Positions 1 to 64,000 of a stretch of 64,000 nt of DNA are shown here, in pieces. The position numbers and the translations under genes are program-made. The notes under the pieces are model-generated. The model saw only the letters and a program-made list of their open reading frames with translations. It had not been told where the DNA came from and made no database searches. Source of the stretch: a virus; IMG/VR virus record IMGVR_UViG_3300021138_000002, positions 1 to 64,000 of that record; one strand, given 5' to 3'. Positions within the stretch are counted from its first letter, which is position 1, and every line of letters begins with the position of its first letter.

Positions 1-1
1 G

Positions 2-115
2 CGAGAATGTGTCGAGTCATTGTGGACGGAAGAATGTTACACAAGCGATTTGGCCTTAAAAGAATTTCTAAAGAATAGTAAGAAGATTAACCTACATTTT
101 GGAGTTGAGGAATGA
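2..115 (+). CDS. Hypothetical phage protein, 5'-truncated; paralog of 112..375
   Basis: Frame open from the window edge, reading RECVESLW...KINLHFGVEE*. Shares ECVE and HFGVxE* with the next ORF; ATGA overlap with it. Confidence 0.7.
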   Translation, partial: RECVESLWTEECYTSDLALKEFLKNSKKINLHFGVEE

Positions 116-375
116 ACGAACGAATTCGACTACTTGCCGAACAGGCTGAAGAATACATAGAATTACCCATGCCCGATGAGGTTTACCATATGGGCGATGA
201 TGTATTCCGCAGGCATAAATCATTTAATCGAGAAAAGTTTGCTGAGCTAATCGTGCAGGAATGTGTGGAACAGGTCCGGACCGGAGTAAAAACCAATCCG
301 CCCGAGGCAGAGCCGCCTGAGTTGGTACAAACTCTGGTACGCAGAATCGAACAACATTTTGGAGTTGCGGAATGA
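94..375 (+). repeat. 22-bp direct repeat ACATTTTGGAGTTG(A/C)GGAATGA at 94-115 and 354-375
   Basis: 21/22 identical; each copy holds the gene end, the GGAG RBS and the ATGA stop/start. Confidence 0.85.
112..375 (+). CDS. Small hypothetical phage protein (EKFAELIVxEC...HFGVxE type)
   Basis: 87-aa ORF, GGAG RBS at 101-104, ATGA overlaps at both ends. Confidence 0.8.
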   Translation: MNERIRLLAEQAEEYIELPMPDEVYHMGDDVFRRHKSFNREKFAELIVQECVEQVRTGVKTNPPEAEPPELVQTLVRRIEQHFGVAE

Positions 376-626
376 CCATTACCATAAATCAATCGCCTTG
401 GGTCGCTATCAGGCCTGGTGATCCCAGTTATCAACTTGCAGGCGACGTGGCTGTGACCAATCGTGCATTTATTGAAATCGTTGATTGTTGCCCGAGATCT
501 TATGCTGAAATAATTGCCAAGGCAATCGAACAAGGCTGGATACAGGCCGTGGCCGCAGTGCCACGCAACGATCCAACTCTTATGTGGGACCTACTGAAGA
601 CTCATCAACATGAACACACAAATTAA
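372..626 (+). CDS. Hypothetical protein
   Basis: 84-aa ORF, GGAG RBS at 361-364, ATGA coupling. Confidence 0.75.
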   Translation: MTITINQSPWVAIRPGDPSYQLAGDVAVTNRAFIEIVDCCPRSYAEIIAKAIEQGWIQAVAAVPRNDPTLMWDLLKTHQHEHTN

Positions 627-822
627 ACGTATTGGACTGGACATCCAGTTTGGCATGATGCACAGCGAATTGTGGCTGGGACAGATCGACCGATTTGGGC
701 TTGCTGTGGTGGCTGACTGTTGCAAGGTGCTGGAACTCAACGGCTACGACGATGCCAGCCAATGTATCAAACAATATTTTGAACTCGTAAACGAAAGACC
801 CGACAATGAAAATCAAATTTGA
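610..822 (+). CDS. Hypothetical protein
   Basis: 70-aa ORF tiling the + strand operon. Confidence 0.65.
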   Translation: MNTQIKRIGLDIQFGMMHSELWLGQIDRFGLAVVADCCKVLELNGYDDASQCIKQYFELVNERPDNENQI

Positions 823-967
823 CAAAGAAACCATGCCCGACGACTTGTACAATGCGTTATTGTTGCATTTTGTACACGAGGCAGTGGCACAAGGTTTTCC
901 GGTAGAAAACCATACACAGTTCGTAAACTGGCGTGTGGAATGCGAAATAGCACAACCCACGCACTAG
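806..967 (+). CDS. Small hypothetical protein (53 aa, MKIKFDKETMPDDLYNALLLHF...), not in the ORF track
   Basis: Read manually: ATG 806, TAG 965-967; fills the gap in the operon and overlaps the previous gene. Confidence 0.65.
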   Translation: MKIKFDKETMPDDLYNALLLHFVHEAVAQGFPVENHTQFVNWRVECEIAQPTH

Positions 968-1040
968 ATCAATTTAACCAAAACTGCCAAAATACCGCAG
1001 ATTTTTCAGTGCAAAATATTTGCACTCAATCATATTCAAG

Positions 1041-1046
1041 TAAATA
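1041..1046 (+). promoter_or_regulatory. TAAATA late-promoter-like motif 5 nt before ATG 1052
   Basis: Core of the T4 gp55 late promoter TATAAATA; recurs before many structural genes; a gp55 gene is in the window. Confidence 0.55.
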
Positions 1047-1051
1047 TCTGC

Positions 1052-1267
1052 ATGGAAAATACTAATCAAATATCAATTGCCGATCTTGATACCATCAAAA
1101 ATATCATTGATCTGGCCAGTAGCCGCGGTGCATTCCGTGGTGAAGAACTCATGGAAGTTGGTCTTGTCTACAACAAACTAAAGAACTTTTTAGATGCTGT
1201 GATAGCACAAGCCCAGGCGCAACAACCACCTGCAGATTCAACTGCACAACCACCACAAGGAGAATAA
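1052..1267 (+). CDS. Hypothetical phage protein (IIDLASSRGAFRGEEL motif)
   Basis: 71-aa ORF after TAAATA; followed by AGGAG RBS for the next gene. Confidence 0.8.
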   Translation: MENTNQISIADLDTIKNIIDLASSRGAFRGEELMEVGLVYNKLKNFLDAVIAQAQAQQPPADSTAQPPQGE

Positions 1268-1268
1268 A

Positions 1269-2018
1269 ATGGCATTTACGAAATTCGTAGGCAAACACGG
1301 AGACCGTAGAGTCTGTGTGTTGTTTAGACAGGTACCCGGTGAAGATCACATGTGCCTGGTGATCTATCCTGATCAGATACATGCTCACTGGCAAGATGCC
1401 ATCCAGAAGGTGTTGGAAAGCCCAATGGCACAACAGGGCGATGAATTTGCCGATGCCTTGCATCGCAGCTACTTGCCAGATGGTCGTCCCATACTTGAAA
1501 CCCTGCACCAAGAACGCATGATCAAAAAATTACGCACCAGCGACATTATCATGACTCCAAATCAGGCCAGTTCAATACGCCTGGACGAGCTCAACAAGAT
1601 GTTGAACGAAATGAAACAGGGTGAAGATGCTATCAAGCGTATGGCACAAAATGATGCCAGCCGTGGCTTGGTTGATCCGCAGGTGAAGCGTGCTGCCGAA
1701 GCCGAATACAAAAAATCTCAAAGTCAGAAAACCGATCCTGCCCCGACCGCACAGCCGTTCATAGCCGGCAATGATGGCGCCTTAAGCGATCGCGATATTG
1801 CATCCAACATGTTGGCACAGGCCAAACGCATGGAAATGGAAGCCAAGGCCATGATCGCCGAAGCCGCAAGAATGAAAAAGGATGCAGAAAAAATGGATCC
1901 TCATGTGGCACCCAAAGCCGCAACAGCACCAGTCGCCGACAGCGTGGCGCCAGTCAAGGTCAAACGCACTCGTGGTCCTAACAAACCCAAGACTGTGGTG
2001 GCAGATGCAGCCCAATGA
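1269..2018 (+). CDS. Hypothetical protein with coiled-coil and basic C-terminus
   Basis: 249-aa ORF, AGGAG RBS just upstream. Confidence 0.85.
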   Translation: MAFTKFVGKHGDRRVCVLFRQVPGEDHMCLVIYPDQIHAHWQDAIQKVLESPMAQQGDEFADALHRSYLPDGRPILETLHQERMIKKLRTSDIIMTPNQASSIRLDELNKMLNEMKQGEDAIKRMAQNDASRGLVDPQVKRAAEAEYKKSQSQKTDPAPTAQPFIAGNDGALSDRDIASNMLAQAKRMEMEAKAMIAEAARMKKDAEKMDPHVAPKAATAPVADSVAPVKVKRTRGPNKPKTVVADAAQ

Positions 2019-2307
2019 TGATTTTTTAAACCAGTGGGAACTCATAATCAACGATGTCAGCAAAACTGATGTTCCCCTTGAATGTATCAAAAAGGTCGTG
2101 ATCAAGCTGGCCGGTGGTCGTCAAAAAACTATCAACATACAAACTCTGGTGCGTCAAGGCCTGAGCATGGAAGAAATAGAAACCATGATGACCCGTACAT
2201 TTACCGAACTTGATCCGGTCATACGTGACGTGGATTTTGTGGTAGATATATCGGCCGTGGCACAGATAGTCCAACCCGAAACTGACAAACTGTTAGGCAA
2301 ACTCTAG
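2005..2307 (+). CDS. Hypothetical protein (start reassigned from 1882 to ATG 2005)
   Basis: MQPNDDFLNQWELIIND...; the 1882 start would overlap the upstream gene by more than 130 nt. Confidence 0.7.
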   Translation: MQPNDDFLNQWELIINDVSKTDVPLECIKKVVIKLAGGRQKTINIQTLVRQGLSMEEIETMMTRTFTELDPVIRDVDFVVDISAVAQIVQPETDKLLGKL

Positions 2308-2329
2308 ATTGCAAGGTCTAGAGTTTTTT
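2299..2329 (+). terminator. Hairpin AAACTCTAGA-ttgcaagg-TCTAGAGTTT plus T-run; possible intrinsic terminator or operator
   Basis: Perfect 10-bp inverted repeat spanning the stop at 2307, T6 at 2324-2329; AT-rich stem, overlaps the next promoter. Confidence 0.45.
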
Positions 2330-2337
2330 GTTATACT
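2309..2337 (+). promoter_or_regulatory. Sigma70-type promoter TTGCAA-17-TATACT with extended TG; probably leaderless
   Basis: -35 at 2309-2314, TG at 2329-2330, -10 at 2332-2337, ATG 6 nt later, no SD sequence. Confidence 0.7.
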
Positions 2338-2343
2338 AACAGT

Positions 2344-2586
2344 ATGCCAAAAGTCTTGTTTCATCAGTTGCTCATGGGTGATGTTGAAGATCCATATCTA
2401 TATGCGGCCTTTCCCATCTCGGACTGGCAAAAAACCGAACACGGACAGTGGTGCATGCAACATGCCATTGGCGAGCCTGAATTTTTATGCATACCTGATC
2501 CACATACCATGGGCTATCGGGTGCGTATCACCGGCGAGCTGTCCGAACTTGACATAACTTTTCTCAAACTAAAGTGGGGCCAATGA
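2344..2586 (+). CDS. Hypothetical protein
   Basis: 80-aa ORF directly after the promoter; ATGA overlap with the epimerase. Confidence 0.75.
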   Translation: MPKVLFHQLLMGDVEDPYLYAAFPISDWQKTEHGQWCMQHAIGEPEFLCIPDPHTMGYRVRITGELSELDITFLKLKWGQ

Positions 2587-3560
2587 ACATATTAGTAACC
2601 GGTGGGCTGGGTTTTATCGGCCACAATGTGGTAAATCTCCTAGAAGCTCAAGGACACACAGTCATCGTCACAGATAGCCAGACCACGTATGGCATAATAC
2701 CAAAGACCGAACTGGACGCTTTGATTGCAGAACGTAGGCAATATATCACCACAGACAGAATCTATCGTGTTGACATTGCCGATCAGACCAGTATGAGCTG
2801 GATGTTACGCAAACACTCGATCGACACTGTGGTACACTTGGCCAGCTTTCCCAGACAAAAGGTAGTAAATGCCAATCCTACCCTGGGCAGTCATACCATG
2901 AGCGAAGGTCTGCTGAGCTTGTTAGAAGCCGGCCGAGATCAAGTTAAAAAATTCGTATATGTATCAAGTTCCATGGTGTACGGTGATTTTCGAGAAGAAG
3001 CGTTTGACGGCATTGCCGAAACAGCCCAGTGTGATCCAATCGGACAGTACGGTATCATGAAATTGGCCGGTGAGTGGTTGGTCAAAGATTATGCCAGACG
3101 TACCGGTATGACCTACACCATATTGCGTCCCAGTGCTGTGTATGGACCCAGAGATGTGGAAGATCGTGTGGTTTCAAAGTTTTTACTCGCAGCCATGCGT
3201 GGAGGAACCATACAGGTCAACGGGTCAGATGAATATTTGGATTTTACCTATGTGGATGATGCCGCACAAGGCATAGCTCAGGCCACAGTCAGTAATAAAA
3301 CCAACAATCGCACATATAATATTACTAGAGGACTCAGTCGTAGTCTAGCCGAAGCAGCCGAACTGGCTGTTACTGTTGTGGGCAGTGGAACCATACAAAT
3401 AAATCCTAGAGATTGCCAGTTCCCCCGACGCGGTCAGTTAAATACTTCACAGGCTCGACACGATTTTGATTTTAAACCCACAACTGACATAGAAAAAGGA
3501 TTTGAAAATTACTTCAACTGGCTTGTTCAGTCACAATATTGGAAGAGGAGCAATTATTAA
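2583..3560 (+). CDS. NAD-dependent nucleotide-sugar epimerase/dehydratase (extended SDR)
   Basis: MNILVTGGLGFIG Rossmann motif, VSSSMVYG, YGIMK (YxxxK), LRPSAVYGP, DFTYVDD. Confidence 0.93.
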   Translation: MNILVTGGLGFIGHNVVNLLEAQGHTVIVTDSQTTYGIIPKTELDALIAERRQYITTDRIYRVDIADQTSMSWMLRKHSIDTVVHLASFPRQKVVNANPTLGSHTMSEGLLSLLEAGRDQVKKFVYVSSSMVYGDFREEAFDGIAETAQCDPIGQYGIMKLAGEWLVKDYARRTGMTYTILRPSAVYGPRDVEDRVVSKFLLAAMRGGTIQVNGSDEYLDFTYVDDAAQGIAQATVSNKTNNRTYNITRGLSRSLAEAAELAVTVVGSGTIQINPRDCQFPRRGQLNTSQARHDFDFKPTTDIEKGFENYFNWLVQSQYWKRSNY

Positions 3561-4152
3561 AGTGATATCGTTTCATATTACTGATCCCTCCAGTTTTTCC
3601 ACAATTTGGGCAAACAACTAATTGTTGAGGACCAGGTGGATTTTTACGAGGACCTCGCGGCCCTTTTAATTTGTCTCTGCGAGCAGCGGCCTCAGGACCA
3701 TAGATTTCTTCGTAAGTTTTACCAGCATGAATATAGGATTGTTTTTTATATTTTGCTAACATTGTTTGTCTTTGTTTTTCGTTAGCTTCAGACGTTCTTA
3801 CTTTGCCTTTATTGTGAGTATTACCCTTGAGAGCGATTTTACTTGCCTCAGAAAGTATTTGATATTGTTTACTTGTAATTGTTCTTTGTTGATTAGAGCT
3901 TACCATAGCAAAAGCAGAAAATGCGTGATATAATTTTTTTTGATCAATAGATTTAGGTAACATCTTGGTTAGTAACCAATGGCATATAAAATGTTCTCTA
4001 GCGGTGAGATTAACCAGATTGTCAGCGTCATTTGTACCTCCTAATGATTTAGGGATAATATGATGCCGTTCAAAATACCCAACAGTTAATCTTGCTTTTG
4101 CTCGATTAACTATGTTATAATAGCAGTTAGTATACTTATTTTGTAAATACAT
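3514..4152 (-). mobile_element. Free-standing HNH homing endonuclease gene
   Basis: ERHHIIPKSLGGTNDADNLVNLTAREHFICH HNH motif, C-terminal CPNCGK...HFNNC, AT-rich, antiparallel between epimerase and aminotransferase, TAAATA at 4158-4163 (- strand). Confidence 0.88.
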
Positions 4153-4188
4153 AATGTTATTTATCTACTATTCCGTTTATTGGTACCT

Positions 4189-5274
4189 ATGACATCTACC
4201 GGCCTTACAATTCCTTTTACCGGAATAAAAAAACAGTATAGCGCCATTCGCAACGAAATCCTAGATGCGACCGATGAAGTGTTGCGATCCGGGCAACTCA
4301 TGAATGGCAACTACACAGCCGAATTTGAAAATTGGCTGGCTCGCCGTAATCGAGTCAAGTATGCTGTGACCTGTCACTCGGGCACACAGGCCTTGGAAAT
4401 CATAGCTGAATGGCAACTGTCACGACACAGCATGCCCAATCCACCCAGAGTTTTGATACCCAGCATGACTTATGTGGCCACTGCCAATGCGTTTGCTAGA
4501 GCCGGCTACGAAGTTGTGTTGTTGGATACCAACTACTATGGTCTGGCCGATTACAAGAAAATGGATACTGACATCAGCTATCAGGTCGAGATACTGGTAG
4601 GCATGTATGGCTCGGCCCTGGGTGCAGATCACCCTCGTGCTTCAGAAACATTTGAGGACGCCGCACAACACTGGCTCAGCAACAACAGTGCTCGGTCACC
4701 GTTATCGGCAGCAGCTGCCATCAGTTTTGATCCTATGAAAAATCTTGGCAACTACGGCAACGGTGGTGCTGTTGTAACCGACAACGTGAACTTGTTGGAG
4801 TTTGCTCGCGGCTGGAGAGACAACGGCAAACCCAATCACGATTGCTTTGGTACCAACAGTCGTATGAGTGAAGTGGATTGTGCCCAATTGTTGGTTAAAA
4901 CTCGACATATTGATGCCTGGCAAAAGCGTCGCAGTGTGATAGTACGCTATTGGATGGATCGGCTACGAGGATCTGGTATCCGTAGCCTAATAGATGACAG
5001 TAATTATGCCAGTCATGCCTATCATAAATTTGTGATCGAAACCGACAGTAGAGATCGATTGCAACAACATCTCAAACTGCACAAGATCGAAACACGCATA
5101 CATTACGAACAACCGGTACACGAGTTGCCGGCCTATCAGCAATATTCGGGACCGGATATACTGAGTGGTGCCAGTGCCCTAAGTCGACGCTGTTTGAGCC
5201 TGCCCCTGTATCCTGAACTGACTGACTTGGAAGTGGAATATATCATTGATCAGGTGTTAGATTTTGGCGGATAA
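4189..5274 (+). CDS. DegT/DnrJ/EryC1/StrS family PLP-dependent sugar aminotransferase
   Basis: SGTQALE, TYVATANA, EDAAQ, SFDPMKNLGNYGNGGAVVT (PLP lysine), NSRMSE, LSLPLYPEL. Start 4189 or 4180. Confidence 0.93.
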   Translation: MTSTGLTIPFTGIKKQYSAIRNEILDATDEVLRSGQLMNGNYTAEFENWLARRNRVKYAVTCHSGTQALEIIAEWQLSRHSMPNPPRVLIPSMTYVATANAFARAGYEVVLLDTNYYGLADYKKMDTDISYQVEILVGMYGSALGADHPRASETFEDAAQHWLSNNSARSPLSAAAAISFDPMKNLGNYGNGGAVVTDNVNLLEFARGWRDNGKPNHDCFGTNSRMSEVDCAQLLVKTRHIDAWQKRRSVIVRYWMDRLRGSGIRSLIDDSNYASHAYHKFVIETDSRDRLQQHLKLHKIETRIHYEQPVHELPAYQQYSGPDILSGASALSRRCLSLPLYPELTDLEVEYIIDQVLDFGG

Positions 5275-6134
5275 TCTTTAGATTTCCAATCATATACAGC
5301 CAATGAAATATCACGAGTATTGTTGGGAAAACTGTCTTGATTCAGAATTGGTAAATCATAGCATCTAAAAATTTTAGCTATTTGCCAAGAAATCCAAGCT
5401 TCTTCGGGTAAGGTTAATTTTTCAATTTTACTATTTTTCCCAGACATAATGTCATCAAAAATCTGTCGAGATCTAAGTTCAATGGTTATCCCTTGATTGA
5501 GTCTAAGAAATTCTTGGTGCACCACAGAAATCTGTTGAGTCGGATAAAAATTTAAGCCAAGGAATTTTGACATAGAATTAAGTTCAACACACAAAGTTCT
5601 GAGGTCAAAAAATGCCCTAAATGGAAAGTTATGCCACTTGGGTATAGTTGGATCAAAATCAATATACATGCCCAATCCATGTTCGTATGAATCAAACATC
5701 GAATAAAAATAATTCCGCAACAAGGATCTTGGATAGTCTATTTTTATTCCAAAATCTTTAATTAACGTATCTAAAAATTTATCAGCTTTTGGTAACTTTT
5801 TTAATTTGTTAATAGTGTCTTTTTCCAAAGTCTCAAGATCAAACACCTGATCTCCAGCACGATAAAAACTGTTTATAACTGCTATCAACATGTCCTCATG
5901 GTCAAGGACTATCCTTACTACTACATCATCACTATTAAATGGTATTTGAAAATGCGACCAATGATGTGCCTGTATGTATTTTTGATATGTCGGATCGTGC
6001 TCTTTTAAATGACAGGCTCCTACTTCATTAAAGAGAGGTTTTGTAAGATCATAATGATTTTGATATATAAAAACATTGGCCAACAATTCTAAATAATTCC
6101 CATGTAGCCCACCAAAAAAATCAATTTTGTGCAT
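5250..6134 (-). CDS. Hypothetical protein, AT-rich; N-terminal IDFFGGLHGNYL Gly-rich loop
   Basis: 294-aa ORF overlapping the stop of the upstream gene. Confidence 0.75.
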   Translation of the reverse strand: MHKIDFFGGLHGNYLELLANVFIYQNHYDLTKPLFNEVGACHLKEHDPTYQKYIQAHHWSHFQIPFNSDDVVVRIVLDHEDMLIAVINSFYRAGDQVFDLETLEKDTINKLKKLPKADKFLDTLIKDFGIKIDYPRSLLRNYFYSMFDSYEHGLGMYIDFDPTIPKWHNFPFRAFFDLRTLCVELNSMSKFLGLNFYPTQQISVVHQEFLRLNQGITIELRSRQIFDDIMSGKNSKIEKLTLPEEAWISWQIAKIFRCYDLPILNQDSFPNNTRDISLAVYDWKSKDYPPKSNT

Positions 6135-7728
6135 TGATTAGATTCCTTTTTATAAAAGCATAGCTGGCCAACCAATCCCAGTCGTAAGATTTTTTAAGTG
6201 CGTCAAAATCTCCACCGACCGCTTCGTAGTATTCCACAGCATCCTCTGCACCGTAGATACTCCATTGCCCATTGGGAATGCCCCTGGACACTGTGAGCCA
6301 TTTGTTCAGTCGATACTGACTTTCCACATCTGTTTGTCCACGCAGTTTGATGCATTCACGGAACGCAGTCCTCCAGGCCATCCAAGGTGTGTTGCAGTAT
6401 TCGGCCGTGCCACTTAAAATAGGCACCACTTCGTGAGCACTATCTAAAGTAAAGTCCAAGCCCACTCCGGGATTGTTCAATACCAAGTTCCGGTTGTAGG
6501 CAATCATGGCCTGGTGACCGTATGTCAAGCCGTTGATCGGATTGCGTGCATGGAAGATATAGTGCTTGGGTTCTTGTAGTCTATCTGGTTGCCATGACCA
6601 ATCAAAGTCGGGATTGACACGCAACTTAGCAAACACAGCGAAGAACCAAGGAGTAGTACTGAGCTCGGCTGCGGCTCGATAGGCGGCCACACGACCCTTT
6701 ACACCCGAACTTCGATGTATGCGATTTGGAATACTCACATGAGGCAATTGTAGATAATTGTATTCAGCACCAGGTTCGCCATTGTCAATAAACACAATGT
6801 CCAGCACTTGATCGTAGGCAAGATTGTTATGTGTTTTGTCTATGTAAGGATAATCATACAGTTGTGTTTTGATTGAATTTTTGGCTTCTCTCGGTACCAG
6901 CACAGTGCTGGCACCTGTACTGAGTGGCATCACTGTTTTCATTTGTGTACGCCAGAGGTTCATGGCCGGAACCACTCGTTCGCCGATTGCCCCGGTGTTG
7001 CACACAAACTGTACCACTGGATCTCGAAACTCATGAGCCCAGACTGCAGCAACCTGGGTGTCATGTTCGTGATACACTATCGGCACTGGCTGTCTTGAAA
7101 CTGAGACGTTTTCCACAAAGTGTATGGTGTCAAACCACTCGAGCAGTTTGATATCACGGGCTTTTTCCAAGAAACTGGGCACATGTACATAAAATGTATC
7201 ACCAAACTTTTGTTCGTCGCTGGCAAACACATGTAGCATGTTGGCTTGCCATTCACTGGGGTGCCAGGTAAAGTCAAAGCCGGTATAATCACATACACTG
7301 CTTATGATCCACACATACTCATCCTGTACCCGACTCAATATTCTTTTCAGTGTGCCTAGATAATCACCGATATATCTGGTTTGGTAATCGCAATCGATAT
7401 CAAGGCCATTACCGTGATCGATGCCCACAACAGGTACCGATTTGATCCGTGGCAGTTGACCATGGGCGTAATTGGTCGCTGTGCTGCCTGTCTTAGGCAC
7501 CAAAGCAGTTCCACCGTGCTCTTGCCATTGACTGGGCCACACATGAGTTTGGTCAGCTTCCCATGGCACGGGTTCCCATAAAAAATCGTGACCGGTGTAG
7601 TCGGTTAAATAGTTTACCCACCAAAAATATCTAGTACGACTCAACTGTTTTGCGTGTTCAATATCCTGCGCCGCTTGCTCATGAGCAAACAGATTGGGTT
7701 TGTTTCCAGAATAAAATATATCAAACAT
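6121..7728 (-). CDS. Glycosyltransferase-like (GT-A) repeat protein; paralog of 23085..24011, lacking DxD
   Basis: C-terminal GVKGRVAAYRAAAELSTT, ARNPINGLTYG and AWRTAFRECIKL match the 308-aa protein; internal DF.W.P repeats. Confidence 0.65.
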   Translation of the reverse strand: MFDIFYSGNKPNLFAHEQAAQDIEHAKQLSRTRYFWWVNYLTDYTGHDFLWEPVPWEADQTHVWPSQWQEHGGTALVPKTGSTATNYAHGQLPRIKSVPVVGIDHGNGLDIDCDYQTRYIGDYLGTLKRILSRVQDEYVWIISSVCDYTGFDFTWHPSEWQANMLHVFASDEQKFGDTFYVHVPSFLEKARDIKLLEWFDTIHFVENVSVSRQPVPIVYHEHDTQVAAVWAHEFRDPVVQFVCNTGAIGERVVPAMNLWRTQMKTVMPLSTGASTVLVPREAKNSIKTQLYDYPYIDKTHNNLAYDQVLDIVFIDNGEPGAEYNYLQLPHVSIPNRIHRSSGVKGRVAAYRAAAELSTTPWFFAVFAKLRVNPDFDWSWQPDRLQEPKHYIFHARNPINGLTYGHQAMIAYNRNLVLNNPGVGLDFTLDSAHEVVPILSGTAEYCNTPWMAWRTAFRECIKLRGQTDVESQYRLNKWLTVSRGIPNGQWSIYGAEDAVEYYEAVGGDFDALKKSYDWDWLASYAFIKRNLINAQN

Positions 7729-8809
7729 GATTAGAATAGATGAAATTTATTGTAACACATTTTTACCCCTAGTGCAAGACAAATCTTCGCACGGGCTACA
7801 TTGGTTTGACCCATTTGGCAGTGTGCGTTTTGAAGACTTGTGTAATGTTCCGCCTGTTGATAATAACAAGAATTCAGTTCGTTATTTGTTTTGGGATCAG
7901 GAACCATTGCATCAGGAAACTGTGGATCAAACTCTGTCATCATTTGTCACGATGTTTCCACTGGGTACCAGACACATCATCACTAGCGAACACAACAGCG
8001 ATCAGGTTGAACATGTGAAAAATACTTATGGGTTTGTGCCTCATTACTACTTCTTTCATGGCTGGGCTGCCTTGGATTGGTATCGCGGATACGACCGTAG
8101 TTTTTTAATGCCTGCACCCAACGATCGTAAAATTACCGCTACGTTTATCAGTCCCAATCGCATAGTGGCCGGACAAAGAAATCACAGATTGTTGATGTTC
8201 TATCACATACTCAAAAATCAAATGCTGGACAACTATATCAGTTTTCCTGCTATATGTCCGGCCGAGGGAATAGCTGTACGTGATGCTGTCAAGAGTTTAA
8301 CTGACACATACCCTGACATCGAATCTGTGTATGCCGACAAAAATTTACATCTGCCCCTGGAGTTCGAAGGAGAATCTGGTGCTCCTATGCACAGTTTTCA
8401 ACTGAGTCTATTCACACAGTGTGCCAGCAGTTTGCTGTACCTAGTAAACGAAACAGTGGCCGCAGGACGCAGGCATCACCTAACCGAAAAAACATTCAAA
8501 CCTATTTGTTTACGCATGCCGTTTGTGTTGGTCGGCACGCAAGGCAGTCTGGAATATCTACGCAGTTACGGGTTTAAAACATTTAACTCGCTTTGGGATG
8601 AAAGTTACGATCTTGAAACCGACGATGTTATTCGATTGGAAAAAATAGCCGGTTTACTCAAGGAATTAAACAGTCTCAACACAGCAGAAAAAAATTCTTT
8701 GTTTCACAGGGCCGAGCAAATATGCCAACACAATTACGATCATTTTTATGGTGGCGGGTTTGAATCTGTTCTATGGACCGAACTGACACAAATGATCAAA
8801 GAATTTTAA
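7727..8809 (+). CDS. Putative glycosyltransferase with GT10-like 'TEK' motif
   Basis: LVNETV...LTEKTFKPICLRMPFVLVG...GFKTFNSLWDESYD; paralogous to 15047..16015 and 20520..21692. Confidence 0.6.
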   Translation: MIRIDEIYCNTFLPLVQDKSSHGLHWFDPFGSVRFEDLCNVPPVDNNKNSVRYLFWDQEPLHQETVDQTLSSFVTMFPLGTRHIITSEHNSDQVEHVKNTYGFVPHYYFFHGWAALDWYRGYDRSFLMPAPNDRKITATFISPNRIVAGQRNHRLLMFYHILKNQMLDNYISFPAICPAEGIAVRDAVKSLTDTYPDIESVYADKNLHLPLEFEGESGAPMHSFQLSLFTQCASSLLYLVNETVAAGRRHHLTEKTFKPICLRMPFVLVGTQGSLEYLRSYGFKTFNSLWDESYDLETDDVIRLEKIAGLLKELNSLNTAEKNSLFHRAEQICQHNYDHFYGGGFESVLWTELTQMIKEF

Positions 8810-8828
8810 TATCGACATATCAACCCAT

Positions 8829-8834
8829 TAAATA
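8829..8834 (+). promoter_or_regulatory. TAAATA late-promoter-like motif 4 nt before the amidinotransferase ATG
   Basis: ttaaataactcATG; no SD sequence. Confidence 0.5.
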
Positions 8835-8838
8835 ACTC

Positions 8839-9858
8839 ATGATAAACGCATATACCAGCTGGCAACCATTGGAAGAAGTCATAGTAGGGCGTGCATACAC
8901 ACCTGACTATTTTGATTTTATTGAAAACGCACAAGTGCGTAATCAATTGCAACAGATCTTGGTTGAGACCGAAGAAGATCTTGACAATCTACAAAAGACA
9001 ATCGAAACTTACGGTGCTCGAGTACGACGTCCTGATCTGATTGACAAACATCGTTTTCAAGATTTACAAATCAACAGCAACGGTGCTCCATTGCCACCAT
9101 TGACACCGAGAGACTGGCAGATCACCCTGGGACAAAAGTTATTGCGGGTGTTGGCCATCCAAGAACTCGATACCATCTGTGCCGACTATGCCGATCAGGT
9201 CATAAACCCACACCGCAGTGCTTGGGACCCGGACTGCATATTAAATGGAGCCAGTGCCAGTTGTATCGTGCGAGTAGGTCAAGACGTGTTCTTCGACAAC
9301 AGCGATTATCTTCGACCCGAGCAAACCAGATGGATAGTGGACAATGTGTTAGGGCCTGAATATCGGATTCACGAAGCCATAACAGACGGACACGGCGATG
9401 CTGTATTTGCCATACTCAAGCCTGGTGTGATACTGTCAAGCAAACACGACATGCACTTGCACCTGGCTCAAGACTTTCCCGGCTGGGAAGTTTTAAAAAT
9501 CTGGGACTCAAGTATCTGGGCTGCCATGGAAGTGGGCAAGTTCAAATGGGAAGCCAATCCTGGAGCCTGGTATGTGCAGGGCCAGACACCCACACCCGAA
9601 TTTACTGCCTTTGTGGACACCTATTTAAACAAGTGGACCGGCTTTGTGGCCGAAACGGTGTTTGATGTCAACTGCCTGGTATTAGACGAAGAAAATGTTA
9701 TCTTCAGTGCCTACAACCGAGATGTTTTTGATTTTTGCAAGCGTCATAGGATCAATCCAATCATATGCGAACTGCGTCACAGCTACTTCTGGGACGGTGG
9801 CATCAGTTGTTGCACCCAGGATCTGCGTAGGCGTGGCGGGCTAGAAACTTATCTATGA
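8839..9858 (+). CDS. Amidinotransferase (glycine/inosamine-phosphate amidinotransferase, pentein fold)
   Basis: SWQPLEEVIVGR, PRD, GHGDA, FDVNCLV, WDGGISCCTQDLRR with the catalytic Cys. Confidence 0.88.
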   Translation: MINAYTSWQPLEEVIVGRAYTPDYFDFIENAQVRNQLQQILVETEEDLDNLQKTIETYGARVRRPDLIDKHRFQDLQINSNGAPLPPLTPRDWQITLGQKLLRVLAIQELDTICADYADQVINPHRSAWDPDCILNGASASCIVRVGQDVFFDNSDYLRPEQTRWIVDNVLGPEYRIHEAITDGHGDAVFAILKPGVILSSKHDMHLHLAQDFPGWEVLKIWDSSIWAAMEVGKFKWEANPGAWYVQGQTPTPEFTAFVDTYLNKWTGFVAETVFDVNCLVLDEENVIFSAYNRDVFDFCKRHRINPIICELRHSYFWDGGISCCTQDLRRRGGLETYL

Positions 9859-10547
9859 TCAAACGTGCTTTAATTTTAGGATGCAGTCATGCTGCCGGAG
9901 CCGAGATGTACCGAGATCCTTCTATACAGGTTGAACATCCGGATTCGTTTGGTTATCTAAACAGCTACCCGGCATTGGTAGCACAGAAGTTGGGTTATGT
10001 TCCCTTGAACTACGCAATCAGTGGCGGTAGCAATGATGCCATGTTTAGAATATTCTGCGAGCAGATGGATCAGTTGACTGCTGATGACATTGTGATAGCC
10101 TGTTGGACCGGCATTGACCGAACAGAAATCTGGCACGAGCTTGATCGACGTTGGTTACCGTTGAGCATTGGACAACACGACTTTTGCCCAATACAACCAA
10201 GTGACTATGCCTTGTCGGGCTTGAATGTTGGAGGTAAAATTTCTTGTCACCAGGATTATGAACAGTACAGTCATCAATGGAGCAAGTATCATGTTGATTT
10301 GAAATCCAGTCAGCTAAACAAATTGAAAAATATAACAGCACTAAATGCCATGGCCAAAGATCGATCAATCCCGGTCATGAATATTGACAGCTTTTGGCCG
10401 GTCAAAAATAATTCCACCTGGGTTATCAACGAAACCTATTATGATTGGGCCACACGCAATAACTGTGTCAAGACTGCCAACGGTCATTATTTTCTAGACA
10501 CACATCAACGTTTTGCTGATCTGATTGTGTCTAGCTATAGACATTGA
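9855..10547 (+). CDS. SGNH/GDSL-fold protein (esterase or acyltransferase)
   Basis: ILGCSHAAG block I, NYAISGGSN block II, C-terminal NGHY. Confidence 0.7.
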   Translation: MIKRALILGCSHAAGAEMYRDPSIQVEHPDSFGYLNSYPALVAQKLGYVPLNYAISGGSNDAMFRIFCEQMDQLTADDIVIACWTGIDRTEIWHELDRRWLPLSIGQHDFCPIQPSDYALSGLNVGGKISCHQDYEQYSHQWSKYHVDLKSSQLNKLKNITALNAMAKDRSIPVMNIDSFWPVKNNSTWVINETYYDWATRNNCVKTANGHYFLDTHQRFADLIVSSYRH

Positions 10548-11982
10548 CACCGTACAGTTGTTCAAATTGATCAGCGTCGGCTCGATCGTTTACCATGGGA
10601 CGGCCACGTATGTTCAGGCTGGTATTCAACAGCATAGGGCATCCGGTGGCCGCATACCAGGCTTCTAGCAAGCGTCTAAATCCCGAACCGTCAGCGGGTA
10701 CAGTCTGCACACGACTAGTCCCGTCATGATGTACGATAGCAGGATACAGGTCAGGATGCCGGCAACGACCGACTGTTTGCATGTACCTACTAGTATGCCA
10801 ATTGGCAGGCATATCAAAATACTCATGCACATGCTCTTCCAAAACAGCCGGGGCAAACGGTCTAAACTTTTGTCTACGTTTGATTTCATTGACTCGATCT
10901 TTTATATCTCTTCCTCGCGGGTCGGCAAGGAGACTGCGGTTTCCGAGTGCCCGCGGCCCAAACTCTGCCGCACCCGAGGCGACACCACAGAGTCCATTAG
11001 CCAAAAGGTCGTGGACAACGGCATCAACAGGATATTCTCCGGGAATGACTCGGCCCAGATAGGCATGATCAAATTGTATTTGTTTTCCATAGGCCAAAGC
11101 GGCCGCACCAAGGCTACTGCCAGCATCACCAGGACAAGGCATGATCCAAATTTTTTCAAAATATTCACCGAGTTTTCTATTAGCAAGACAATTTAGGGCA
11201 ACACCGCCCGAATAAACCAAATTTGTGCTCCAGCCAAATGCTCTGGCTCGGCGCATAATACTATATATCATCTCTTCACAAACTACCTGGGCACTTGCCG
11301 CTATATCTTGATCTCTGGCTCCGGGCAAGAATTCTGGATCCAGGCCGGCATGCAAATTGTCATAGGCTATGGCATGCAGTTGATTGCTGTAACAGGCCTG
11401 TCCATAGGCAACCATGCCCATGGTTATGTATTCTTCTTCCATGGGTCGTAAGCCTACACGATCGGTCACAGCACTGTAAAACAATCCTATACTTTGTGGA
11501 TACCATTGACGCCACAGTCGTTTGTACTGAGCCTGTCCGTTGCAGTATTCGACCGACCAGATGGTGGCAGTGTCCCATTCACCAATGGCATCTATTACCA
11601 CCACTGTGGCCCGATCAAACGGTGATGTCTGAAAGCCACCAGCCGCATGACTGAGATGGTGATTGTGTACCGTGACAGGTACTCCGGGAAAATGACCTTT
11701 CAGTTGATGTCGTAGTATCTGACCTGCTGTGAGTTTTGACCATTCTAGTCCTTGTCCTGAGTAAAGCTGTCGCAGTTGTTTTTTCCAAGGTGTTTCATAG
11801 TAGGCTATGTGATCGATGTGCCGATCTTGGGACAAATCCCAGATAAGGTCATTGTGTATGTCCGGATCATTTTTAATTTTGCTGTAGCGTTCACTGTGTC
11901 CGGCAAACGCAACTTTGCCTGAACCGTCGATCACGGCCACAGCCGCATCATGAAAACCAGCTGAAATTCCTAATATATTCAT
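10531..11982 (-). CDS. Carbamoyltransferase, NodU/CmcH/TobZ family
   Basis: MNILGISAGFHDAA, SERYSKIKND, HHLSHAA, DAIGE, GGVALNC, PGDAG, EFGPRALGNRS, FRPFAP, DGTSRVQTV, LLNTSLN. Confidence 0.95.
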   Translation of the reverse strand: MNILGISAGFHDAAVAVIDGSGKVAFAGHSERYSKIKNDPDIHNDLIWDLSQDRHIDHIAYYETPWKKQLRQLYSGQGLEWSKLTAGQILRHQLKGHFPGVPVTVHNHHLSHAAGGFQTSPFDRATVVVIDAIGEWDTATIWSVEYCNGQAQYKRLWRQWYPQSIGLFYSAVTDRVGLRPMEEEYITMGMVAYGQACYSNQLHAIAYDNLHAGLDPEFLPGARDQDIAASAQVVCEEMIYSIMRRARAFGWSTNLVYSGGVALNCLANRKLGEYFEKIWIMPCPGDAGSSLGAAALAYGKQIQFDHAYLGRVIPGEYPVDAVVHDLLANGLCGVASGAAEFGPRALGNRSLLADPRGRDIKDRVNEIKRRQKFRPFAPAVLEEHVHEYFDMPANWHTSRYMQTVGRCRHPDLYPAIVHHDGTSRVQTVPADGSGFRRLLEAWYAATGCPMLLNTSLNIRGRPMVNDRADADQFEQLYGVNVYS

Positions 11983-12595
11983 AAATTTTGTTTGCAATTA
12001 TTTCGTGTCCTTGTTCCAACGGATGATGATTGGGTCCTATAGGGACACCTTCGCACCAGTTGCATATTCCGGCCTTTTGCCAATCTAGATAGTATTTGGT
12101 ATCTATATGCGATATTAAATCTTGATTGTTTGTTGCTGGAAATTCTGTATTGTATGAGGCTGTTTGGCACATTATGTATTTTTGATTGTTTGCTTGAAAA
12201 AAATTTTGTAGTAGTATTATGTTTCTCAACCAAGCTCTATAACTCCATACATCCATTTGATTGGTATGATTGATCGTGAGTATTTTTGTTATCGTTTTTC
12301 GTTCTTGTAGTGCCAAATGATCGGTATTTTGACCTGGCCATGCATCAAATATTCCGTAAGGATCGCAAAATTCTATTCTGGCAAAGTTTGGCCAGGCAAC
12401 GACAATTAGTTCGGCATCGTTGGCGTAAACACAATCCATGCTGCGTTTGACCACTCTATTGGTGCCAGAGCCAGATCTTCCTAGATTGATCATAGGTCGA
12501 TCCAACAGTTGGCCCAACAATACCGGCCAGGCTGACTGTGTAGGATCTGTCAATTCGTCACCGTAGGTAAAACTATCGCCGATGCAATAAATCAT
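11948..12595 (-). CDS. SGNH/GDSL-fold protein
   Basis: IGDSFTYG, NLGRSGSGT, NHHPLEQGH. Confidence 0.75.
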   Translation of the reverse strand: MIYCIGDSFTYGDELTDPTQSAWPVLLGQLLDRPMINLGRSGSGTNRVVKRSMDCVYANDAELIVVAWPNFARIEFCDPYGIFDAWPGQNTDHLALQERKTITKILTINHTNQMDVWSYRAWLRNIILLQNFFQANNQKYIMCQTASYNTEFPATNNQDLISHIDTKYYLDWQKAGICNWCEGVPIGPNHHPLEQGHEIIANKIYEYIRNFSWFS

Positions 12596-12693
12596 TTGTA
12601 TATAAAAGGGTCTCTTTTACGCAGTTCTTTGAGTTTTTTACGATAGCGTATTTCCAATCTAATACGATCAATTATGTGTTTAATCCATTTCAT
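12592..12693 (-). CDS. 33-aa basic peptide MKWIKHIIDRIRLEIRYRKKLKELRKRDPFIYK, not in the ORF track
   Basis: Fills the gap exactly, with ATGA overlaps at both ends. Confidence 0.75.
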   Translation of the reverse strand: MKWIKHIIDRIRLEIRYRKKLKELRKRDPFIYK

Positions 12694-13772
12694 GTTTTTG
12701 ATCCTTGTGTTGAGTAATCGTATCCGGGTTTCATTATGTCAATTTGTTGCTGATAATAATCAGGATCGGTCCAGGTATAATCATAAGTTGCCGTGATATC
12801 TCCGGCTGTGATCTGATATATATCCAGATGTTGAGAAAGTACAGGCCAAATCTGTTGATAATCATCGGTTCCAAAACTTTCTTTCAATTGTACCTGTCCC
12901 ACAGGATGATATCCAAAATTGTATTCCGGGTCAGTGGGGTCAAAACCATTGCGTTCTATCCAGGCCCTAAACCCAATCATGCGATCGGTGTGCCAAGGAT
13001 ATAGTCCACCGTGGGTGACATCTCGTGCCCATTCGATATCAAATTCACCGCTGTAATAACGCAAATGTGTAATGGCATCGCACGTGGTTTGATCTATATC
13101 GGCACCGTTCTCATCAACGTAAACTTCGTAAAGCGTCTTTCCTATTTGAGTCCAGTGCAGGTATACTCCACCAAAAACTCGATCGTATCTGGTTTCGTCA
13201 AATGTTGTTTTGTATTCGGTTGGAAACTCAATTCTTGGTGCGTTCAGGAATGTAGTAATCTGAGTGGGGCGTACCCACTCAGGCTGTCGTGCCTGCTTGC
13301 GTTGACTTAGCATGAGACTTTCTGCTTCGTGACAGAGATTGTTTAATTGTCTAATTGCAAATTTTGTTTGATAATCTGCACGACGGTAATAGTCACTCAA
13401 TTGCCAGACAGTTCCTTGCAGATGTTCAAAATGATTGTGCAAAAGATTCATGGTTGCCTGATTAGGGTCAAGCGTAACAGGATCACGCAGTAGATCAGGC
13501 GTGTACGTTTCTACAATATGATATCGGTCTTGGAAAAAACCGTTAATTTGGTTTCGTGCCCATGTCAGTTCTTGACAAATAAAATCTAGATTTCTTGCAC
13601 TATCTGGGAATCCCAAAAAACAAAAATTCTTTTCCAGATACTGATTGCGCCTTACCAGATCCTGCAATGCCAGATACCATCGACGGGCCATTGGATCGTC
13701 ATAGACTGCAATAGTGTAGTCGATAAGATCTTTTCTATCTAACGGATTGCGTAGCACTACTTTAACATTCAA
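12690..13772 (-). CDS. Hypothetical protein of the modification cluster
   Basis: 360-aa ORF coupled to both neighbours; motifs NLLHNHFE, LNNLCHEAE, YLHWTQIGKT. Confidence 0.85.
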   Translation of the reverse strand: MNVKVVLRNPLDRKDLIDYTIAVYDDPMARRWYLALQDLVRRNQYLEKNFCFLGFPDSARNLDFICQELTWARNQINGFFQDRYHIVETYTPDLLRDPVTLDPNQATMNLLHNHFEHLQGTVWQLSDYYRRADYQTKFAIRQLNNLCHEAESLMLSQRKQARQPEWVRPTQITTFLNAPRIEFPTEYKTTFDETRYDRVFGGVYLHWTQIGKTLYEVYVDENGADIDQTTCDAITHLRYYSGEFDIEWARDVTHGGLYPWHTDRMIGFRAWIERNGFDPTDPEYNFGYHPVGQVQLKESFGTDDYQQIWPVLSQHLDIYQITAGDITATYDYTWTDPDYYQQQIDIMKPGYDYSTQGSKT

Positions 13773-15060
13773 TTTGATTCCACCATTCTAGTACGGCAGG
13801 TCGTTCTGCCAAGATATTATTCATAGTATACTGGTCTTTTCGTATTTGTTCAAGTTGCAATATTCTCTTTTTGCCTCGTATCAATCCAGTCCGATAGGTG
13901 TCGGGCCACTGTTCTTCAAAGGTCTGCCGAGATTGCAATTGAACAAGAACTGCTCGCATGGCCCCTGTGGTAGTTGGTATTAACTCTGCTAACCAAGGTG
14001 CCAACAGTGATCTGGGCAGTGCCAAGGGACTCATGACTATATCGGGTGAAAATGAAAATATCACCTTGGCCAACACATCAACTCCCAACTGTTGTGCCAA
14101 TTGTGTGATTGATCCGACTTCAAACATGCCGGGCAAGGTCAGGGTAAAATCTATTCGCATCTGTCTTGAGTGTCGGGCGACGGCAACTCCTTGTTGGAAG
14201 TTTTCAAGCCATGCCTTGTAGTCCAATCCGGTGCGTATGTATTCGCCAATCCTTCCTGTTCCATCAAGGCTTGCACAGATCTGCCAGTCTCGTAGCCCAG
14301 ATAAAATATCTTGATACAGATTCCTACCGCCATAGCTGACACGGCTAAGATTAGTATTATATCTAGCATAAACATGTGGTCCATCTCCTAGTTCAATTAT
14401 TCTGGCCATGTAGCGCCAGTGCTGTTCATACATGAGTGGCTCACCACCTACCCAGTATATTTCTTCTACCCTGTGTTCTTCTACTGCTTGGGCAAATTCT
14501 GCTTCGATCTGTTGATCTTGGAATTGTGTAATTTGTGCTTTTATTTCTGGAATCATCCAATTATTTTTACTATTAGACCAGTCAATCATGTTGTGCTGTC
14601 GTTGCTCGCTTTCCCAGGCACTCGACAACATGTCACCACACATACGACATTTGAAGTTGCAGAGATTGCTGAATCTATAGTCCCAAGACACCGGTTTCAT
14701 AGTGGTATATCCATCAGCATCTGTGGTCGTGGCAATCTGATTTCGTTTGTGACCAAACAGTTGGTTGAAATAGCTACGGTACACGTCGGTGTTGAGCAAT
14801 TGATTGTTACATACCTCGCACTCGGGCAAGATTTCTCCGGCCATCATTCGACGACGCACCGATCGCATGTGTTCGCTGTTCCAATGTTCGTCCAAAGTGA
14901 TAGGATGATATCGCCCACTTCCGGACGCGGTGTCTATGTATTGTTCAAAGTTTTGAGCAGGCTCTCGACTGGCACAACACATCCTGCGTTCGGTTTGCGG
15001 ACTGAGATAGGTGTGTGTCCAGGGTGCCATGCACAAGGTTTGAGAGTTATCCATTGACAT
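13762..15060 (-). CDS. Radical SAM enzyme with N-terminal Twitch-like domain (type A)
   Basis: CMAPW...CC...CEVC, then CNFKCRMC, GGEP, YNTN, SLDG. Confidence 0.92.
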   Translation of the reverse strand: MSMDNSQTLCMAPWTHTYLSPQTERRMCCASREPAQNFEQYIDTASGSGRYHPITLDEHWNSEHMRSVRRRMMAGEILPECEVCNNQLLNTDVYRSYFNQLFGHKRNQIATTTDADGYTTMKPVSWDYRFSNLCNFKCRMCGDMLSSAWESEQRQHNMIDWSNSKNNWMIPEIKAQITQFQDQQIEAEFAQAVEEHRVEEIYWVGGEPLMYEQHWRYMARIIELGDGPHVYARYNTNLSRVSYGGRNLYQDILSGLRDWQICASLDGTGRIGEYIRTGLDYKAWLENFQQGVAVARHSRQMRIDFTLTLPGMFEVGSITQLAQQLGVDVLAKVIFSFSPDIVMSPLALPRSLLAPWLAELIPTTTGAMRAVLVQLQSRQTFEEQWPDTYRTGLIRGKKRILQLEQIRKDQYTMNNILAERPAVLEWWNQIEC

Positions 15061-16015
15061 AGTTTAACAGTGGTTGTATTATTTCGGTATTGACTCGTTG
15101 GCCCACCAATGTTTTATCAAAAAATCTTTGATAATTATGCTCAATTTTGTCAAGGGTCAAAGTATCGTAGGGTTGCCGCACAAAGTTTTTTACATTGTCT
15201 ATTATTTTGGCCAATTTTGAATCGGGTCGAGTTGTGTCACTGTTGTCAATTTGGTCATAACTTTCGTCAAACAAGTTTTCAAAAGTTTCAAATCCCAACG
15301 AATGTAAATGCGACAAAGTATTTGTTTGCCCGTAGACCATAAATGGATGACGATAACACAATGGCTTCATTGTTTTTTCGGTAACAAAAGGGCAAGGTCC
15401 TGAATATCGGTCTATGCCAAATCGATCATATTCCAATACCGGCACATGATCCGTCCAGGTTTCGACCACCAAACTAAAATGCGTGTCGTTGTACCAAGAT
15501 AGATCGGTATAACGATCCCAGTCTCCGGCATTTTTTTGATCATTGGGCAGGTAGATACCGTCGATGGTATAGCTGTATATGCAGTCGTCTAAATAAGGTT
15601 CCATCGCTTGGTACAATTTTGTTTTGTGGGTTTTGACATTGCCGATGGGCATTAGTGCTAGTTTTTTATAGGTTTTGACAGGTGTATATTTGTGGTTGCT
15701 TCGATCAAGCAGGCAGTCTTCGTACCAGAACCAATTGACATTGTTCAATATGTAATGTTTGTCAAGTGCAGGAACATATCTTTTATAAAGATTGAGCGGC
15801 TCATGTAAATTATCAACTACAAAACGAAACCCATCGTGGTACAGTGCTTGCCACCAATTGTCTTGATCGTACAAGCTGACCAATACCAAACTGTGATTGA
15901 TATCATAGTTGCTGGTCGGATCATAGGCTACCAAGTCAAATTCTTTCTTCAGCACAGTATAAAGAATATACTCCACGAGAGATTTTACAATTATAGTTGG
16001 TTTATTCATAATCAA
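15047..16015 (-). CDS. Putative glycosyltransferase with GT10-like 'TEK' motif
   Basis: FSLVVET...FVTEKTMKPLCYRHPFMVYG...GFETFENLFDESYD. Confidence 0.6.
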   Translation of the reverse strand: MIMNKPTIIVKSLVEYILYTVLKKEFDLVAYDPTSNYDINHSLVLVSLYDQDNWWQALYHDGFRFVVDNLHEPLNLYKRYVPALDKHYILNNVNWFWYEDCLLDRSNHKYTPVKTYKKLALMPIGNVKTHKTKLYQAMEPYLDDCIYSYTIDGIYLPNDQKNAGDWDRYTDLSWYNDTHFSLVVETWTDHVPVLEYDRFGIDRYSGPCPFVTEKTMKPLCYRHPFMVYGQTNTLSHLHSLGFETFENLFDESYDQIDNSDTTRPDSKLAKIIDNVKNFVRQPYDTLTLDKIEHNYQRFFDKTLVGQRVNTEIIQPLLNYVNG

Positions 16016-17210
16016 TCAACTTGGCCAATTCGGGTTGTATTTGCGAAAGATTTTGGTTGCGTTTGCGATCAAGGTCACGCACCCGCATTCGCAATATGTT
16101 TCCGTCTAAACTCACACCACGATTCATAAAATATATGATTTGAGCAAATTCTTGTTGGGTAATTGTGTTGACCTGAGCCGATTGTAATTTTTCAGTGATC
16201 GCCTGCTTGGCCGTGTCTGGCAAGGTACTGATACTGAAGTAATAGGCCTCGTGCATCATGTTCCAATACACAAAATCAAAATCCTGTGTATCAATCCAGC
16301 GGGCCACGTCCTCAAGATAGTACACGTTAAAAACGTTCACAGTGGTGCACACCTGTAGTCGTATGTTGCGGAAACGTCTACGCATTTCTTGAAATTTCTT
16401 TATGTTGTCACACACTTCACTCCATACAGCATTTGATCTTTGATACTCAAATCTGGCACCTACATCGTCTATGCTGAATGCTATTTCCACGGTCTTGAAA
16501 TGGCGCCAAATTTCTTCGCCTTGTTCGGGCCATTGGGTGCCATTGGTATTGTAGTGTATCTCAATATTGCCGGCGATGCCTCGATCGATCAGATCATACA
16601 GTAGATCAAAGTGCTCCTGTATCATGAATGGTTCGCCGCCGGTAAATTCTATATAGCGTATTTGATCCGACACCTGATCCAGTTCGGTCCAAAATGTAGG
16701 GTTTTCTCTAGGCCATGCTCCTTGCCTGAGCATTTGGTAATGATGGTTTGATCGGCGATCTTCTCCAGGAGAGAGATTGGCCAGTTCTTCGGTGGCAAAT
16801 GTGCTCGAGCTCCAAGATCCACAAATACGACATTTCAAGTTACAGATATTGCCCAATTTCAAATCTAAAAACATCAAGGGTCGAGCGTCTTGTGTCCAAG
16901 GTTGATCAGGTATCATGTGCTTGAGACGATTGAGTGTGTGCATGCGTTTACTGACCCGACCGGCTGATTCTTCTCTCCAGCATTTTCTACAGGCTTGTGG
17001 TTGCTTCTGATCCAAAAACTGTTGTCTAAGATCTTGCATGTACCGACTGCTTTGTATGTCGGCAAAATTGGCCCTGTTCAAATCAAATTTGTTGCCGGCA
17101 TCGTCTACGATTTCTTCTTCGGCCAAACAACAGGGTCTCACAGTACCAATTGGACTGGTTTCCAAGCTGACCCAAGGCAATACACAAAATTTGTCGTGTG
17201 GTATTTTCAT
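16002..17210 (-). CDS. Radical SAM enzyme with N-terminal Twitch-like domain (type A)
   Basis: CVLPW...PCC...CRKC, then CNLKCRIC, GGEP, YNTNG, SIDD. Confidence 0.92.
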   Translation of the reverse strand: MKIPHDKFCVLPWVSLETSPIGTVRPCCLAEEEIVDDAGNKFDLNRANFADIQSSRYMQDLRQQFLDQKQPQACRKCWREESAGRVSKRMHTLNRLKHMIPDQPWTQDARPLMFLDLKLGNICNLKCRICGSWSSSTFATEELANLSPGEDRRSNHHYQMLRQGAWPRENPTFWTELDQVSDQIRYIEFTGGEPFMIQEHFDLLYDLIDRGIAGNIEIHYNTNGTQWPEQGEEIWRHFKTVEIAFSIDDVGARFEYQRSNAVWSEVCDNIKKFQEMRRRFRNIRLQVCTTVNVFNVYYLEDVARWIDTQDFDFVYWNMMHEAYYFSISTLPDTAKQAITEKLQSAQVNTITQQEFAQIIYFMNRGVSLDGNILRMRVRDLDRKRNQNLSQIQPELAKLIDYE

Positions 17211-18475
17211 GCGACATCCTTGAGTTCGGGAATTGTTGATAAAACACTTTCGTGTCTCATGCGATCAAGTTCGAAGGTCTTTTCCCAAAATTTAGGTATC
17301 AGTTTTGAGTTATCTGTGGCTGTCATAAATCTCCAGGCACTTTCAAATCCGGTCGTGGCACGTTGCAACGGGTCCAGGGGACGTAACCATGCAAGATGTT
17401 CATTGAACTTTTCAGAGAGTTTTGCTTTGTACAAGGCCGGAGCAATATCAATACGCAAATGTGCAGGATCTTGTAGAATATTTACATTTAGGTCTTGTGG
17501 TCGAATCAGGCCGCGGTCGGCCCAGTTACGATGAAAGTCCGGCAGGTGCCAGGCATTCATGATGCTCAAGGTAGGACTGATATAAAAATCAACGTTGGGA
17601 CAGATCGCTAACATCTGTTCGCGATTGCGTTCCACTGTGTCCCAATTGGTGCCTTTTCTTATATATTCGGCCCGTGGTCCCATGGCATCTAAACTGGCTC
17701 CCACAGCCACTGACTTGAATCGTTGCCAATAATCAAACACTGTGCGATCTTTGAGTTTGACCTGTGTAAAGTTTGTGTTGTAGATCAAGCGAACATCAAA
17801 ACGACCTCTACGTTCCAGTTCATCAAGTATGTTGTAGTGTTCGGCCATCATGAGTGGCTCACCACCAGCAAAGTAAATCTGTTCTACATAATCCAAATGT
17901 GGGATCAGTTGTTCCCACATGTCGGTCGCGGTTCGTCCGGCATAGTTCAATGCCGAATGGGCATTTGCCCAACCGTTACCAGCCAGTCGAGCTTGATCTT
18001 GATACCAACTGCTGCTGAATATGTGTCCACAACTGCGGCAACTTAAATTGCACAAATTACTAAATCGTATGTCCCAGTAGGTCATTTCAAAAGGATATTG
18101 TTCATTCTGTAATTTTTTAATATGATGCCCGTGGTGCTTGTTGGCTGACCGACGTCCAGAAAAAAATCCCGATTGCTCTTGTTCATAACAACGTTGACAG
18201 GCTGGCGATTTTATTTCGTTGAGCATGTTATCTCGCAATATGCCCATTGGTGTATCGTAAAAGATTTCTTCTAGAGTATTGCTACGGCAGTTACCTACTT
18301 GTCCTACTCCCATTTCGGCGTGACAGCACGGATATGCTTCGCCTGTGGGATAAGCGTGTAGGTGTATCCAAGGATAGATACAGAATGTCTTGCTGTCTTT
18401 GAGCAAAAATTCTTCTCGAGAATCTAACTGTGTCGGTCTTACCAAGTCTGTGCTGTTATAGTTGTATTGATTCAT
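17207..18475 (-). CDS. Radical SAM enzyme with N-terminal Twitch-like domain (type A)
   Basis: CIYPW...PCC...CQRC, then CNLSCRSC, GGEP, YNTN, SLDA. Confidence 0.92.
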   Translation of the reverse strand: MNQYNYNSTDLVRPTQLDSREEFLLKDSKTFCIYPWIHLHAYPTGEAYPCCHAEMGVGQVGNCRSNTLEEIFYDTPMGILRDNMLNEIKSPACQRCYEQEQSGFFSGRRSANKHHGHHIKKLQNEQYPFEMTYWDIRFSNLCNLSCRSCGHIFSSSWYQDQARLAGNGWANAHSALNYAGRTATDMWEQLIPHLDYVEQIYFAGGEPLMMAEHYNILDELERRGRFDVRLIYNTNFTQVKLKDRTVFDYWQRFKSVAVGASLDAMGPRAEYIRKGTNWDTVERNREQMLAICPNVDFYISPTLSIMNAWHLPDFHRNWADRGLIRPQDLNVNILQDPAHLRIDIAPALYKAKLSEKFNEHLAWLRPLDPLQRATTGFESAWRFMTATDNSKLIPKFWEKTFELDRMRHESVLSTIPELKDVA

Positions 18476-19811
18476 ACCAATCTTTCAAGTTAGGGAATGT
18501 TGCAACAAAATTTTTACCGCGTCTTTGATCGTACTGGGCATAAAATTGACCAAAGTCGTTTAGCAACCGGTCATGATCAAAGGCCTCACTGTGTGGAGTT
18601 TTGACCACGTCCAAATAGTCTATTAGTCGTTGCACATGATTGCGTTCGTGTTCGTGCATCATGGAATCTTGACCCCATTGATCCAACCATTGTTGCAATC
18701 GATGTCGATGTTGATCACGCACATGCTCGGGCAAGACCAAGACGCTTTGGAAACTAGGGAAACGCAAGATGTTCAATGTAAAATTGGGAAACTCTGAACC
18801 GTATTCGTGTTTCCATCGCATAAACACAGTCAATAAATCCGGCAACGAATCCAAACACAAGGCATTTATGGTACACATAACGTGTAGGCCACGCAACTGA
18901 CCGCTGGTGATCAAGCGTGTCATGTTCTGTACCCATAACGAATAATCCAGTCCATCGCGTATGTATTCGGCCTGCGGCCCTACACTTTCCATACTGGTGT
19001 ATAGATCTAGCGGTATGTCTTGAGTCGCAGACAGCAGTCGGTCCAGATCCACTCCGGGGCCCAAATTGCTATTGATGGCCAATCTTGTTTGACTGCGTCC
19101 GGGATTGTCGCGGAACCAATCCAGCAATTTCCAGGTGTCACCGCTCATGAGTGGTTCACCACCAGTGATCCTTAGTTCTTGTAGTGTTTGGTGTAGGTCT
19201 GACTCCCACCACCGGAAGAATGCTTCCACGTACGGATTTGTTTCGCCAAAGCGGTATAGTTGACTATGATCGTGAGCATGAGTAAAGTGGCCACGCCCAT
19301 CGGACACCAGATTGACATAGGCACCGTGCTGTCGTATGTCGCGAACCCATGTGCTACTGAAAGCAGGGTTACAATAGCTACAAGCCAATTGGCAAGTACG
19401 GTCAAACGCGATTTCCAAGGTGCGTAGGTTGATGTCTTGATCTGCGGGTGTGTGGTATGCATGTGATAAATCCTCCAGGGTATAAATTTTACTCTTGTAC
19501 ACACGGTCACTGATGTTGTCACGTCCGATGTCTTCTATTTTCCAACAGTATTCGCAACCACTGGGTCGTTCGCCCTGTTGCATCTGTACCCGTTCGTGTT
19601 TTTTTCTTGGCGTGTTGTGCAAAGCACTGGGATTGGTTTTGATCGCTTCGGGATCAATCGCGTGCGGTAGCGGATGATGGCAACTGGTAGTCTGGCCGGA
19701 TCCCAACCATATGGTGGCATTGTACCATTTGGCAGCACAGAAGCTGGCACTTTTGGTATCCAACACCTGCTGACGGAATTCCAAATCTGTCAATGTGTTA
19801 GGCTTTGACAT
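18456..19811 (-). CDS. Radical SAM enzyme with N-terminal Twitch-like domain (type B); start reassigned to 19811
   Basis: CAAKW...SCHH...CEYC, then CQLACSYC, GGEP; AAGGA RBS before MSKPNT. Confidence 0.92.
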   Translation of the reverse strand: MSKPNTLTDLEFRQQVLDTKSASFCAAKWYNATIWLGSGQTTSCHHPLPHAIDPEAIKTNPSALHNTPRKKHERVQMQQGERPSGCEYCWKIEDIGRDNISDRVYKSKIYTLEDLSHAYHTPADQDINLRTLEIAFDRTCQLACSYCNPAFSSTWVRDIRQHGAYVNLVSDGRGHFTHAHDHSQLYRFGETNPYVEAFFRWWESDLHQTLQELRITGGEPLMSGDTWKLLDWFRDNPGRSQTRLAINSNLGPGVDLDRLLSATQDIPLDLYTSMESVGPQAEYIRDGLDYSLWVQNMTRLITSGQLRGLHVMCTINALCLDSLPDLLTVFMRWKHEYGSEFPNFTLNILRFPSFQSVLVLPEHVRDQHRHRLQQWLDQWGQDSMMHEHERNHVQRLIDYLDVVKTPHSEAFDHDRLLNDFGQFYAQYDQRRGKNFVATFPNLKDWYESIQL

Positions 19812-20523
19812 TTTGCGTTTCCTTGACAACAATATCGGCCCACAATTTTCCTGCTCGTGAATCAGGATGAATACCATCCTGTGCAAAAAAATCGCGATCT
19901 CTAGCCAGCTCAAAAATTCCATTCTTTGCAGTGTCGGCAAATATAAATTTGTCAAAATCAATTTGATTTACCAAGGCATCTAGACCTAGATTTTTAACAC
20001 TGGGGTACTCTTTTCCGTTTTCGAAATAGTTGTCATTCCAGTAATTCATAAAACTCATAAATCTATAATCGATATTTTTTGATTTCAACCATGCTTGTAA
20101 TTTCAACATGTTCAATAGGGACTCGAATACCAATTCTAACAATCCGCCAAATTTCACAATCGGTTTGCTTATGTCCGACATTGGAAAGACAGGATTATCT
20201 CCAACGCCACAGTGTCCGTAATGTATTCCCAATTCGTTTGTGTTTCTAAATTGCCAAAATTGTTGCCAGGTCAATTGATTGATTGGCCGGTCAATCCGAG
20301 TCAGTCCGCTCCACATTATCAATACCAAATCATAATCGTGTTTTATGCTGTTTACCATGGTAGAATCACATATCCATTGATTGCCTGCGGCATGACTGGC
20401 TATGTTTGTTATTGACCAATTGTCAGGCAGATGCTCGGGCCAATTTTTGCAGTCCGAATCAGCAGTAAAACTGCAACCGTTAATTAAAACTCGTTTGTTA
20501 CGATAGGATCCTGAATTGGTCAT
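19798..20523 (-). CDS. SGNH/GDSL-fold protein
   Basis: INGCSFT, NIASHAAGN, DGIHP. Confidence 0.75.
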   Translation of the reverse strand: MTNSGSYRNKRVLINGCSFTADSDCKNWPEHLPDNWSITNIASHAAGNQWICDSTMVNSIKHDYDLVLIMWSGLTRIDRPINQLTWQQFWQFRNTNELGIHYGHCGVGDNPVFPMSDISKPIVKFGGLLELVFESLLNMLKLQAWLKSKNIDYRFMSFMNYWNDNYFENGKEYPSVKNLGLDALVNQIDFDKFIFADTAKNGIFELARDRDFFAQDGIHPDSRAGKLWADIVVKETQNVKA

Positions 20524-21692
20524 TGATGTTTTATTAAAAAATTATGCAACTGATCTGAGAAATCGGCCGGACTTTGTTGAGCCAAGTCAGCATAGTGTTG
20601 TTGATTGTATTTACATATATTATAACACTCTGCAAGGAATTGGTCAAGATCTTGTTCACATAGATCTTCAACTATTTTGGCAATACGTTCAATGCGTGCT
20701 TGACTACATTCGATACTGTCAAAACTTTCATCTATGATTCCGTCAAAGGTTTGAAATCCCAAATTGCGTATGTCTCGATAAAAACCCTGATTGGCCACTG
20801 CTATCCAAGGATGCCCGATCGCGATAGGTTTCCAAATTTTTTCTGTCCTAAAACTGTAAGGATAGGTAAACACCGTTTCGGTTACCAGACTAAAATAGGT
20901 ATCAACATACGATTCAAGATTTAAATAAAGTTCACCCCATTCGTTATTGAACAAATTTGTTTTTACAAAACTGTTGTCAACTGCGTGACCGACGCGTTCT
21001 CGGTAACGATCAACTTCGTATTTGGCCGGCAAGTATTGTACCGGTCTATGTGCTGTGATCAAATTTTCACCGTGATGTATCAGTTGTATGTTTACCAACT
21101 CAGGATCAATGTCAAACCAGGGTCCAGAATTTGACTGCTGGATCAAACCTATACTCTGATCCAACAAAGACCATAAACTGTGATCCAGCAATCCGGTCAA
21201 TCTAAATTGTTCTAACAAATATTTTCTATGCGACCGTCCGCGACCATTTAAAAATAAAAATTTATAAGGCTTGTTGTGCTTGGTAAAAATTGTGTCGCTT
21301 TGAGCAATAGCCTGTTGGTTATGCTCACAATAATGGATTTTGGGCAAAAAGAATTCATGCTGTATATGTATCCACCGAGGATGCATGTCTCCGCCACTGA
21401 TCAACAGCACTTGACCTGACTGAATCAAATCAGCCAGCCCCCATCGCAGGCACATGGTCAACAGAGTCTCGCTACCTTCCTCGGGTATGCTCAACACTAT
21501 CTTTGCGCCAGCGTGTGCTAGATCTTTTATTAGAGCATTGTTTTCCACCACAGTCTGACGACAAACCACATAGATTGCATTTGTGTCACGGGTGGCTGTG
21601 CCAAGATTCCAAAATTCTTCGTCGATCCAGGCTTTCAAGCAATCACTTACTCCTGAATGAGTATCAACTATGAGTCTACGATTGCCTAGCAT
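20520..21692 (-). CDS. Putative glycosyltransferase with GT10-like 'TEK' motif
   Basis: KFLFLNGRGRSHR, FSLVTETVF...RTEKIWKPIAIGHPW...GFQTFDGIIDESFD. Start 21692 or 21719. Confidence 0.6.
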   Translation of the reverse strand: MLGNRRLIVDTHSGVSDCLKAWIDEEFWNLGTATRDTNAIYVVCRQTVVENNALIKDLAHAGAKIVLSIPEEGSETLLTMCLRWGLADLIQSGQVLLISGGDMHPRWIHIQHEFFLPKIHYCEHNQQAIAQSDTIFTKHNKPYKFLFLNGRGRSHRKYLLEQFRLTGLLDHSLWSLLDQSIGLIQQSNSGPWFDIDPELVNIQLIHHGENLITAHRPVQYLPAKYEVDRYRERVGHAVDNSFVKTNLFNNEWGELYLNLESYVDTYFSLVTETVFTYPYSFRTEKIWKPIAIGHPWIAVANQGFYRDIRNLGFQTFDGIIDESFDSIECSQARIERIAKIVEDLCEQDLDQFLAECYNICKYNQQHYADLAQQSPADFSDQLHNFLIKHQ

Positions 21693-23091
21693 GATACTCG
21701 CATTCATGCCACCAGGCACTCATTTCAGGAAATGTTTTTAAAAAATCAGTGTTGCGCCTGCGGTCGTGTTCGTTGAAAAATCTATAAAAGTCGGCTTTGT
21801 TTTGGTTCAGGTATTGAATATCCAACTGTTGTCCAGCACGCATCCAGGCAATGTCTCGATCCAGTCTTGCCAGTTCATAATCTTTGAATCCTTGGAATCT
21901 GGTTTTGGGAGTTTCCAACTGTTTCATCATCCAGACCCAGATCTGTTCCAATTGATCACAATAGCTTTCGGGTAAAAGTTGTAGACTTTGCCAAGCGGGC
22001 TGTCTGAGTATTGGAGTATCAAACCACACACGCTGATAGGTAGTACTATAAAGTTTCCTAAGTCCCAATATGCCAGCCATGAGACTGCCAAATCCGGTCA
22101 CCGAAAGATTGTTCATGGTCACGATAAATGTGACACTATTGCGTCCGGGTATCTCGGTCAGGAATTGATTGACTCGATCCCATAGCAAGTTGAAATCCAA
22201 GCCGTGTCTGACATATTCGGCCTGTGTGCCCCACGAGTCCAGACTCACATACTGCATAAAGTGTTCGATCTGTTCACCTTCGCACAACTGTTTTACATAG
22301 CTCTTGTACTTTTGCCACGAGCGTTCGTCTACACTGAAGTTTGACGTCACGTTCAAATGCAAGTTGGGCTTGGGGTTGGCCAACACATAATCAAACACTC
22401 GATAGGTGTTTTTGTCCAACAAAGGTTCACCACCGGTCATCCTGAAGTGTTTGAGTTCCGGATACAGAGTGGGCCACCATGACCAAAATGCTTCTACGTA
22501 GGGATTGTGTTCGCGGGCAGGAATAGGCCTATTACGACCGGTAAAATGACCAGGATCATTATGAGTACGGCTAGTAGGATATCCACCATGACTGTCCACT
22601 TCCTGTTGCCAGGTACTGCTAAACTGTGGACTACAATAACTGCAAGCAAGATTACAAACATGATTAAAATTAACTTCAACATAGCTAGGAACAACATCTT
22701 CGTCTCCAGTGGAATTTGCGATAACGTGATAGTCTTTGCTGGCCCAAGGTTCGCCCGACCTGTAATGACGATCACTCAGCTTGCCAGCGTCCTCCATGGT
22801 CCAACAGTAAGAGCATTCACCAGGACGCTCTTGTGTAAGCATAATCTTACGTTGAGTTTTTTTGTATGGTGTGTTATGCAGTGCAGATGGATTGTCAGCC
22901 AATAGTTCTGCTGGTATAGCATGCAAGGGCGGGTGATAACAACTGTTGTTAAGACCAGTAGGTAGGTGTAAACTGACCTGTTTCCATTTGGCTAGACAAA
23001 GTGCAGGCCCTAGCGCCTCTTTCATGTGTTCGGCACTGCTTAAAAATCGTGATTTGAAGTCGGTCGAAACTTCGTCGCCTTTGTTTACCAA
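21676..23091 (-). CDS. Radical SAM enzyme with N-terminal Twitch-like domain (type B)
   Basis: CLAKW...SCYHP...CSYC, then CNLACSYC, GGEP; TTG start with AGGAG upstream. Confidence 0.92.
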   Translation of the reverse strand: MVNKGDEVSTDFKSRFLSSAEHMKEALGPALCLAKWKQVSLHLPTGLNNSCYHPPLHAIPAELLADNPSALHNTPYKKTQRKIMLTQERPGECSYCWTMEDAGKLSDRHYRSGEPWASKDYHVIANSTGDEDVVPSYVEVNFNHVCNLACSYCSPQFSSTWQQEVDSHGGYPTSRTHNDPGHFTGRNRPIPAREHNPYVEAFWSWWPTLYPELKHFRMTGGEPLLDKNTYRVFDYVLANPKPNLHLNVTSNFSVDERSWQKYKSYVKQLCEGEQIEHFMQYVSLDSWGTQAEYVRHGLDFNLLWDRVNQFLTEIPGRNSVTFIVTMNNLSVTGFGSLMAGILGLRKLYSTTYQRVWFDTPILRQPAWQSLQLLPESYCDQLEQIWVWMMKQLETPKTRFQGFKDYELARLDRDIAWMRAGQQLDIQYLNQNKADFYRFFNEHDRRRNTDFLKTFPEMSAWWHECEYHARQS

Positions 23092-24011
23092 CCTTCTTGA
23101 CTCCTGATCACATCAATTTCTCTGGTCATGACGCCACGGTTGTGCCAGTTAGATCGATAGTGATGTTTGAAGAATCGGCTGGATTCAGCATCCATCACAG
23201 TTATTGGCAGATCCAGCTGTCGATGTAGGTCTTCGGCCACACGACCTGCTAGTATTTCAGGATTATGACCGTCTACGGTTTTGTACAGTTCGGCCAAGGC
23301 ATCAAAATCTTGTACCTGCTGATAATCCCATGCAGTCAACATGGTCATGTAAGTGCCCATCCTACTACCGGCGATGGCCCAGATACCGTGCTCGACATCG
23401 CGACCCACATTGTGCCATATAGTCAAATGATCGAGATTTCTTTGATGTACCTGTCGTTTGAAATCTGATAAAGAGGGTCTTGCTCCTTGATTGAGACACA
23501 TTTTTACACCTTCTCTGAATCCGGCACGCCAGGCATGGAATTCTGATCCGTTAGGGTATGTGGTTGAATAACAGTCGTGCATGGCCCAGTAAAGTGGATC
23601 AAAACAAAATTCCACTTGGGTTTCGGTCCGACCGTCGGTGGCTTCGTGTGTACGCATGTTGTTGGCAAATGTCTTGGTCCACGAACTTAAACCACCGTTG
23701 CCGTACATGAGTCCGTTGATATGATTTCTGGCACGCCAGCGGAACACAGCTGATTCCCATTGCTCATCCGGCAACTCCAGGGTAAGATTGAAAAAACGTT
23801 CGTCGGGCATGTTGTCGCCATCGATCAAGATGAATCGTTCGGTAGTGCTGGCCTCGGCTGCGGCCTTGTGTGCAGAATCGCTTCCTTTTACCCCGTCCAC
23901 ACGCTGTGCCCAAGGAATCATGTTGCGAATACGGACCCACGTTTCTTCTCGATCGGGCTCGTCGTAGGTGAGGTAAATGCAGTCTAAATCGGCTATATCA
24001 ATATGTTTCAC
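23085..24011 (-). CDS. Glycosyltransferase-like protein, GT-A fold
   Basis: YLTYDEP, RVDGVKGSDSAHKAAA, ILIDGDN (DxD), INGLMYGNGG, AWRAGFREGVKM. Confidence 0.7.
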   Translation of the reverse strand: MKHIDIADLDCIYLTYDEPDREETWVRIRNMIPWAQRVDGVKGSDSAHKAAAEASTTERFILIDGDNMPDERFFNLTLELPDEQWESAVFRWRARNHINGLMYGNGGLSSWTKTFANNMRTHEATDGRTETQVEFCFDPLYWAMHDCYSTTYPNGSEFHAWRAGFREGVKMCLNQGARPSLSDFKRQVHQRNLDHLTIWHNVGRDVEHGIWAIAGSRMGTYMTMLTAWDYQQVQDFDALAELYKTVDGHNPEILAGRVAEDLHRQLDLPITVMDAESSRFFKHHYRSNWHNRGVMTREIDVIRSQEGW

Positions 24012-24357
24012 GGTGTTTCACACTCCATTTGGTATTTGGTTGATCATGCTCTACTACCACACATACATTGTTAGGACTGCAGGTGATTCCTGAATCGGAC
24101 GGAACCAATTTGGAGATCAGTACAGGTGGTCGTATTTTTACGATTTTTCCGTCGACGATGCGTATGTTCCAGTCCGGTAAGGAGAACGTTGCAGCATCCA
24201 CTTCAATATAGTTACCTGGCAAGTCGTCTGCCGAATAACTTAGTGGTCGGCCTTGTTCGTCATAGTAGATACGATAACTGGGTTTTTTGACCGGAGACGG
24301 ATTGCCGAAAACTTCGGCCATGGCTGTTAAAAAATTTTCTGTAGTTTGGTCAAGCAT
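23998..24357 (-). CDS. Hypothetical protein
   Basis: 119-aa ORF overlapping both neighbours in the operon. Confidence 0.75.
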   Translation of the reverse strand: MLDQTTENFLTAMAEVFGNPSPVKKPSYRIYYDEQGRPLSYSADDLPGNYIEVDAATFSLPDWNIRIVDGKIVKIRPPVLISKLVPSDSGITCSPNNVCVVVEHDQPNTKWSVKHRETY

Positions 24358-25129
24358 TGATACGCCAATCTTTTATGTGATAGTGTATGGCACCCCATTG
24401 TGCCACAGTGTTTATTCTAAGACCCAAGTCGCCGAATTCCCATACCAATTCCTGTGTCCAATCGTCGGTCTGTGTTTTTAAAATGTGCTGTTTCATGTGT
24501 ACTATCGTGGGGCCCAATCCAGCCGGCAAAGTCACCTGTTCGGGGCCCATGATCACAGCGGCCATGGCATAGACCACATCAGTTGATGGCGATTCATCAG
24601 GCAGTTTGAGCAGTCTGCTGTAGTCGGCCCAGTGCTCGAATATGTTGCGAACAAGAGCAAAAAATTCTTGTGCTGTGCGACTTCGACGCCAGTAGGTGAT
24701 GGCATTGTAAACATCAGGTAGATTGTTGTCATCAAACAGGCGACGATAATATCTAGATACTGCTGGCTGATCATAGATGTCTCTACAGCCTTGGCTGATC
24801 ACAACATCTCGTAGTTCAAACAGGGTCCACCAATGATCGATTGGACCTGCTACTACCATGTCGGCTTCGAGCTTGATTGTTTGTCTGTAAGGTGTGGCAT
24901 CAAAACACTGCCAGTCGTTGGCATATCCGCCCAGATCGCCATGCGGCAAAGGAATCACATGATCAAATACTGGATCACTGCATCTACGCACAGTCAACGT
25001 AGCAATGTTAGCATCAGGATGCCAACGGCGAATAGATCGAGCCAGTTGGATGGCACAACTCAGGTAGTCCACATCGTCTGTGTCAATGGCCGGTATTAGA
25101 TAACCGCGTTCAGCAAGTACTGGCAACAA
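24350..25129 (-). CDS. Putative glycosyltransferase (GT8-like GT-A), ExD variant
   Basis: DYLSCAIQLARSIR, TPYRQTIKLEADM, PDVYNAITYW, STDVVYA, IVHMK; paralog of the next gene. Confidence 0.65.
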   Translation of the reverse strand: MLPVLAERGYLIPAIDTDDVDYLSCAIQLARSIRRWHPDANIATLTVRRCSDPVFDHVIPLPHGDLGGYANDWQCFDATPYRQTIKLEADMVVAGPIDHWWTLFELRDVVISQGCRDIYDQPAVSRYYRRLFDDNNLPDVYNAITYWRRSRTAQEFFALVRNIFEHWADYSRLLKLPDESPSTDVVYAMAAVIMGPEQVTLPAGLGPTIVHMKQHILKTQTDDWTQELVWEFGDLGLRINTVAQWGAIHYHIKDWRINA

Positions 25130-25913
25130 TGTCTCCTAGATGTCGTTTGCCCATGGCATGGAAATCTTGATTTATCGAAATCCATCTGGATTGTCCATGT
25201 CCGTTGGTGTAATCAACGCGGTATTGATCCTGACCAATTTGTGTCACACAGGGTGCCGGAGTCACCGTGGCCAACGACCACGGAATAACTGGCCAATCCA
25301 GCAGTTGTCCGTTCACCACAAGCTGTGCAATAGTGAGAGCATAGTCATTGCGATAGGTCGAAGGTGTGATACCATAAAGATTTCGATAGTGGCTCCAGTT
25401 GGTTTTTATCATTTGCATGGTGTCAAAGATCAATTCGGCCTGTCGGCTGCGATTGAAGTACATCACAGTGGCCCAGCTCATGGGCACGTGATATTGTCCA
25501 AATGTGTTGTTGGCCCGGAACGGCTCGGCTCCGGTAATGTCATGGGCTCGATCATGTGCTAGAAAATCTTGTCCGCTTTCAAACAATACCGACAACTGGT
25601 CTGATGCTACCACATAATCAGCATCCAGTACCAGAGTCTGATCCCACGGGCTTAACCGATAAGCATCCATGCGATTTTTATTGTACCAGGTCACACTGTC
25701 TTCAAAGTCTACGAAGTATCTGTGGTATTCGCTGTGCTTTTCAGTGCGTATGACTTGATCAAATTCGTAATGACCAGGTAAATCGGTTGCATCTGTAATT
25801 AGACATACCGGAAGATTCAAGTGCCTGTGTATGTTGCCAGCTGACCAAGCTGCCAGAGCCACATAGTCAATCAACTCATTGTTGTAGGCAAAGATAACAA
25901 TTCCAGAAGTCAT
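25110..25913 (-). CDS. Putative glycosyltransferase (GT8-like GT-A)
   Basis: DYVALA, SPWDQTLVLDADY (DxD), WATVMYF, YRNDYA, DFHAMGK. Confidence 0.7.
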   Translation of the reverse strand: MTSGIVIFAYNNELIDYVALAAWSAGNIHRHLNLPVCLITDATDLPGHYEFDQVIRTEKHSEYHRYFVDFEDSVTWYNKNRMDAYRLSPWDQTLVLDADYVVASDQLSVLFESGQDFLAHDRAHDITGAEPFRANNTFGQYHVPMSWATVMYFNRSRQAELIFDTMQMIKTNWSHYRNLYGITPSTYRNDYALTIAQLVVNGQLLDWPVIPWSLATVTPAPCVTQIGQDQYRVDYTNGHGQSRWISINQDFHAMGKRHLGDIVASTC

Positions 25914-26218
25914 CTGTTTTGGTTCAACCCTTCGTATTCGATTAACCAGGCGTTCATTTGTTCTTGCCAGCGTTGACTGGCCAACTCACGCAGTTCTTTG
26001 GGTACCACTCGCACTGGATTATGGTACAGGTCCAGGATCACCTGTGGCGTGTCAGGGTTGCAGACGTGCAACACAGTCAGCAGTTCGGGACCGGCCTGCC
26101 ACATGCCACCTGCGTGGGCAAAGGTCAATTTGGCCTGATATTTTTCTTGGAGAGTTTTTCGTGCTATTGCATGATCAAAACGGGCACGACCGTGAGCTAC
26201 AAGTTCATCAGTGTTCAT
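25910..26218 (-). CDS. Hypothetical protein, first gene of the - strand modification operon
   Basis: 102-aa ORF, ATGA overlap with the next gene, promoter directly upstream. Confidence 0.8.
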   Translation of the reverse strand: MNTDELVAHGRARFDHAIARKTLQEKYQAKLTFAHAGGMWQAGPELLTVLHVCNPDTPQVILDLYHNPVRVVPKELRELASQRWQEQMNAWLIEYEGLNQNR

Positions 26219-26224
26219 AGTTCT

Positions 26225-26253
26225 ATTATACTAGAAAAAAGTCTAGCAGTAAA
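26225..26253 (-). promoter_or_regulatory. Sigma70-type promoter TTTACT-17-TATAAT, probably leaderless, heading the ~16 kb operon 26218->10531
   Basis: - strand: TTTACT gctagacttttttctag TATAAT agaact ATG. Confidence 0.7.
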
Positions 26254-26280
26254 GAGATTTTTGGTCCAAACCGCCGTGAA

Positions 26281-27186
26281 TTACGCTACAGAAGCACTGA
26301 GAGTAGGTGTGCCCCAGGTGTTGCTGATATAGGTAGTCTCAGGCGGATAATAACTGATAGCAGTTACCGCGCCAGCAGATATTGATTGATTTTCGCTAGG
26401 TGTTGGTTGAGCTGCTGCGTACCATTGGGTTGAAAATGCTACGTTGTTGCCACTCTTAAATGCATACACAACAATATAGTCACCGCCATAAGGATAAGTG
26501 GAACTGTATTGTAGGAATATCTGTTGAGGAGTCCCAGTCAATTGAGCATATCCAATGGTAGTAGCTAGGGTACTAGGCGTTCCGCTTCCACCTTGCTTGG
26601 TAGTACCTGTGTATGTAGTAGTAGCAATAACTTTTGAAGTGCCAGTACTGGTAAATGTAATTTGATTACAGGCAGCGGCCAGTGCGTTCCATGTTGCGTC
26701 AGCCGGCTTGCCGGTACTGCTTTTACTGAAATTTAATAGCACTCGTCCGCCGGCATAGAAAAAATAATCTCTTGCTGCGGTACTACTAAACAGTATGGTA
26801 TTAGTAAAAGTCATAGTCCAACTGGCATTGCCAGAACCTTTGGCCGGACCTGACACAGAACCGCTGGTATTATACAAGGTGCCCGAAGCATAACAATCAT
26901 ACTGGTGACCGGTTATGTAAGTGACCGCTGTGGACAAATTAGAGATGATCGAAATTGTTGATCCGGCACTGGGACTGGCCACGCTGGGATTGGTTCCAGA
27001 TTCGTGAGTATAAGCATTGGTTATGGTACTGGCCAAAGTGCTCCATTGTGCGGCTGTCACAGTGCCGCCGGTGGATACAGATCCTATTGAGCTTTGCCCC
27101 CATAGAGTATTCCATACTCCATTCACACTTGTAGCAAATCCATTGTAATCGCTTGCTGATATTAAACTGCCCGAGCTGTATGTCAT
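26281..27186 (-). CDS. Virion structural / tail-fibre-associated protein
   Basis: 301 aa, Ser/Thr/Gly-rich, MTYSSGSLISASDYN start, ARDYFFYAGG; lies in the tail module. Confidence 0.7.
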   Translation of the reverse strand: MTYSSGSLISASDYNGFATSVNGVWNTLWGQSSIGSVSTGGTVTAAQWSTLASTITNAYTHESGTNPSVASPSAGSTISIISNLSTAVTYITGHQYDCYASGTLYNTSGSVSGPAKGSGNASWTMTFTNTILFSSTAARDYFFYAGGRVLLNFSKSSTGKPADATWNALAAACNQITFTSTGTSKVIATTTYTGTTKQGGSGTPSTLATTIGYAQLTGTPQQIFLQYSSTYPYGGDYIVVYAFKSGNNVAFSTQWYAAAQPTPSENQSISAGAVTAISYYPPETTYISNTWGTPTLSASVA

Positions 27187-27210
27187 TTTATTCTATTTCC
27201 CTTTGTATTA

Positions 27211-27305
27211 GTTGATCAATTTCAACGCTATATCTCAACGGCGTTCTATTGTAGCACAATAGTAAAGTGGTTGTTTACCACAAGCGTCATTTTTTTTAAT
27301 ATAGC
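27211..27305 (-). other. Candidate structured RNA leader (multibranch) in a 141-nt intergenic region
   Basis: Pairings GCTATAT(27227-33)/ATATAGC(27299-305), CTATTGT/ACAATAG, GTGGT/ACCAC, GTTGA/TCAAC. Confidence 0.35.
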
Positions 27306-27327
27306 CGGGTGATTTTAATCCTTCATT

Positions 27328-28734
27328 TTATTTAATTGTCACAATGGCTTCCACTGTGCCGACTCCGGTGCCCGATTTATCCACTAGTGCTCGACCAATC
27401 GTGTTAAATGCTGTGGCTTCGCCAGGTTTAGCCGATCTTGCAATTCCGTTTCCGGCACTGACCAGGCGATCGCCTTTTGTCACGATACCCGTACATTGTA
27501 CAGGAACTCGACCAGTCATTGCAACCGGTGGATGAGTCGCATCATCTCCGGCACCACTGTTCATCAAATATGCTGCTCGTGTACTTATAACTCCAAACAC
27601 AGTTTCGCTCAATTCCGCTATGGCTTTTGTGATTTCTTGTGATCCGCCCAGTTCAACCACGGTACCGGCTTCATAAACAGCATCAGCAGCAAATCGCTCA
27701 GCCACGTCGGCATATTGAGCACTGGTAGCTGTTGCAAATATTGTACCAAAATAACGGCTTGAGTTTCCTATGTTGCCAACACCGTTGGCGTTGTTGTTGA
27801 TAATGCCCGACACATTGGCTATGCCGCCAAAATAAGGCAAATAATTGGCCACGTTGGCGTTGCCGTAACCGCCAGGAATACCATTGGCAAAGGCTATGTT
27901 ACCCAATATGTAACCACCTGAAACATTGCCGGTGGTGCTGATATTGCCGCTTGTGGCAATGATCATGCTGTTGCCACTGCCCATAAAGGTCGCTACATTG
28001 GCATCGGTATAGCTGGCCGGAAGACCGCTCAGTTGACTACCATTGCCCAAAATATACTTGCCGCTGACGTTGCCAGTTACGCTGACTCCTACATTGCCAG
28101 ATCCCCAAAAACTGGGCACACTGGTACCGCCTACGCCCAGCACAGAATTGGCCAACTGTAGTCCGGGATTGACGTTGCCAAATCCGGTAATGGTGTTAGC
28201 AGGTATAAATGTTGTGTCTTCGCTGATGATACCAACCACGGTGCTGTTTACTACCAATTCAATGACTTTGTGTGAAACGTTACCTGTGTCGGTTATCACG
28301 TTGGCAAATGCACCAGTCACACCAGTGCCAGTATTAAATTGCGGACCAACCAACAACCAAGTGTTGCCAGTCCAGATATTAACCTGTTGATTGGTAGTAT
28401 CAAACCACATGTCGCCAGTTGTACTGTAGGTTGAAGTGCTGGGTGTGGTGTTAGAAACAGCCATTGATGCCAGCGTTTTCCAGCTGGTGCCCATGTAAAC
28501 GGATAATACACCTGCGTTAGGAGTGTTGTTCCACCAAAGTTGGCCGGTCAACGGAGCAGAAGGAGCAGTGTTGTTAGATGCATTTTCCAACAAACGTATA
28601 AAATTGGTGTCTAAAAATTGTCCGTAACCGGCATAGTTTTTGCCTACCAAGGTCATGGAACTTGAAGTGTTGATAGTACCATCTTGTATGGTACCAAAGA
28701 CTGATCCGTCAGTTAAGGTTATTGTGTATGACAT
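27328..28734 (-). CDS. Tail fibre protein with C-terminal intramolecular-chaperone (peptidase G2-like) domain
   Basis: N-terminal LVGKNYAGYG...LLEN...GQLWW, GNVSGxYILGN repeats, C-terminal YADVAERF...GTVV...FGVIS...AYLMN...PVAMTGRVPV...KGDRLVS. Confidence 0.75.
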   Translation of the reverse strand: MSYTITLTDGSVFGTIQDGTINTSSSMTLVGKNYAGYGQFLDTNFIRLLENASNNTAPSAPLTGQLWWNNTPNAGVLSVYMGTSWKTLASMAVSNTTPSTSTYSTTGDMWFDTTNQQVNIWTGNTWLLVGPQFNTGTGVTGAFANVITDTGNVSHKVIELVVNSTVVGIISEDTTFIPANTITGFGNVNPGLQLANSVLGVGGTSVPSFWGSGNVGVSVTGNVSGKYILGNGSQLSGLPASYTDANVATFMGSGNSMIIATSGNISTTGNVSGGYILGNIAFANGIPGGYGNANVANYLPYFGGIANVSGIINNNANGVGNIGNSSRYFGTIFATATSAQYADVAERFAADAVYEAGTVVELGGSQEITKAIAELSETVFGVISTRAAYLMNSGAGDDATHPPVAMTGRVPVQCTGIVTKGDRLVSAGNGIARSAKPGEATAFNTIGRALVDKSGTGVGTVEAIVTIK

Positions 28735-28765
28735 TTGTTTTTATTCTGCCCTGTTATACTCATAT

Positions 28766-29374
28766 TTATGCGGCACTCAAGTTAGTGAGAGTCTGGATTC
28801 TCAAAGTGTAATCGATCTGGATTTGACGATTTAGACTTTTCTGTACCGGATGAAAAATCACATGAGTGATCAACAACAAATTTGAGCTGGACCCGTTCCA
28901 GCACTGTAAACCTAGTTCATCAAACACATATTCACCGTTGAAATTGGTGCTGTTGTCAAAGGCCTGTTGACCAGCTGGTTCGCCGTAATCCAACAAACAG
29001 GTTACCACGATGTCTGTGTATACCTGCCCGGCTGTGTGGACCACAGTCATGTAGTTGTTGCCAGGATCTTGATTGGCTGCACTGTTTTGATCCACCACTT
29101 TGGCATAGGTTTCGTTGTACAAACTGGCGTTGGTGCCCACAGTGTTTGGGGGCAAATAGGTTATAACTCCGGTGGCATCCACGGCACTTCCGCCGTTGCC
29201 AAATGCCATTTGATAGATAAATCCGTTGGTTTTGTCACTGAGTGTGTTGGCCATACACACGCTGATGTTTTCGTAGTTTATGGCGTTCTTTTTGTCCAAC
29301 AAAATTTCGCCTGTTTTGGGATCGTGTATTTTTACAAAACCCTCAATTTTGGTCAGTCCTGGAGTGATTATCAT
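28766..29374 (-). CDS. Virion structural protein (baseplate or fibre attachment)
   Basis: 202 aa, MAFGNGG, YVFDELGL, HVIFHPVQKSLNR; tail-module context. Confidence 0.7.
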   Translation of the reverse strand: MIITPGLTKIEGFVKIHDPKTGEILLDKKNAINYENISVCMANTLSDKTNGFIYQMAFGNGGSAVDATGVITYLPPNTVGTNASLYNETYAKVVDQNSAANQDPGNNYMTVVHTAGQVYTDIVVTCLLDYGEPAGQQAFDNSTNFNGEYVFDELGLQCWNGSSSNLLLITHVIFHPVQKSLNRQIQIDYTLRIQTLTNLSAA

Positions 29375-29523
29375 GCCCGTTTCTCCACAAATACTTGTTT
29401 GGTTTGAGGATCCGAAATCCTTACATGTCCTTGCACTGAAACCGATCCTACCTCGTTGGGACGACGCTGTGGAGTTTTTGCAGTACCGGATGATTGTTGA
29501 GTTGTCTGTTTATTTTCAGTCAT
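29371..29523 (-). CDS. 50-aa protein MTENKQ...GHVRISDPQTKQVFVEKRA, not in the ORF track
   Basis: TAAATA 4 nt upstream (29528-29533), ATGA overlap with the next gene, motif shared with that gene's N-terminus. Confidence 0.7.
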   Translation of the reverse strand: MTENKQTTQQSSGTAKTPQRRPNEVGSVSVQGHVRISDPQTKQVFVEKRA

Positions 29524-29553
29524 ATTTTATTTAGTTTGTTTTTGACCCGGGAA

Positions 29554-32500
29554 TCAGTAATCTACCCAGGTTCCTCTACGTACCAGTATGGTCACGTCCA
29601 CTCCTGCAGCAGGTGCAGTAGCAAAGGTTACCTGTACCGGACTTTCGGCAGTTATTGTGTACAGCGTGCTATTGACTCGCTGACCGGCCACATACACTTC
29701 GACTGCCACATTGAGCGGTTGCCAGTAGTTGGAGTTGGAAATTGCTGTGTTGGCTGGCACATCTTGTTTTGCACGGTAAAAATTACCGCTGGACTTGACT
29801 ATATCACCCAAAGAGTATGTGTTGCCGATGGCCCATGTTGTGGTCGAAGTACTCAAAGTGATACTAGGAGCATTAAACACTGTGGCAGTTCCGTTGGCCA
29901 AAGTTGTGTCTTGCACAACATAGTTTTGATACTGTCGTCCATACAAGTTGCTACTGCTCATGTTGTAAACTGTTGCACCGGTGTTGTGGGTTGTAACCGC
30001 AGTACCAGCAGTGCCACGAATCAGATCACTCACAGTATTGTTCACCAAATCAATGGTTCTGTACATGATACGTTCGGCGCCGATGGTCAATACACCCCAT
30101 TGATTGGCATCAAAATCTGGCACAAACAGTGCACCTGCATTGGCCACATGTATGATGTCGGCATTCGCAGTTACAGCCTGTGTGAGTGTGGTTGTGGTGT
30201 TGTCAGTGATTGTGTAGGTCAATTGTAGTCCACGCATGTCCTGGAATATGCGGAAATCGGCTCCGCCAGTTGGACCGCCAGTGGTATAAACACGGAAGTC
30301 CAAGGTATCAAATTCAATACCAGGAACCAGTTCTTCGGGGGCATAACTGCTGTAAGCATCCACGTATCCGCCACCAGCCACATTGATATCGGTGGTTCTG
30401 AGACCCAGGTAAGGATCTATATATGAACTTGAATACACTGTGTCCAGCATGCTGACATCTTGACCGGCTGTGTAATTGAGTCCGGCCACCTGTACTCCAG
30501 GATAGCTGACTCCTTCGATCAAGAGCGGTAAACTGAGACCCGGCATGTTTGGAGTAGGAGTATAGTAGCCCATGGTGCGGTCCACTCCGCTAAGAGTACC
30601 AGCATCAACCAAGCTCCATTGATTTGGATCAAACACAGCGGATGATACTGCGGCATTGGCTGACCAAACACGATTTTGCCAACGCACCTGATCACCTTCG
30701 GCATAATTGTGGCCTGCTTGCCATTCATATATGGTGGTCTCATATTGGTAACGATCAAACTTGATTCGTATCGCGAACTCTCGCACCATGTGATTGTTCA
30801 TAACAGTAGCTGCTTGAGCACCGGTGCCGTTACCACCAGTCAAGGTAACTGAAGCTGTGGTCAAGTATCCTGATCCTGGATTGGTTATAGTAACTGCGGT
30901 CACTTGACCGGTTCCGTTGATTGTGGCATACCCGCTGGCACCGTTGCCAACCCAGGTCAAGGTCGCAGTTCCGTTGGTCTGTGAGCCCGATGTAAATATT
31001 GGCGGTGTGTCGCCTGAAGTTCCGGCCGCTGTGACCGAATACAAGTTGTTGGTCGGGCCCGATATGTAATAGATCTGTTGTCCCAACACATACACAGTGT
31101 TGGCTGTCCAGGCGGTACCAATGGTCACAACCGGAGCTGTGGTGTAACCGGTTCCGCCCGACACAACATTGACTCCGTCAATGCTCAAGGTATAGTTGTT
31201 GAACCAGTTGGTCCAAGGCTGTTCAGACCAAACAGCAGAATTGGGTGCCGCATCACTGACAAAAGATTCTGGATAGCTGTTACTATCAGCGTACGGAGTC
31301 AAGACCGGACTGGTAAACTGTGGTATTTCTAGTGTGTTGTTCCAGTAGGCCGGCACGTCAAAGTCGGTCATGCCACCCGGATAAGTGTCGGAACCGTTGT
31401 AGATCAAATTGAATGCCAGGGTCTGTACATGGTAAGGTTTTACTTCGGTCAAGTAATCTTGCACAAAAGTTTGATCGTCGACTTCGTACAACTGATACGG
31501 CAACAATGGTTCCAGCTGATGATCTACCACGATAAAACTGCTTTTTATCAACCAGTTAGGCGAGGCAAATTCGCTGTAGACATACTGGAACATCAGCATC
31601 AACAGTTCGTTGCGATAGATCAACAGTTCGTCCGTGAACAATTCAAAATTGATCGCATTGATGATCTGTCGTGTTTCGGTTATTGGTGCCTGATCAAAAA
31701 ATTGTGCATCAAACACGTTGGCGTCGTAACCATAAGGTCCCAGTTGATAGTTCCATAACACTTCGCTGAAGGCGATAGTGCCGTTTTGTAAAGCCACTCG
31801 TGTCCACCCAAGATCGGTCCTTAGATAAATTTCGTATTGTCCATGACCGTTGCTGTTGACTTGTACACTGCTGCCCACAGGTGCCACAGTGATACTGAGT
31901 GTCTGCAAATCAGAATAGTTAGCCACTTGTGCCACTGGCTGTATCGAACTGTTGTATCCAGGTTGATACCAGTTGATGTAGTTCCAGTACAAGGGTGTGT
32001 CGTAGCTTTGGATCTGTGCCAACTGCAACGTACCAGATCCGGTGTTGCTGGTCACTTCATACACAGTCCATCGGCCGTTGTAATCGCTATCGGACAGCAC
32101 AAGATACAAATATCCCACCGGTACCGCTGTCAGGTCTTGATAGCCCAACACAGTTAGATTGGGCACAGACATATTGTATCCGGCTGTGGCTGTGATTGTG
32201 CTTGATGTGATATTGAGGCTGGTAGAAATCGTATAGGTACCTGCTCCGCCTGTGCCAGTTCCACGTGCCACAATAGTAACAAATGCTGGAATTCCAGTGC
32301 CGGTCAAGGTTTGCCCAGGTTCAAATACTCCGGTCACGGTTCCGGCCACGGTTAGAGTTTTTCCAGATATTGAAGCTGCTGTAGCCGTTCCTGTAGTTGA
32401 ATCCGGGACTGGTTGACTGCTGTTCAACAGATTGAAACTACGCATTTCTGTGATGGGATATTGAGCAAGAATGGTATTAGCTCGATCGAGATAATTTTCC

Positions 32501-35500
32501 AAGGCTCGATAGCGATTGACAAACATGCCCTGTCTTGGGCTGTATTGCACTCCGTAACGCATGCCCGGACTCAACAGCGGATCAGGAACCAGGGCACCTG
32601 ACAGATTTTCTCCACAAAAACTGTCGACCATTTTTTGATAGATTGAATCGGTTATGAAACTGTCGGCTTTGCCGTCGGCCACGAATTGATATTCGGTGTG
32701 TATGTTTGCTGCGGCTCCTTGTGCCTGGCGTTCGTATTCCACATGTAAAATGGTATCACTGGCGCTGATCAATCCCACACTGTTGTACAACGCCACTGTG
32801 CTGGAATTGATAGGTGCTATGTAAGGCAGTCCACTGTTTAACGGATTGGCAATGTAACTGGCTATAGCCGATGCACTGAGTGTCTTGCCGTTAGCACTGT
32901 CAACTGTGGTAATACCACGCACCCAATAGTAGTACTGGGTTGAGAATGTTCCAGTTGAAGTCAACGAAGATTGAGTGGTATAGCTGGTGGTGCTTAACGG
33001 TGTTCCTGTTCCGCTGTAGCTGGCCGGTGGCACATCGCTTTGTATCCATTGATATATGTCCACGCGACTGCCCGGAAACAATCGACCCCATTGGCGACTG
33101 GCATACACTATGTCGCTTTGATTGGGGTTGATAAATCTCACAGTGTCGGTATCCCACCAGATTTCGCCAACATGCTTGTCAGCCCAGGCGGTACCATTGT
33201 TGTGTATGGTTCCAGTGTTGTAGTTGGCCGGGTCAACTGCTGATGTGTAATTGATGTTTTGAGCAGCCACTCCTAGTATCTTGCCCTGTAAAGGATCGAT
33301 AAAATCATAATAGGTCTGTGTGCTACTCAACAATTTGTCAAAACTGTAAACTGAATTCAGTAGATCAATGTTGACCACTGGCTGTTGCTGATATATGGTG
33401 GCCCAGGCCGGTAAATTGTTAGGATTATCGTAAACAGCAACTGATCCATAATTGGCATTGTTGGTAGTTGCAAGATCCACGCCCGGGGCACCCACAACCA
33501 AACGACCGTTCACATAGCTGGCTGAGGTACCAAACTGATCGCCTGTGGCTGTGCCGCTTTGATAAATCTGTTGTCCAAACACCATTTTTCCAGGATTGTT
33601 CACTGAGCTATTGGCACTGGGGAAATAGTCGAAAGTATAAGCAACACCACTGTTGCTGACCGGATTGCTGAACAAGGTGCTGTTTTCGTCAAATATGGTT
33701 TGTCCACCATCAAAACTCATGGCTTCGTACACATTGCCGTTGGGAGCTCCTATCACCACGTTGAGACTGTTGCTGTTGATGCTGATGGAGCTGCCGAAAT
33801 AACCGTAAGATACTGGATTTGGACTGTACAATGTTTGCGTATAAACAAATGTGTCAAAACCCAAGGTGTCAAAAGCAGAACCGGCACCGCCCAATCCAGG
33901 CAACACTGAAAGCTGATTGTAGGTCGGAGCTGATGCAGAATTTATCACAGACAGAACCAATTTTCCAGTGACCACCACAATGTTTGAGTAAGTGTTGGGA
34001 GCAGTCACAAATGCAATTTGCTGACTGTTGGCCAGATAGGTGTAGGTATAGCCCGCGGCCGGACTGGCTTTCTGTAACACGCCATCTATATAGACCACAG
34101 GATTTGAGCCTGCTGTGCTGTAGACTGATCCTACATCAAACAGTTTGGTAACACCATCACCGATAAAATTCAAATTGTTGCTCAACGATGCTTGAACATT
34201 TGGTATCACATACGAACTGGTCCATTGCACGCTGCTGTTAGAAGGAGCCACATTCAAACTGGTTGTGGCAGCAGTATAGCAAACAGAATTGTAAATCACT
34301 CGATCGTTTAGATAGTACTGTGTGGTGCTTGACCATGGCAATGGAGATATGGCATTTACCAGACCGGTCACAGTGTTGTTGGGACTGTTAGGCACAACCA
34401 CTTCAATGCCGTTCACGCGAATGGAAGTTCCTGCTGTCAGCACCGGATTGGCCACAGTGCTCACGGTCACTCCATACAGTCTACTCTGATTGACTGCACG
34501 TTCTACACTGCCGTCCTGCACCATGGGCAAGTTGCTGTTTTTTGGTGATCCGATATACAAACTGCAATCGTTGTAGCAGAGTCGAGAACTGTAACCAAAC
34601 AACGAACCTGACTCGGGCGATTGTGCTGTTATTTTTTGTACCAACTGGAATTGATTGGTTTCTATTTCTATTGTATCGCCAACAGCAAGTATCACCGACG
34701 GTGCTAACACGATGTTGTTGCTGACAACTGTGAATTGTCCGTTGGGGTACTGTGCGGTGTTGGTCAAGTACACGCCGTTGTGTAGAACAGCGATTGGATC
34801 AGCGAAAGATCCTATGATTGCATACGTGGTTTGTGCGGTATTGTTGACCAGGTATTTTATCACGCTACGATCAAAAATATAGGTTGATCCAGCATTGGCC
34901 ACAACATTACCGGCCGAGTCAAGTGCAGAATCTGCAACAGTTCCAACAATCACAGTGCGTCCATCGGTGCTGGTGGCAACACTTGATCCAAAACCAGCAC
35001 CTGCACCCAGCGACAAACCGGCTGTGGGCAAGGTTGAAATATATTTCCAATAGGTTCTGGTTGTAATCTGCACTGATGCACCCGATGCGGGTTCATGTCC
35101 ACTGACAAATTCTATCTGTGTGGTATAATTGTAATCGATATAAGGTCGTTGTAGAACGCCATTTACCAACACATTGAACGAATCAATGTTGGTGGCTGTG
35201 TACAGGTATGGTACAAGATTGTAGTTGGCTGACCCAGTGCCGGTCAATGCCAACGCCGAACGACGGCTGATTGTTAATTTTTTTCCAGTGACCGGTGCAG
35301 TCGCAAATAAAATTTGTGAACTGTTCAGGGTATAATCGGTTGGATATACCAAAGTTTGATTGTCCAAGGTCACGATCAACTGCTCAGGATATGTGAAGTT
35401 GACCAATATGGCCGAAGACCAATTGAATGCAGCAGTAACTCCATCAGTGGTGTACGAAATCGACTGTTCCGGAGTATCAACCAGACCGTATGCGTAGACC

Positions 35501-38500
35501 AAGTTTCCGCCAGGAGCACCAATGTACATCCATTGTTCGTTGTAGCTCATTGCCACCGACGATCCAAATGCCACAGCGTTGGCAGTAGTTGGAGCTGTGA
35601 ACAACTGTGTTTGTATATACTGATTGCTTGCAGGAACTTGGTATATGGCACTGGCATATCCTCGACCACCATCGCTAGCACTAGCACCGGCTATGCTCCA
35701 GTTGCTGTTGCCCCAGTCGAGACTGTTTCCGTAACCGGCCACGTTGGCCGCTGACAGTGTGAGTATGGTGTTGTCCACATAGGTTCCCTGTCCGGTGCCA
35801 GCATTTACTCGTGTATAGGTGTAAATTGCACCAGTATCTTGATTGGGACTGCCTACCAGTAGGCTGACACTGTTGGTGGATTGTGCTATACTGGTGCCAA
35901 ACAAACTGTTTGTTTCAGGAACAAATGCTGTCAAACTTTCCACAGTGGCAAACGGTGATTGTTTTTCCAACACTTCCCAGTGGCCCGATCCATTGTTGTC
36001 GACCCAGGCACGAGCTCCAGGAACCAGGTCCGTTGCGTAAGATAATGTGGCCACATCGCTGGCCTGAGCCACACGCATGGTCTGTAGGTGCCAGGCTAAA
36101 CCAGTGCCAGTGATGGTGGTTTGATTGGTTGAAGTAAACGAATAAGAAATTATCACTTGAGTGGGCGACGGCACACCCAACACACGATACACTCCATCAA
36201 CGCCGGTGGCAAAATAACGCACGATGATCAAATCGCCGATGGCCAAGCCGGTCACTGCGGTAAATTGTGCAATACTTGTGCCATTCAAGTTGTCAGTCAG
36301 CTGTCGTAGTCGACCGGGAACCTGGGCACACCGATATATGTTCCAGTCATAACTGTTGTCGTGAGCCACCCATATGGTAGTTCCGGTACCGATGGTATTG
36401 AGTTTGGCCGCGATAGCCGATGGATCGTCTAACGAATATACTGTGATGTCAGCATCATTGACATTGACATAACCGGCCGAAGGCAGTGCAGTGTTTAGCG
36501 TGGTAGGATAAATGGTTGGCAATATATCAGTGCTAGTAATATTGTAACTTTCCTTCCACAGATTGCTCAACAACACAGTTTGATTGGCCTGGCTGACATC
36601 ACCAGGTTGTATTATTTGTACTGTGCTGGGATTGTTGGTCAGCAGTGCTTCGTTGAGATTGATTTCAAAATAGCTACGATTGGCTGTGGCCCCGTAGGTT
36701 CCGATTAGCACTCCCCAGGTTTCGTAAATTTTGTAAGTTCCACTGCCCTTGGTCAAAGCCACGTTGGTGAAAAGATCAGTGGCTCTTACCGTGCCTTTGG
36801 TCTTGATAAACTGTTGATAGAGATTGACCTGGGTCACATCGTCAAGATTGAGATTGACCATGTACTGTCTGGGAGTAAATCCTATCAGATTGTAGGCCAA
36901 CAAATCGTTGTTGTTGTTTAGATTGGCAGTTTGTGTGTTGTAGGTGTTGGCCAACTGATCGGCCTTGTTGGCCAAGTTGGGCAAGAGACCACGTTCAATA
37001 CGAGTCCAATTACTCTGGAACCAGTTGTTGTAATCAAAAACCGATGTGGGTTGCACCAGGCCCGACGCTTGCCAGTATTGATTCTTGTATCGTACTATGT
37101 CGCCCTTGGTATATCTTTGTGTGGGACTCCATGGCTGTACATTGTCTTGATTGAGTATAAATCCTTGTGCGTTGAGCGTGCCATCCCATTCGGTGGTGTT
37201 AAACGCATTGAGATACAGTCTGTTTTGTCTTTCTGCCGTGGTAGGATCATAGATCAGGTCGTTGAAAATATCCACGTTGTCAAACACTATCATGTTTTCG
37301 TAGTCGGTAAACTGTAAATTTAAAAAACTGATGGCCTGATTGGTGCTGGGTGCCGGATTTATCGTAAAACTGTCACCGTATCTCTGTATGACCAAGTCTC
37401 TGGTGGCAAATGTGCGACGATTTTGGTCCAGCAACTGATTTTGCGGACTGTAACTGACTATGCTGTCAACCACGGCCCCGGCATTGTTCACACTGAGTTG
37501 ACTGGCTGCCGGATTGAGATTGATCAATGTTCCTGTTTGCCAGCCTTGTTGACTAAAGTACAAAAACTCCTGGGCCATTTGACCCCAATTGAGCACATAG
37601 CCATTTTCCATGTAGGTAAAGGTCATGCCTTGTGATTCTAGATACTTTCCGTAACTGAGTAAAAAGTCCACAACCATGGTCTGATTGGTAAACACATAAC
37701 CGTACGGAATATAAGTGATCTTGTTGGTGTACTGTGCAGGCACAGTCACCGTGGCTCCGCCGCTGCTGACAGTCTGTGTCAGGCCGTTGACTGAGCTGAT
37801 AAAAATTGGAAAGTATGGTTGATAACTGCCGTACCCGTACACGGCCCATCCGTTGTTGACTATTTCAATCACGACCGAGCTGTAGGCAATTTGTCCATAT
37901 GGCTGATCTTTGTACAGCAACAAATTGTAACTTTCGGGTGGAATCAACAGACTCTTGTTTTGGCTTTCAGGGCTGCTTTTTTCAAGATAGATTTCAAGAC
38001 TTTGTTGATCGGTCCATGACGCCATCCTATAACACAATCTTACATCTAGATTAGACAAATCGGTGGTCAACGAATCTGTGCTGTTGAGTCCAATCTGTTG
38101 ATTATAGTCCACTATCCAGTTGATATAGCTGGCTTTGCTGACGCCGTTGCCGTAGATTTCCAGTTCGCTGGCATTCAATCTATAGCGTCCGTTGTAAAGA
38201 TACTGACCAAGATCCGCATTGTATTTGTAAAGATCTCGATCGGCAAACAGGCTGAAAAATTCTGCCGGTCTGGTCAAGGCCAACAGTCGCATGACCGCGA
38301 ACGGATAGCTAGAGCTCATCCACCACGAGGCTTCAACCGGTCCACCATCGCCCACAGTCCAGCTCTTGCGGAAATCGTTGGGGTTGTACAGTCCTACCAC
38401 ACTTTCCAGAGGTGGTAACAGTTGTCCCAGGCTGTCTACAGGAATGGCCGAGGTCAGTCCGGGTCTGGCAAAAGCCGGGTCGATATAGGGTGCCACTGGA

Positions 38501-41500
38501 TCGGCTATATAGCCGCGTTCTAGATCTCCCCATAGCACTAGGTTACCATTGGTATAAGGAGGCAATCCGTAACGGTCGGCCCACCATACCGGCTGTTCGC
38601 TAAAACCCAGCATTTCCCACGGAGTAAGATTGGGTGTTATGGTGTCATAAAAATAGCGATAAATTCCGCGCCAGGCTCCTTGGCTCAACACTGCGCCGTT
38701 GATTCTGTTGCCAGCTGTACTGTAATTGTAAGTGAAAGCATTGTTAGGCAAGTAATCTTGAGCAGTATAATCCAACTTGTTGTAGCCGGTCCAGATCAAA
38801 AAGTCTTCGCCTAGTATTTGTGTTATTTCACTTTCGGTATAATCTGTTGTGCGGAAAAATCCCGGAGCCACTTCGTAAACGGAAAGCGGTACAGGGTTGT
38901 CATCATTTTTGAGATTGTTGTAGATTCTGGTTTCAAATTCCAACAGGATCTGGTCTCGTATGTCGCCAAATGCCACTGTGGTACTGCCGTCGTGGCCCTG
39001 TATGACCAAGGTTGGGTTCACATAATCGGTATCAAGATAGATTTTAGGAATCCATTTGGGATACAGCCCCAGCTTGGTAGGAGTATTGGGAACAAAGTTT
39101 CCGTAGGTAGGATTGTATTCGTTTATGGTGACCACATCTCCTACAGCTAATGTAATCAAGACGGTCAAGGTCGGAGTACCCGATCCTACCACATATTCCA
39201 CATTGCGAGTCAGCAAGCGATCGTTGACATAGACCAACAGCCCTAGATAGTTACTGGTAGTAAAGTCATAAGTTTGTACAGTGTTAAATCGTGCTGTGGT
39301 TATCGGATTCACTGTGGTTGAATTGCTGGCAATGACCGTGCCTGTGGGCAACATATCGCTCCAGTAAAACGGGCTGATGCTGGTATCTCCTGCGTTGATA
39401 ATAGAGACGGCACTGTCTAATATTTCAGGCACAGTCTGTGTGCCAAAATCGTTGCTTATCACAGTGTTCAACAGCAAGGATTTGAACTTGATATATTCTC
39501 TACTGTTGAATTCAAGGGCATTGAAAATATTGTATTGATCACTGCGTAAAAAATAACCAGCCAGGGTCAACGGACTACTTTGTTGCAGGATCTGTAGACC
39601 GTAAGGAACGATGTTGCCCAGATCTCTGCTGTTGTTGGCGCCAATGATTGGACCTTGAAGATTGATTAGATTTTGTCCAATGGTACTGTAGTGATTTCTT
39701 GCGGTGCCTAGGGTAAGTGTTGGGCTGTTTTTGTTGAGCGGATTGTTTTCTAAATTGATAGGAACCTGATAAAATCCAGTGGCACTGATCTGATCGCTCA
39801 ACACTTGTATTTCTACCACGTCACCGGTGGTGGCCACGGAAGAATTCAAAATGATGGTCGTGGTATTGCTGGTGACAGAATAGGTATAGTTATAGGTTTC
39901 TGTAGTTGAATCATACGGCTCAACAAAATTGGCATTTACGAACAGTTGTACCGACGGCACAGTGGTGTTGGGATTGACTGCAACGTCTAGCAATAACGGA
40001 GCACCCGAATAGGTATATCTAAACTGTTGACGGATTTGACTCTTGGTGACAGCAGTTTGCCATCCAATTTCTTTGCTGAACACCAAACGAGATGCATACT
40101 GTCTTACAAATCCAGTGCTCAACGCCAAGGTAATACCTTGATTGTTTATGGTATAATTGAAACTGTCCACGTAGAGATTGTTGTCAAACACGATATCGCC
40201 AAGATTGCTGAGATTGAGATAGGTCAGAGGAAATCCCAGGTAAGCATCGGCTGATCCGTTGCCTACCGCATAGCTGAACAACTTGCTACCGGTAAAGTTG
40301 GAACTTGGATATGTAACTGGGTCTGCAAAACTGATGCCGTTGCTGTCATACACATCAAATTCAGGTGGCTGATTGACTGTGGTTTTTTGCTGTGATTGGA
40401 TCCAGTAGGATCCATCAAAATAGTACGTGATTCCGATCAGGGTATTGCCATTGAGACAAAAAGTAGACTGGTCAGACAAGACCGTAGCAATAGGTAAAAG
40501 ATTGATTATGGGTTCGGTGATTAAGGGCGGCACAGTATCGGGCGTGATAAATTCCACCTGATACACAGTGCCACGAACCGCAATGTCCAGGTCGCCGGCA
40601 AAAATCACAGTGCTGCCGTTGACCAAGGTGTAACCGTCGGTGGTAAAACCAATTGACCCATTCACTGTGGCCAATGCATTAGTTTGAGAAAAATCAATGA
40701 TGTTGACTGGGGCTATGCCTTCGGTTCCAAAGTCAAACAGTCGGGTGCCAGGCCTGAATTCCAAGATAGGTCGTTTGGCTCTAGCCAGTTGATCTAGTAC
40801 CGGTATGTTGTTATTATATTTGGCTGTGACGTCAATCACATCCACATGGAACCATCTGTTGCTGCGAGTCCACGGATTGTGGTCCGGACTGGCTCGGTTG
40901 ATGGTAAGATAGTCAGGTACAACCGGAGATCCCGAAATATAAGTTTCAGGTGTCACAAATTCTGTAACTGGCAACAGTTTAATGGCTGTGCCTACACCTT
41001 CCACGTAGTATTCATTGCCTGAGTAGCTGGCCGGTATTGTGGTTCCTGTAAATAACACCTTTAGGCCATTGGTAAAAGTCACGCCGTTAGGACTGGTATA
41101 ATTGGTCTTGCCTAGTATGTTGTTGATGTTCAAAACTGCGTTTTGGGCAACATCCACCAGATGTATAGTTCCAAACATGGTTGGATCGGTGCCGTCTTGA
41201 TAGTACAAGGTGTCTCTTGAAGCAGTCAACAACGGCATTTCGACAAACACACCAGATGAATTTTTAAACCATTTGGTGCTGGCATACTGTGTACCAAACA
41301 ACACACTGAACTGTGTGAGATTGTCCACCGACAATATGTTGACCAACTGGATGCGACCACCGACTATGGTAATCAGCCAGACCACATATAGATTGGGATC
41401 CAGGTCTGTGGTGCTACTAAATGCGAGAGTGCGGTTTTCAATGTTTGTGATGCCATCAATACCGTCGGGGTTGGCGGCAAAAAAATCTGTGACCAAGACT

Positions 41501-42660
41501 CCGTTGATTTGATCAAACGGCAAGGTCGTTACCAGATCCACAGTGCCAGCCGGTTGATTGGGTATTGATCCAATGATTGGCAATGTGTAATAGAAATTTT
41601 GTGCAGTGCTGGCCGGTGTGTTGAAAGTCACGGTACCCAAGTCTGCACCGTTGTTGACCACACCCATGACTCCGCGACTGCTGATGTTGGGCGTTGACGG
41701 AATTGTGCCATTCACTCCGGGGTCAGTCTGTATCCAAAATCCCGGACCAGTACCGGGTGTGCCATCCACGATGTTGAACTGACCACGCATGTTGAATTCG
41801 GTTGAACTGCAATAGTACAAGGTATCGGGTGCGTCTTGCGGTACTACAAAAGTGATCAGGCCAGTGGCGGCACCGTTGTTGGTCACTCCTGAATTGTAAA
41901 GATTCACGGTGCCATAACTCAACTGTGTTTTGATATAGAACGGCAGGGGTGCTGTCAACGAAAGATTGAAAGTGTAAGTGTTGCCACGCACCAAGGTCAA
42001 AGTAGGATTGCTGGCGTAGTCGATGATCCAAGACGTGGTGCCATTGTTGGTCACACGATACTGAATGGTTGCTTGATCGTTTTGTGCCACAGCAAAGTTG
42101 TAGGTGCCTTGTCGTGCCAGAGTCAGAGTTGGATTGGTTCCGGGTACTCCACTAAAGGTATAAAAGCCGTTGCTGCGAGTCACTGTAAAATTTTCAAAAG
42201 TGGGTATACCGGTCGCATTTACTGTGACTGCATCCGGTCCGTTGGGCAACCAATAGTATTGAGAATAATTTATAAATTTGTCAAAGTCAACGAACGGATC
42301 CCAGGTATAGTATTCGCTGGTGTACAAAGCAGACGGATCGGCAGTCACTGCACCTTGCAAGGCAAGTGCATCGTTCATGCCCGGATAGGTTATGGCATCA
42401 ACCACCTTGTGAGTGTTGGTTGGATCCAGTTGTACCACGCCAGGCTCCAGCTGATAGTTGTTGCGTACAGCCGTGGGTTCAATCACGTACTGATCGTTGG
42501 CATTTACTCCGGGTCCGATACGTCGGCCCACGTACCCTTGTCGCTTGGCAAAGGCCGGTTCCTGTACCAATTGGTCCAGGGTAGCTGCCAAAAATTGCTT
42601 GTTGGTTTGGGTTTGAAATATCTCAGGAAGAAAGTCTACTGTGCGTACTGTTGTGGCCAT
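29554..42660 (-). CDS. Giant (4368 aa) baseplate wedge / adhesin-like virion protein
   Basis: Follows the gp6-like gene; N-terminal FLPEIFQT..NKQFL; seven FG-GAP-like blades; five W..N..Y..GD.V CBM5/12-like repeats; EVKPYH near the C-terminus. Confidence 0.8.
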   Translation of the reverse strand: MATTVRTVDFLPEIFQTQTNKQFLAATLDQLVQEPAFAKRQGYVGRRIGPGVNANDQYVIEPTAVRNNYQLEPGVVQLDPTNTHKVVDAITYPGMNDALALQGAVTADPSALYTSEYYTWDPFVDFDKFINYSQYYWLPNGPDAVTVNATGIPTFENFTVTRSNGFYTFSGVPGTNPTLTLARQGTYNFAVAQNDQATIQYRVTNNGTTSWIIDYASNPTLTLVRGNTYTFNLSLTAPLPFYIKTQLSYGTVNLYNSGVTNNGAATGLITFVVPQDAPDTLYYCSSTEFNMRGQFNIVDGTPGTGPGFWIQTDPGVNGTIPSTPNISSRGVMGVVNNGADLGTVTFNTPASTAQNFYYTLPIIGSIPNQPAGTVDLVTTLPFDQINGVLVTDFFAANPDGIDGITNIENRTLAFSSTTDLDPNLYVVWLITIVGGRIQLVNILSVDNLTQFSVLFGTQYASTKWFKNSSGVFVEMPLLTASRDTLYYQDGTDPTMFGTIHLVDVAQNAVLNINNILGKTNYTSPNGVTFTNGLKVLFTGTTIPASYSGNEYYVEGVGTAIKLLPVTEFVTPETYISGSPVVPDYLTINRASPDHNPWTRSNRWFHVDVIDVTAKYNNNIPVLDQLARAKRPILEFRPGTRLFDFGTEGIAPVNIIDFSQTNALATVNGSIGFTTDGYTLVNGSTVIFAGDLDIAVRGTVYQVEFITPDTVPPLITEPIINLLPIATVLSDQSTFCLNGNTLIGITYYFDGSYWIQSQQKTTVNQPPEFDVYDSNGISFADPVTYPSSNFTGSKLFSYAVGNGSADAYLGFPLTYLNLSNLGDIVFDNNLYVDSFNYTINNQGITLALSTGFVRQYASRLVFSKEIGWQTAVTKSQIRQQFRYTYSGAPLLLDVAVNPNTTVPSVQLFVNANFVEPYDSTTETYNYTYSVTSNTTTIILNSSVATTGDVVEIQVLSDQISATGFYQVPINLENNPLNKNSPTLTLGTARNHYSTIGQNLINLQGPIIGANNSRDLGNIVPYGLQILQQSSPLTLAGYFLRSDQYNIFNALEFNSREYIKFKSLLLNTVISNDFGTQTVPEILDSAVSIINAGDTSISPFYWSDMLPTGTVIASNSTTVNPITTARFNTVQTYDFTTSNYLGLLVYVNDRLLTRNVEYVVGSGTPTLTVLITLAVGDVVTINEYNPTYGNFVPNTPTKLGLYPKWIPKIYLDTDYVNPTLVIQGHDGSTTVAFGDIRDQILLEFETRIYNNLKNDDNPVPLSVYEVAPGFFRTTDYTESEITQILGEDFLIWTGYNKLDYTAQDYLPNNAFTYNYSTAGNRINGAVLSQGAWRGIYRYFYDTITPNLTPWEMLGFSEQPVWWADRYGLPPYTNGNLVLWGDLERGYIADPVAPYIDPAFARPGLTSAIPVDSLGQLLPPLESVVGLYNPNDFRKSWTVGDGGPVEASWWMSSSYPFAVMRLLALTRPAEFFSLFADRDLYKYNADLGQYLYNGRYRLNASELEIYGNGVSKASYINWIVDYNQQIGLNSTDSLTTDLSNLDVRLCYRMASWTDQQSLEIYLEKSSPESQNKSLLIPPESYNLLLYKDQPYGQIAYSSVVIEIVNNGWAVYGYGSYQPYFPIFISSVNGLTQTVSSGGATVTVPAQYTNKITYIPYGYVFTNQTMVVDFLLSYGKYLESQGMTFTYMENGYVLNWGQMAQEFLYFSQQGWQTGTLINLNPAASQLSVNNAGAVVDSIVSYSPQNQLLDQNRRTFATRDLVIQRYGDSFTINPAPSTNQAISFLNLQFTDYENMIVFDNVDIFNDLIYDPTTAERQNRLYLNAFNTTEWDGTLNAQGFILNQDNVQPWSPTQRYTKGDIVRYKNQYWQASGLVQPTSVFDYNNWFQSNWTRIERGLLPNLANKADQLANTYNTQTANLNNNNDLLAYNLIGFTPRQYMVNLNLDDVTQVNLYQQFIKTKGTVRATDLFTNVALTKGSGTYKIYETWGVLIGTYGATANRSYFEINLNEALLTNNPSTVQIIQPGDVSQANQTVLLSNLWKESYNITSTDILPTIYPTTLNTALPSAGYVNVNDADITVYSLDDPSAIAAKLNTIGTGTTIWVAHDNSYDWNIYRCAQVPGRLRQLTDNLNGTSIAQFTAVTGLAIGDLIIVRYFATGVDGVYRVLGVPSPTQVIISYSFTSTNQTTITGTGLAWHLQTMRVAQASDVATLSYATDLVPGARAWVDNNGSGHWEVLEKQSPFATVESLTAFVPETNSLFGTSIAQSTNSVSLLVGSPNQDTGAIYTYTRVNAGTGQGTYVDNTILTLSAANVAGYGNSLDWGNSNWSIAGASASDGGRGYASAIYQVPASNQYIQTQLFTAPTTANAVAFGSSVAMSYNEQWMYIGAPGGNLVYAYGLVDTPEQSISYTTDGVTAAFNWSSAILVNFTYPEQLIVTLDNQTLVYPTDYTLNSSQILFATAPVTGKKLTISRRSALALTGTGSANYNLVPYLYTATNIDSFNVLVNGVLQRPYIDYNYTTQIEFVSGHEPASGASVQITTRTYWKYISTLPTAGLSLGAGAGFGSSVATSTDGRTVIVGTVADSALDSAGNVVANAGSTYIFDRSVIKYLVNNTAQTTYAIIGSFADPIAVLHNGVYLTNTAQYPNGQFTVVSNNIVLAPSVILAVGDTIEIETNQFQLVQKITAQSPESGSLFGYSSRLCYNDCSLYIGSPKNSNLPMVQDGSVERAVNQSRLYGVTVSTVANPVLTAGTSIRVNGIEVVVPNSPNNTVTGLVNAISPLPWSSTTQYYLNDRVIYNSVCYTAATTSLNVAPSNSSVQWTSSYVIPNVQASLSNNLNFIGDGVTKLFDVGSVYSTAGSNPVVYIDGVLQKASPAAGYTYTYLANSQQIAFVTAPNTYSNIVVVTGKLVLSVINSASAPTYNQLSVLPGLGGAGSAFDTLGFDTFVYTQTLYSPNPVSYGYFGSSISINSNSLNVVIGAPNGNVYEAMSFDGGQTIFDENSTLFSNPVSNSGVAYTFDYFPSANSSVNNPGKMVFGQQIYQSGTATGDQFGTSASYVNGRLVVGAPGVDLATTNNANYGSVAVYDNPNNLPAWATIYQQQPVVNIDLLNSVYSFDKLLSSTQTYYDFIDPLQGKILGVAAQNINYTSAVDPANYNTGTIHNNGTAWADKHVGEIWWDTDTVRFINPNQSDIVYASRQWGRLFPGSRVDIYQWIQSDVPPASYSGTGTPLSTTSYTTQSSLTSTGTFSTQYYYWVRGITTVDSANGKTLSASAIASYIANPLNSGLPYIAPINSSTVALYNSVGLISASDTILHVEYERQAQGAAANIHTEYQFVADGKADSFITDSIYQKMVDSFCGENLSGALVPDPLLSPGMRYGVQYSPRQGMFVNRYRALENYLDRANTILAQYPITEMRSFNLLNSSQPVPDSTTGTATAASISGKTLTVAGTVTGVFEPGQTLTGTGIPAFVTIVARGTGTGGAGTYTISTSLNITSSTITATAGYNMSVPNLTVLGYQDLTAVPVGYLYLVLSDSDYNGRWTVYEVTSNTGSGTLQLAQIQSYDTPLYWNYINWYQPGYNSSIQPVAQVANYSDLQTLSITVAPVGSSVQVNSNGHGQYEIYLRTDLGWTRVALQNGTIAFSEVLWNYQLGPYGYDANVFDAQFFDQAPITETRQIINAINFELFTDELLIYRNELLMLMFQYVYSEFASPNWLIKSSFIVVDHQLEPLLPYQLYEVDDQTFVQDYLTEVKPYHVQTLAFNLIYNGSDTYPGGMTDFDVPAYWNNTLEIPQFTSPVLTPYADSNSYPESFVSDAAPNSAVWSEQPWTNWFNNYTLSIDGVNVVSGGTGYTTAPVVTIGTAWTANTVYVLGQQIYYISGPTNNLYSVTAAGTSGDTPPIFTSGSQTNGTATLTWVGNGASGYATINGTGQVTAVTITNPGSGYLTTASVTLTGGNGTGAQAATVMNNHMVREFAIRIKFDRYQYETTIYEWQAGHNYAEGDQVRWQNRVWSANAAVSSAVFDPNQWSLVDAGTLSGVDRTMGYYTPTPNMPGLSLPLLIEGVSYPGVQVAGLNYTAGQDVSMLDTVYSSSYIDPYLGLRTTDINVAGGGYVDAYSSYAPEELVPGIEFDTLDFRVYTTGGPTGGADFRIFQDMRGLQLTYTITDNTTTTLTQAVTANADIIHVANAGALFVPDFDANQWGVLTIGAERIMYRTIDLVNNTVSDLIRGTAGTAVTTHNTGATVYNMSSSNLYGRQYQNYVVQDTTLANGTATVFNAPSITLSTSTTTWAIGNTYSLGDIVKSSGNFYRAKQDVPANTAISNSNYWQPLNVAVEVYVAGQRVNSTLYTITAESPVQVTFATAPAAGVDVTILVRRGTWVDY

Positions 42661-45600
42661 TAAATTACCCCACTACCGGGTGCAGTTTGTAAATTTGTAC
42701 TGGTAAGTGCTGTGATAACTTCAACGTCGTTGACTGTGGCACCATTGACAAATATTTGATTGGGGGCTGATCTTATTTCATAAAGGTCACCAAAACTTTT
42801 CTGTGGATTCAGTGGAACCAGAACCACACTGCTTACTATGTCACCAATCTGTTGATGTATGTAGGCCGCCAATTCACTAAAATAAAAGGTATCGCCAAAG
42901 TTCCAATTGGCCAGGTCAAAGTACGTAGCCATGGTAGCCACGACAGAATTTTTGATTTCAGTCACGCTGGCTGTGCTCTGACTGTTTTGTATGACCTTGA
43001 TGGTGGCTCGCAAGGCCGGATCGGCTTTTTGTCCAAACAAGGGCTGGAAGTCCACGGAATTTATAATCAAATTGTCTGATATCATTTTGTAAGTGTCTAA
43101 GCCAGCGTAGGCTGTGCTTAATTCGTTTATGGTAGGTGGGCTGGGTTCGGTCACAGTGCCGGTCACATCTTGTAGCCAATTTTGATAGGCTGTGTAGTAT
43201 TCGTTGGTGACCACATAAGAATCAATGATGTTTGTGCTGCCCGGATCGATACGACTGGTTAGGGGACTGTTGTGTCTGTATTGGAAATAGAGATCTTGTC
43301 GACCAATTTTGGCCAGATAAGATGAGTTCACAGTGAGCACTCGATTACCAGTGCTGTCTAGAGTTATGGTATAAAACACCTGATTGGTTATAGCCTGGCT
43401 GGGGTATTGATTGTAAGCGTAGAATGTCTGTCCCACAGTGTACTGACTCAATACCAACTGTATTGAAGCTTGTGTGGGGTAATCTGAATTGACCACACCC
43501 TGATTGACCAGCAAATATCTCTGCAGATTGTCAAAGTCGGTGGTCTGTTGGAAGAACACCAGTTTGTGATTGCTGTTGACTGTGGGGGCCACTAGATCAT
43601 TGAAGAAATCTGGATTGATAGGCACGCTGCTTCCGGGCACACTTTCAAAACTGACTTCAACTTGGAAATCATCTACTAGGCCGTCGGTCAATACTGGCTG
43701 GGCGATAATGGTCATGACACTGTCTTCAGGCAAGGGGTAATTTGAATCAGGCTGACTGTTGATCTTGAGCACGTTTATGTAATCCCGTATCACAGTTCCG
43801 GTACGGCTGTCATAGATTGGATCACTGGTATAAAAGAAAAATCTTGTTTCGGCCACGCTGCCAAAAAAGTATTCGAGCGATCTAGATATCACGGTATAGT
43901 TGTTGCCGTTGGTGGTACACTGGATCAGCCAGCTGGCATCGCTGTTGGTTCCGGCTGTGCTTTGTGCGTTGGTCAGACTGAATTGGGCATTAGTATCCAA
44001 ATTGCTGGATGTGATCAGATACCAGGTTCCGGTAAGATTGTTGTAGCCCAGGCCAAAGTTTTGATTGAGATAGATTTGATTGACCACACTCTGTTTTAAA
44101 CTTGTGGGAATGTCGGTGACAAAAAGCGGAATCACTTGGTTGGGGATGGCACCGGTGGGAACATAAGTGTTCAACACCACTGGACCAACTCCTGTAGGCA
44201 AATTGCCCAGTCCTTGAGCGGTACCCGACAGATAAACTGCGGTCGGGCTGGCCCAGATAGACATTTTTTCACTGGGTTGGCTGGCTGTACCAGGTTGCAA
44301 ATTGTTTTCGGCATCAAAATAATAACCGGCAGGAGGAACAAATTCTACCAAGCTACCGACCACGATATATTTGGCATTGTTGCTGGCATAAGGACCAACC
44401 GGTACCGGTGTGCCTGAACTGTTTTGGAAATAACCTGTGGTTTCGTTGTTGAGCACAGTGCTCTGATGCCAAGTGTAGTTTAGGCTGTACAAGTCGGGTC
44501 TAGGAAAATTGGCATAGTAAAACTGTTGCATGCCGGCTGTGCTCAATAAAGGATTGACTTGATTGTACACAATGTCGCTGATGTCGTTGACTGTGAGCCA
44601 CGAAAACAAAAATGCCGGTGTTAAATTGCTTTCGTACAAGGCACCGTCGCTGGCAAAAATATTGGTGCTGGAATATTTGCCTGTGCCATCGACCAGGTCA
44701 AGATATCTGCTGGTTCCTATGCTGGCTCTATTGACCGCTGTGCTTTTTAATATGCTGTTGTATTGGGTGAACGGAAAAGTGGTATAGTCTTCGCCGTTGA
44801 CCATTCTGTTCTGTGTGTAATACTGTGCCGGTGCACGCTGTTTGATTTCTTGTATGGTTTCGCGTGCTTGTGCATTGGTCACTGGTTCAGTGATGCCACA
44901 AACAAAAGTCAAGGTTTCAATCTGTCCAGTGCGGCTCACATAACTGATCGGAATCTGTATGTTTTGCATTTCCTGTGGATTGATAATGTAGGTCAATCCG
45001 TTGCTGGCTCTCACATAGGTTCTAAACGTGCCCACTGGAATGGTACTGAATATACCATCGCCAAAGTTCAGGGTTATCTGATCATTGGTTCTGCTGGCGA
45101 TACTGTAGATGTTTTGAGTGCCCGGTGTCAACTGTTGTGTGGCAGCAGCATAAACACTGGGTACTGGAACCCAAAAATACTGTATGTTGCCCACATTGTC
45201 CAACTGATACAACCATACATCGGTATTATTGACACCGTCGATGTTGATGTTGACTGCACGATTGCTTATTCTTTCGGCCAAGTTGAAATCTTGATTTTGC
45301 AGTGTGCCCTGTTTGAAGTAGAAAAAATATCCGGTATTGGCACTGGCAAAACCCAGTTTGTCGTTTCTAAACAAGATGTTGAATTGTCCGTTGGGCAATG
45401 GAGGTGGTTCATACACATATTCTTGCCCGGCTGATGTGGCGTTTACAGCTTCAAACGGCATGCTGACGCCATCAACTGTGGCTGTGTAAGGAATCACCGG
45501 CAAATATCCTGGAACTAGATTGATAGTATATTCTTGTGTAGTAATGCCTAGAATGTCTTGTGTGGCTCCCGGACGTCCAAAACGCTGTGTGTTTACTAAC

Positions 45601-46088
45601 GAAGCATTTATGATGGTGGTAAACTGTTCTTGCCAATCAAGATTGGTAGGATCTGCCCAGTTCACTGTGATATTTTGTAAATTGATACCGTTGTAGTCGG
45701 TGAGATTTTCTGTGGTGCTGACACTGAACACTTTGAGATAGCCCGATGCTTCGGTGTTGCGTAACGGTGTGTAGCTGACCAAGTTGGCCAATTTGATAAC
45801 ACTGTCTCTACGTTCAGCAGTGTCTAGATAATTTTCTCTGTTGTTTAGGTCGGTACGAAATGCTAGAGCCTGGCCCATAAATGCCATCACGTCCAGCAAG
45901 GCAATAAATTCGCTGCTTTCAATGTAGTCGTTGAAAGTTTCTGGATAGTATATTCGCAAATAGTCTACAAAACTTTTGCGTAGTGTTTCAAAATCATAGC
46001 TTTGAAAGTTGGCTTCTTGGTAGGTCTGATAGATCTGCTTCCAATCTTCAACGCCAAATATTGCAGTTTGTCTTGTGGTTGTGGCCAT
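42660..46088 (-). CDS. gp6: Baseplate wedge protein, T4 gp6-like
   Basis: SYDFETLR, ENYLDTAERRDSVIKLANLVSY, FGDGIF, ETIQEIKQRAPAQYYTQNRMVNGEDY. Confidence 0.85.
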   Translation of the reverse strand: MATTTRQTAIFGVEDWKQIYQTYQEANFQSYDFETLRKSFVDYLRIYYPETFNDYIESSEFIALLDVMAFMGQALAFRTDLNNRENYLDTAERRDSVIKLANLVSYTPLRNTEASGYLKVFSVSTTENLTDYNGINLQNITVNWADPTNLDWQEQFTTIINASLVNTQRFGRPGATQDILGITTQEYTINLVPGYLPVIPYTATVDGVSMPFEAVNATSAGQEYVYEPPPLPNGQFNILFRNDKLGFASANTGYFFYFKQGTLQNQDFNLAERISNRAVNINIDGVNNTDVWLYQLDNVGNIQYFWVPVPSVYAAATQQLTPGTQNIYSIASRTNDQITLNFGDGIFSTIPVGTFRTYVRASNGLTYIINPQEMQNIQIPISYVSRTGQIETLTFVCGITEPVTNAQARETIQEIKQRAPAQYYTQNRMVNGEDYTTFPFTQYNSILKSTAVNRASIGTSRYLDLVDGTGKYSSTNIFASDGALYESNLTPAFLFSWLTVNDISDIVYNQVNPLLSTAGMQQFYYANFPRPDLYSLNYTWHQSTVLNNETTGYFQNSSGTPVPVGPYASNNAKYIVVGSLVEFVPPAGYYFDAENNLQPGTASQPSEKMSIWASPTAVYLSGTAQGLGNLPTGVGPVVLNTYVPTGAIPNQVIPLFVTDIPTSLKQSVVNQIYLNQNFGLGYNNLTGTWYLITSSNLDTNAQFSLTNAQSTAGTNSDASWLIQCTTNGNNYTVISRSLEYFFGSVAETRFFFYTSDPIYDSRTGTVIRDYINVLKINSQPDSNYPLPEDSVMTIIAQPVLTDGLVDDFQVEVSFESVPGSSVPINPDFFNDLVAPTVNSNHKLVFFQQTTDFDNLQRYLLVNQGVVNSDYPTQASIQLVLSQYTVGQTFYAYNQYPSQAITNQVFYTITLDSTGNRVLTVNSSYLAKIGRQDLYFQYRHNSPLTSRIDPGSTNIIDSYVVTNEYYTAYQNWLQDVTGTVTEPSPPTINELSTAYAGLDTYKMISDNLIINSVDFQPLFGQKADPALRATIKVIQNSQSTASVTEIKNSVVATMATYFDLANWNFGDTFYFSELAAYIHQQIGDIVSSVVLVPLNPQKSFGDLYEIRSAPNQIFVNGATVNDVEVITALTSTNLQTAPGSGVI

Positions 46089-46106
46089 AATTGTTCCAGT
46101 GTTTTG

Positions 46107-46112
46107 TATTTA
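46107..46112 (-). promoter_or_regulatory. ATAAATA late-promoter-like motif upstream of the gp6-like gene
   Basis: - strand gATAAATAcaaaacactggaacaattATG. Confidence 0.5.
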
Positions 46113-46134
46113 TCGACGTTATTAACTGGTCAGT

Positions 46135-46509
46135 TTATACATAGCTGGCCACACGTTGAGATTGATTGAAAAAGATACTCAACTGTTGTGCCGTGGTAGT
46201 GCCTACCACTGTTATTTCTAGCTGTATTAAAAGTCCGTTCTGTTGCGGAAATACTTCAATTGAGCTGATGTAGATTCTAGGATCCCCGCCAGCTACCCGT
46301 TGCACTTCGTTGTACACAGCCTGTATGGTATCCTGTGTTTGGTTTTCAAATATGTTGTTCCACAAGGTAGTTCCGTACCAGGGCAGGCCCACCAGTTCAC
46401 CTTGTCTGATATTGAATGCATTGAGTAAATCACGTTTGATCAACTCAAAATCAGTCAAGGTAAAATATTTGTTTTGATTGATTGTGTTGAATCCAATAAA
46501 TGTTGTCAT
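46135..46509 (-). CDS. gp25: Baseplate wedge subunit, gp25/GPW-like
   Basis: LTDFELIKRDLLNAFNIRQGE...YGT...DPRI; TAAATA at 46514-46519, 4 nt before the ATG. Confidence 0.82.
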   Translation of the reverse strand: MTTFIGFNTINQNKYFTLTDFELIKRDLLNAFNIRQGELVGLPWYGTTLWNNIFENQTQDTIQAVYNEVQRVAGGDPRIYISSIEVFPQQNGLLIQLEITVVGTTTAQQLSIFFNQSQRVASYV

Positions 46510-46527
46510 GGTGTATTTACTCTCAAA

Positions 46528-48486
46528 TCAAATCAGACCAGACAATGCGTTTGAGATAATGCCACCGGGATTATTTTTTAAATTAGACACAGTGTTGGTC
46601 ACATTTTGTACTTGGCTTAATAATGCTCCACCTTGGCTTTTTAAATTTTGCAATATGTTTGCCGCTGCTGTTATATCTGCACTGGCGTTTAGACTTATGC
46701 TGTTTATGGAAGGAAAATCAAAAATAGGAGTGGGTACTTTGCTACTGCCTATTATTTTGGTCATGGCCACGTCCAGGGTGGCACGATTCACAGTGTTGCT
46801 GTAACCGGCTGCTACCTTTGTGCCCGACACTAGATCGTCACCGCCACCACCAAATATTCCACCAATGGCCCCTAGACCGCCGAGGTCTCCCAGGCTGGCC
46901 AAACTGCTGAAATCACCAAAACTGCTTAACAAACTGCCAACATCGGCTCCACCCAATAGGTCACTGGCCAGGCTGGTCACATCACCGCTTAACAACCCAT
47001 CAACTATGTTGCTGGCCTGACCGCCAAGATCACTGATCAAATTGGTCACGTCACCGCTTAACAATCCATTTACCACGCTACCGGCTTGACCACCTAACAA
47101 ATTGCTGGCGACGCCACTGGCACTGCCCAACAGATTGGTCACAGCACCGCTGCCTAAATTGGTCAAGCTGGCAAGATCAAAGTTTCCTAGATTGGATAAC
47201 GCCGCACCAGGGTCACTGAAAAGGCTGGCAAATTGTCCGGCTTTGCCGGTAATGTCAAGATTGCTGGTCAGACTGGTTATACTTTGACCTATGTCACCGG
47301 GAAGAGCGTTCAATAGATTACTGCCAAGATTGAAAGTTCCGGCGGCTGGACTGATGATACCGCCTAGAAGATTTTGTGCATAGTCGGTCGCTTGAGTGGC
47401 TAATCCTCCTGTGAGAGCAGAAAGTCCGCCCGAACTCAACTGACTCCAAGCGGCTGTGGCTTCTGTGCCAAATCTACCGGCATTGGTCACTAAGGCTCCT
47501 ACATCGCCCAGTGCTGTGTTGGCCAACTTGCTGGCGATGCCGCTGACATTGTTTAGATTCAAAGCGCCATTTGTAATTGTGTCAATCGCACCCGATGCAA
47601 TGGTAGAAACATTGGTCAACGGAGAAGACAACAGCGAAGCCAGGGGCGTGCTGGCCAGTGCACCTGACACAGATGCAGGAACTGATAAACTGATTCCAGT
47701 TGCTGCTCCCAGACTCGAGACTGTCTGCAATCCGCTTTGCGTAAAAACCTGCCCTACACTGGCAGTAATGGCCTGTGCGGTGGAGGGATTGATAACACCA
47801 GCCGATACCAGCCCGTCGTAACCGTTTTGCAACAGAGTGGTCTGTGCATTGGTTTGCAAGCCGGTATTGGACAAAAAATCTGCGGCCGAGTTTACACCTT
47901 TTAGACCGGTCCATATGCCCGGCGAACTCAACACCGTGGTCAGAGGTGCTGGATCAAAAATAAATCGTTGCCAGGTTCCAGGCTTGACATAACCAGCTTG
48001 CTCCAGTTGCACACAACTCAATCCATACTGCCCAACACCTTTGTCATCGCTCATGACTGTGGCCGGTTGATCGACTAGATTGGCTATCTGTGCCAGAATT
48101 CCTTGTACTTGTGAGCTGTTCAATGGACCAATAGGATTGGGTGCCAGTTCGCCCGAGTTCACATTGACCAAATCAGCCTGTCCAACTGGGCGTGTCAGCG
48201 GAGTGTTGATCAAGGCCGGAACTCCGGTTGATGTGGGTATGTTGTTGATGATACTCAGTATGGCCCGTGTGTCTACTCCAGCAGTGCCTCGGTCCAGGCG
48301 ACTGAGAGCAAATTTAGTCACAGCAGTTTTTGTACTGGTCAGGGTCTGTCCAGGGCTGTATCCTACCAAGGCACCGGCGGCCACTTGACCATAGAATATA
48401 AGGTCGGCCTGCAGTTGTGTGGTCCCAGTAGGAGCTGTCAGCCTAAACGTTGATCCGGACGGAAGGGTATATGTAAACACGCTCAT
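46528..48486 (-). CDS. Gly/Ser/Leu-rich virion protein (hub-associated or ejected; possible lysozyme-like N-terminal part)
   Basis: 652 aa, GVGQYGLSCVQLEQAGYVKPG, amphipathic GLLSGDVT repeats; between gp5-like and gp25-like genes. Confidence 0.6.
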   Translation of the reverse strand: MSVFTYTLPSGSTFRLTAPTGTTQLQADLIFYGQVAAGALVGYSPGQTLTSTKTAVTKFALSRLDRGTAGVDTRAILSIINNIPTSTGVPALINTPLTRPVGQADLVNVNSGELAPNPIGPLNSSQVQGILAQIANLVDQPATVMSDDKGVGQYGLSCVQLEQAGYVKPGTWQRFIFDPAPLTTVLSSPGIWTGLKGVNSAADFLSNTGLQTNAQTTLLQNGYDGLVSAGVINPSTAQAITASVGQVFTQSGLQTVSSLGAATGISLSVPASVSGALASTPLASLLSSPLTNVSTIASGAIDTITNGALNLNNVSGIASKLANTALGDVGALVTNAGRFGTEATAAWSQLSSGGLSALTGGLATQATDYAQNLLGGIISPAAGTFNLGSNLLNALPGDIGQSITSLTSNLDITGKAGQFASLFSDPGAALSNLGNFDLASLTNLGSGAVTNLLGSASGVASNLLGGQAGSVVNGLLSGDVTNLISDLGGQASNIVDGLLSGDVTSLASDLLGGADVGSLLSSFGDFSSLASLGDLGGLGAIGGIFGGGGDDLVSGTKVAAGYSNTVNRATLDVAMTKIIGSSKVPTPIFDFPSINSISLNASADITAAANILQNLKSQGGALLSQVQNVTNTVSNLKNNPGGIISNALSGLI

Positions 48487-49997
48487 GATATTTTTGTGAT
48501 ACTTACTCCATCAGGTAATTCGGGTGCGTCCGGCGGCGGACTGGGTTGTCCGGGCTGTACGATAGTGGTTGGATTGTCTACACCTTGATTGTGATAAGGA
48601 TAGGGTTCGTGTGTGGGGGCACGAGTAACAATACTTTCAGTCCCGGTTGGACTCACTTGCCAACCGGTGCTGGGGTTGAATTCAGTATTGGGCTGTAGGT
48701 ACTTGGTTATGCCTTTGGGGGTGCTTGCTGGTAATCCAGGTCCACTGTTGAGCAACAGCAGGGTACCGCTGAGTGATAATGCACCGCCTGCACTCCAACT
48801 GCCCAGAGTACTCTTGATTGCCAAGGTACCTCCACTTTTGACTGACATGCTGCCTTTGCCGTACAAGCTGAGTTTGCCTTTGCTGGCCAGATCAGCGTCA
48901 CCGTCACTTTGAACACTGGTGCTGGTCTTGCTTTTGAGATTCATGCTACCACCAGCATAGATATTGACATCGTTGTCGGCGTGTAGATTTATGGTGCCCT
49001 CGGTCCGCATGTTTATGCTGTTGGTACTGTAAACGTCCAGGGTGCCTTCCTGGCCCAGTTCGACCCAGGTTTGGCCATTGGCATGACAGATGTAAAAACA
49101 GTTGCCGTCATCGCTCATGGTTATCTGATGACCTTTGCTGGTACGTATGCGTATGAGATTGTCAGATCCATCTAGAGCACCGTCGTCCATGACCAGGCTG
49201 TGCCCACCACGTCGACCAACTACCGAAATTCCTTGCAGTGTTTGTGCGTCCAAGGTTTTGGCGTCAGCTGTGTCGCCCAGTCCGCTTTGATAGATAGCAC
49301 GACCCGGCGTGCTGATTCCGTAACAGTTGCTGGGACTTTCTCTTTGGGCACTGCTGGCTATTGGGCCGCGTACTGTGTCGTTGTTGAGACCTTGTTGGAA
49401 CAAGATTCCGGCCACATAACTGTGTACCGGTTTGGGTTCGTTGTAAAAAGTAGGGCTTTCGCTGGTCTTGAGATTCTTAGGACTGTTGTTTATTTCAGTG
49501 ACTGGCAATCTAGTTGAATTGCCCAGATAACTGGCCTGGCTGGCATTTTGTGTGGCTGCCTCACTGCGGGGCACCGATCCGATGGCCGGTATCATGCGTG
49601 TGATGCCATTGGTAGGTATGCAACCTATATAGTAACCGTTTCCTGGATCGTCGTTGACAAAAATGCAGATCACCTGCGTGCCAATGTCGGGCGTGGTGAA
49701 CCACATGCCGTAGCTTTGTTGATTGCCATCTAAAAATGTTCCGGTTCCGGCACTGCCGCCCTTGGGCGTGGCACCGTAGAAAGGTGTCACATAACTGACC
49801 CATTTCCAGGCCGTATCATCATTTTCGTTGTAGGCACCAAATGCTTCGATATAGACCTGCACACGACCCATCCTGGTCGGATCAAGATTGTTTTTCACTA
49901 TACCGATGTACGGTCCGCCTGTGCCCGGAGTTCCGCCGCGATTTTGATCGAACGTTTTTGGAGTTCCGGTACTGCGTTGATAATTTTGTATTCCCAT
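48483..49997 (-). CDS. Baseplate central spike, gp5/VgrG-like (OB fold plus beta-helix)
   Basis: GIVKNNLDPTRMGRVQVYI, GMWFTTPDIGTQV, GHSLVMDD, IRIRTSKGHQITMSD, beta-helix repeats, C-terminal PTHEPYPYH. Confidence 0.8.
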   Translation of the reverse strand: MGIQNYQRSTGTPKTFDQNRGGTPGTGGPYIGIVKNNLDPTRMGRVQVYIEAFGAYNENDDTAWKWVSYVTPFYGATPKGGSAGTGTFLDGNQQSYGMWFTTPDIGTQVICIFVNDDPGNGYYIGCIPTNGITRMIPAIGSVPRSEAATQNASQASYLGNSTRLPVTEINNSPKNLKTSESPTFYNEPKPVHSYVAGILFQQGLNNDTVRGPIASSAQRESPSNCYGISTPGRAIYQSGLGDTADAKTLDAQTLQGISVVGRRGGHSLVMDDGALDGSDNLIRIRTSKGHQITMSDDGNCFYICHANGQTWVELGQEGTLDVYSTNSINMRTEGTINLHADNDVNIYAGGSMNLKSKTSTSVQSDGDADLASKGKLSLYGKGSMSVKSGGTLAIKSTLGSWSAGGALSLSGTLLLLNSGPGLPASTPKGITKYLQPNTEFNPSTGWQVSPTGTESIVTRAPTHEPYPYHNQGVDNPTTIVQPGQPSPPPDAPELPDGVSITKIS

Positions 49998-50012
49998 GTG
50001 TTGTTCTTTCTA

Positions 50013-51623
50013 TTATGCGTCGCCGTAGCCGTTGGGGTTAAATGGATTGATTTTGGTTGTTGGTCCACTATATGCGCCAGTAGCTGTGGTTTTAACTCCG
50101 CGTATCCTGTTTCCTGCTATGTTGTTGCCGGCTCGATATTCGGCTTCAGCACGTTGCAAAATTGCGTTGCTGTTCTGCGACGGAGCAGCCGGCGGTGGAG
50201 CGGTTTTTGCAGGCAAGGTTGTGGATTTTGGAGGCGCAGCAGGTCTAGCAACTTGTTGTTTTGACACTGCTTGATTGGGTTTGCTTTCGACCAACAACTT
50301 CCCTTCGATTTCTTGTTCAAATTTTCCTCTACTGAAAAAACTACGACATTCAGTGGCTATGTATGTATTGTTGATGCGAGGTCGGCCTTGAGTATCATTC
50401 ACGTTCATGACTCCGGTATCAAAGTCGTAATCTTGTGGCTGGTTCCAGTTGATATCAAAATTGATCATTTGACTGTCAAAGTTGATACTGCCGTCAGCAT
50501 TGAACGGACTGAACGTGAAGGTCTGGGCACTTACTCCGGTAACTATCGTGCCCTGTTGCATCCAGGCTGGGTCGCCCACTATACGAATCTTGACCATGCC
50601 AAGGTCAGTGGGGCTGTATAAAAAATCTGCAGCACTGTCAGCAGCCTGATTGGTATAGGTTCCGGTCTGCTGTCCAGTTTTTTGTGTGGTGGTTGGCATG
50701 GGCGTTTTGGTATACTGGTCTCGATATTGTGTGGTAATTGCTGCCTGTTGTATTGCTGCGCCTTCGCCACTCAGTAACAGCCTATATGCTGCATCGTATT
50801 TTTGTTCAAAGCTGAGAATCTGCGTGTTTTGTCCGGTGAACCAGTAGTTGTAACTTTTGTGACTGCCACGATACCGACTGTCCGGAAAGTATTCGCTGGC
50901 CATCTTGGTTATGGCATAAGGTGTTATGAGAAATTTCATACGATAAGCAAAATCTTTGCGTTTGTTATCGTAGCCCAGGCTAGTAGCCTGTACCGTGACG
51001 TTGTACCAGGTAACAATACCAGTTCCGTTTCCGTTACTAGCCTCGGTCTGTTGTGTGACTGCATCTGTTTTCGTGTTGGCTTGGCTTCGAACATACTCAC
51101 TGCCACGCATGATCTGATCAATCAATTGTATTATCTGCGTTCCTGCTTGTATGTCCCAGTTTTGACTGTTGTTGTTTACTGGTACTGTGTTGGAATCCAG
51201 GGCCTGTCGTGCTGTGGCAGCATTTTTTCCAGCAGTTTTTGACCGGTCGGTGCTGCCGGGATTTTTGACCTTGCTGGCACCCAGCTCGGGTGGGTGAAAT
51301 TCAAATTCATAAATGTCGGCTATATAGCCTTCGGCCTTGTATTTGTTGGCTAGGTCATTTTGATAGGAGTTGAGTGCTTCGGCCAACCCGGTAAACATGT
51401 ATCCGTTGTTGCCGGTGGGTGCTGCTGTGGCCTTAGGCGGCGATTGTGCAGGGCTGGAACTGGCGGTGCTAGGAACTTGCTGAGATCTTCTGCTGTTTTG
51501 ATCTGGGTATTGATTGATATTTGGACCATCAAAAATACTTCCTTTGACTCTGTTTTGAGCATAAGGATTGTAACCATTGGGGTATTGACCAGAATTTTGT
51601 GTTTTGTTAGTCAGGTCGGCCAT
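50013..51623 (-). CDS. Putative baseplate hub protein (gp27/GPD-like, C-terminal part)
   Basis: AGTQIIQLIDQIM, KSYNYWFTGQNTQILSFE, IRIVGDPAW, FSRGKFEQEIEG; directly upstream of the spike gene. Confidence 0.6.
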   Translation of the reverse strand: MADLTNKTQNSGQYPNGYNPYAQNRVKGSIFDGPNINQYPDQNSRRSQQVPSTASSSPAQSPPKATAAPTGNNGYMFTGLAEALNSYQNDLANKYKAEGYIADIYEFEFHPPELGASKVKNPGSTDRSKTAGKNAATARQALDSNTVPVNNNSQNWDIQAGTQIIQLIDQIMRGSEYVRSQANTKTDAVTQQTEASNGNGTGIVTWYNVTVQATSLGYDNKRKDFAYRMKFLITPYAITKMASEYFPDSRYRGSHKSYNYWFTGQNTQILSFEQKYDAAYRLLLSGEGAAIQQAAITTQYRDQYTKTPMPTTTQKTGQQTGTYTNQAADSAADFLYSPTDLGMVKIRIVGDPAWMQQGTIVTGVSAQTFTFSPFNADGSINFDSQMINFDINWNQPQDYDFDTGVMNVNDTQGRPRINNTYIATECRSFFSRGKFEQEIEGKLLVESKPNQAVSKQQVARPAAPPKSTTLPAKTAPPPAAPSQNSNAILQRAEAEYRAGNNIAGNRIRGVKTTATGAYSGPTTKINPFNPNGYGDA

Positions 51624-51625
51624 GA

Positions 51626-53278
51626 TTATGCTCCAAATCCACTGACAGGCGAGAAATCCGCGGTGCCGTTACTGAGCAGACTGTTCTGTCCGGTAAATGT
51701 CACGTTGTTATTGGTTGCTTCGGTAAGCGTGAACCCATCCTCAAATGGTGCTGGTGGAACATTGTTTCCAGGAGGTGTAGCACTAGGAACTCGACCATCT
51801 TGTTGAGGTTGTAGCCTCGATTGTGCAGTTTTGCCAATCAGCAAATCTTTCGCCGTGGTTCCTGACAATTGAAAATTGAACGGAATGGTACCACGTGCTT
51901 GACCAAAACCGGTGGCATTGTTGAGAGCCACGCCTTCGACATGATACTCGATTCCTCTACTGTTGGCCCCGGGTGCCATGGCAAATGTTATGTTGCTCAG
52001 CAGGAACGGGTAAATTTTTAATACGACAGCATTGACATCGTTGGGTGGTCCTGGCAAATTAGGCGTGTTGTTGATGGTGTATCGACCCTTGAGCGGAGCC
52101 TGTAAGTTTCCGTTCGCGTCGTAGCCGTAAAACTTGATGGTCAAACAATAGTGAGCTTGCAAATAGTTGGGTGTGAGCCCGGGCACGCGACTGCTGGTAG
52201 TGGGCAACAAATTGTTTGCTGCCAGGGTACTGGCTGCTTGCTCGGCTAGGCTGCTCGATGTGTCGAGCTCGGGCGAATTGGCACCTATACTGTAAACGCT
52301 GTTTACTGCTGCATACAGGTTGTTTATCAATGTCAGGCCGTTGGGCTCAACCACTTTGAATTTGACAGAAACATCACCGCGTGTGGCCTGTGTTCCGCCC
52401 AGCGGAATCAAACTGTGTATTTCTAAATCATCTAGATAGTAATCGACTGGAAAAAATTGACTGCGTGTAGGGAAAGCAGTGTTGCTGGCTGTGTTGATAT
52501 TGTTTTGTAAGGCACTGTTTAACGGAATTCCGCCACTTTGCATCAGCAAACTCCAGGCGCCCACATTGCGTTGTGACGAATTGACCAAGGCATTGTATTG
52601 ATCTTGATTCAGCAGATACCAGCTGATTTGATAGGTATAGCTGGCATAATCGTCCAGGACATTTGGTTGTGTGTAAATCCGTTGATTGGTACTGGTCTGA
52701 AATGTGGCCTTGATTATGTCTTTGGCAGTGTTGCCGGTTACAGTAACAGCATCGTCGCTTCTAGCACCTGCCCCGGCCTGACTGGGCGCCGATACTTCCG
52801 GGTTACCTGATGCCAGGGCATTGATGTCGCTGGGCGGCGTGGCTTGACTTTGTGCCAGGGTTATTGTTTTGGCATTGAGTCCTCTATCGGCGGGTATTAC
52901 GCCAGCTGATTGCAATCGGGTGTTGGTGGCTAATAAATCTTGTGCCTGTGCATTTGACAACGGCAGACTCAGCAGAGAAGTATCTATCACAGCCGAGGTT
53001 GGCGGGTTTTGCGCCACTGCACCTTCGGTTCGGGCCAGTTGATTTTCAACAGCAACAGATCCGGCACTGTCTTGAGATCGGACGGCTTCTACCACGCCAA
53101 GTTGTCCGCCCTGGGCTAGATATTGAGCATAGGCCTGTGCATCTAACGTTCCGGGGCTAGCACTAGAATAGGTGTCGTTGCCCAGTTGAACAGACAACGA
53201 GATAGCTGCCATTTGTGCCAGCGACAAAGACTGCCCCGGTACATAAAGTTCACCGCCAATCAAAAGTTGTGTGGCCAT
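51626..53278 (-). CDS. Putative baseplate hub protein (N-terminal part)
   Basis: NVLDDYASYTYQISWY, FKVVEPNGLTLI, LTIKFYGYD; between gp53-like and hub genes. Confidence 0.55.
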   Translation of the reverse strand: MATQLLIGGELYVPGQSLSLAQMAAISLSVQLGNDTYSSASPGTLDAQAYAQYLAQGGQLGVVEAVRSQDSAGSVAVENQLARTEGAVAQNPPTSAVIDTSLLSLPLSNAQAQDLLATNTRLQSAGVIPADRGLNAKTITLAQSQATPPSDINALASGNPEVSAPSQAGAGARSDDAVTVTGNTAKDIIKATFQTSTNQRIYTQPNVLDDYASYTYQISWYLLNQDQYNALVNSSQRNVGAWSLLMQSGGIPLNSALQNNINTASNTAFPTRSQFFPVDYYLDDLEIHSLIPLGGTQATRGDVSVKFKVVEPNGLTLINNLYAAVNSVYSIGANSPELDTSSSLAEQAASTLAANNLLPTTSSRVPGLTPNYLQAHYCLTIKFYGYDANGNLQAPLKGRYTINNTPNLPGPPNDVNAVVLKIYPFLLSNITFAMAPGANSRGIEYHVEGVALNNATGFGQARGTIPFNFQLSGTTAKDLLIGKTAQSRLQPQQDGRVPSATPPGNNVPPAPFEDGFTLTEATNNNVTFTGQNSLLSNGTADFSPVSGFGA

Positions 53279-53279
53279 G

Positions 53280-53579
53280 TTAGATTCCTAGCACAGTTTG
53301 TAAGGTGCTGATATTGGGCAGATATATCTGTACGCCAGAGGCAAAATCCAACGGCGGCCGGGTCAAGGTATTGGGATTGCGTTGATAAAATACCCACCAT
53401 AGTCTACTGTTGCCGTACAGATCGTAGGCCAAGAGATCGGGCCTGTACTGATAGGTCAAGTTGATGTTGAACAAGATATCGTCAGCCAAGGCCGGGATAG
53501 GCCGATTGGTCATGGTATCTAGGAAAAATTGACTGTAGCCGGTAAGATAATACGGGCTGGTCGCGTCATAGGTGGCCAT
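53280..53579 (-). CDS. Baseplate wedge protein, gp53/LysM-like
   Basis: YQYRPDLLAYDLYGNSRLWWVF...N...GVQIYLP. Confidence 0.8.
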   Translation of the reverse strand: MATYDATSPYYLTGYSQFFLDTMTNRPIPALADDILFNINLTYQYRPDLLAYDLYGNSRLWWVFYQRNPNTLTRPPLDFASGVQIYLPNISTLQTVLGI

Positions 53580-54910
53580 TACCAGAATCCTCCTTTGAGT
53601 AGATCACCGTTAGCAAAATTTTGTAAACTGAATTGTTGGCTGACCTGTGTACGACTCTGTATCGGCAACAGGGTCAGCACTATGTCTATCTTGGTCGGCA
53701 CATAGGTTGGGTTGTTTGTGTTGGGCGCCGTAGGAGCCGGAATTCCGGGCTTGGCGCCTACCGGAGTAGGAAACAGTGTGTTGTACAAACTGGACACCGA
53801 AGTGGCCAGACGCGACACTGATGCCAGCTGTGGATTGAGTGTGTTGGTTTTGGCCCGCAATCCGTTTTGATTCAGTTGCAGGTTGTTGCTGCTGCCGGCA
53901 CGGATGTAATCCACATCGGCTGGCAACGAGTAGTTGAATTGACTGACCAAGACTGGGTGTTTGTTGAACTGATATTCGCCCAGGCCGTTGAGATAACACA
54001 CCGGTGGCGGGCTTCCAACATTTTGACTCTGTCCATAAAACATCTTGGTCACCGATCTAAAAAAGTGTATGACCGCCAGGAGATAGTTGGCCTCATAGGT
54101 GTTCTGGGCAGTAAAAGTGGCATTTACCGTGATCGCATCGGTATAGCTGTTTTGATAAAAGTATCCACGATAGTTGCTGTGTGTGAGGTCGTAGCTGTTG
54201 TAATTGGCCTTGTAGCTGGTAGTGATCTGTGGTGTATATGGAAATATCACACCGTTGGTAGGTGACAAATAGGACAATATCCCAGGATTGGTCGCATTGT
54301 AAAGATAGTTTGAATTGTCGGCCAGGCTCAATCTAACACGCCAATCCTGATTGTTCAACTGTCGCTGTTGATCAATTATGGTCTGTTGACGCTGGGCTTC
54401 TTTGACCTGTGCAGCTATACGACTCTGTTCGGCACTGGCCAAGGTAGCAGGTTCTACAAAATCGCCGCCCACATAGACCGGATTGTTGTTTTCGTCCAGG
54501 GTCCAGCCTGGGTTGAGATTGCCTTCATCGTTGTAAGGAAAACCGTGCGGATTGGCGTAGGGATCTTCGCCCGGTGGCTGTGGTTGCGGAACCGGCGGCG
54601 ACGATACCAGGCTTTGCTGTAGGCCAGCTACTTCTTCTGCGGTGGCCCTGTCTGGCAAATTACCGGCAATTATAGCACCGGTATTGGGGTCAACTACGTC
54701 GTACAATTCGGTGACGGCATTGTAGCTGACCGCATAGTATGGTACTGCGGCAGGTGAAGTATCAATTCCGCTTATTTGATCGGCTACTGCTGCAATATTA
54801 GCAGAAACAGCAACATCGGCTGGGGCCGTATCAAGTTCACTGGCCGGTACAAAAGGCGAAGCATTTTCTTCGGCAAATGGGTCTACGTTTGGATCAACTT
54901 CGGTTGGCAT
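53579..54910 (-). CDS. Tail tube initiator-like protein (gp48/gp54-like) with acidic N-terminal extension
   Basis: GVIFPYTPQI, HSNY, FTAQN, HFFRSVTKMFYG, GSPPPVCYLNGLG, PVLVSQFNYSLP; TAAATA at 54931-54936. Confidence 0.65.
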   Translation of the reverse strand: MPTEVDPNVDPFAEENASPFVPASELDTAPADVAVSANIAAVADQISGIDTSPAAVPYYAVSYNAVTELYDVVDPNTGAIIAGNLPDRATAEEVAGLQQSLVSSPPVPQPQPPGEDPYANPHGFPYNDEGNLNPGWTLDENNNPVYVGGDFVEPATLASAEQSRIAAQVKEAQRQQTIIDQQRQLNNQDWRVRLSLADNSNYLYNATNPGILSYLSPTNGVIFPYTPQITTSYKANYNSYDLTHSNYRGYFYQNSYTDAITVNATFTAQNTYEANYLLAVIHFFRSVTKMFYGQSQNVGSPPPVCYLNGLGEYQFNKHPVLVSQFNYSLPADVDYIRAGSSNNLQLNQNGLRAKTNTLNPQLASVSRLATSVSSLYNTLFPTPVGAKPGIPAPTAPNTNNPTYVPTKIDIVLTLLPIQSRTQVSQQFSLQNFANGDLLKGGFW

Positions 54911-54970
54911 TATTTTATTTTCCTATACGATATTTACCAAGAAAATAAACCACCCACTTAATGATCGAGG

Positions 54971-55016
54971 TTGACAAAAACCAAAAGTGTTGTAAAATAA
55001 ATACACTTTCCAGGAG
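54971..55016 (+). promoter_or_regulatory. Sigma70 promoter TTGACA-16-TAAAAT overlapping TAAATA, plus AGGAG RBS, for gp55
   Basis: TTGACA 54971-54976, TAAAAT 54993-54998, TAAATA 54998-55003, AGGAG 55012-55016. Confidence 0.7.
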
Positions 55017-55023
55017 ACCATTA

Positions 55024-55923
55024 GTGGCTACAACCATACCAAAAACACCAGCAAAAATCAACTATCTCAACAATAGAGATATCCTAAAAGAAATACACCT
55101 AAGCAAAAACACTTACTGCACATTCCGAGATCCGGTACAGGATCATCAGTACGATATCATTCTGCCCACGGTTTCAAAAATCAATCAACGCACCGTGGCC
55201 GAAGCAAGACGCAACCGAGCCGACCGTATCAAACGCGAAACCGGCCAGGTCATAGATCCAGTCAAAATACCCAACACCGATCTGGTGTTCCGGGTGACCT
55301 GTTGGGAACACATACCCATGGCGCCTAAAAAAGTGCCAAAAACAGCGACCAAAAAGAAAAAGATCGACGAACTGTTTGAACTGGAATTAGAACCCGAAGA
55401 TCCCTTAGCCGAGCTGATTGAAGAGCCGGTGCTGAGCCCGACTCACGTGCGACTGAATTTCCCTCCGTTTTATCACTACAGAATAGACGAAAATCGTGAA
55501 CCGTACTTGGTGGGCAAAAGCCACTGGCGGGGTGATCTCGAATACGGAGAATTCTGCAAGGATCATGGCACCATGACTAGAAAATTAGCCACCATGTTCA
55601 TGAAACTGTGCGAACGCTATGCCACCAGATCAAACTGGCGCGGCTATACCTACAACGAAGAAATGCGTGGTCAGGCACTGTTACAGCTCAGCCAGATCGG
55701 CCTGCAGTTTGACGAAAGCAAGAGCCAAAATCCATTTGCCTACTACACAGCAGCCATCACCAACAGTTTTACCCGTATCCTGAATCTGGAAAAGAAAAAT
55801 CAAAACATCAGAGATGACATACTGGAAATGAACGGCTTGAATCCGTCATGGACCAGACAGAATTCAGGCAAACGCGATCCAGATCATGTTGCCGGAGAGG
55901 TCGTTATACTGTCAGAAGAGTAA
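55024..55923 (+). CDS. gp55: Late-transcription sigma factor, T4 gp55-like (GTG start at 55024)
   Basis: NYLNNRDIL, NWRGYTYNEEM, FDESKSQNPFAYYTAAITNSFTRILNLEKK; upstream of gp47/gp46 as in T4-like phages. Confidence 0.88.
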   Translation: MATTIPKTPAKINYLNNRDILKEIHLSKNTYCTFRDPVQDHQYDIILPTVSKINQRTVAEARRNRADRIKRETGQVIDPVKIPNTDLVFRVTCWEHIPMAPKKVPKTATKKKKIDELFELELEPEDPLAELIEEPVLSPTHVRLNFPPFYHYRIDENREPYLVGKSHWRGDLEYGEFCKDHGTMTRKLATMFMKLCERYATRSNWRGYTYNEEMRGQALLQLSQIGLQFDESKSQNPFAYYTAAITNSFTRILNLEKKNQNIRDDILEMNGLNPSWTRQNSGKRDPDHVAGEVVILSEE

Positions 55924-55938
55924 CTGTTATAAATCTTG

Positions 55939-57453
55939 ATGCTATCGTCTGAGTTATATCAACATCTGGGAAAAACATACAACATTGTGTGTTTTGTAGA
56001 TCTGGCCGAGATTGTCGGATCCAAAAGTGCAATATTCAAACTATTTGATGATTACCACAAAGATACATATGATCCAAACGATCGATTGGTATTGTACTCT
56101 GGTCATTATCTGTCGTCGGAATTGTTAGAACATGTTCAAAAAGCAGCTTCGATTGTTGATATCAGCAACAGTTTTATTTTGATTTGTTGTCCTTATGATG
56201 TTGGTAGTACGCTAATAACCATTGGGGGAAAGTATGGAGCCGACATACCAATTCAAAACAGTGTGATCGATATCGATTCAGAAGAGTTGTTGACCAACGA
56301 CTTTTATGTCGCTGATACTGTTTGTCCGGTGGTATGGAGTCATTTAGTAATAACAAATCAAGGAAATATTCATCCGTGTTGTATACAAACCGACGTGGTC
56401 GGAAATGTGATTGACCATCAGGTAATCGATGTATTCTACAATGATAAGATGCAGAATTTAAGGCACGATCTTTTAGATGGCATACAGGCACCGGGTTGCG
56501 ATCAATGCTGGAAAACAGAAAAAGAAGGAAGCATCCTCAGTTACAGACAACGACATTTGAATGCACATTCAAAAGATTTTTATACCAATTGGATTGACGA
56601 TCCAAAAATTCTCAGTCTTGATTTGAATGCTGGTAATGTGTGTAATTTTAAATGCAGAATATGTAACACTGTAAAAAGTTCTTTGCATGCCGACGAACAG
56701 CTGAAACATACCAACGATCCATCCAGAATTATACAAATAAAAAATAACACAGCAAAAGGCAAATGGGCCGACACTGAACTGTTTTCTTTGCAATTGGAAT
56801 CGCTATTGCCTCAATTGACCAATTTGGATTTGTACGGTGGAGAACCATTTTTGCTAAAACAATTGCCGAGAATACTACAAACAGCAATTGACCTCGATGT
56901 TGCAAAAAATATTCGATTGCATTTTAATTCTAACGGCTCTATATTTCCAGAAAAATTGATTCCGTTATTTGAACAGTTCAGAGAAGTAGACATTGCTTTG
57001 AGTATAGACAATGTAGGTAAAAGATTTGAACTAGAGCGTGGTGGCAACTGGACGGAAATTGAAAAAAATATCACTGAATTTATGTCCCTACAAAAGCACA
57101 ATTTCCGCACATATCTATTTCCTACCATCAACATTCAAAATGTACTTTATGTTGATGAATTGATAGATTGGGCTAACCAAACAGGAATCAAGGCAACCTA
57201 CAACCTGCTGAGTAATCCGTGGTATTTTAATATTGAACACATGACTGAATCTGCCAAACAATTGGTAATTGATCGATTTAGCAACAGAGACCATTTGATA
57301 TTAAAAACCATTATTAACTATATTCAAAATGGTAAAGGTAGCGATGGCACTGAGTTTGTCCGTCATATGAAAAAATACGACAACATACGCCAGGAAGATT
57401 TTCTTTTGACTCACAACGAGATTGCAATAGCCATGGGGTATGTGTTACACTAA
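55939..57453 (+). CDS. Radical SAM enzyme with Twitch-like domain (type A) and ~125-aa N-terminal extension
   Basis: CPVVW...PCC...CDQC, then CNFKCRIC, GGEP, SNGS, SIDN; AT-rich. Start 55939 or 55936. Confidence 0.9.
   Translation: MLSSELYQHLGKTYNIVCFVDLAEIVGSKSAIFKLFDDYHKDTYDPNDRLVLYSGHYLSSELLEHVQKAASIVDISNSFILICCPYDVGSTLITIGGKYGADIPIQNSVIDIDSEELLTNDFYVADTVCPVVWSHLVITNQGNIHPCCIQTDVVGNVIDHQVIDVFYNDKMQNLRHDLLDGIQAPGCDQCWKTEKEGSILSYRQRHLNAHSKDFYTNWIDDPKILSLDLNAGNVCNFKCRICNTVKSSLHADEQLKHTNDPSRIIQIKNNTAKGKWADTELFSLQLESLLPQLTNLDLYGGEPFLLKQLPRILQTAIDLDVAKNIRLHFNSNGSIFPEKLIPLFEQFREVDIALSIDNVGKRFELERGGNWTEIEKNITEFMSLQKHNFRTYLFPTINIQNVLYVDELIDWANQTGIKATYNLLSNPWYFNIEHMTESAKQLVIDRFSNRDHLILKTIINYIQNGKGSDGTEFVRHMKKYDNIRQEDFLLTHNEIAIAMGYVLH
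57422..57451 (+). promoter_or_regulatory. Sigma70-type promoter TTGCAA-18-TACACT (extended TG) inside the rSAM 3' end, 7 nt before the gp47 ATG
   Basis: -35 at 57422-57427, TG at 57443-57444, -10 at 57446-57451. Confidence 0.5.
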
Positions 57454-57458
57454 CACTT

Positions 57459-58472
57459 ATGAATCTATTTAAAAAAGTAGCAGTTTGTACCGATATTCAT
57501 TTTGGATTAAAGTCAAACAGTCTGGTGCACAACCAGGACTGTTCGGATTTTATTGACTGGTTTATCAAAACGGCCAAGGACAACGGTTGTGAGACCGGCA
57601 TGTTCTTGGGAGATTGGAGTCATCAACGATCGGCCATCAACATGCAGACCTTGCAGTACAGTCTACGTAGCCTGGAAAAACTGTCGGCGGCCTTTGATCG
57701 TTTTTATTTTATTCCCGGCAATCACGATTTATACTATCGCGACAAGCGAGATATCTACAGCACCGAGTGGGCAAGGCACATTCCTAATATACAGATTGTC
57801 AACGACTTTTTCAAAGATGGCGATGTGATTATTGCTCCATGGTTGGTGGGCGACGATTATAAAAAGCTAGCCAAAATGAGTGCCCGGTACATGTTTGGAC
57901 ATTTTGAGCTTCCGCACTTTAAAATGAATGCCATGGTAGAAATGCCCGATCACGGTGAGTTACGAGTGGATGATTTTACCGGAATCGAAAGTGTGTACTC
58001 CGGACATTTCCACTTGCGTCAAAAGAAAAAGAATATTAACTATATCGGCAACTGTTTCCCACACAACTTTGCCGATGCCGGCGATGCCAATCGTGGTATG
58101 TTGGTCAAAGAATGGGGCAAAGAGGATCAATACTTCAGTTGGCCCGGGCAACCGTTATATCGTGTGATGAAACTGAGCGAGGCCATTGACAACGGTGCCA
58201 ATCTGTTGCAACCCAACATGCATGTGCGTGTGGAACTGGACATTGATATCAGCTACGAAGAAGCCAGTTTTATCAAAGACACCTTTGTTCGAGACCACAA
58301 GCTCAGAGAAATGAGCTTGATACCAGTCAAGAGTACCGCAGTAGATGCTGACATGGCGCCAGGTGAGATCCGCTTTGAAAGCGTGGATCAGATTGTAACT
58401 GATCAGTTGACCAATATTGAAAGCGAGTTTTACGACTCCAAATTGCTGTTAAAAATATATCAAAATTTATAA
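57459..58472 (+). CDS. gp47: Recombination endonuclease subunit, gp47/Mre11/SbcD-like
   Basis: TDIHFG, LGDW, PGNHD, GHFE, SGHFH metallophosphoesterase motifs. Confidence 0.93.
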   Translation: MNLFKKVAVCTDIHFGLKSNSLVHNQDCSDFIDWFIKTAKDNGCETGMFLGDWSHQRSAINMQTLQYSLRSLEKLSAAFDRFYFIPGNHDLYYRDKRDIYSTEWARHIPNIQIVNDFFKDGDVIIAPWLVGDDYKKLAKMSARYMFGHFELPHFKMNAMVEMPDHGELRVDDFTGIESVYSGHFHLRQKKKNINYIGNCFPHNFADAGDANRGMLVKEWGKEDQYFSWPGQPLYRVMKLSEAIDNGANLLQPNMHVRVELDIDISYEEASFIKDTFVRDHKLREMSLIPVKSTAVDADMAPGEIRFESVDQIVTDQLTNIESEFYDSKLLLKIYQNL

Positions 58473-59764
58473 TGTCAGATCGCTCGATTTTTCCTATCAA
58501 ATCCGAATCTGCCTGTCAATTAAAATGGGCATGGAGCTCTGTGTTTTTTAATAGCGGAAGTACATCTAGTTGTCATCGCACGCAAAAATATCCTATCGAT
58601 CCTGAACATTTTGATCAGTTCCATAACACTCCGGACAAAATCACAGCTAGACAAAAAATGCAACAAGGTCAATGGCCCGGTGCAGGATGTGAATACTGTC
58701 GCAATGTTGAGGAAGCCGGAGGAATCAGTGATCGACAGAGCAACTTAAACAATGCATCTCTGATCCCACCAGAGTTAATAAATGATTCTACTGCTACGTC
58801 AATCACTCCGACCATAATAGAGGCCTATTTTAAAAATACCTGTAACATGGCATGCGTGTATTGCGGTCCACATTTTAGTAGTCAATGGGAAGATGAAAAT
58901 CGTCGATTTGGATCAGATTTTTCTTCTGGAAAAGCGTTTGATGTTAGAGCTCCACAAAATAATTCCAATTATGATCAAATGGTTTCTGATTTTTGGAAGT
59001 ATCTTGAAAACGAAAATAGATATCAAGTGTTGCAACGCTATCATGTCTTGGGCGGAGAACCTTTTTTAATAAAAGAACTAGATGACAGCATAGAGTTTTG
59101 GCGTACTCACCCCAATCCAGATTTAACTTTTAGTATTATTACCAATTTAAATATCCCCACTCCACGCTTTGAAAAATACATCAAACAGTTCGAAAAGTTG
59201 GTGTTGGGCAACAAAATATGGAAACTGCAACTCACAGCCAGTCTAGATTGCTGGGGTGCAGAACAAGAATACGTCAGATACGGGCTTGATCTAGAAACTT
59301 GGCAACAAAATTTTGAATTGGTGCTGAATCGACCCTGGATCAGTGTAAGTATCAACAGTGTTATATCTGCCTTGACTATTAAAACCATGCCGAAACTGTT
59401 GGAAAAAATCAACGAATGGAATACTCGACAAACTGCTGTGATACGCGGACGAGAGCGTGAGCGTAGAGCCGAACCCATCTTGCATAGTTTCAATACCACC
59501 AACAACTGGGTCGATGATCCGCATGCGTTTGGCAGTTATTTTTCTGATGACATGACAAAAATTTTGTCGCTAATGCCCAACAACTCCGAAGATCAGCAAC
59601 GGCAAAAAAATGCAATGTCCGGTATCGCAAAAAGATTATCCACCGGTGTGCCAAACCGTTTGCAGATATCCAATCTCAAACAATACCTAGATCAACTGGA
59701 CCGACGTCGCTCGACCAATTGGCGAACTCATTTTTCTTGGCTTGATCAAGACTTCAGTGTATAA
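58472..59764 (+). CDS. Radical SAM enzyme with N-terminal Twitch-like domain (type B)
   Basis: CQLKW...SCHR...CEYC, then CNMACVYC, GGEP, SLDCWG. Confidence 0.9.
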   Translation: MSDRSIFPIKSESACQLKWAWSSVFFNSGSTSSCHRTQKYPIDPEHFDQFHNTPDKITARQKMQQGQWPGAGCEYCRNVEEAGGISDRQSNLNNASLIPPELINDSTATSITPTIIEAYFKNTCNMACVYCGPHFSSQWEDENRRFGSDFSSGKAFDVRAPQNNSNYDQMVSDFWKYLENENRYQVLQRYHVLGGEPFLIKELDDSIEFWRTHPNPDLTFSIITNLNIPTPRFEKYIKQFEKLVLGNKIWKLQLTASLDCWGAEQEYVRYGLDLETWQQNFELVLNRPWISVSINSVISALTIKTMPKLLEKINEWNTRQTAVIRGRERERRAEPILHSFNTTNNWVDDPHAFGSYFSDDMTKILSLMPNNSEDQQRQKNAMSGIAKRLSTGVPNRLQISNLKQYLDQLDRRRSTNWRTHFSWLDQDFSV

Positions 59765-59765
59765 T
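59737..59765 (+). promoter_or_regulatory. Sigma70-type promoter TTGGCT-17-TATAAT overlapping the rSAM stop, 8 nt before the gp46 ATG
   Basis: TATAAT 59760-59765 contains the TAA stop 59762-59764. Confidence 0.5.
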
Positions 59766-59773
59766 ACTACTAT

Positions 59774-61537
59774 ATGATACAGATAAAAAATCTTACAGTT
59801 CGTAATTTCATGAGTGTGGGTAACGCCACCCAGGGTATTGATTTTGATCGACGCGACCTCACTTTGGTGTTGGGCGAAAACCTAGACCTCGGCGGAGACG
59901 GCAGTCGTAACGGCACTGGTAAGACCACAATCATCAATGCTCTCAGCTATGCCCTGTACGGACAAGCACTCAGCAACATACGCAAAGACAATCTAGTCAA
60001 CAAGACCAACGGCAAAAACATGTTGGTCAGTCTAGATTTTGTAGTAGGATCCCAACAGTACCGAATTGAACGCGGTCGCAAACCCAATGTGTTGCGATTC
60101 TTTGTTGATAGTCAAGAACAAACAGCCACGGACAATGCACAAGGTGATTCAAGAGAAACCCAGGAAGCTATAGAACAAACCTTGGGTCTCAGCCACGACA
60201 TGTTCAAACATATCTTGGCCTTAAACACCTATACTGAACCGTTTCTCAGCCTCAAGGCCAACGATCAGCGTACCATCATTGAACAACTGTTGGGCATCAC
60301 CATGCTGAGTGAACGTGCGGACAGGATCAAAGAACTGAACCGACAGACCAAGGACTCAATCACACAAGAAGAATTCCGCATCCGTGCAGTACAAGATGCC
60401 AATAAGCGTATTGAAGAACAGATTGAAAACCTAAAACGCAGACAGAGATTATGGGCAGAAAAACATGAATCAGATATCACGGAACTTGAGACCGCACAGG
60501 CAGCGTTACAAGATATTGACATCGAAGCGGAAATCCAGGCCCATCAGGAACACAAAGTTTGGGATCAGCGTAGAAAAGACCTCAACGATCTATCTAGCCA
60601 GATCAGTCGGACGAAGCTGGACCGCGATCGCGAAACAAAAACGATTTCCAAACTATCTAAGGAAATCGAGACACTGGCGAACCATGAGTGCCATACATGT
60701 GGACAACCCTTCCACGACAATAAGCACCAACTTGTTATGGAAACAAAACAGGCTGAATTGGCAACGGCTAGAACGGCAAGCCAAGAACATTCCCAACTGT
60801 TATCAGACTTGGAGGCTGCCTTCGCGGCCCTGGGCCCGCTAGGACGACCACCCAAAATGTTCTACGACAACGAGTCAGATGCCATACAACATCAGGCCAC
60901 CCTGGCCGGTCTGGCACAACAGATTGCCGCTAAACGAATTGAAACAGATCCGTACACCGAACAGATTGAGGAAATGCAGGCACAGGCCTTGCAGACTGTG
61001 AGTTATGACGAACTGAATGCACTTACTAGATTGCAAGAACATCAAGAATTCCTGCTCAAACTGTTGACCAACAAAGATTCATTTATCCGTAAAAAAATCA
61101 TCGAACAGAATTTAAGTTACTTGAACGCTAGACTGACCTACTATCTGGATCGCATTGGCCTGCCACACACTGTGGTGTTCCAAAACGATCTCACTGTCAG
61201 CATCGAAGAGCTGGGACGAGAATTGGATTTTGATAATTTGAGTCGAGGTGAGCGTAATCGTTTAATCCTCAGCATGAGCTGGGCCTTTCGAGACGTGTTC
61301 GAAAGTTTATATCAACCGATCAATGTGCTGTTTATTGATGAAATGATTGACTCGGGTCTGGACACGCAGGGTGTGGAAAATGCCTTGGCCTTGTTGAAAC
61401 AGATGAGCCGCGAACGTCACAAGAGCATATGGTTGGTCAGTCATAGAGACGAGCTTGCTGGTCGTGTGGAAAATATCCTGCGTGTGGTCAAAGAAAACGG
61501 CTACACCAATTACAGCACAGACGTGGAACATGTTTAA
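59774..61537 (+). CDS. gp46: Recombination ATPase subunit, gp46/Rad50/SbcC-like
   Basis: RNFMSVGN, Walker A NGTGKT, coiled coil with CHTC zinc hook, LSRGE signature, FIDEMIDSGLD, VSH. Confidence 0.95.
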   Translation: MIQIKNLTVRNFMSVGNATQGIDFDRRDLTLVLGENLDLGGDGSRNGTGKTTIINALSYALYGQALSNIRKDNLVNKTNGKNMLVSLDFVVGSQQYRIERGRKPNVLRFFVDSQEQTATDNAQGDSRETQEAIEQTLGLSHDMFKHILALNTYTEPFLSLKANDQRTIIEQLLGITMLSERADRIKELNRQTKDSITQEEFRIRAVQDANKRIEEQIENLKRRQRLWAEKHESDITELETAQAALQDIDIEAEIQAHQEHKVWDQRRKDLNDLSSQISRTKLDRDRETKTISKLSKEIETLANHECHTCGQPFHDNKHQLVMETKQAELATARTASQEHSQLLSDLEAAFAALGPLGRPPKMFYDNESDAIQHQATLAGLAQQIAAKRIETDPYTEQIEEMQAQALQTVSYDELNALTRLQEHQEFLLKLLTNKDSFIRKKIIEQNLSYLNARLTYYLDRIGLPHTVVFQNDLTVSIEELGRELDFDNLSRGERNRLILSMSWAFRDVFESLYQPINVLFIDEMIDSGLDTQGVENALALLKQMSRERHKSIWLVSHRDELAGRVENILRVVKENGYTNYSTDVEHV

Positions 61538-62498
61538 TTACAAAACTGTACATGTGGAAGTCAGTAGCAAATGCGTGCTCAAATGCCCGCGATGCCCAAG
61601 AACCGAACTGGATCTGGATCGGCTGAATCAGGAAATGTCTTTGCAAGAATTTAAATCGGGCTTTCCAGTTGACACCTTGAACAAAATCGAGCATTTTATA
61701 TTCTGTGGCGACATAGGAGATCCAATCTATGCCACAGAGTTTTTAGAAATCGTCGAGTATATCAAACATCACAGTCGCAGTCGCATAAGAATAGTGACCA
61801 ATGGAAGTTATAAAAAATCCTCCTGGTGGCAACAACTGGGTGCATTGCTGGATCACAACGATCGCGTCACGTTCAGTGTTGACGGATGGGACGATCAATC
61901 CAACAACCAGTACAGGGTCAACAGCAATTTTGAAAGTATTCTGACTGGAATTCGCTCGTTGCGAAGCTCCAGCGACTGTTTGATCCAGTGGTCAACGATA
62001 TATTTTTCTTTCAATCAAGACAACATTGACCGTATAAGAAATTTGTCTAGATCTTTGGGTTGTGATCAGTTTCAAACTGTCAAAAGCTCAAAATTCAACG
62101 GCAGGTACGTACACAACAACACAGATTTGCTGAGACCAGCCGACGAGTTGGTAGCCGAGACAGCCGTGTACGAAACCACCACAGAATCATTCAATCAAAC
62201 TAAGTATGTGTCTATTGTGCCCGAGATCAGCCCAACGCCGCATACATGGGCCAAATGTTTGAATTATAAAAAAGATTTATTTGTTGGAATTGACGGGCTG
62301 GTGTCTCCGTGTCCGTGGTTCAACAACGGGTACCAAGACAATCGTTTTGTAAAACAGCATCGCGATCGGTTGTTGATTAAAAATCGATCGTTTTTTGACA
62401 TAATCGACGATGCCGAACTATGGTCACAGTTGATGCAAAGTTTTGAAACTGACCCTTTGGAAATTTGTTTAATAAAGTGTAAAAATGGCCAACAGTGA
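61530..62498 (+). CDS. Radical SAM enzyme with C-terminal SPASM/Twitch-like domain (start reassigned to 61530)
   Basis: N-terminal CVLKCPRC, GDIGDP, TNGS, SVDG, C-terminal C...GLVSPCPW...CLIKC. Confidence 0.9.
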   Translation: MFNYKTVHVEVSSKCVLKCPRCPRTELDLDRLNQEMSLQEFKSGFPVDTLNKIEHFIFCGDIGDPIYATEFLEIVEYIKHHSRSRIRIVTNGSYKKSSWWQQLGALLDHNDRVTFSVDGWDDQSNNQYRVNSNFESILTGIRSLRSSSDCLIQWSTIYFSFNQDNIDRIRNLSRSLGCDQFQTVKSSKFNGRYVHNNTDLLRPADELVAETAVYETTTESFNQTKYVSIVPEISPTPHTWAKCLNYKKDLFVGIDGLVSPCPWFNNGYQDNRFVKQHRDRLLIKNRSFFDIIDDAELWSQLMQSFETDPLEICLIKCKNGQQ

Positions 62499-63798
62499 TA
62501 TTTTTTGTAACATTCCCTGGTTCGAATTGAACATCAATCATGATGGCAGTTATGATCTTTGCGGATGCCAAAACGACAAAATAGTAGGCACCGAACTAGG
62601 AAAAATATACAATATCAAAAAAATACCAATCGCCGATTATTGGAACAGCGAGCGATTGCGACAGGCACGACTTCGCAAGTTGGGTGATACACCGGATCCC
62701 ATGTGTCGTATGTGTCAGCAAAAAGAACAGGTTGGATACAGTAGCAATCGCATAAAAGAAAATCATAAATCTGTTATTTTTAAAGAATCCTTTGAACGCA
62801 GTTTTTTGCAGAGCCCAAATTACAAACATTTTGAATACAGTCAACAGAATCAAGGGTTTACTACCAGTCACGTACACAGCCTGCATGTGAATCTAGGTGA
62901 TGTTTGCAATTTCGCCTGTCGCATGTGCAACCCATTTGCCAGCAGTCGTCTCCAAGACGAGTATAAAAAATTACAATGGGTTGACTCAAATACTGTTTTT
63001 GAACACTGGACCGACAACGACACAGCCTGGTGCAATTTTTTAACTTTCTTGGATGCCCAGGTTGCCAATATCAAGGTATTACACATCATAGGCGGTGAGG
63101 TCGAATTCATGCCTAAATTTTTATTTTTGATTGATTATTTTATTCAAGCCGGAGTGGCACCCACAGTCAACATCAGTTTCACATCAAACGGCAGCATCGA
63201 TTACTCGAAATATTTTGAAAAATTATCCAAGTTTAAAAGATGCGAAATTGGAATCAGCATAGAAAGTGTTGACCCCATTGGGAACTACATCAGGCAAGGA
63301 GGAAACATTGTTGATATTTTAAAAAATATCCAAGACATGAACAACCGTAGGCCCAACAACACACAATTTGTCATACGAACTGTGCCCAGTATTCTGAGCT
63401 TGCCTTTTTATGCCAACTTGATCAAATGGGCCCTGGATACAAAAATACCCATTGACAACAGTCTGTTGGTTCAACCCAACTGGCTCCAAGCCGTGCTATT
63501 GCCAGATCATATCAAAAAAACCATTGTTGATTCAGTATCAACTGTGTTGGAAAGTTTGCCCAAAGACGGTCATGAATTCAACAATCAAAAAGATCCAACC
63601 AGGATCGATACCAGCATACGCAACGAATGCGAAAGCATTATTAAATTGGCACAGGAACCTGTGCCCGTTGATGCCGACCTGTTAAGAAAAAAATGTGCTG
63701 AAAAATTAAATCAATGGGATCAATACAAGAACATCAGCATCAAGACCTATTCGATCGACCTTTACAATTTTTTATCGGAGTTTGGATATGATGCGTGA
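62485..63798 (+). CDS. Radical SAM enzyme with N-terminal Twitch-like domain (type A variant)
   Basis: CNIPW...LCGC...CRMC, then CNFACRMC, GGEV, TSNGS, SIES. Confidence 0.9.
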   Translation: MANSDIFCNIPWFELNINHDGSYDLCGCQNDKIVGTELGKIYNIKKIPIADYWNSERLRQARLRKLGDTPDPMCRMCQQKEQVGYSSNRIKENHKSVIFKESFERSFLQSPNYKHFEYSQQNQGFTTSHVHSLHVNLGDVCNFACRMCNPFASSRLQDEYKKLQWVDSNTVFEHWTDNDTAWCNFLTFLDAQVANIKVLHIIGGEVEFMPKFLFLIDYFIQAGVAPTVNISFTSNGSIDYSKYFEKLSKFKRCEIGISIESVDPIGNYIRQGGNIVDILKNIQDMNNRRPNNTQFVIRTVPSILSLPFYANLIKWALDTKIPIDNSLLVQPNWLQAVLLPDHIKKTIVDSVSTVLESLPKDGHEFNNQKDPTRIDTSIRNECESIIKLAQEPVPVDADLLRKKCAEKLNQWDQYKNISIKTYSIDLYNFLSEFGYDA

Positions 63799-64000
63799 CG
63801 TCAACCTGGGACTGGTAGTAGACCCGGTATACTGGGCCGACTGTCCAGAAATACAAATCAAATTCAATCAAGATATTTTGTTTTCTGGCATGCTCAAACA
63901 ACCGCACACATTCAACTGGTTGTTGCCGGCGCAAGATCTAAATCGAATCAGCGTGTTCATGCTGAACAAACAAGACACTGACACAGTGGGCAACCAGGAC
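63788..64000 (+). CDS. Hypothetical protein, 3'-truncated
   Basis: MMRDVNLGLVVDPVYW... open to the window end; overlaps the upstream stop. Confidence 0.6.
   Translation, partial: MMRDVNLGLVVDPVYWADCPEIQIKFNQDILFSGMLKQPHTFNWLLPAQDLNRISVFMLNKQDTDTVGNQD

Follow-up and report, generated by a model that had tools for sequence, protein, structure and literature searches.

What does a phage make with ∼24 kb of sugar-modifying genes, and where does the product end up? The question is raised by positions 2344 to 26218 of a 64,000-nucleotide window (the whole stretch of DNA that was analyzed) of IMGVR_UViG_3300021138_000002, an uncultured freshwater T4-like jumbo phage with a T4-like core in its genome. 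These positions hold a near-gapless gene block beside the tail-fiber genes, coding for an NDP-sugar SDR, a DegT-family aminotransferase, an amidinotransferase, a carbamoyltransferase, five radical SAM enzymes, seven glycosyltransferase (GT)-like proteins, and three SGNH-like proteins. In the operon running from 26218 to 10531, starts and stops overlap almost throughout, indicating tight translational coupling, and the core genes co-occur in the same order in 45 to 52 of 52 related loci with full flanks; the arrangement is thus more than chance. Dozens of related IMG/VR contigs, complete genomes of 337 to 353 kb among them, keep the core gene order, and genes for fibers, a giant adhesin (4,368 aa), and the baseplate always abut the block. 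An earlier note had described a phage-encoded sugar-tailoring and transfer cluster adjoining fiber and baseplate genes; this description is supported, synteny and co-occurrence in relatives are borne out, and each enzyme class named there was recovered in place by Pfam, NCBIfam, profiles, or models. We conclude with considerable confidence that the block encodes a soluble system for sugar tailoring and transfer, the most likely product of which is a sugar chain with heavy decoration.

The first steps appear to be encoded on the plus strand, in an operon that opens with a conserved 80-aa protein with no assigned function or Pfam match (2344 to 2586; orthologs in 11 related loci, ∼45% identity), which overlaps the SDR start by 13 nt. 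The SDR (2574 to 3560, plus strand) is an NAD-dependent NDP-sugar epimerase/4,6-dehydratase (Pfam Epimerase, 1.3e-44; GDP_Man_Dehyd, 6e-36) whose top NCBIfam match, dTDP-glucose 4,6-dehydratase, scores 127 bits, under the equivalog cut-off. The DegT/DnrJ/EryC1/StrS-family PLP sugar aminotransferase (4180 to 5274, plus strand; Pfam, 2.4e-55) matches PseC best, at 132 bits and likewise under the cut-off. Both enzyme families are well established, and together the two enzymes would convert a host NDP-hexose to an NDP-4-keto-6-deoxy sugar and then to an amino-deoxy sugar. An HNH endonuclease (3514 to 4152, minus strand; Pfam HNH, 1.4e-5), with no homolog in the 160 related loci searched, is an insertion outside the pathway. 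A putative TG-extended sigma70-like promoter (TTGCAA-N17-TATACT; 2309 to 2337, plus strand) is suggested upstream of this operon by a consensus scan, and TG-extended −10 boxes are also present upstream of the orthologous small-ORF, SDR, and DegT genes in relatives.

The seven GT-like genes fall into three groups (two GT-A, three GT-B, and two GT8-like), and for the first two groups the GT folds assumed in the earlier note are confirmed by AF2 models, Foldseek, and VIA. First, a 535-aa multidomain GT-A-like protein (6121 to 7728, minus strand; AF2 pLDDT, 88) carries three FDFxWHPD-type repeats; its Foldseek matches are GT-A enzymes (R699, ArnC, WrtF, and K4CP), its BFVD neighbors are viral GTs, and VIA gives two-domain matches across residues 97 to 446. 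Residues 222 to 444 match B4GALNT1 (VIA Z, 11.6; rmsd, 2.9; 139 aligned), and in the model the C-terminal domain is a GT-A fold. A GT-A-like paralog of its C-terminal half (23085 to 24011, minus strand; 45/52 loci) aligns with residues 309 to 515 (BLASTP, 2.6e-13), with a common C-terminal GT-A domain and helical tail. Second, a predicted GT-B glycosyltransferase (7727 to 8809, plus strand; AF2 pLDDT, 92) has a whole-length GT-B fold in its model (VIA Z, 10 to 11.5), an invariant HxTEK motif (H251, T253, E254, and K255), and top Foldseek matches that are all GT-B enzymes. It has two minus-strand paralogs, an accessory one at 15047 to 16015 (6 to 26 of 52 loci; BLASTP to the 7727 protein, 2e-12, and to the 20520 protein, 2e-11) and one at 20520 to 21719 (47/52 loci; BLASTP to the 7727 protein, 1e-11). 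Third, two minus-strand genes that are paralogs of each other, at 24350 to 25129 (E-A-D motif) and 25110 to 25913 (D-A-D motif), are weak GT8-like GT-A candidates; glycogenin is the only match to their joint profile (E, 0.3 to 0.9), and the shared motif is [DE]-A-D. These soluble GT-A and GT-B proteins, assigned by fold, would assemble an oligosaccharide.

Decoration of the oligosaccharide could then fall to the amidinotransferase and carbamoyltransferase, together with a variable set of SGNH-like and sulfotransferase-like enzymes. NodU/TobZ-type enzymes are known to O-carbamoylate small molecules, sugars among them, and the NodU/CmcH/TobZ-type carbamoyltransferase (10531 to 11997, minus strand; Carbam_trans_C, 3.2e-46, and Carbam_trans_N, 7e-37, both above cut-off) is present in all 52 full-flank loci. 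The amidinotransferase (8839 to 9858, plus strand), which has no Pfam match, is the best-conserved gene of the block (median ortholog identity, 83%) and belongs to the AGAT/StrB1/HsvA/SxtG family. When a profile of 25 orthologs was compared with the PDB, AGAT (2e-23) scored better than HsvA (1e-18), SxtG (6e-18), or StrB1 (3e-16); the StrB1 comparison drawn previously is not supported beyond shared family membership, AGAT being the closer match. The catalytic Cys (C324) and His (H185) both fall in place in the alignment and never vary; no Asp aligns at the triad's third position, which counts against our reading. A cyanophage S-SCSM2R amidinotransferase, 29% identical to that of the block, was found in the S-SCSM2R virion proteome (PMC12801897). 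The three SGNH proteins described in the earlier note are present, but all of their Pfam matches fall below the gathering score and a clean GDS block occurs in one only, making these weak assignments: an accessory protein at 9855 to 10547 (plus strand; DUF6071, 2.4e-4, under cut-off; orthologs in few relatives) in which GCS replaces GDS, the accessory protein with the GDS block, SGNH/GDSL hydrolase-like, at 11948 to 12595 (minus strand; Lipase_GDSL_2, 9.2e-6, under cut-off), and one with GCS and DGIHP blocks at 19798 to 20523 (minus strand; DUF6071, 1.7e-3; 2 to 5 of 52 loci). Two homologs of the 11948 protein adjoin a carbamoyltransferase in Ralstonia phage RsoM2USA. A further accessory protein (5250 to 6134, minus strand), which has no Pfam or PHROG match and is absent from the related loci, gives a weak lead toward a sulfotransferase-like or DUF2972-like enzyme, the neighbors of its poor Atlas model (pLDDT, 0.56) being sulfotransferases (TM, 0.38 to 0.45).

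The five radical SAM enzymes, all encoded on the minus strand, belong to NCBIfam NF033640 (N_Twi_rSAM; cut-off, 170 bits) and have an N-terminal Twitch Fe-S domain. Four score 279 to 341 bits in the NCBIfam scan (13762 to 15060, 279.5; 16002 to 17210, 341; 18456 to 19811, 299; 21676 to 23091, 305), and the fifth (17207 to 18475; SPASM and Radical_SAM in Pfam) scores 376.9 bits in a six-frame genome search. The longest ORF of the 18456 gene, whose product is 51% identical to its RsoM2USA homolog, extends to 19961; the NF033640 match begins at residue 72 of this long ORF, and translation probably starts at the ATG at 19811. The comparison with BtrN in the earlier note does not hold, as the Twitch domain here is N-terminal and NF033640 is a family without known function. 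All five share the pattern C-x17-C-x∼45-CxxC before CX3CX2C, and a fully Cys-ligated auxiliary cluster would fit a redox role. These distinct, individually conserved enzymes may abstract H atoms from sugars or from the acceptor, with oxidation, epimerization, deoxygenation, and cross-linking as candidate chemistries. One of them, at 13762 to 15060, would pair with the unnamed core protein at 12690 to 13772 (minus strand; 52/52 full-flank loci), to which it is translationally coupled. This protein has no match in Pfam, PDB, or Atlas and represents a very large family that Pfam does not model (>7,400 clusters at 90% identity and 615 at 50%). A natural fusion, P0251, joins a domain of this family to an N_Twi radical SAM, and its neighbors are Laminin_G_3 genes, which we read as fiber-like.

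What, then, is the acceptor? No membrane segment is predicted in any cluster protein, and the complete relatives searched have no sugar nucleotidyltransferases, no priming glycosyl-phosphate transferases (Bac_transf and Glycos_transf_4), and no Wzx, which points to soluble enzymes, host NDP-sugars, and a cytoplasmic acceptor. The system probably draws on host NDP-sugars and modifies a phage-made macromolecule, most likely one within the cell, with the adjacent Ser/Thr-rich protein, the fibers, and the 4,368-aa adhesin as favored candidates. The first of these (26281 to 27186, minus strand; 301 aa; T 16%, S 15%, A 11%, and G 10%) is syntenic in 22 loci and matches nothing in family searches. 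Two other small conserved proteins with no assigned function lie on the minus strand, one of 119 aa at 23998 to 24357 (56 related loci; no Pfam match) and one of 102 aa at 25910 to 26218 (30 related loci, ∼61% identity), the latter being the first gene of the long operon. We tentatively propose a virion protein as the acceptor; the fuller reading of the block, as a self-contained island that assembles and tailors glycans in the cytoplasm for a virion-surface acceptor, has about an even chance of being correct. The amino-, guanidino-, carbamoyl-, and acyl-decorated product named earlier, like its acceptor, is something that we infer.

Transcription signals point in two directions. A scan places a sigma70-type promoter (TTTACT-N17-TATAAT; 10/12 matches) at 26225 to 26253 on the minus strand, heading the long operon; of 20 distinct relatives, 19 have an equivalent −35/−10 layout, which in most cases overlaps with a GC-rich hairpin terminator separating the operon from the Ser/Thr-rich gene. 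This early-type promoter and the usual terminator indicate that the long operon is not cotranscribed with structural genes. The amidinotransferase has a late-type element of its own, aTTAAATA, directly upstream; TAAATA recurs there in 41 of 46 distinct relatives and lies 24 to 34 nt upstream of baseplate and fiber genes. In favor of the fuller reading, island and virion-surface acceptor together, we count this late-type element, the S-SCSM2R virion amidinotransferase, the P0251 context, and the variable, surface-glycan-like character of the locus, together with enzyme families and folds, translational coupling, synteny, lack of membrane segments, adjacency to fiber and baseplate genes, and the absence from complete relatives of hydroxymethylase, TGT/DpdA, priming transferase, Wzx, and sugar nucleotidyltransferase. 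Against it we count the early-type promoter and terminator, the amidinotransferase triad, the oxygenase context of related arrays in Bdellovibrionota, and a GT-B protein whose best structural matches are the DNA-modifying T4 BGT and AGT, yet tied with a fucosyltransferase.

An unlikely alternative is host-envelope remodeling, in which the soluble enzymes act early, at the cytoplasmic face, on host lipid-linked LPS, capsule, or other glycan intermediates; the altered surface could give superinfection exclusion, grazer avoidance, or reduced adsorption of progeny to debris. The conserved early-type promoter fits this, as does accessory-gene turnover like that of O-antigen loci. Such remodeling has been proposed for the 'LPS/cell-wall' gene clusters of large cyanomyoviruses. 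Analogous blocks of GT, epimerase, DegT, radical SAM, and amidinotransferase genes in S-SCSM2R (PMC12801897) and P-SSM2 are so interpreted in the literature. However, the cluster encodes no membrane protein, its position is fixed beside fiber genes, the amidinotransferase carries a late-type element, and a route lacking priming transferase and Wzx in complete relatives would rely wholly on host machinery.

Rather less probable is RiPP-like hypermodification, in which the radical SAMs, the 12690 protein, the amidinotransferase, and the carbamoyltransferase mainly modify amino-acid side chains in a fiber, adhesin, or other phage protein (cross-links, epimerization, and Lys/Orn amidination or carbamoylation being possible), which the GTs then glycosylate. 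SPASM/Twitch radical SAMs are mostly peptide or protein maturases, and the weak secondary NCBIfam matches of the block's enzymes are to peptide maturases. Related radical SAM arrays in Bdellovibrionota adjoin Asp/Asn beta-hydroxylase-like oxygenases, so the substrate of those in the block may be a protein or peptide and not a sugar; N_Twi arrays there and in other phages co-occur with oxygenases of this family and an amidinotransferase. AGAT-family enzymes can use polyamines as well as amino acids, the profile matches include HsvA, and P0251 lies in a fiber-like setting. Nonetheless, no precursor peptide or RRE domain was recognizable, the SDR, DegT, and seven GT-like genes indicate substantial sugar chemistry, and the carbamoyltransferase family is known for acting on sugars and other small molecules.

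Very improbable is a free small glycoside, aminoglycoside-like or otherwise, that would inhibit competitors as an antibiotic, serve as a signal, or block a host process. The 4,6-dehydratase-type SDR, StrS/DegT, StrB1-family, TobZ-type, and Twitch radical SAM classes do echo the streptomycin, tobramycin, and butirosin pathways, and similar S-SCSM2R genes are labeled 'antibiotic synthesis genes' (PMC12801897). 'Aminoglycoside-like', as the earlier note had it, survives as an analogy between enzyme classes, but a true aminoglycoside product is unlikely: there is no DHQ-synthase-type cyclitol synthase in this genome or four near-complete relatives, exporter, resistance gene, and membrane protein are all absent, the radical SAMs are not of BtrN-type families, and seven GT-like genes far exceed the needs of known pseudo-oligosaccharide pathways. 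Least probable is a modified sugar on phage DNA bases, bypassing 5-hydroxymethyl-pyrimidines and 7-deazaguanines and escaping restriction or CRISPR: the phage core is T4-like, the main operon, like T4 DNA-modification genes, is under an early-type promoter, and the GT-B model's top VIA matches are T4 BGT (Z, 11.5; rmsd, 4.6; 271 aligned) and AGT (Z, 10.8), but these tie with H. pylori alpha1,3-FucT (Z, 10.4), hhalign gives <1% probability for either T4 enzyme (no sequence relation), and four 95 to 100% complete relatives contain neither the PF00303 hydroxymethylase/thymidylate-synthase (dCMP/dUMP) family nor TGT/DpdA, searches that were positive in 10 and 14, respectively, of 14 control genomes. 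These absences strengthen the earlier lean to a non-DNA acceptor, and DNA is an unlikely one.

The main-operon promoter and the TAAATA element, the 12690 family with its fusion, the lack of membrane segments, and the genome-wide absences in complete relatives are new here. The block, with tailoring and GT genes that vary between close relatives around a conserved core, resembles a diversifying surface-glycan locus.

The island at 2344-26218 very probably encodes a soluble, cytoplasmic system for glycan assembly and tailoring, and it is kept throughout a clade of 330-350-kb freshwater phages. The window covers the opening 64 kb of an IMG/VR viral contig (G000) that is 145,096 bp long and has a CheckV completeness of 42%. 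Its core genes are T4-like: gp46 shares 50% identity with its counterpart in Pseudomonas jumbo phage PA5oct and 43-46% with those in Atu_ph07 and Phosso. Near-identical DNA is present in freshwater and lake metagenomes that come from many studies with dates between 2012 and 2022. Megablast with the whole block as query found no match among 50,697 phage records, and a search for contigs encoding the window's own radical SAM protein gave no record. IMG/VR scans with two cluster proteins as queries yielded 160 related loci, with contigs of 317-357 kb among them; four of these records reach 95-100% completeness, two of them with terminal repeats. The earlier note held that the genes should co-occur in relatives, and they do: with genes named by window start, the order 26281-25910-25110-24350-23998-23085-21676-20520-18456-17207-16002-13762-12690-10531-8839-7727-6121-4180-2574-2344 is repeated across dozens of loci. 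Among 52 loci with full flanks, the core genes are present in 45 to 52: the carbamoyltransferase, the 12690 protein, and four radical SAM genes in all 52, radical SAM 21676 in 51, the amidinotransferase in 48 (it is missing from one subclade), GT-B gene 20520 in 47, and GT-A gene 23085 in 45. In this set, 15047 and the SGNH genes count as accessory. An HNH endonuclease gene (3514-4152, minus strand) between the SDR and DegT genes has no homolog in any of the 160 related loci, and thus looks like a recent mobile insertion.

In the complete relative G003, the right flank matches the window in its fibre gene, 28766 protein, giant adhesin, and baseplate wedge, and the left flank (locus L253, G003:C1:203000-222400) has two TctC-family and one DctP-family solute-binding proteins, a nitronate monooxygenase-like protein (NMO), and a MoxR AAA+/VWA pair, without further sugar genes. 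Expansions of TctC ('Bug') proteins are typical of Burkholderiales, and those in the G003 flank may hint at a Burkholderiales-type host. In the window, a single open reading frame of 4,368 aa (29554-42660, minus strand) with FG-GAP and CBM5/12 matches adjoins the fibre genes on one side and the baseplate wedge gene on the other; it is probably a giant adhesin or fibre, and is piecewise 44-63% identical in G003. We note that island or lineage core genes (40-79% identity) also occur on MAG contigs labelled Haliscomenobacter, Legionellales, Rickettsiales, Betaproteobacteria TMED41, and Verrucomicrobia TMED56 (L169-L174, L191, L218, and L220); these are phage contigs that were, almost certainly, assigned to the wrong bin. 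We set aside the 'moraphage' jumbo lineage (PMC12619734) as a different, non-T4 group.

The enzyme classes named in the earlier note are real. Pfam and NCBIfam confirm the SDR epimerase/dehydratase (2574-3560) and the DegT aminotransferase (4180-5274; PF01041 at 188.7 bits, cut-off 19.8), the latter being below the NCBIfam equivalog level (PseC, 132 bits versus 423.5 needed). The carbamoyltransferase (10531-11997, minus strand) has both the Kae1-like N-terminal domain (Carbam_trans_N, 128 bits, cut-off 24) and the YrdC-like C-terminal domain (Carbam_trans_C, 157 bits, cut-off 27); we rejected its identification as a NodU ortholog (NF041651, 125 bits versus an equivalog cut-off of 1000), and it is a family member only. 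The amidinotransferase (8839-9858, plus strand) has no Pfam match, and was established with a profile of 25 orthologs, which matches AGAT (2.1e-23), HsvA (9.7e-19), SxtG (6.3e-18), and StrB1 (2.7e-16) in the PDB in three stretches covering the whole protein. Its Cys (C324, in GGISC) and His (H185, in GHGD) align with those of AGAT and are invariant in the 25 orthologs, but the position of AGAT Asp254 falls on C142 (or a neighbouring Ser), with no Asp, so the triad does not appear canonical. The three proposed SGNH proteins (starting at 9855, 11948, and 19798) are tentative, as their Pfam matches are all under the gathering score and their motifs are partial: GDS is found only in 11948-12595, the other two have GCS, and 19798-20523 has a DGIHP block. 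A weak sulfotransferase-like lead was obtained for 5250-6134. Just beyond the window, the phage also has a DUF1415/DUF6875-like gene (G000 65912-66415), a homolog of which (L228:9755-10282) adjoins an amidinotransferase and radical SAM genes in a Pseudobdellovibrionaceae island.

Because none of the glycosyltransferase (GT)-like genes has a Pfam match, we built ortholog alignments and folded two of the families. The expected count of about seven comes out at seven, with a GT-A fold from the 6121 model, a GT-B fold from the 7727 model, and a candidate GT8-like pair from a weak profile match. The 6121-7728 model (pLDDT 88) has a C-terminal GT-A domain that superimposes on B4GALNT1 with a VIA Z of 11.6 (rmsd 2.9, 139 residues aligned); for residues 222/307-444, Z is 10-11.6 against B4GALNT1, WrtF (~10.5), SpsA, and TarP, and same-fold nucleotidyltransferases (IspD) give similar VIA scores. 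Two-domain matches to K4CP and Mimivirus R699 suggest that 6121-7728 may contain further GT-A-like domains. Gene 23085-24011 is a paralog of its C-terminal half, and the conserved C-terminal domain of the two has no obvious DxD, with invariant Asp residues in WQPD and GLDFT contexts; the 6121 family profile gave no match in the PDB. The model of 7727-8809 (AF2 pLDDT 91.7) is GT-B along its whole length, with a VIA Z of up to 11.5 over residues 2-359, and the structure matches listed by Foldseek and VIA are all GT-B enzymes except one, a Tetrahymena respiratory mega-complex chain at Foldseek rank 27. The VIA scores against T4 BGT (11.5), T4 AGT (10.8), and an H. pylori fucosyltransferase (10.4) are a tie; sequence profiles revealed no relation to BGT (hhalign probability 0.5%) or AGT (0.1%), and the resemblance of the model to these two is at the fold level only. 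For this family, which includes the paralogs 15047-16015 and 20520-21719, the profile found only a chance-level sortase match in the PDB. The remaining paralogs, 24350-25129 and 25110-25913, have a conserved [DE]-A-D, and their joint profile matches glycogenin (GT8) alone, weakly (E 0.29-0.85), from the N-terminus up to the DxD.

The five radical SAM genes (minus strand; 13762-15060, 16002-17210, 17207-18475, 18456-19811, and 21676-23091) were described in the earlier note as Twitch-type and likened to BtrN. All five indeed belong to family NF033640 (N_Twi_rSAM), at 279-377 bits (279.5, 341.0, 299.2, and 304.9 bits, and 376.9 bits for 17207-18475) against a curated cut-off of 170 bits for the full-length HMM score, but the Twitch is at the N-terminus, the reverse of BtrN. 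Each has the arrangement C-x17-C-x~45-52-CxxC followed by CX3CX2C, with the Twitch-type Cys residues invariant in 10 paralogs, and this placement of the SPASM/Twitch-like four-Cys motif N-terminal of CX3CX2C is also opposite to that in three canonical Twitch radical SAM proteins elsewhere on the contig. Orthologs are 65-73% identical across relatives, whereas paralogs are only ~20-30% identical, which argues for five distinct functions and no recent copies. In total, G000 has 13 N-terminal-Twitch paralogs, all well above the cut-off, plus the three canonical C-terminal-Twitch proteins, and the complete relatives each have 11-17 search matches to the N_Twi family, of which ~8-14 are above the cut-off. 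Further radical SAM genes in the window lie at 55936-57453, 58472-59764, 61455-62498, and 62485-63798, and many of the paralogs on the contig are wedged among core genes (gp55, gp47, and gp46); in T4, the counterpart slot between genes 47 and 55 is occupied by alpha-gt. A full-text literature search found no paper on the island and none describing the function of the NF033640 N-terminal-Twitch family. PMC5332604 mentions in passing that 12 radical SAM genes occur in a T4-like genome of marine origin.

The core protein 12690-13772 overlaps the stop of radical SAM gene 13762-15060 by 11 nt. It has no match in Pfam, none in the PDB by profile search, and no usable match in the ESM Atlas, and its family forms >7,400 clusters when grouped at 90% identity, or 615 when grouped at 50%. 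In one member (P0251), the 12690 domain is naturally fused to an N_Twi radical SAM domain, a Rosetta-stone arrangement suggesting that the 12690 protein may partner a radical SAM enzyme; the Laminin_G_3 genes that surround P0251 can be read as fibre-like. Other family members (P0202, P0213, P0216, P0217, P0219, P0231, and P0253) are 712-775 aa long, with an N-terminal extension of ~400 residues that has no Pfam match and no similarity to any gene of the phage. One of these longer forms is in a phage contig, beside two radical SAM genes and an Asp/Asn hydroxylase-like gene.

What is missing also bears on the function. The earlier note found no hydroxymethylase or thymidylate-synthase homolog in the window, and this now extends to G000 and four near-complete relatives, from which PF00303 (the thymidylate-synthase/dCMP-hydroxymethylase family) is absent, as are TGT/DpdA, sugar-1-phosphate nucleotidyltransferases, and cyclitol synthases of the DHQ-synthase type (PF01761, the family of 2-deoxy-scyllo-inosose synthase). 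The priming transferases Bac_transf and Glycos_transf_4 and the flippase family Polysacc_synt (Wzx) are likewise lacking in the five records. Each of these searches was positive in 9-14 of 14 control genomes. No cluster protein has a TM-like segment, and neither an exporter nor a resistance gene is present. It follows that the enzymes have to draw on NDP-sugars of the host, that the phage has no lipid-linked export pathway of its own, and that it lacks the known entry points to DNA hypermodification.

The main operon (minus strand, 26218 to 10531) is nearly gapless, and the 62-nt gap before its first gene contains TTTACT-N17-TATAAT. Because totals of sigma70-like and terminator-like sites in the whole scan show no excess over shuffles, we used only intergenic sites conserved in relatives. 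Of 20 distinct relatives, 19 share this layout, and a GC-rich terminator hairpin usually lies over their -35 box; the window copy has the promoter and no clear hairpin. The window has no exact copy of the T4 late promoter (TATAAATA). However, TAAATA is enriched ~15-fold within 60 nt upstream of gene starts (30 of 71 genome-wide occurrences) and precedes baseplate and fibre genes by 24-34 nt (for example, upstream of window 27369, 46113, and 54936), and is therefore the likely late-promoter core of this lineage. The amidinotransferase gene is closely preceded by aTTAAATA in 41 of 46 distinct relatives, with varied spacing and with different genes further upstream. We discarded an apparent conservation upstream of 6121, as the coding sequence of the divergent GT-B gene begins there. 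From these sites we infer that the main operon would be transcribed early by the host sigma70 polymerase, and that the amidinotransferase gene may additionally have a late-type element.

We tentatively favour virion surface proteins as the acceptor of the glycan. This follows from the fixed place of the island beside the fibre genes and the adjacent Ser/Thr-rich protein (26281-27186), from the late-type element on the amidinotransferase gene together with the virion-proteome match in cyanophage S-SCSM2R, and from a turnover of accessory genes like that of a surface locus, with no membrane or DNA-modification partners. The predicted early-type promoter and terminator would count against simple co-expression of the main operon with structural genes, and would fit instead with remodelling of the host envelope, which we consider unlikely; the priming transferase, flippase, and membrane proteins of a lipid-linked surface-polysaccharide locus (Wzx/Wzy or ABC type) are lacking. 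That the radical SAM enzymes act on proteins, in a RiPP-like role, is a rather improbable alternative to which the recurrence of hydroxylase-like neighbours lends some weight. A free aminoglycoside-like product is very unlikely, and this, together with DNA modification, is the least supported of the readings. The likeness to aminoglycoside pathways (StrE/StrS/StrB1, TobZ, and BtrN/BtrS) on which the earlier note built consists of shared superfamilies (the SDR 4,6-dehydratase type, DegT/StrS, amidinotransferase, NodU/TobZ carbamoyltransferase, and Twitch radical SAM), but it fails at the cyclitol synthase (PF01761), which is absent from G000 and the four relatives with positive controls; the island also has seven GT-like genes and no exporter or resistance gene, its Twitch is N-terminal rather than C-terminal, and its amidinotransferase is nearer by score to AGAT than to StrB1. 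DNA modification is more improbable still, as the compact GT-B fold shared with BGT (GT63) and AGT (GT72) of T4, the highest VIA scorers for 7727-8809 in this T4-like phage, comes without the substrate-making hydroxymethylase, which is missing from complete relatives.

For the favoured acceptor, virion proteins, one specific scheme is that the five N-terminal-Twitch enzymes, one with its 12690-family partner, iteratively edit a virus-built oligosaccharide or its carrier glycoprotein, giving a guanidino- and carbamoyl-decorated, radical-tailored virion coat. We regard this as a possibility on the doubtful side. If true, viral surface hypermodification would gain a new class, and a very large enzyme family found in both freshwater jumbo phages and predatory Bdellovibrionota would receive its first function. 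Glycan clusters encoded by phages are on record, but are seldom understood. The identity of the product would give function to NF033640 and to the Pfam-less 12690 family, could expose new radical carbohydrate or protein chemistry, and would tell what abundant lake phages place on their own surface, their host, or their DNA, with a bearing on adsorption, defence evasion, and phage stability.

Among known systems, the GTs of mycobacteriophages, giant viruses, and chloroviruses build glycans on virion proteins without a host membrane pathway. The island resembles these in having virus-encoded soluble GTs beside structural genes, and the structural neighbours of the GT-A model include a Che8 GT, a Megavirus PLOD-like GT, and Mimivirus R699. 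As related in PMC12619734, GTs encoded by mycobacteriophages glycosylate their virions (Freeman et al. 2023). The mycobacteriophage and giant-virus systems differ in lacking a radical SAM array, amidinotransferase, and carbamoyltransferase. Blocks in cyanophages P-SSM2, S-SCSM1, and S-SCSM2R (ORF301-310), also T4-like, combine GTs, NDP-sugar epimerases, a DegT-like aminotransferase, radical SAM, and amidinotransferases, with function predicted (PMC12801897). These are analogous rather than orthologous to the island: they have 2OG oxygenases and a single canonical radical SAM, without a carbamoyltransferase or N-Twitch array, and the sole detectable homology is one amidinotransferase, S-SCSM2R ORF266, which is 29% identical to 8839-9858 and was found in the virion proteome (PMC12801897). 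The authors of that study class the S-SCSM2R block genes as cell-wall modification and 'antibiotic synthesis' (PMC12801897).

NF033640 is a sequence definition only, and the island's five radical SAM proteins share its family score and its N-terminal four-Cys Twitch followed by CX3CX2C; what differs is that they are non-redundant, individually conserved paralogs interleaved with GTs. Among cellular genomes, the N_Twi family is concentrated in Bdellovibrionota, where islands of N_Twi radical SAM genes in tandem also contain homologs of the carbamoyltransferase, amidinotransferase, and GT-A protein, but add Asp/Asn beta-hydroxylase-like and AsnB-like enzymes and have no GT-B trio in the loci examined. 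We set these neighbours aside as a clue to the product, with Pfam giving only Asp/Asn hydroxylase-like, AsnB, kinase, and PhoH matches. We know of no characterised pathway that combines seven GT-like genes, five uncharacterised radical SAM genes, an amidinotransferase, and a carbamoyltransferase. N_Twi radical SAM genes are rare in cultured phages (four records). In the Ralstonia jumbo phage RsoM2USA, a radical SAM of the 18456 type (51% identical) adjoins two SGNH genes and a carbamoyltransferase (44% identical), all annotated as hypothetical, although that region lacks GTs, an amidinotransferase, and the other four radical SAM genes. This mini-module and the analogous block of cyanophage S-SCSM2R offer cultured entry points to the system.
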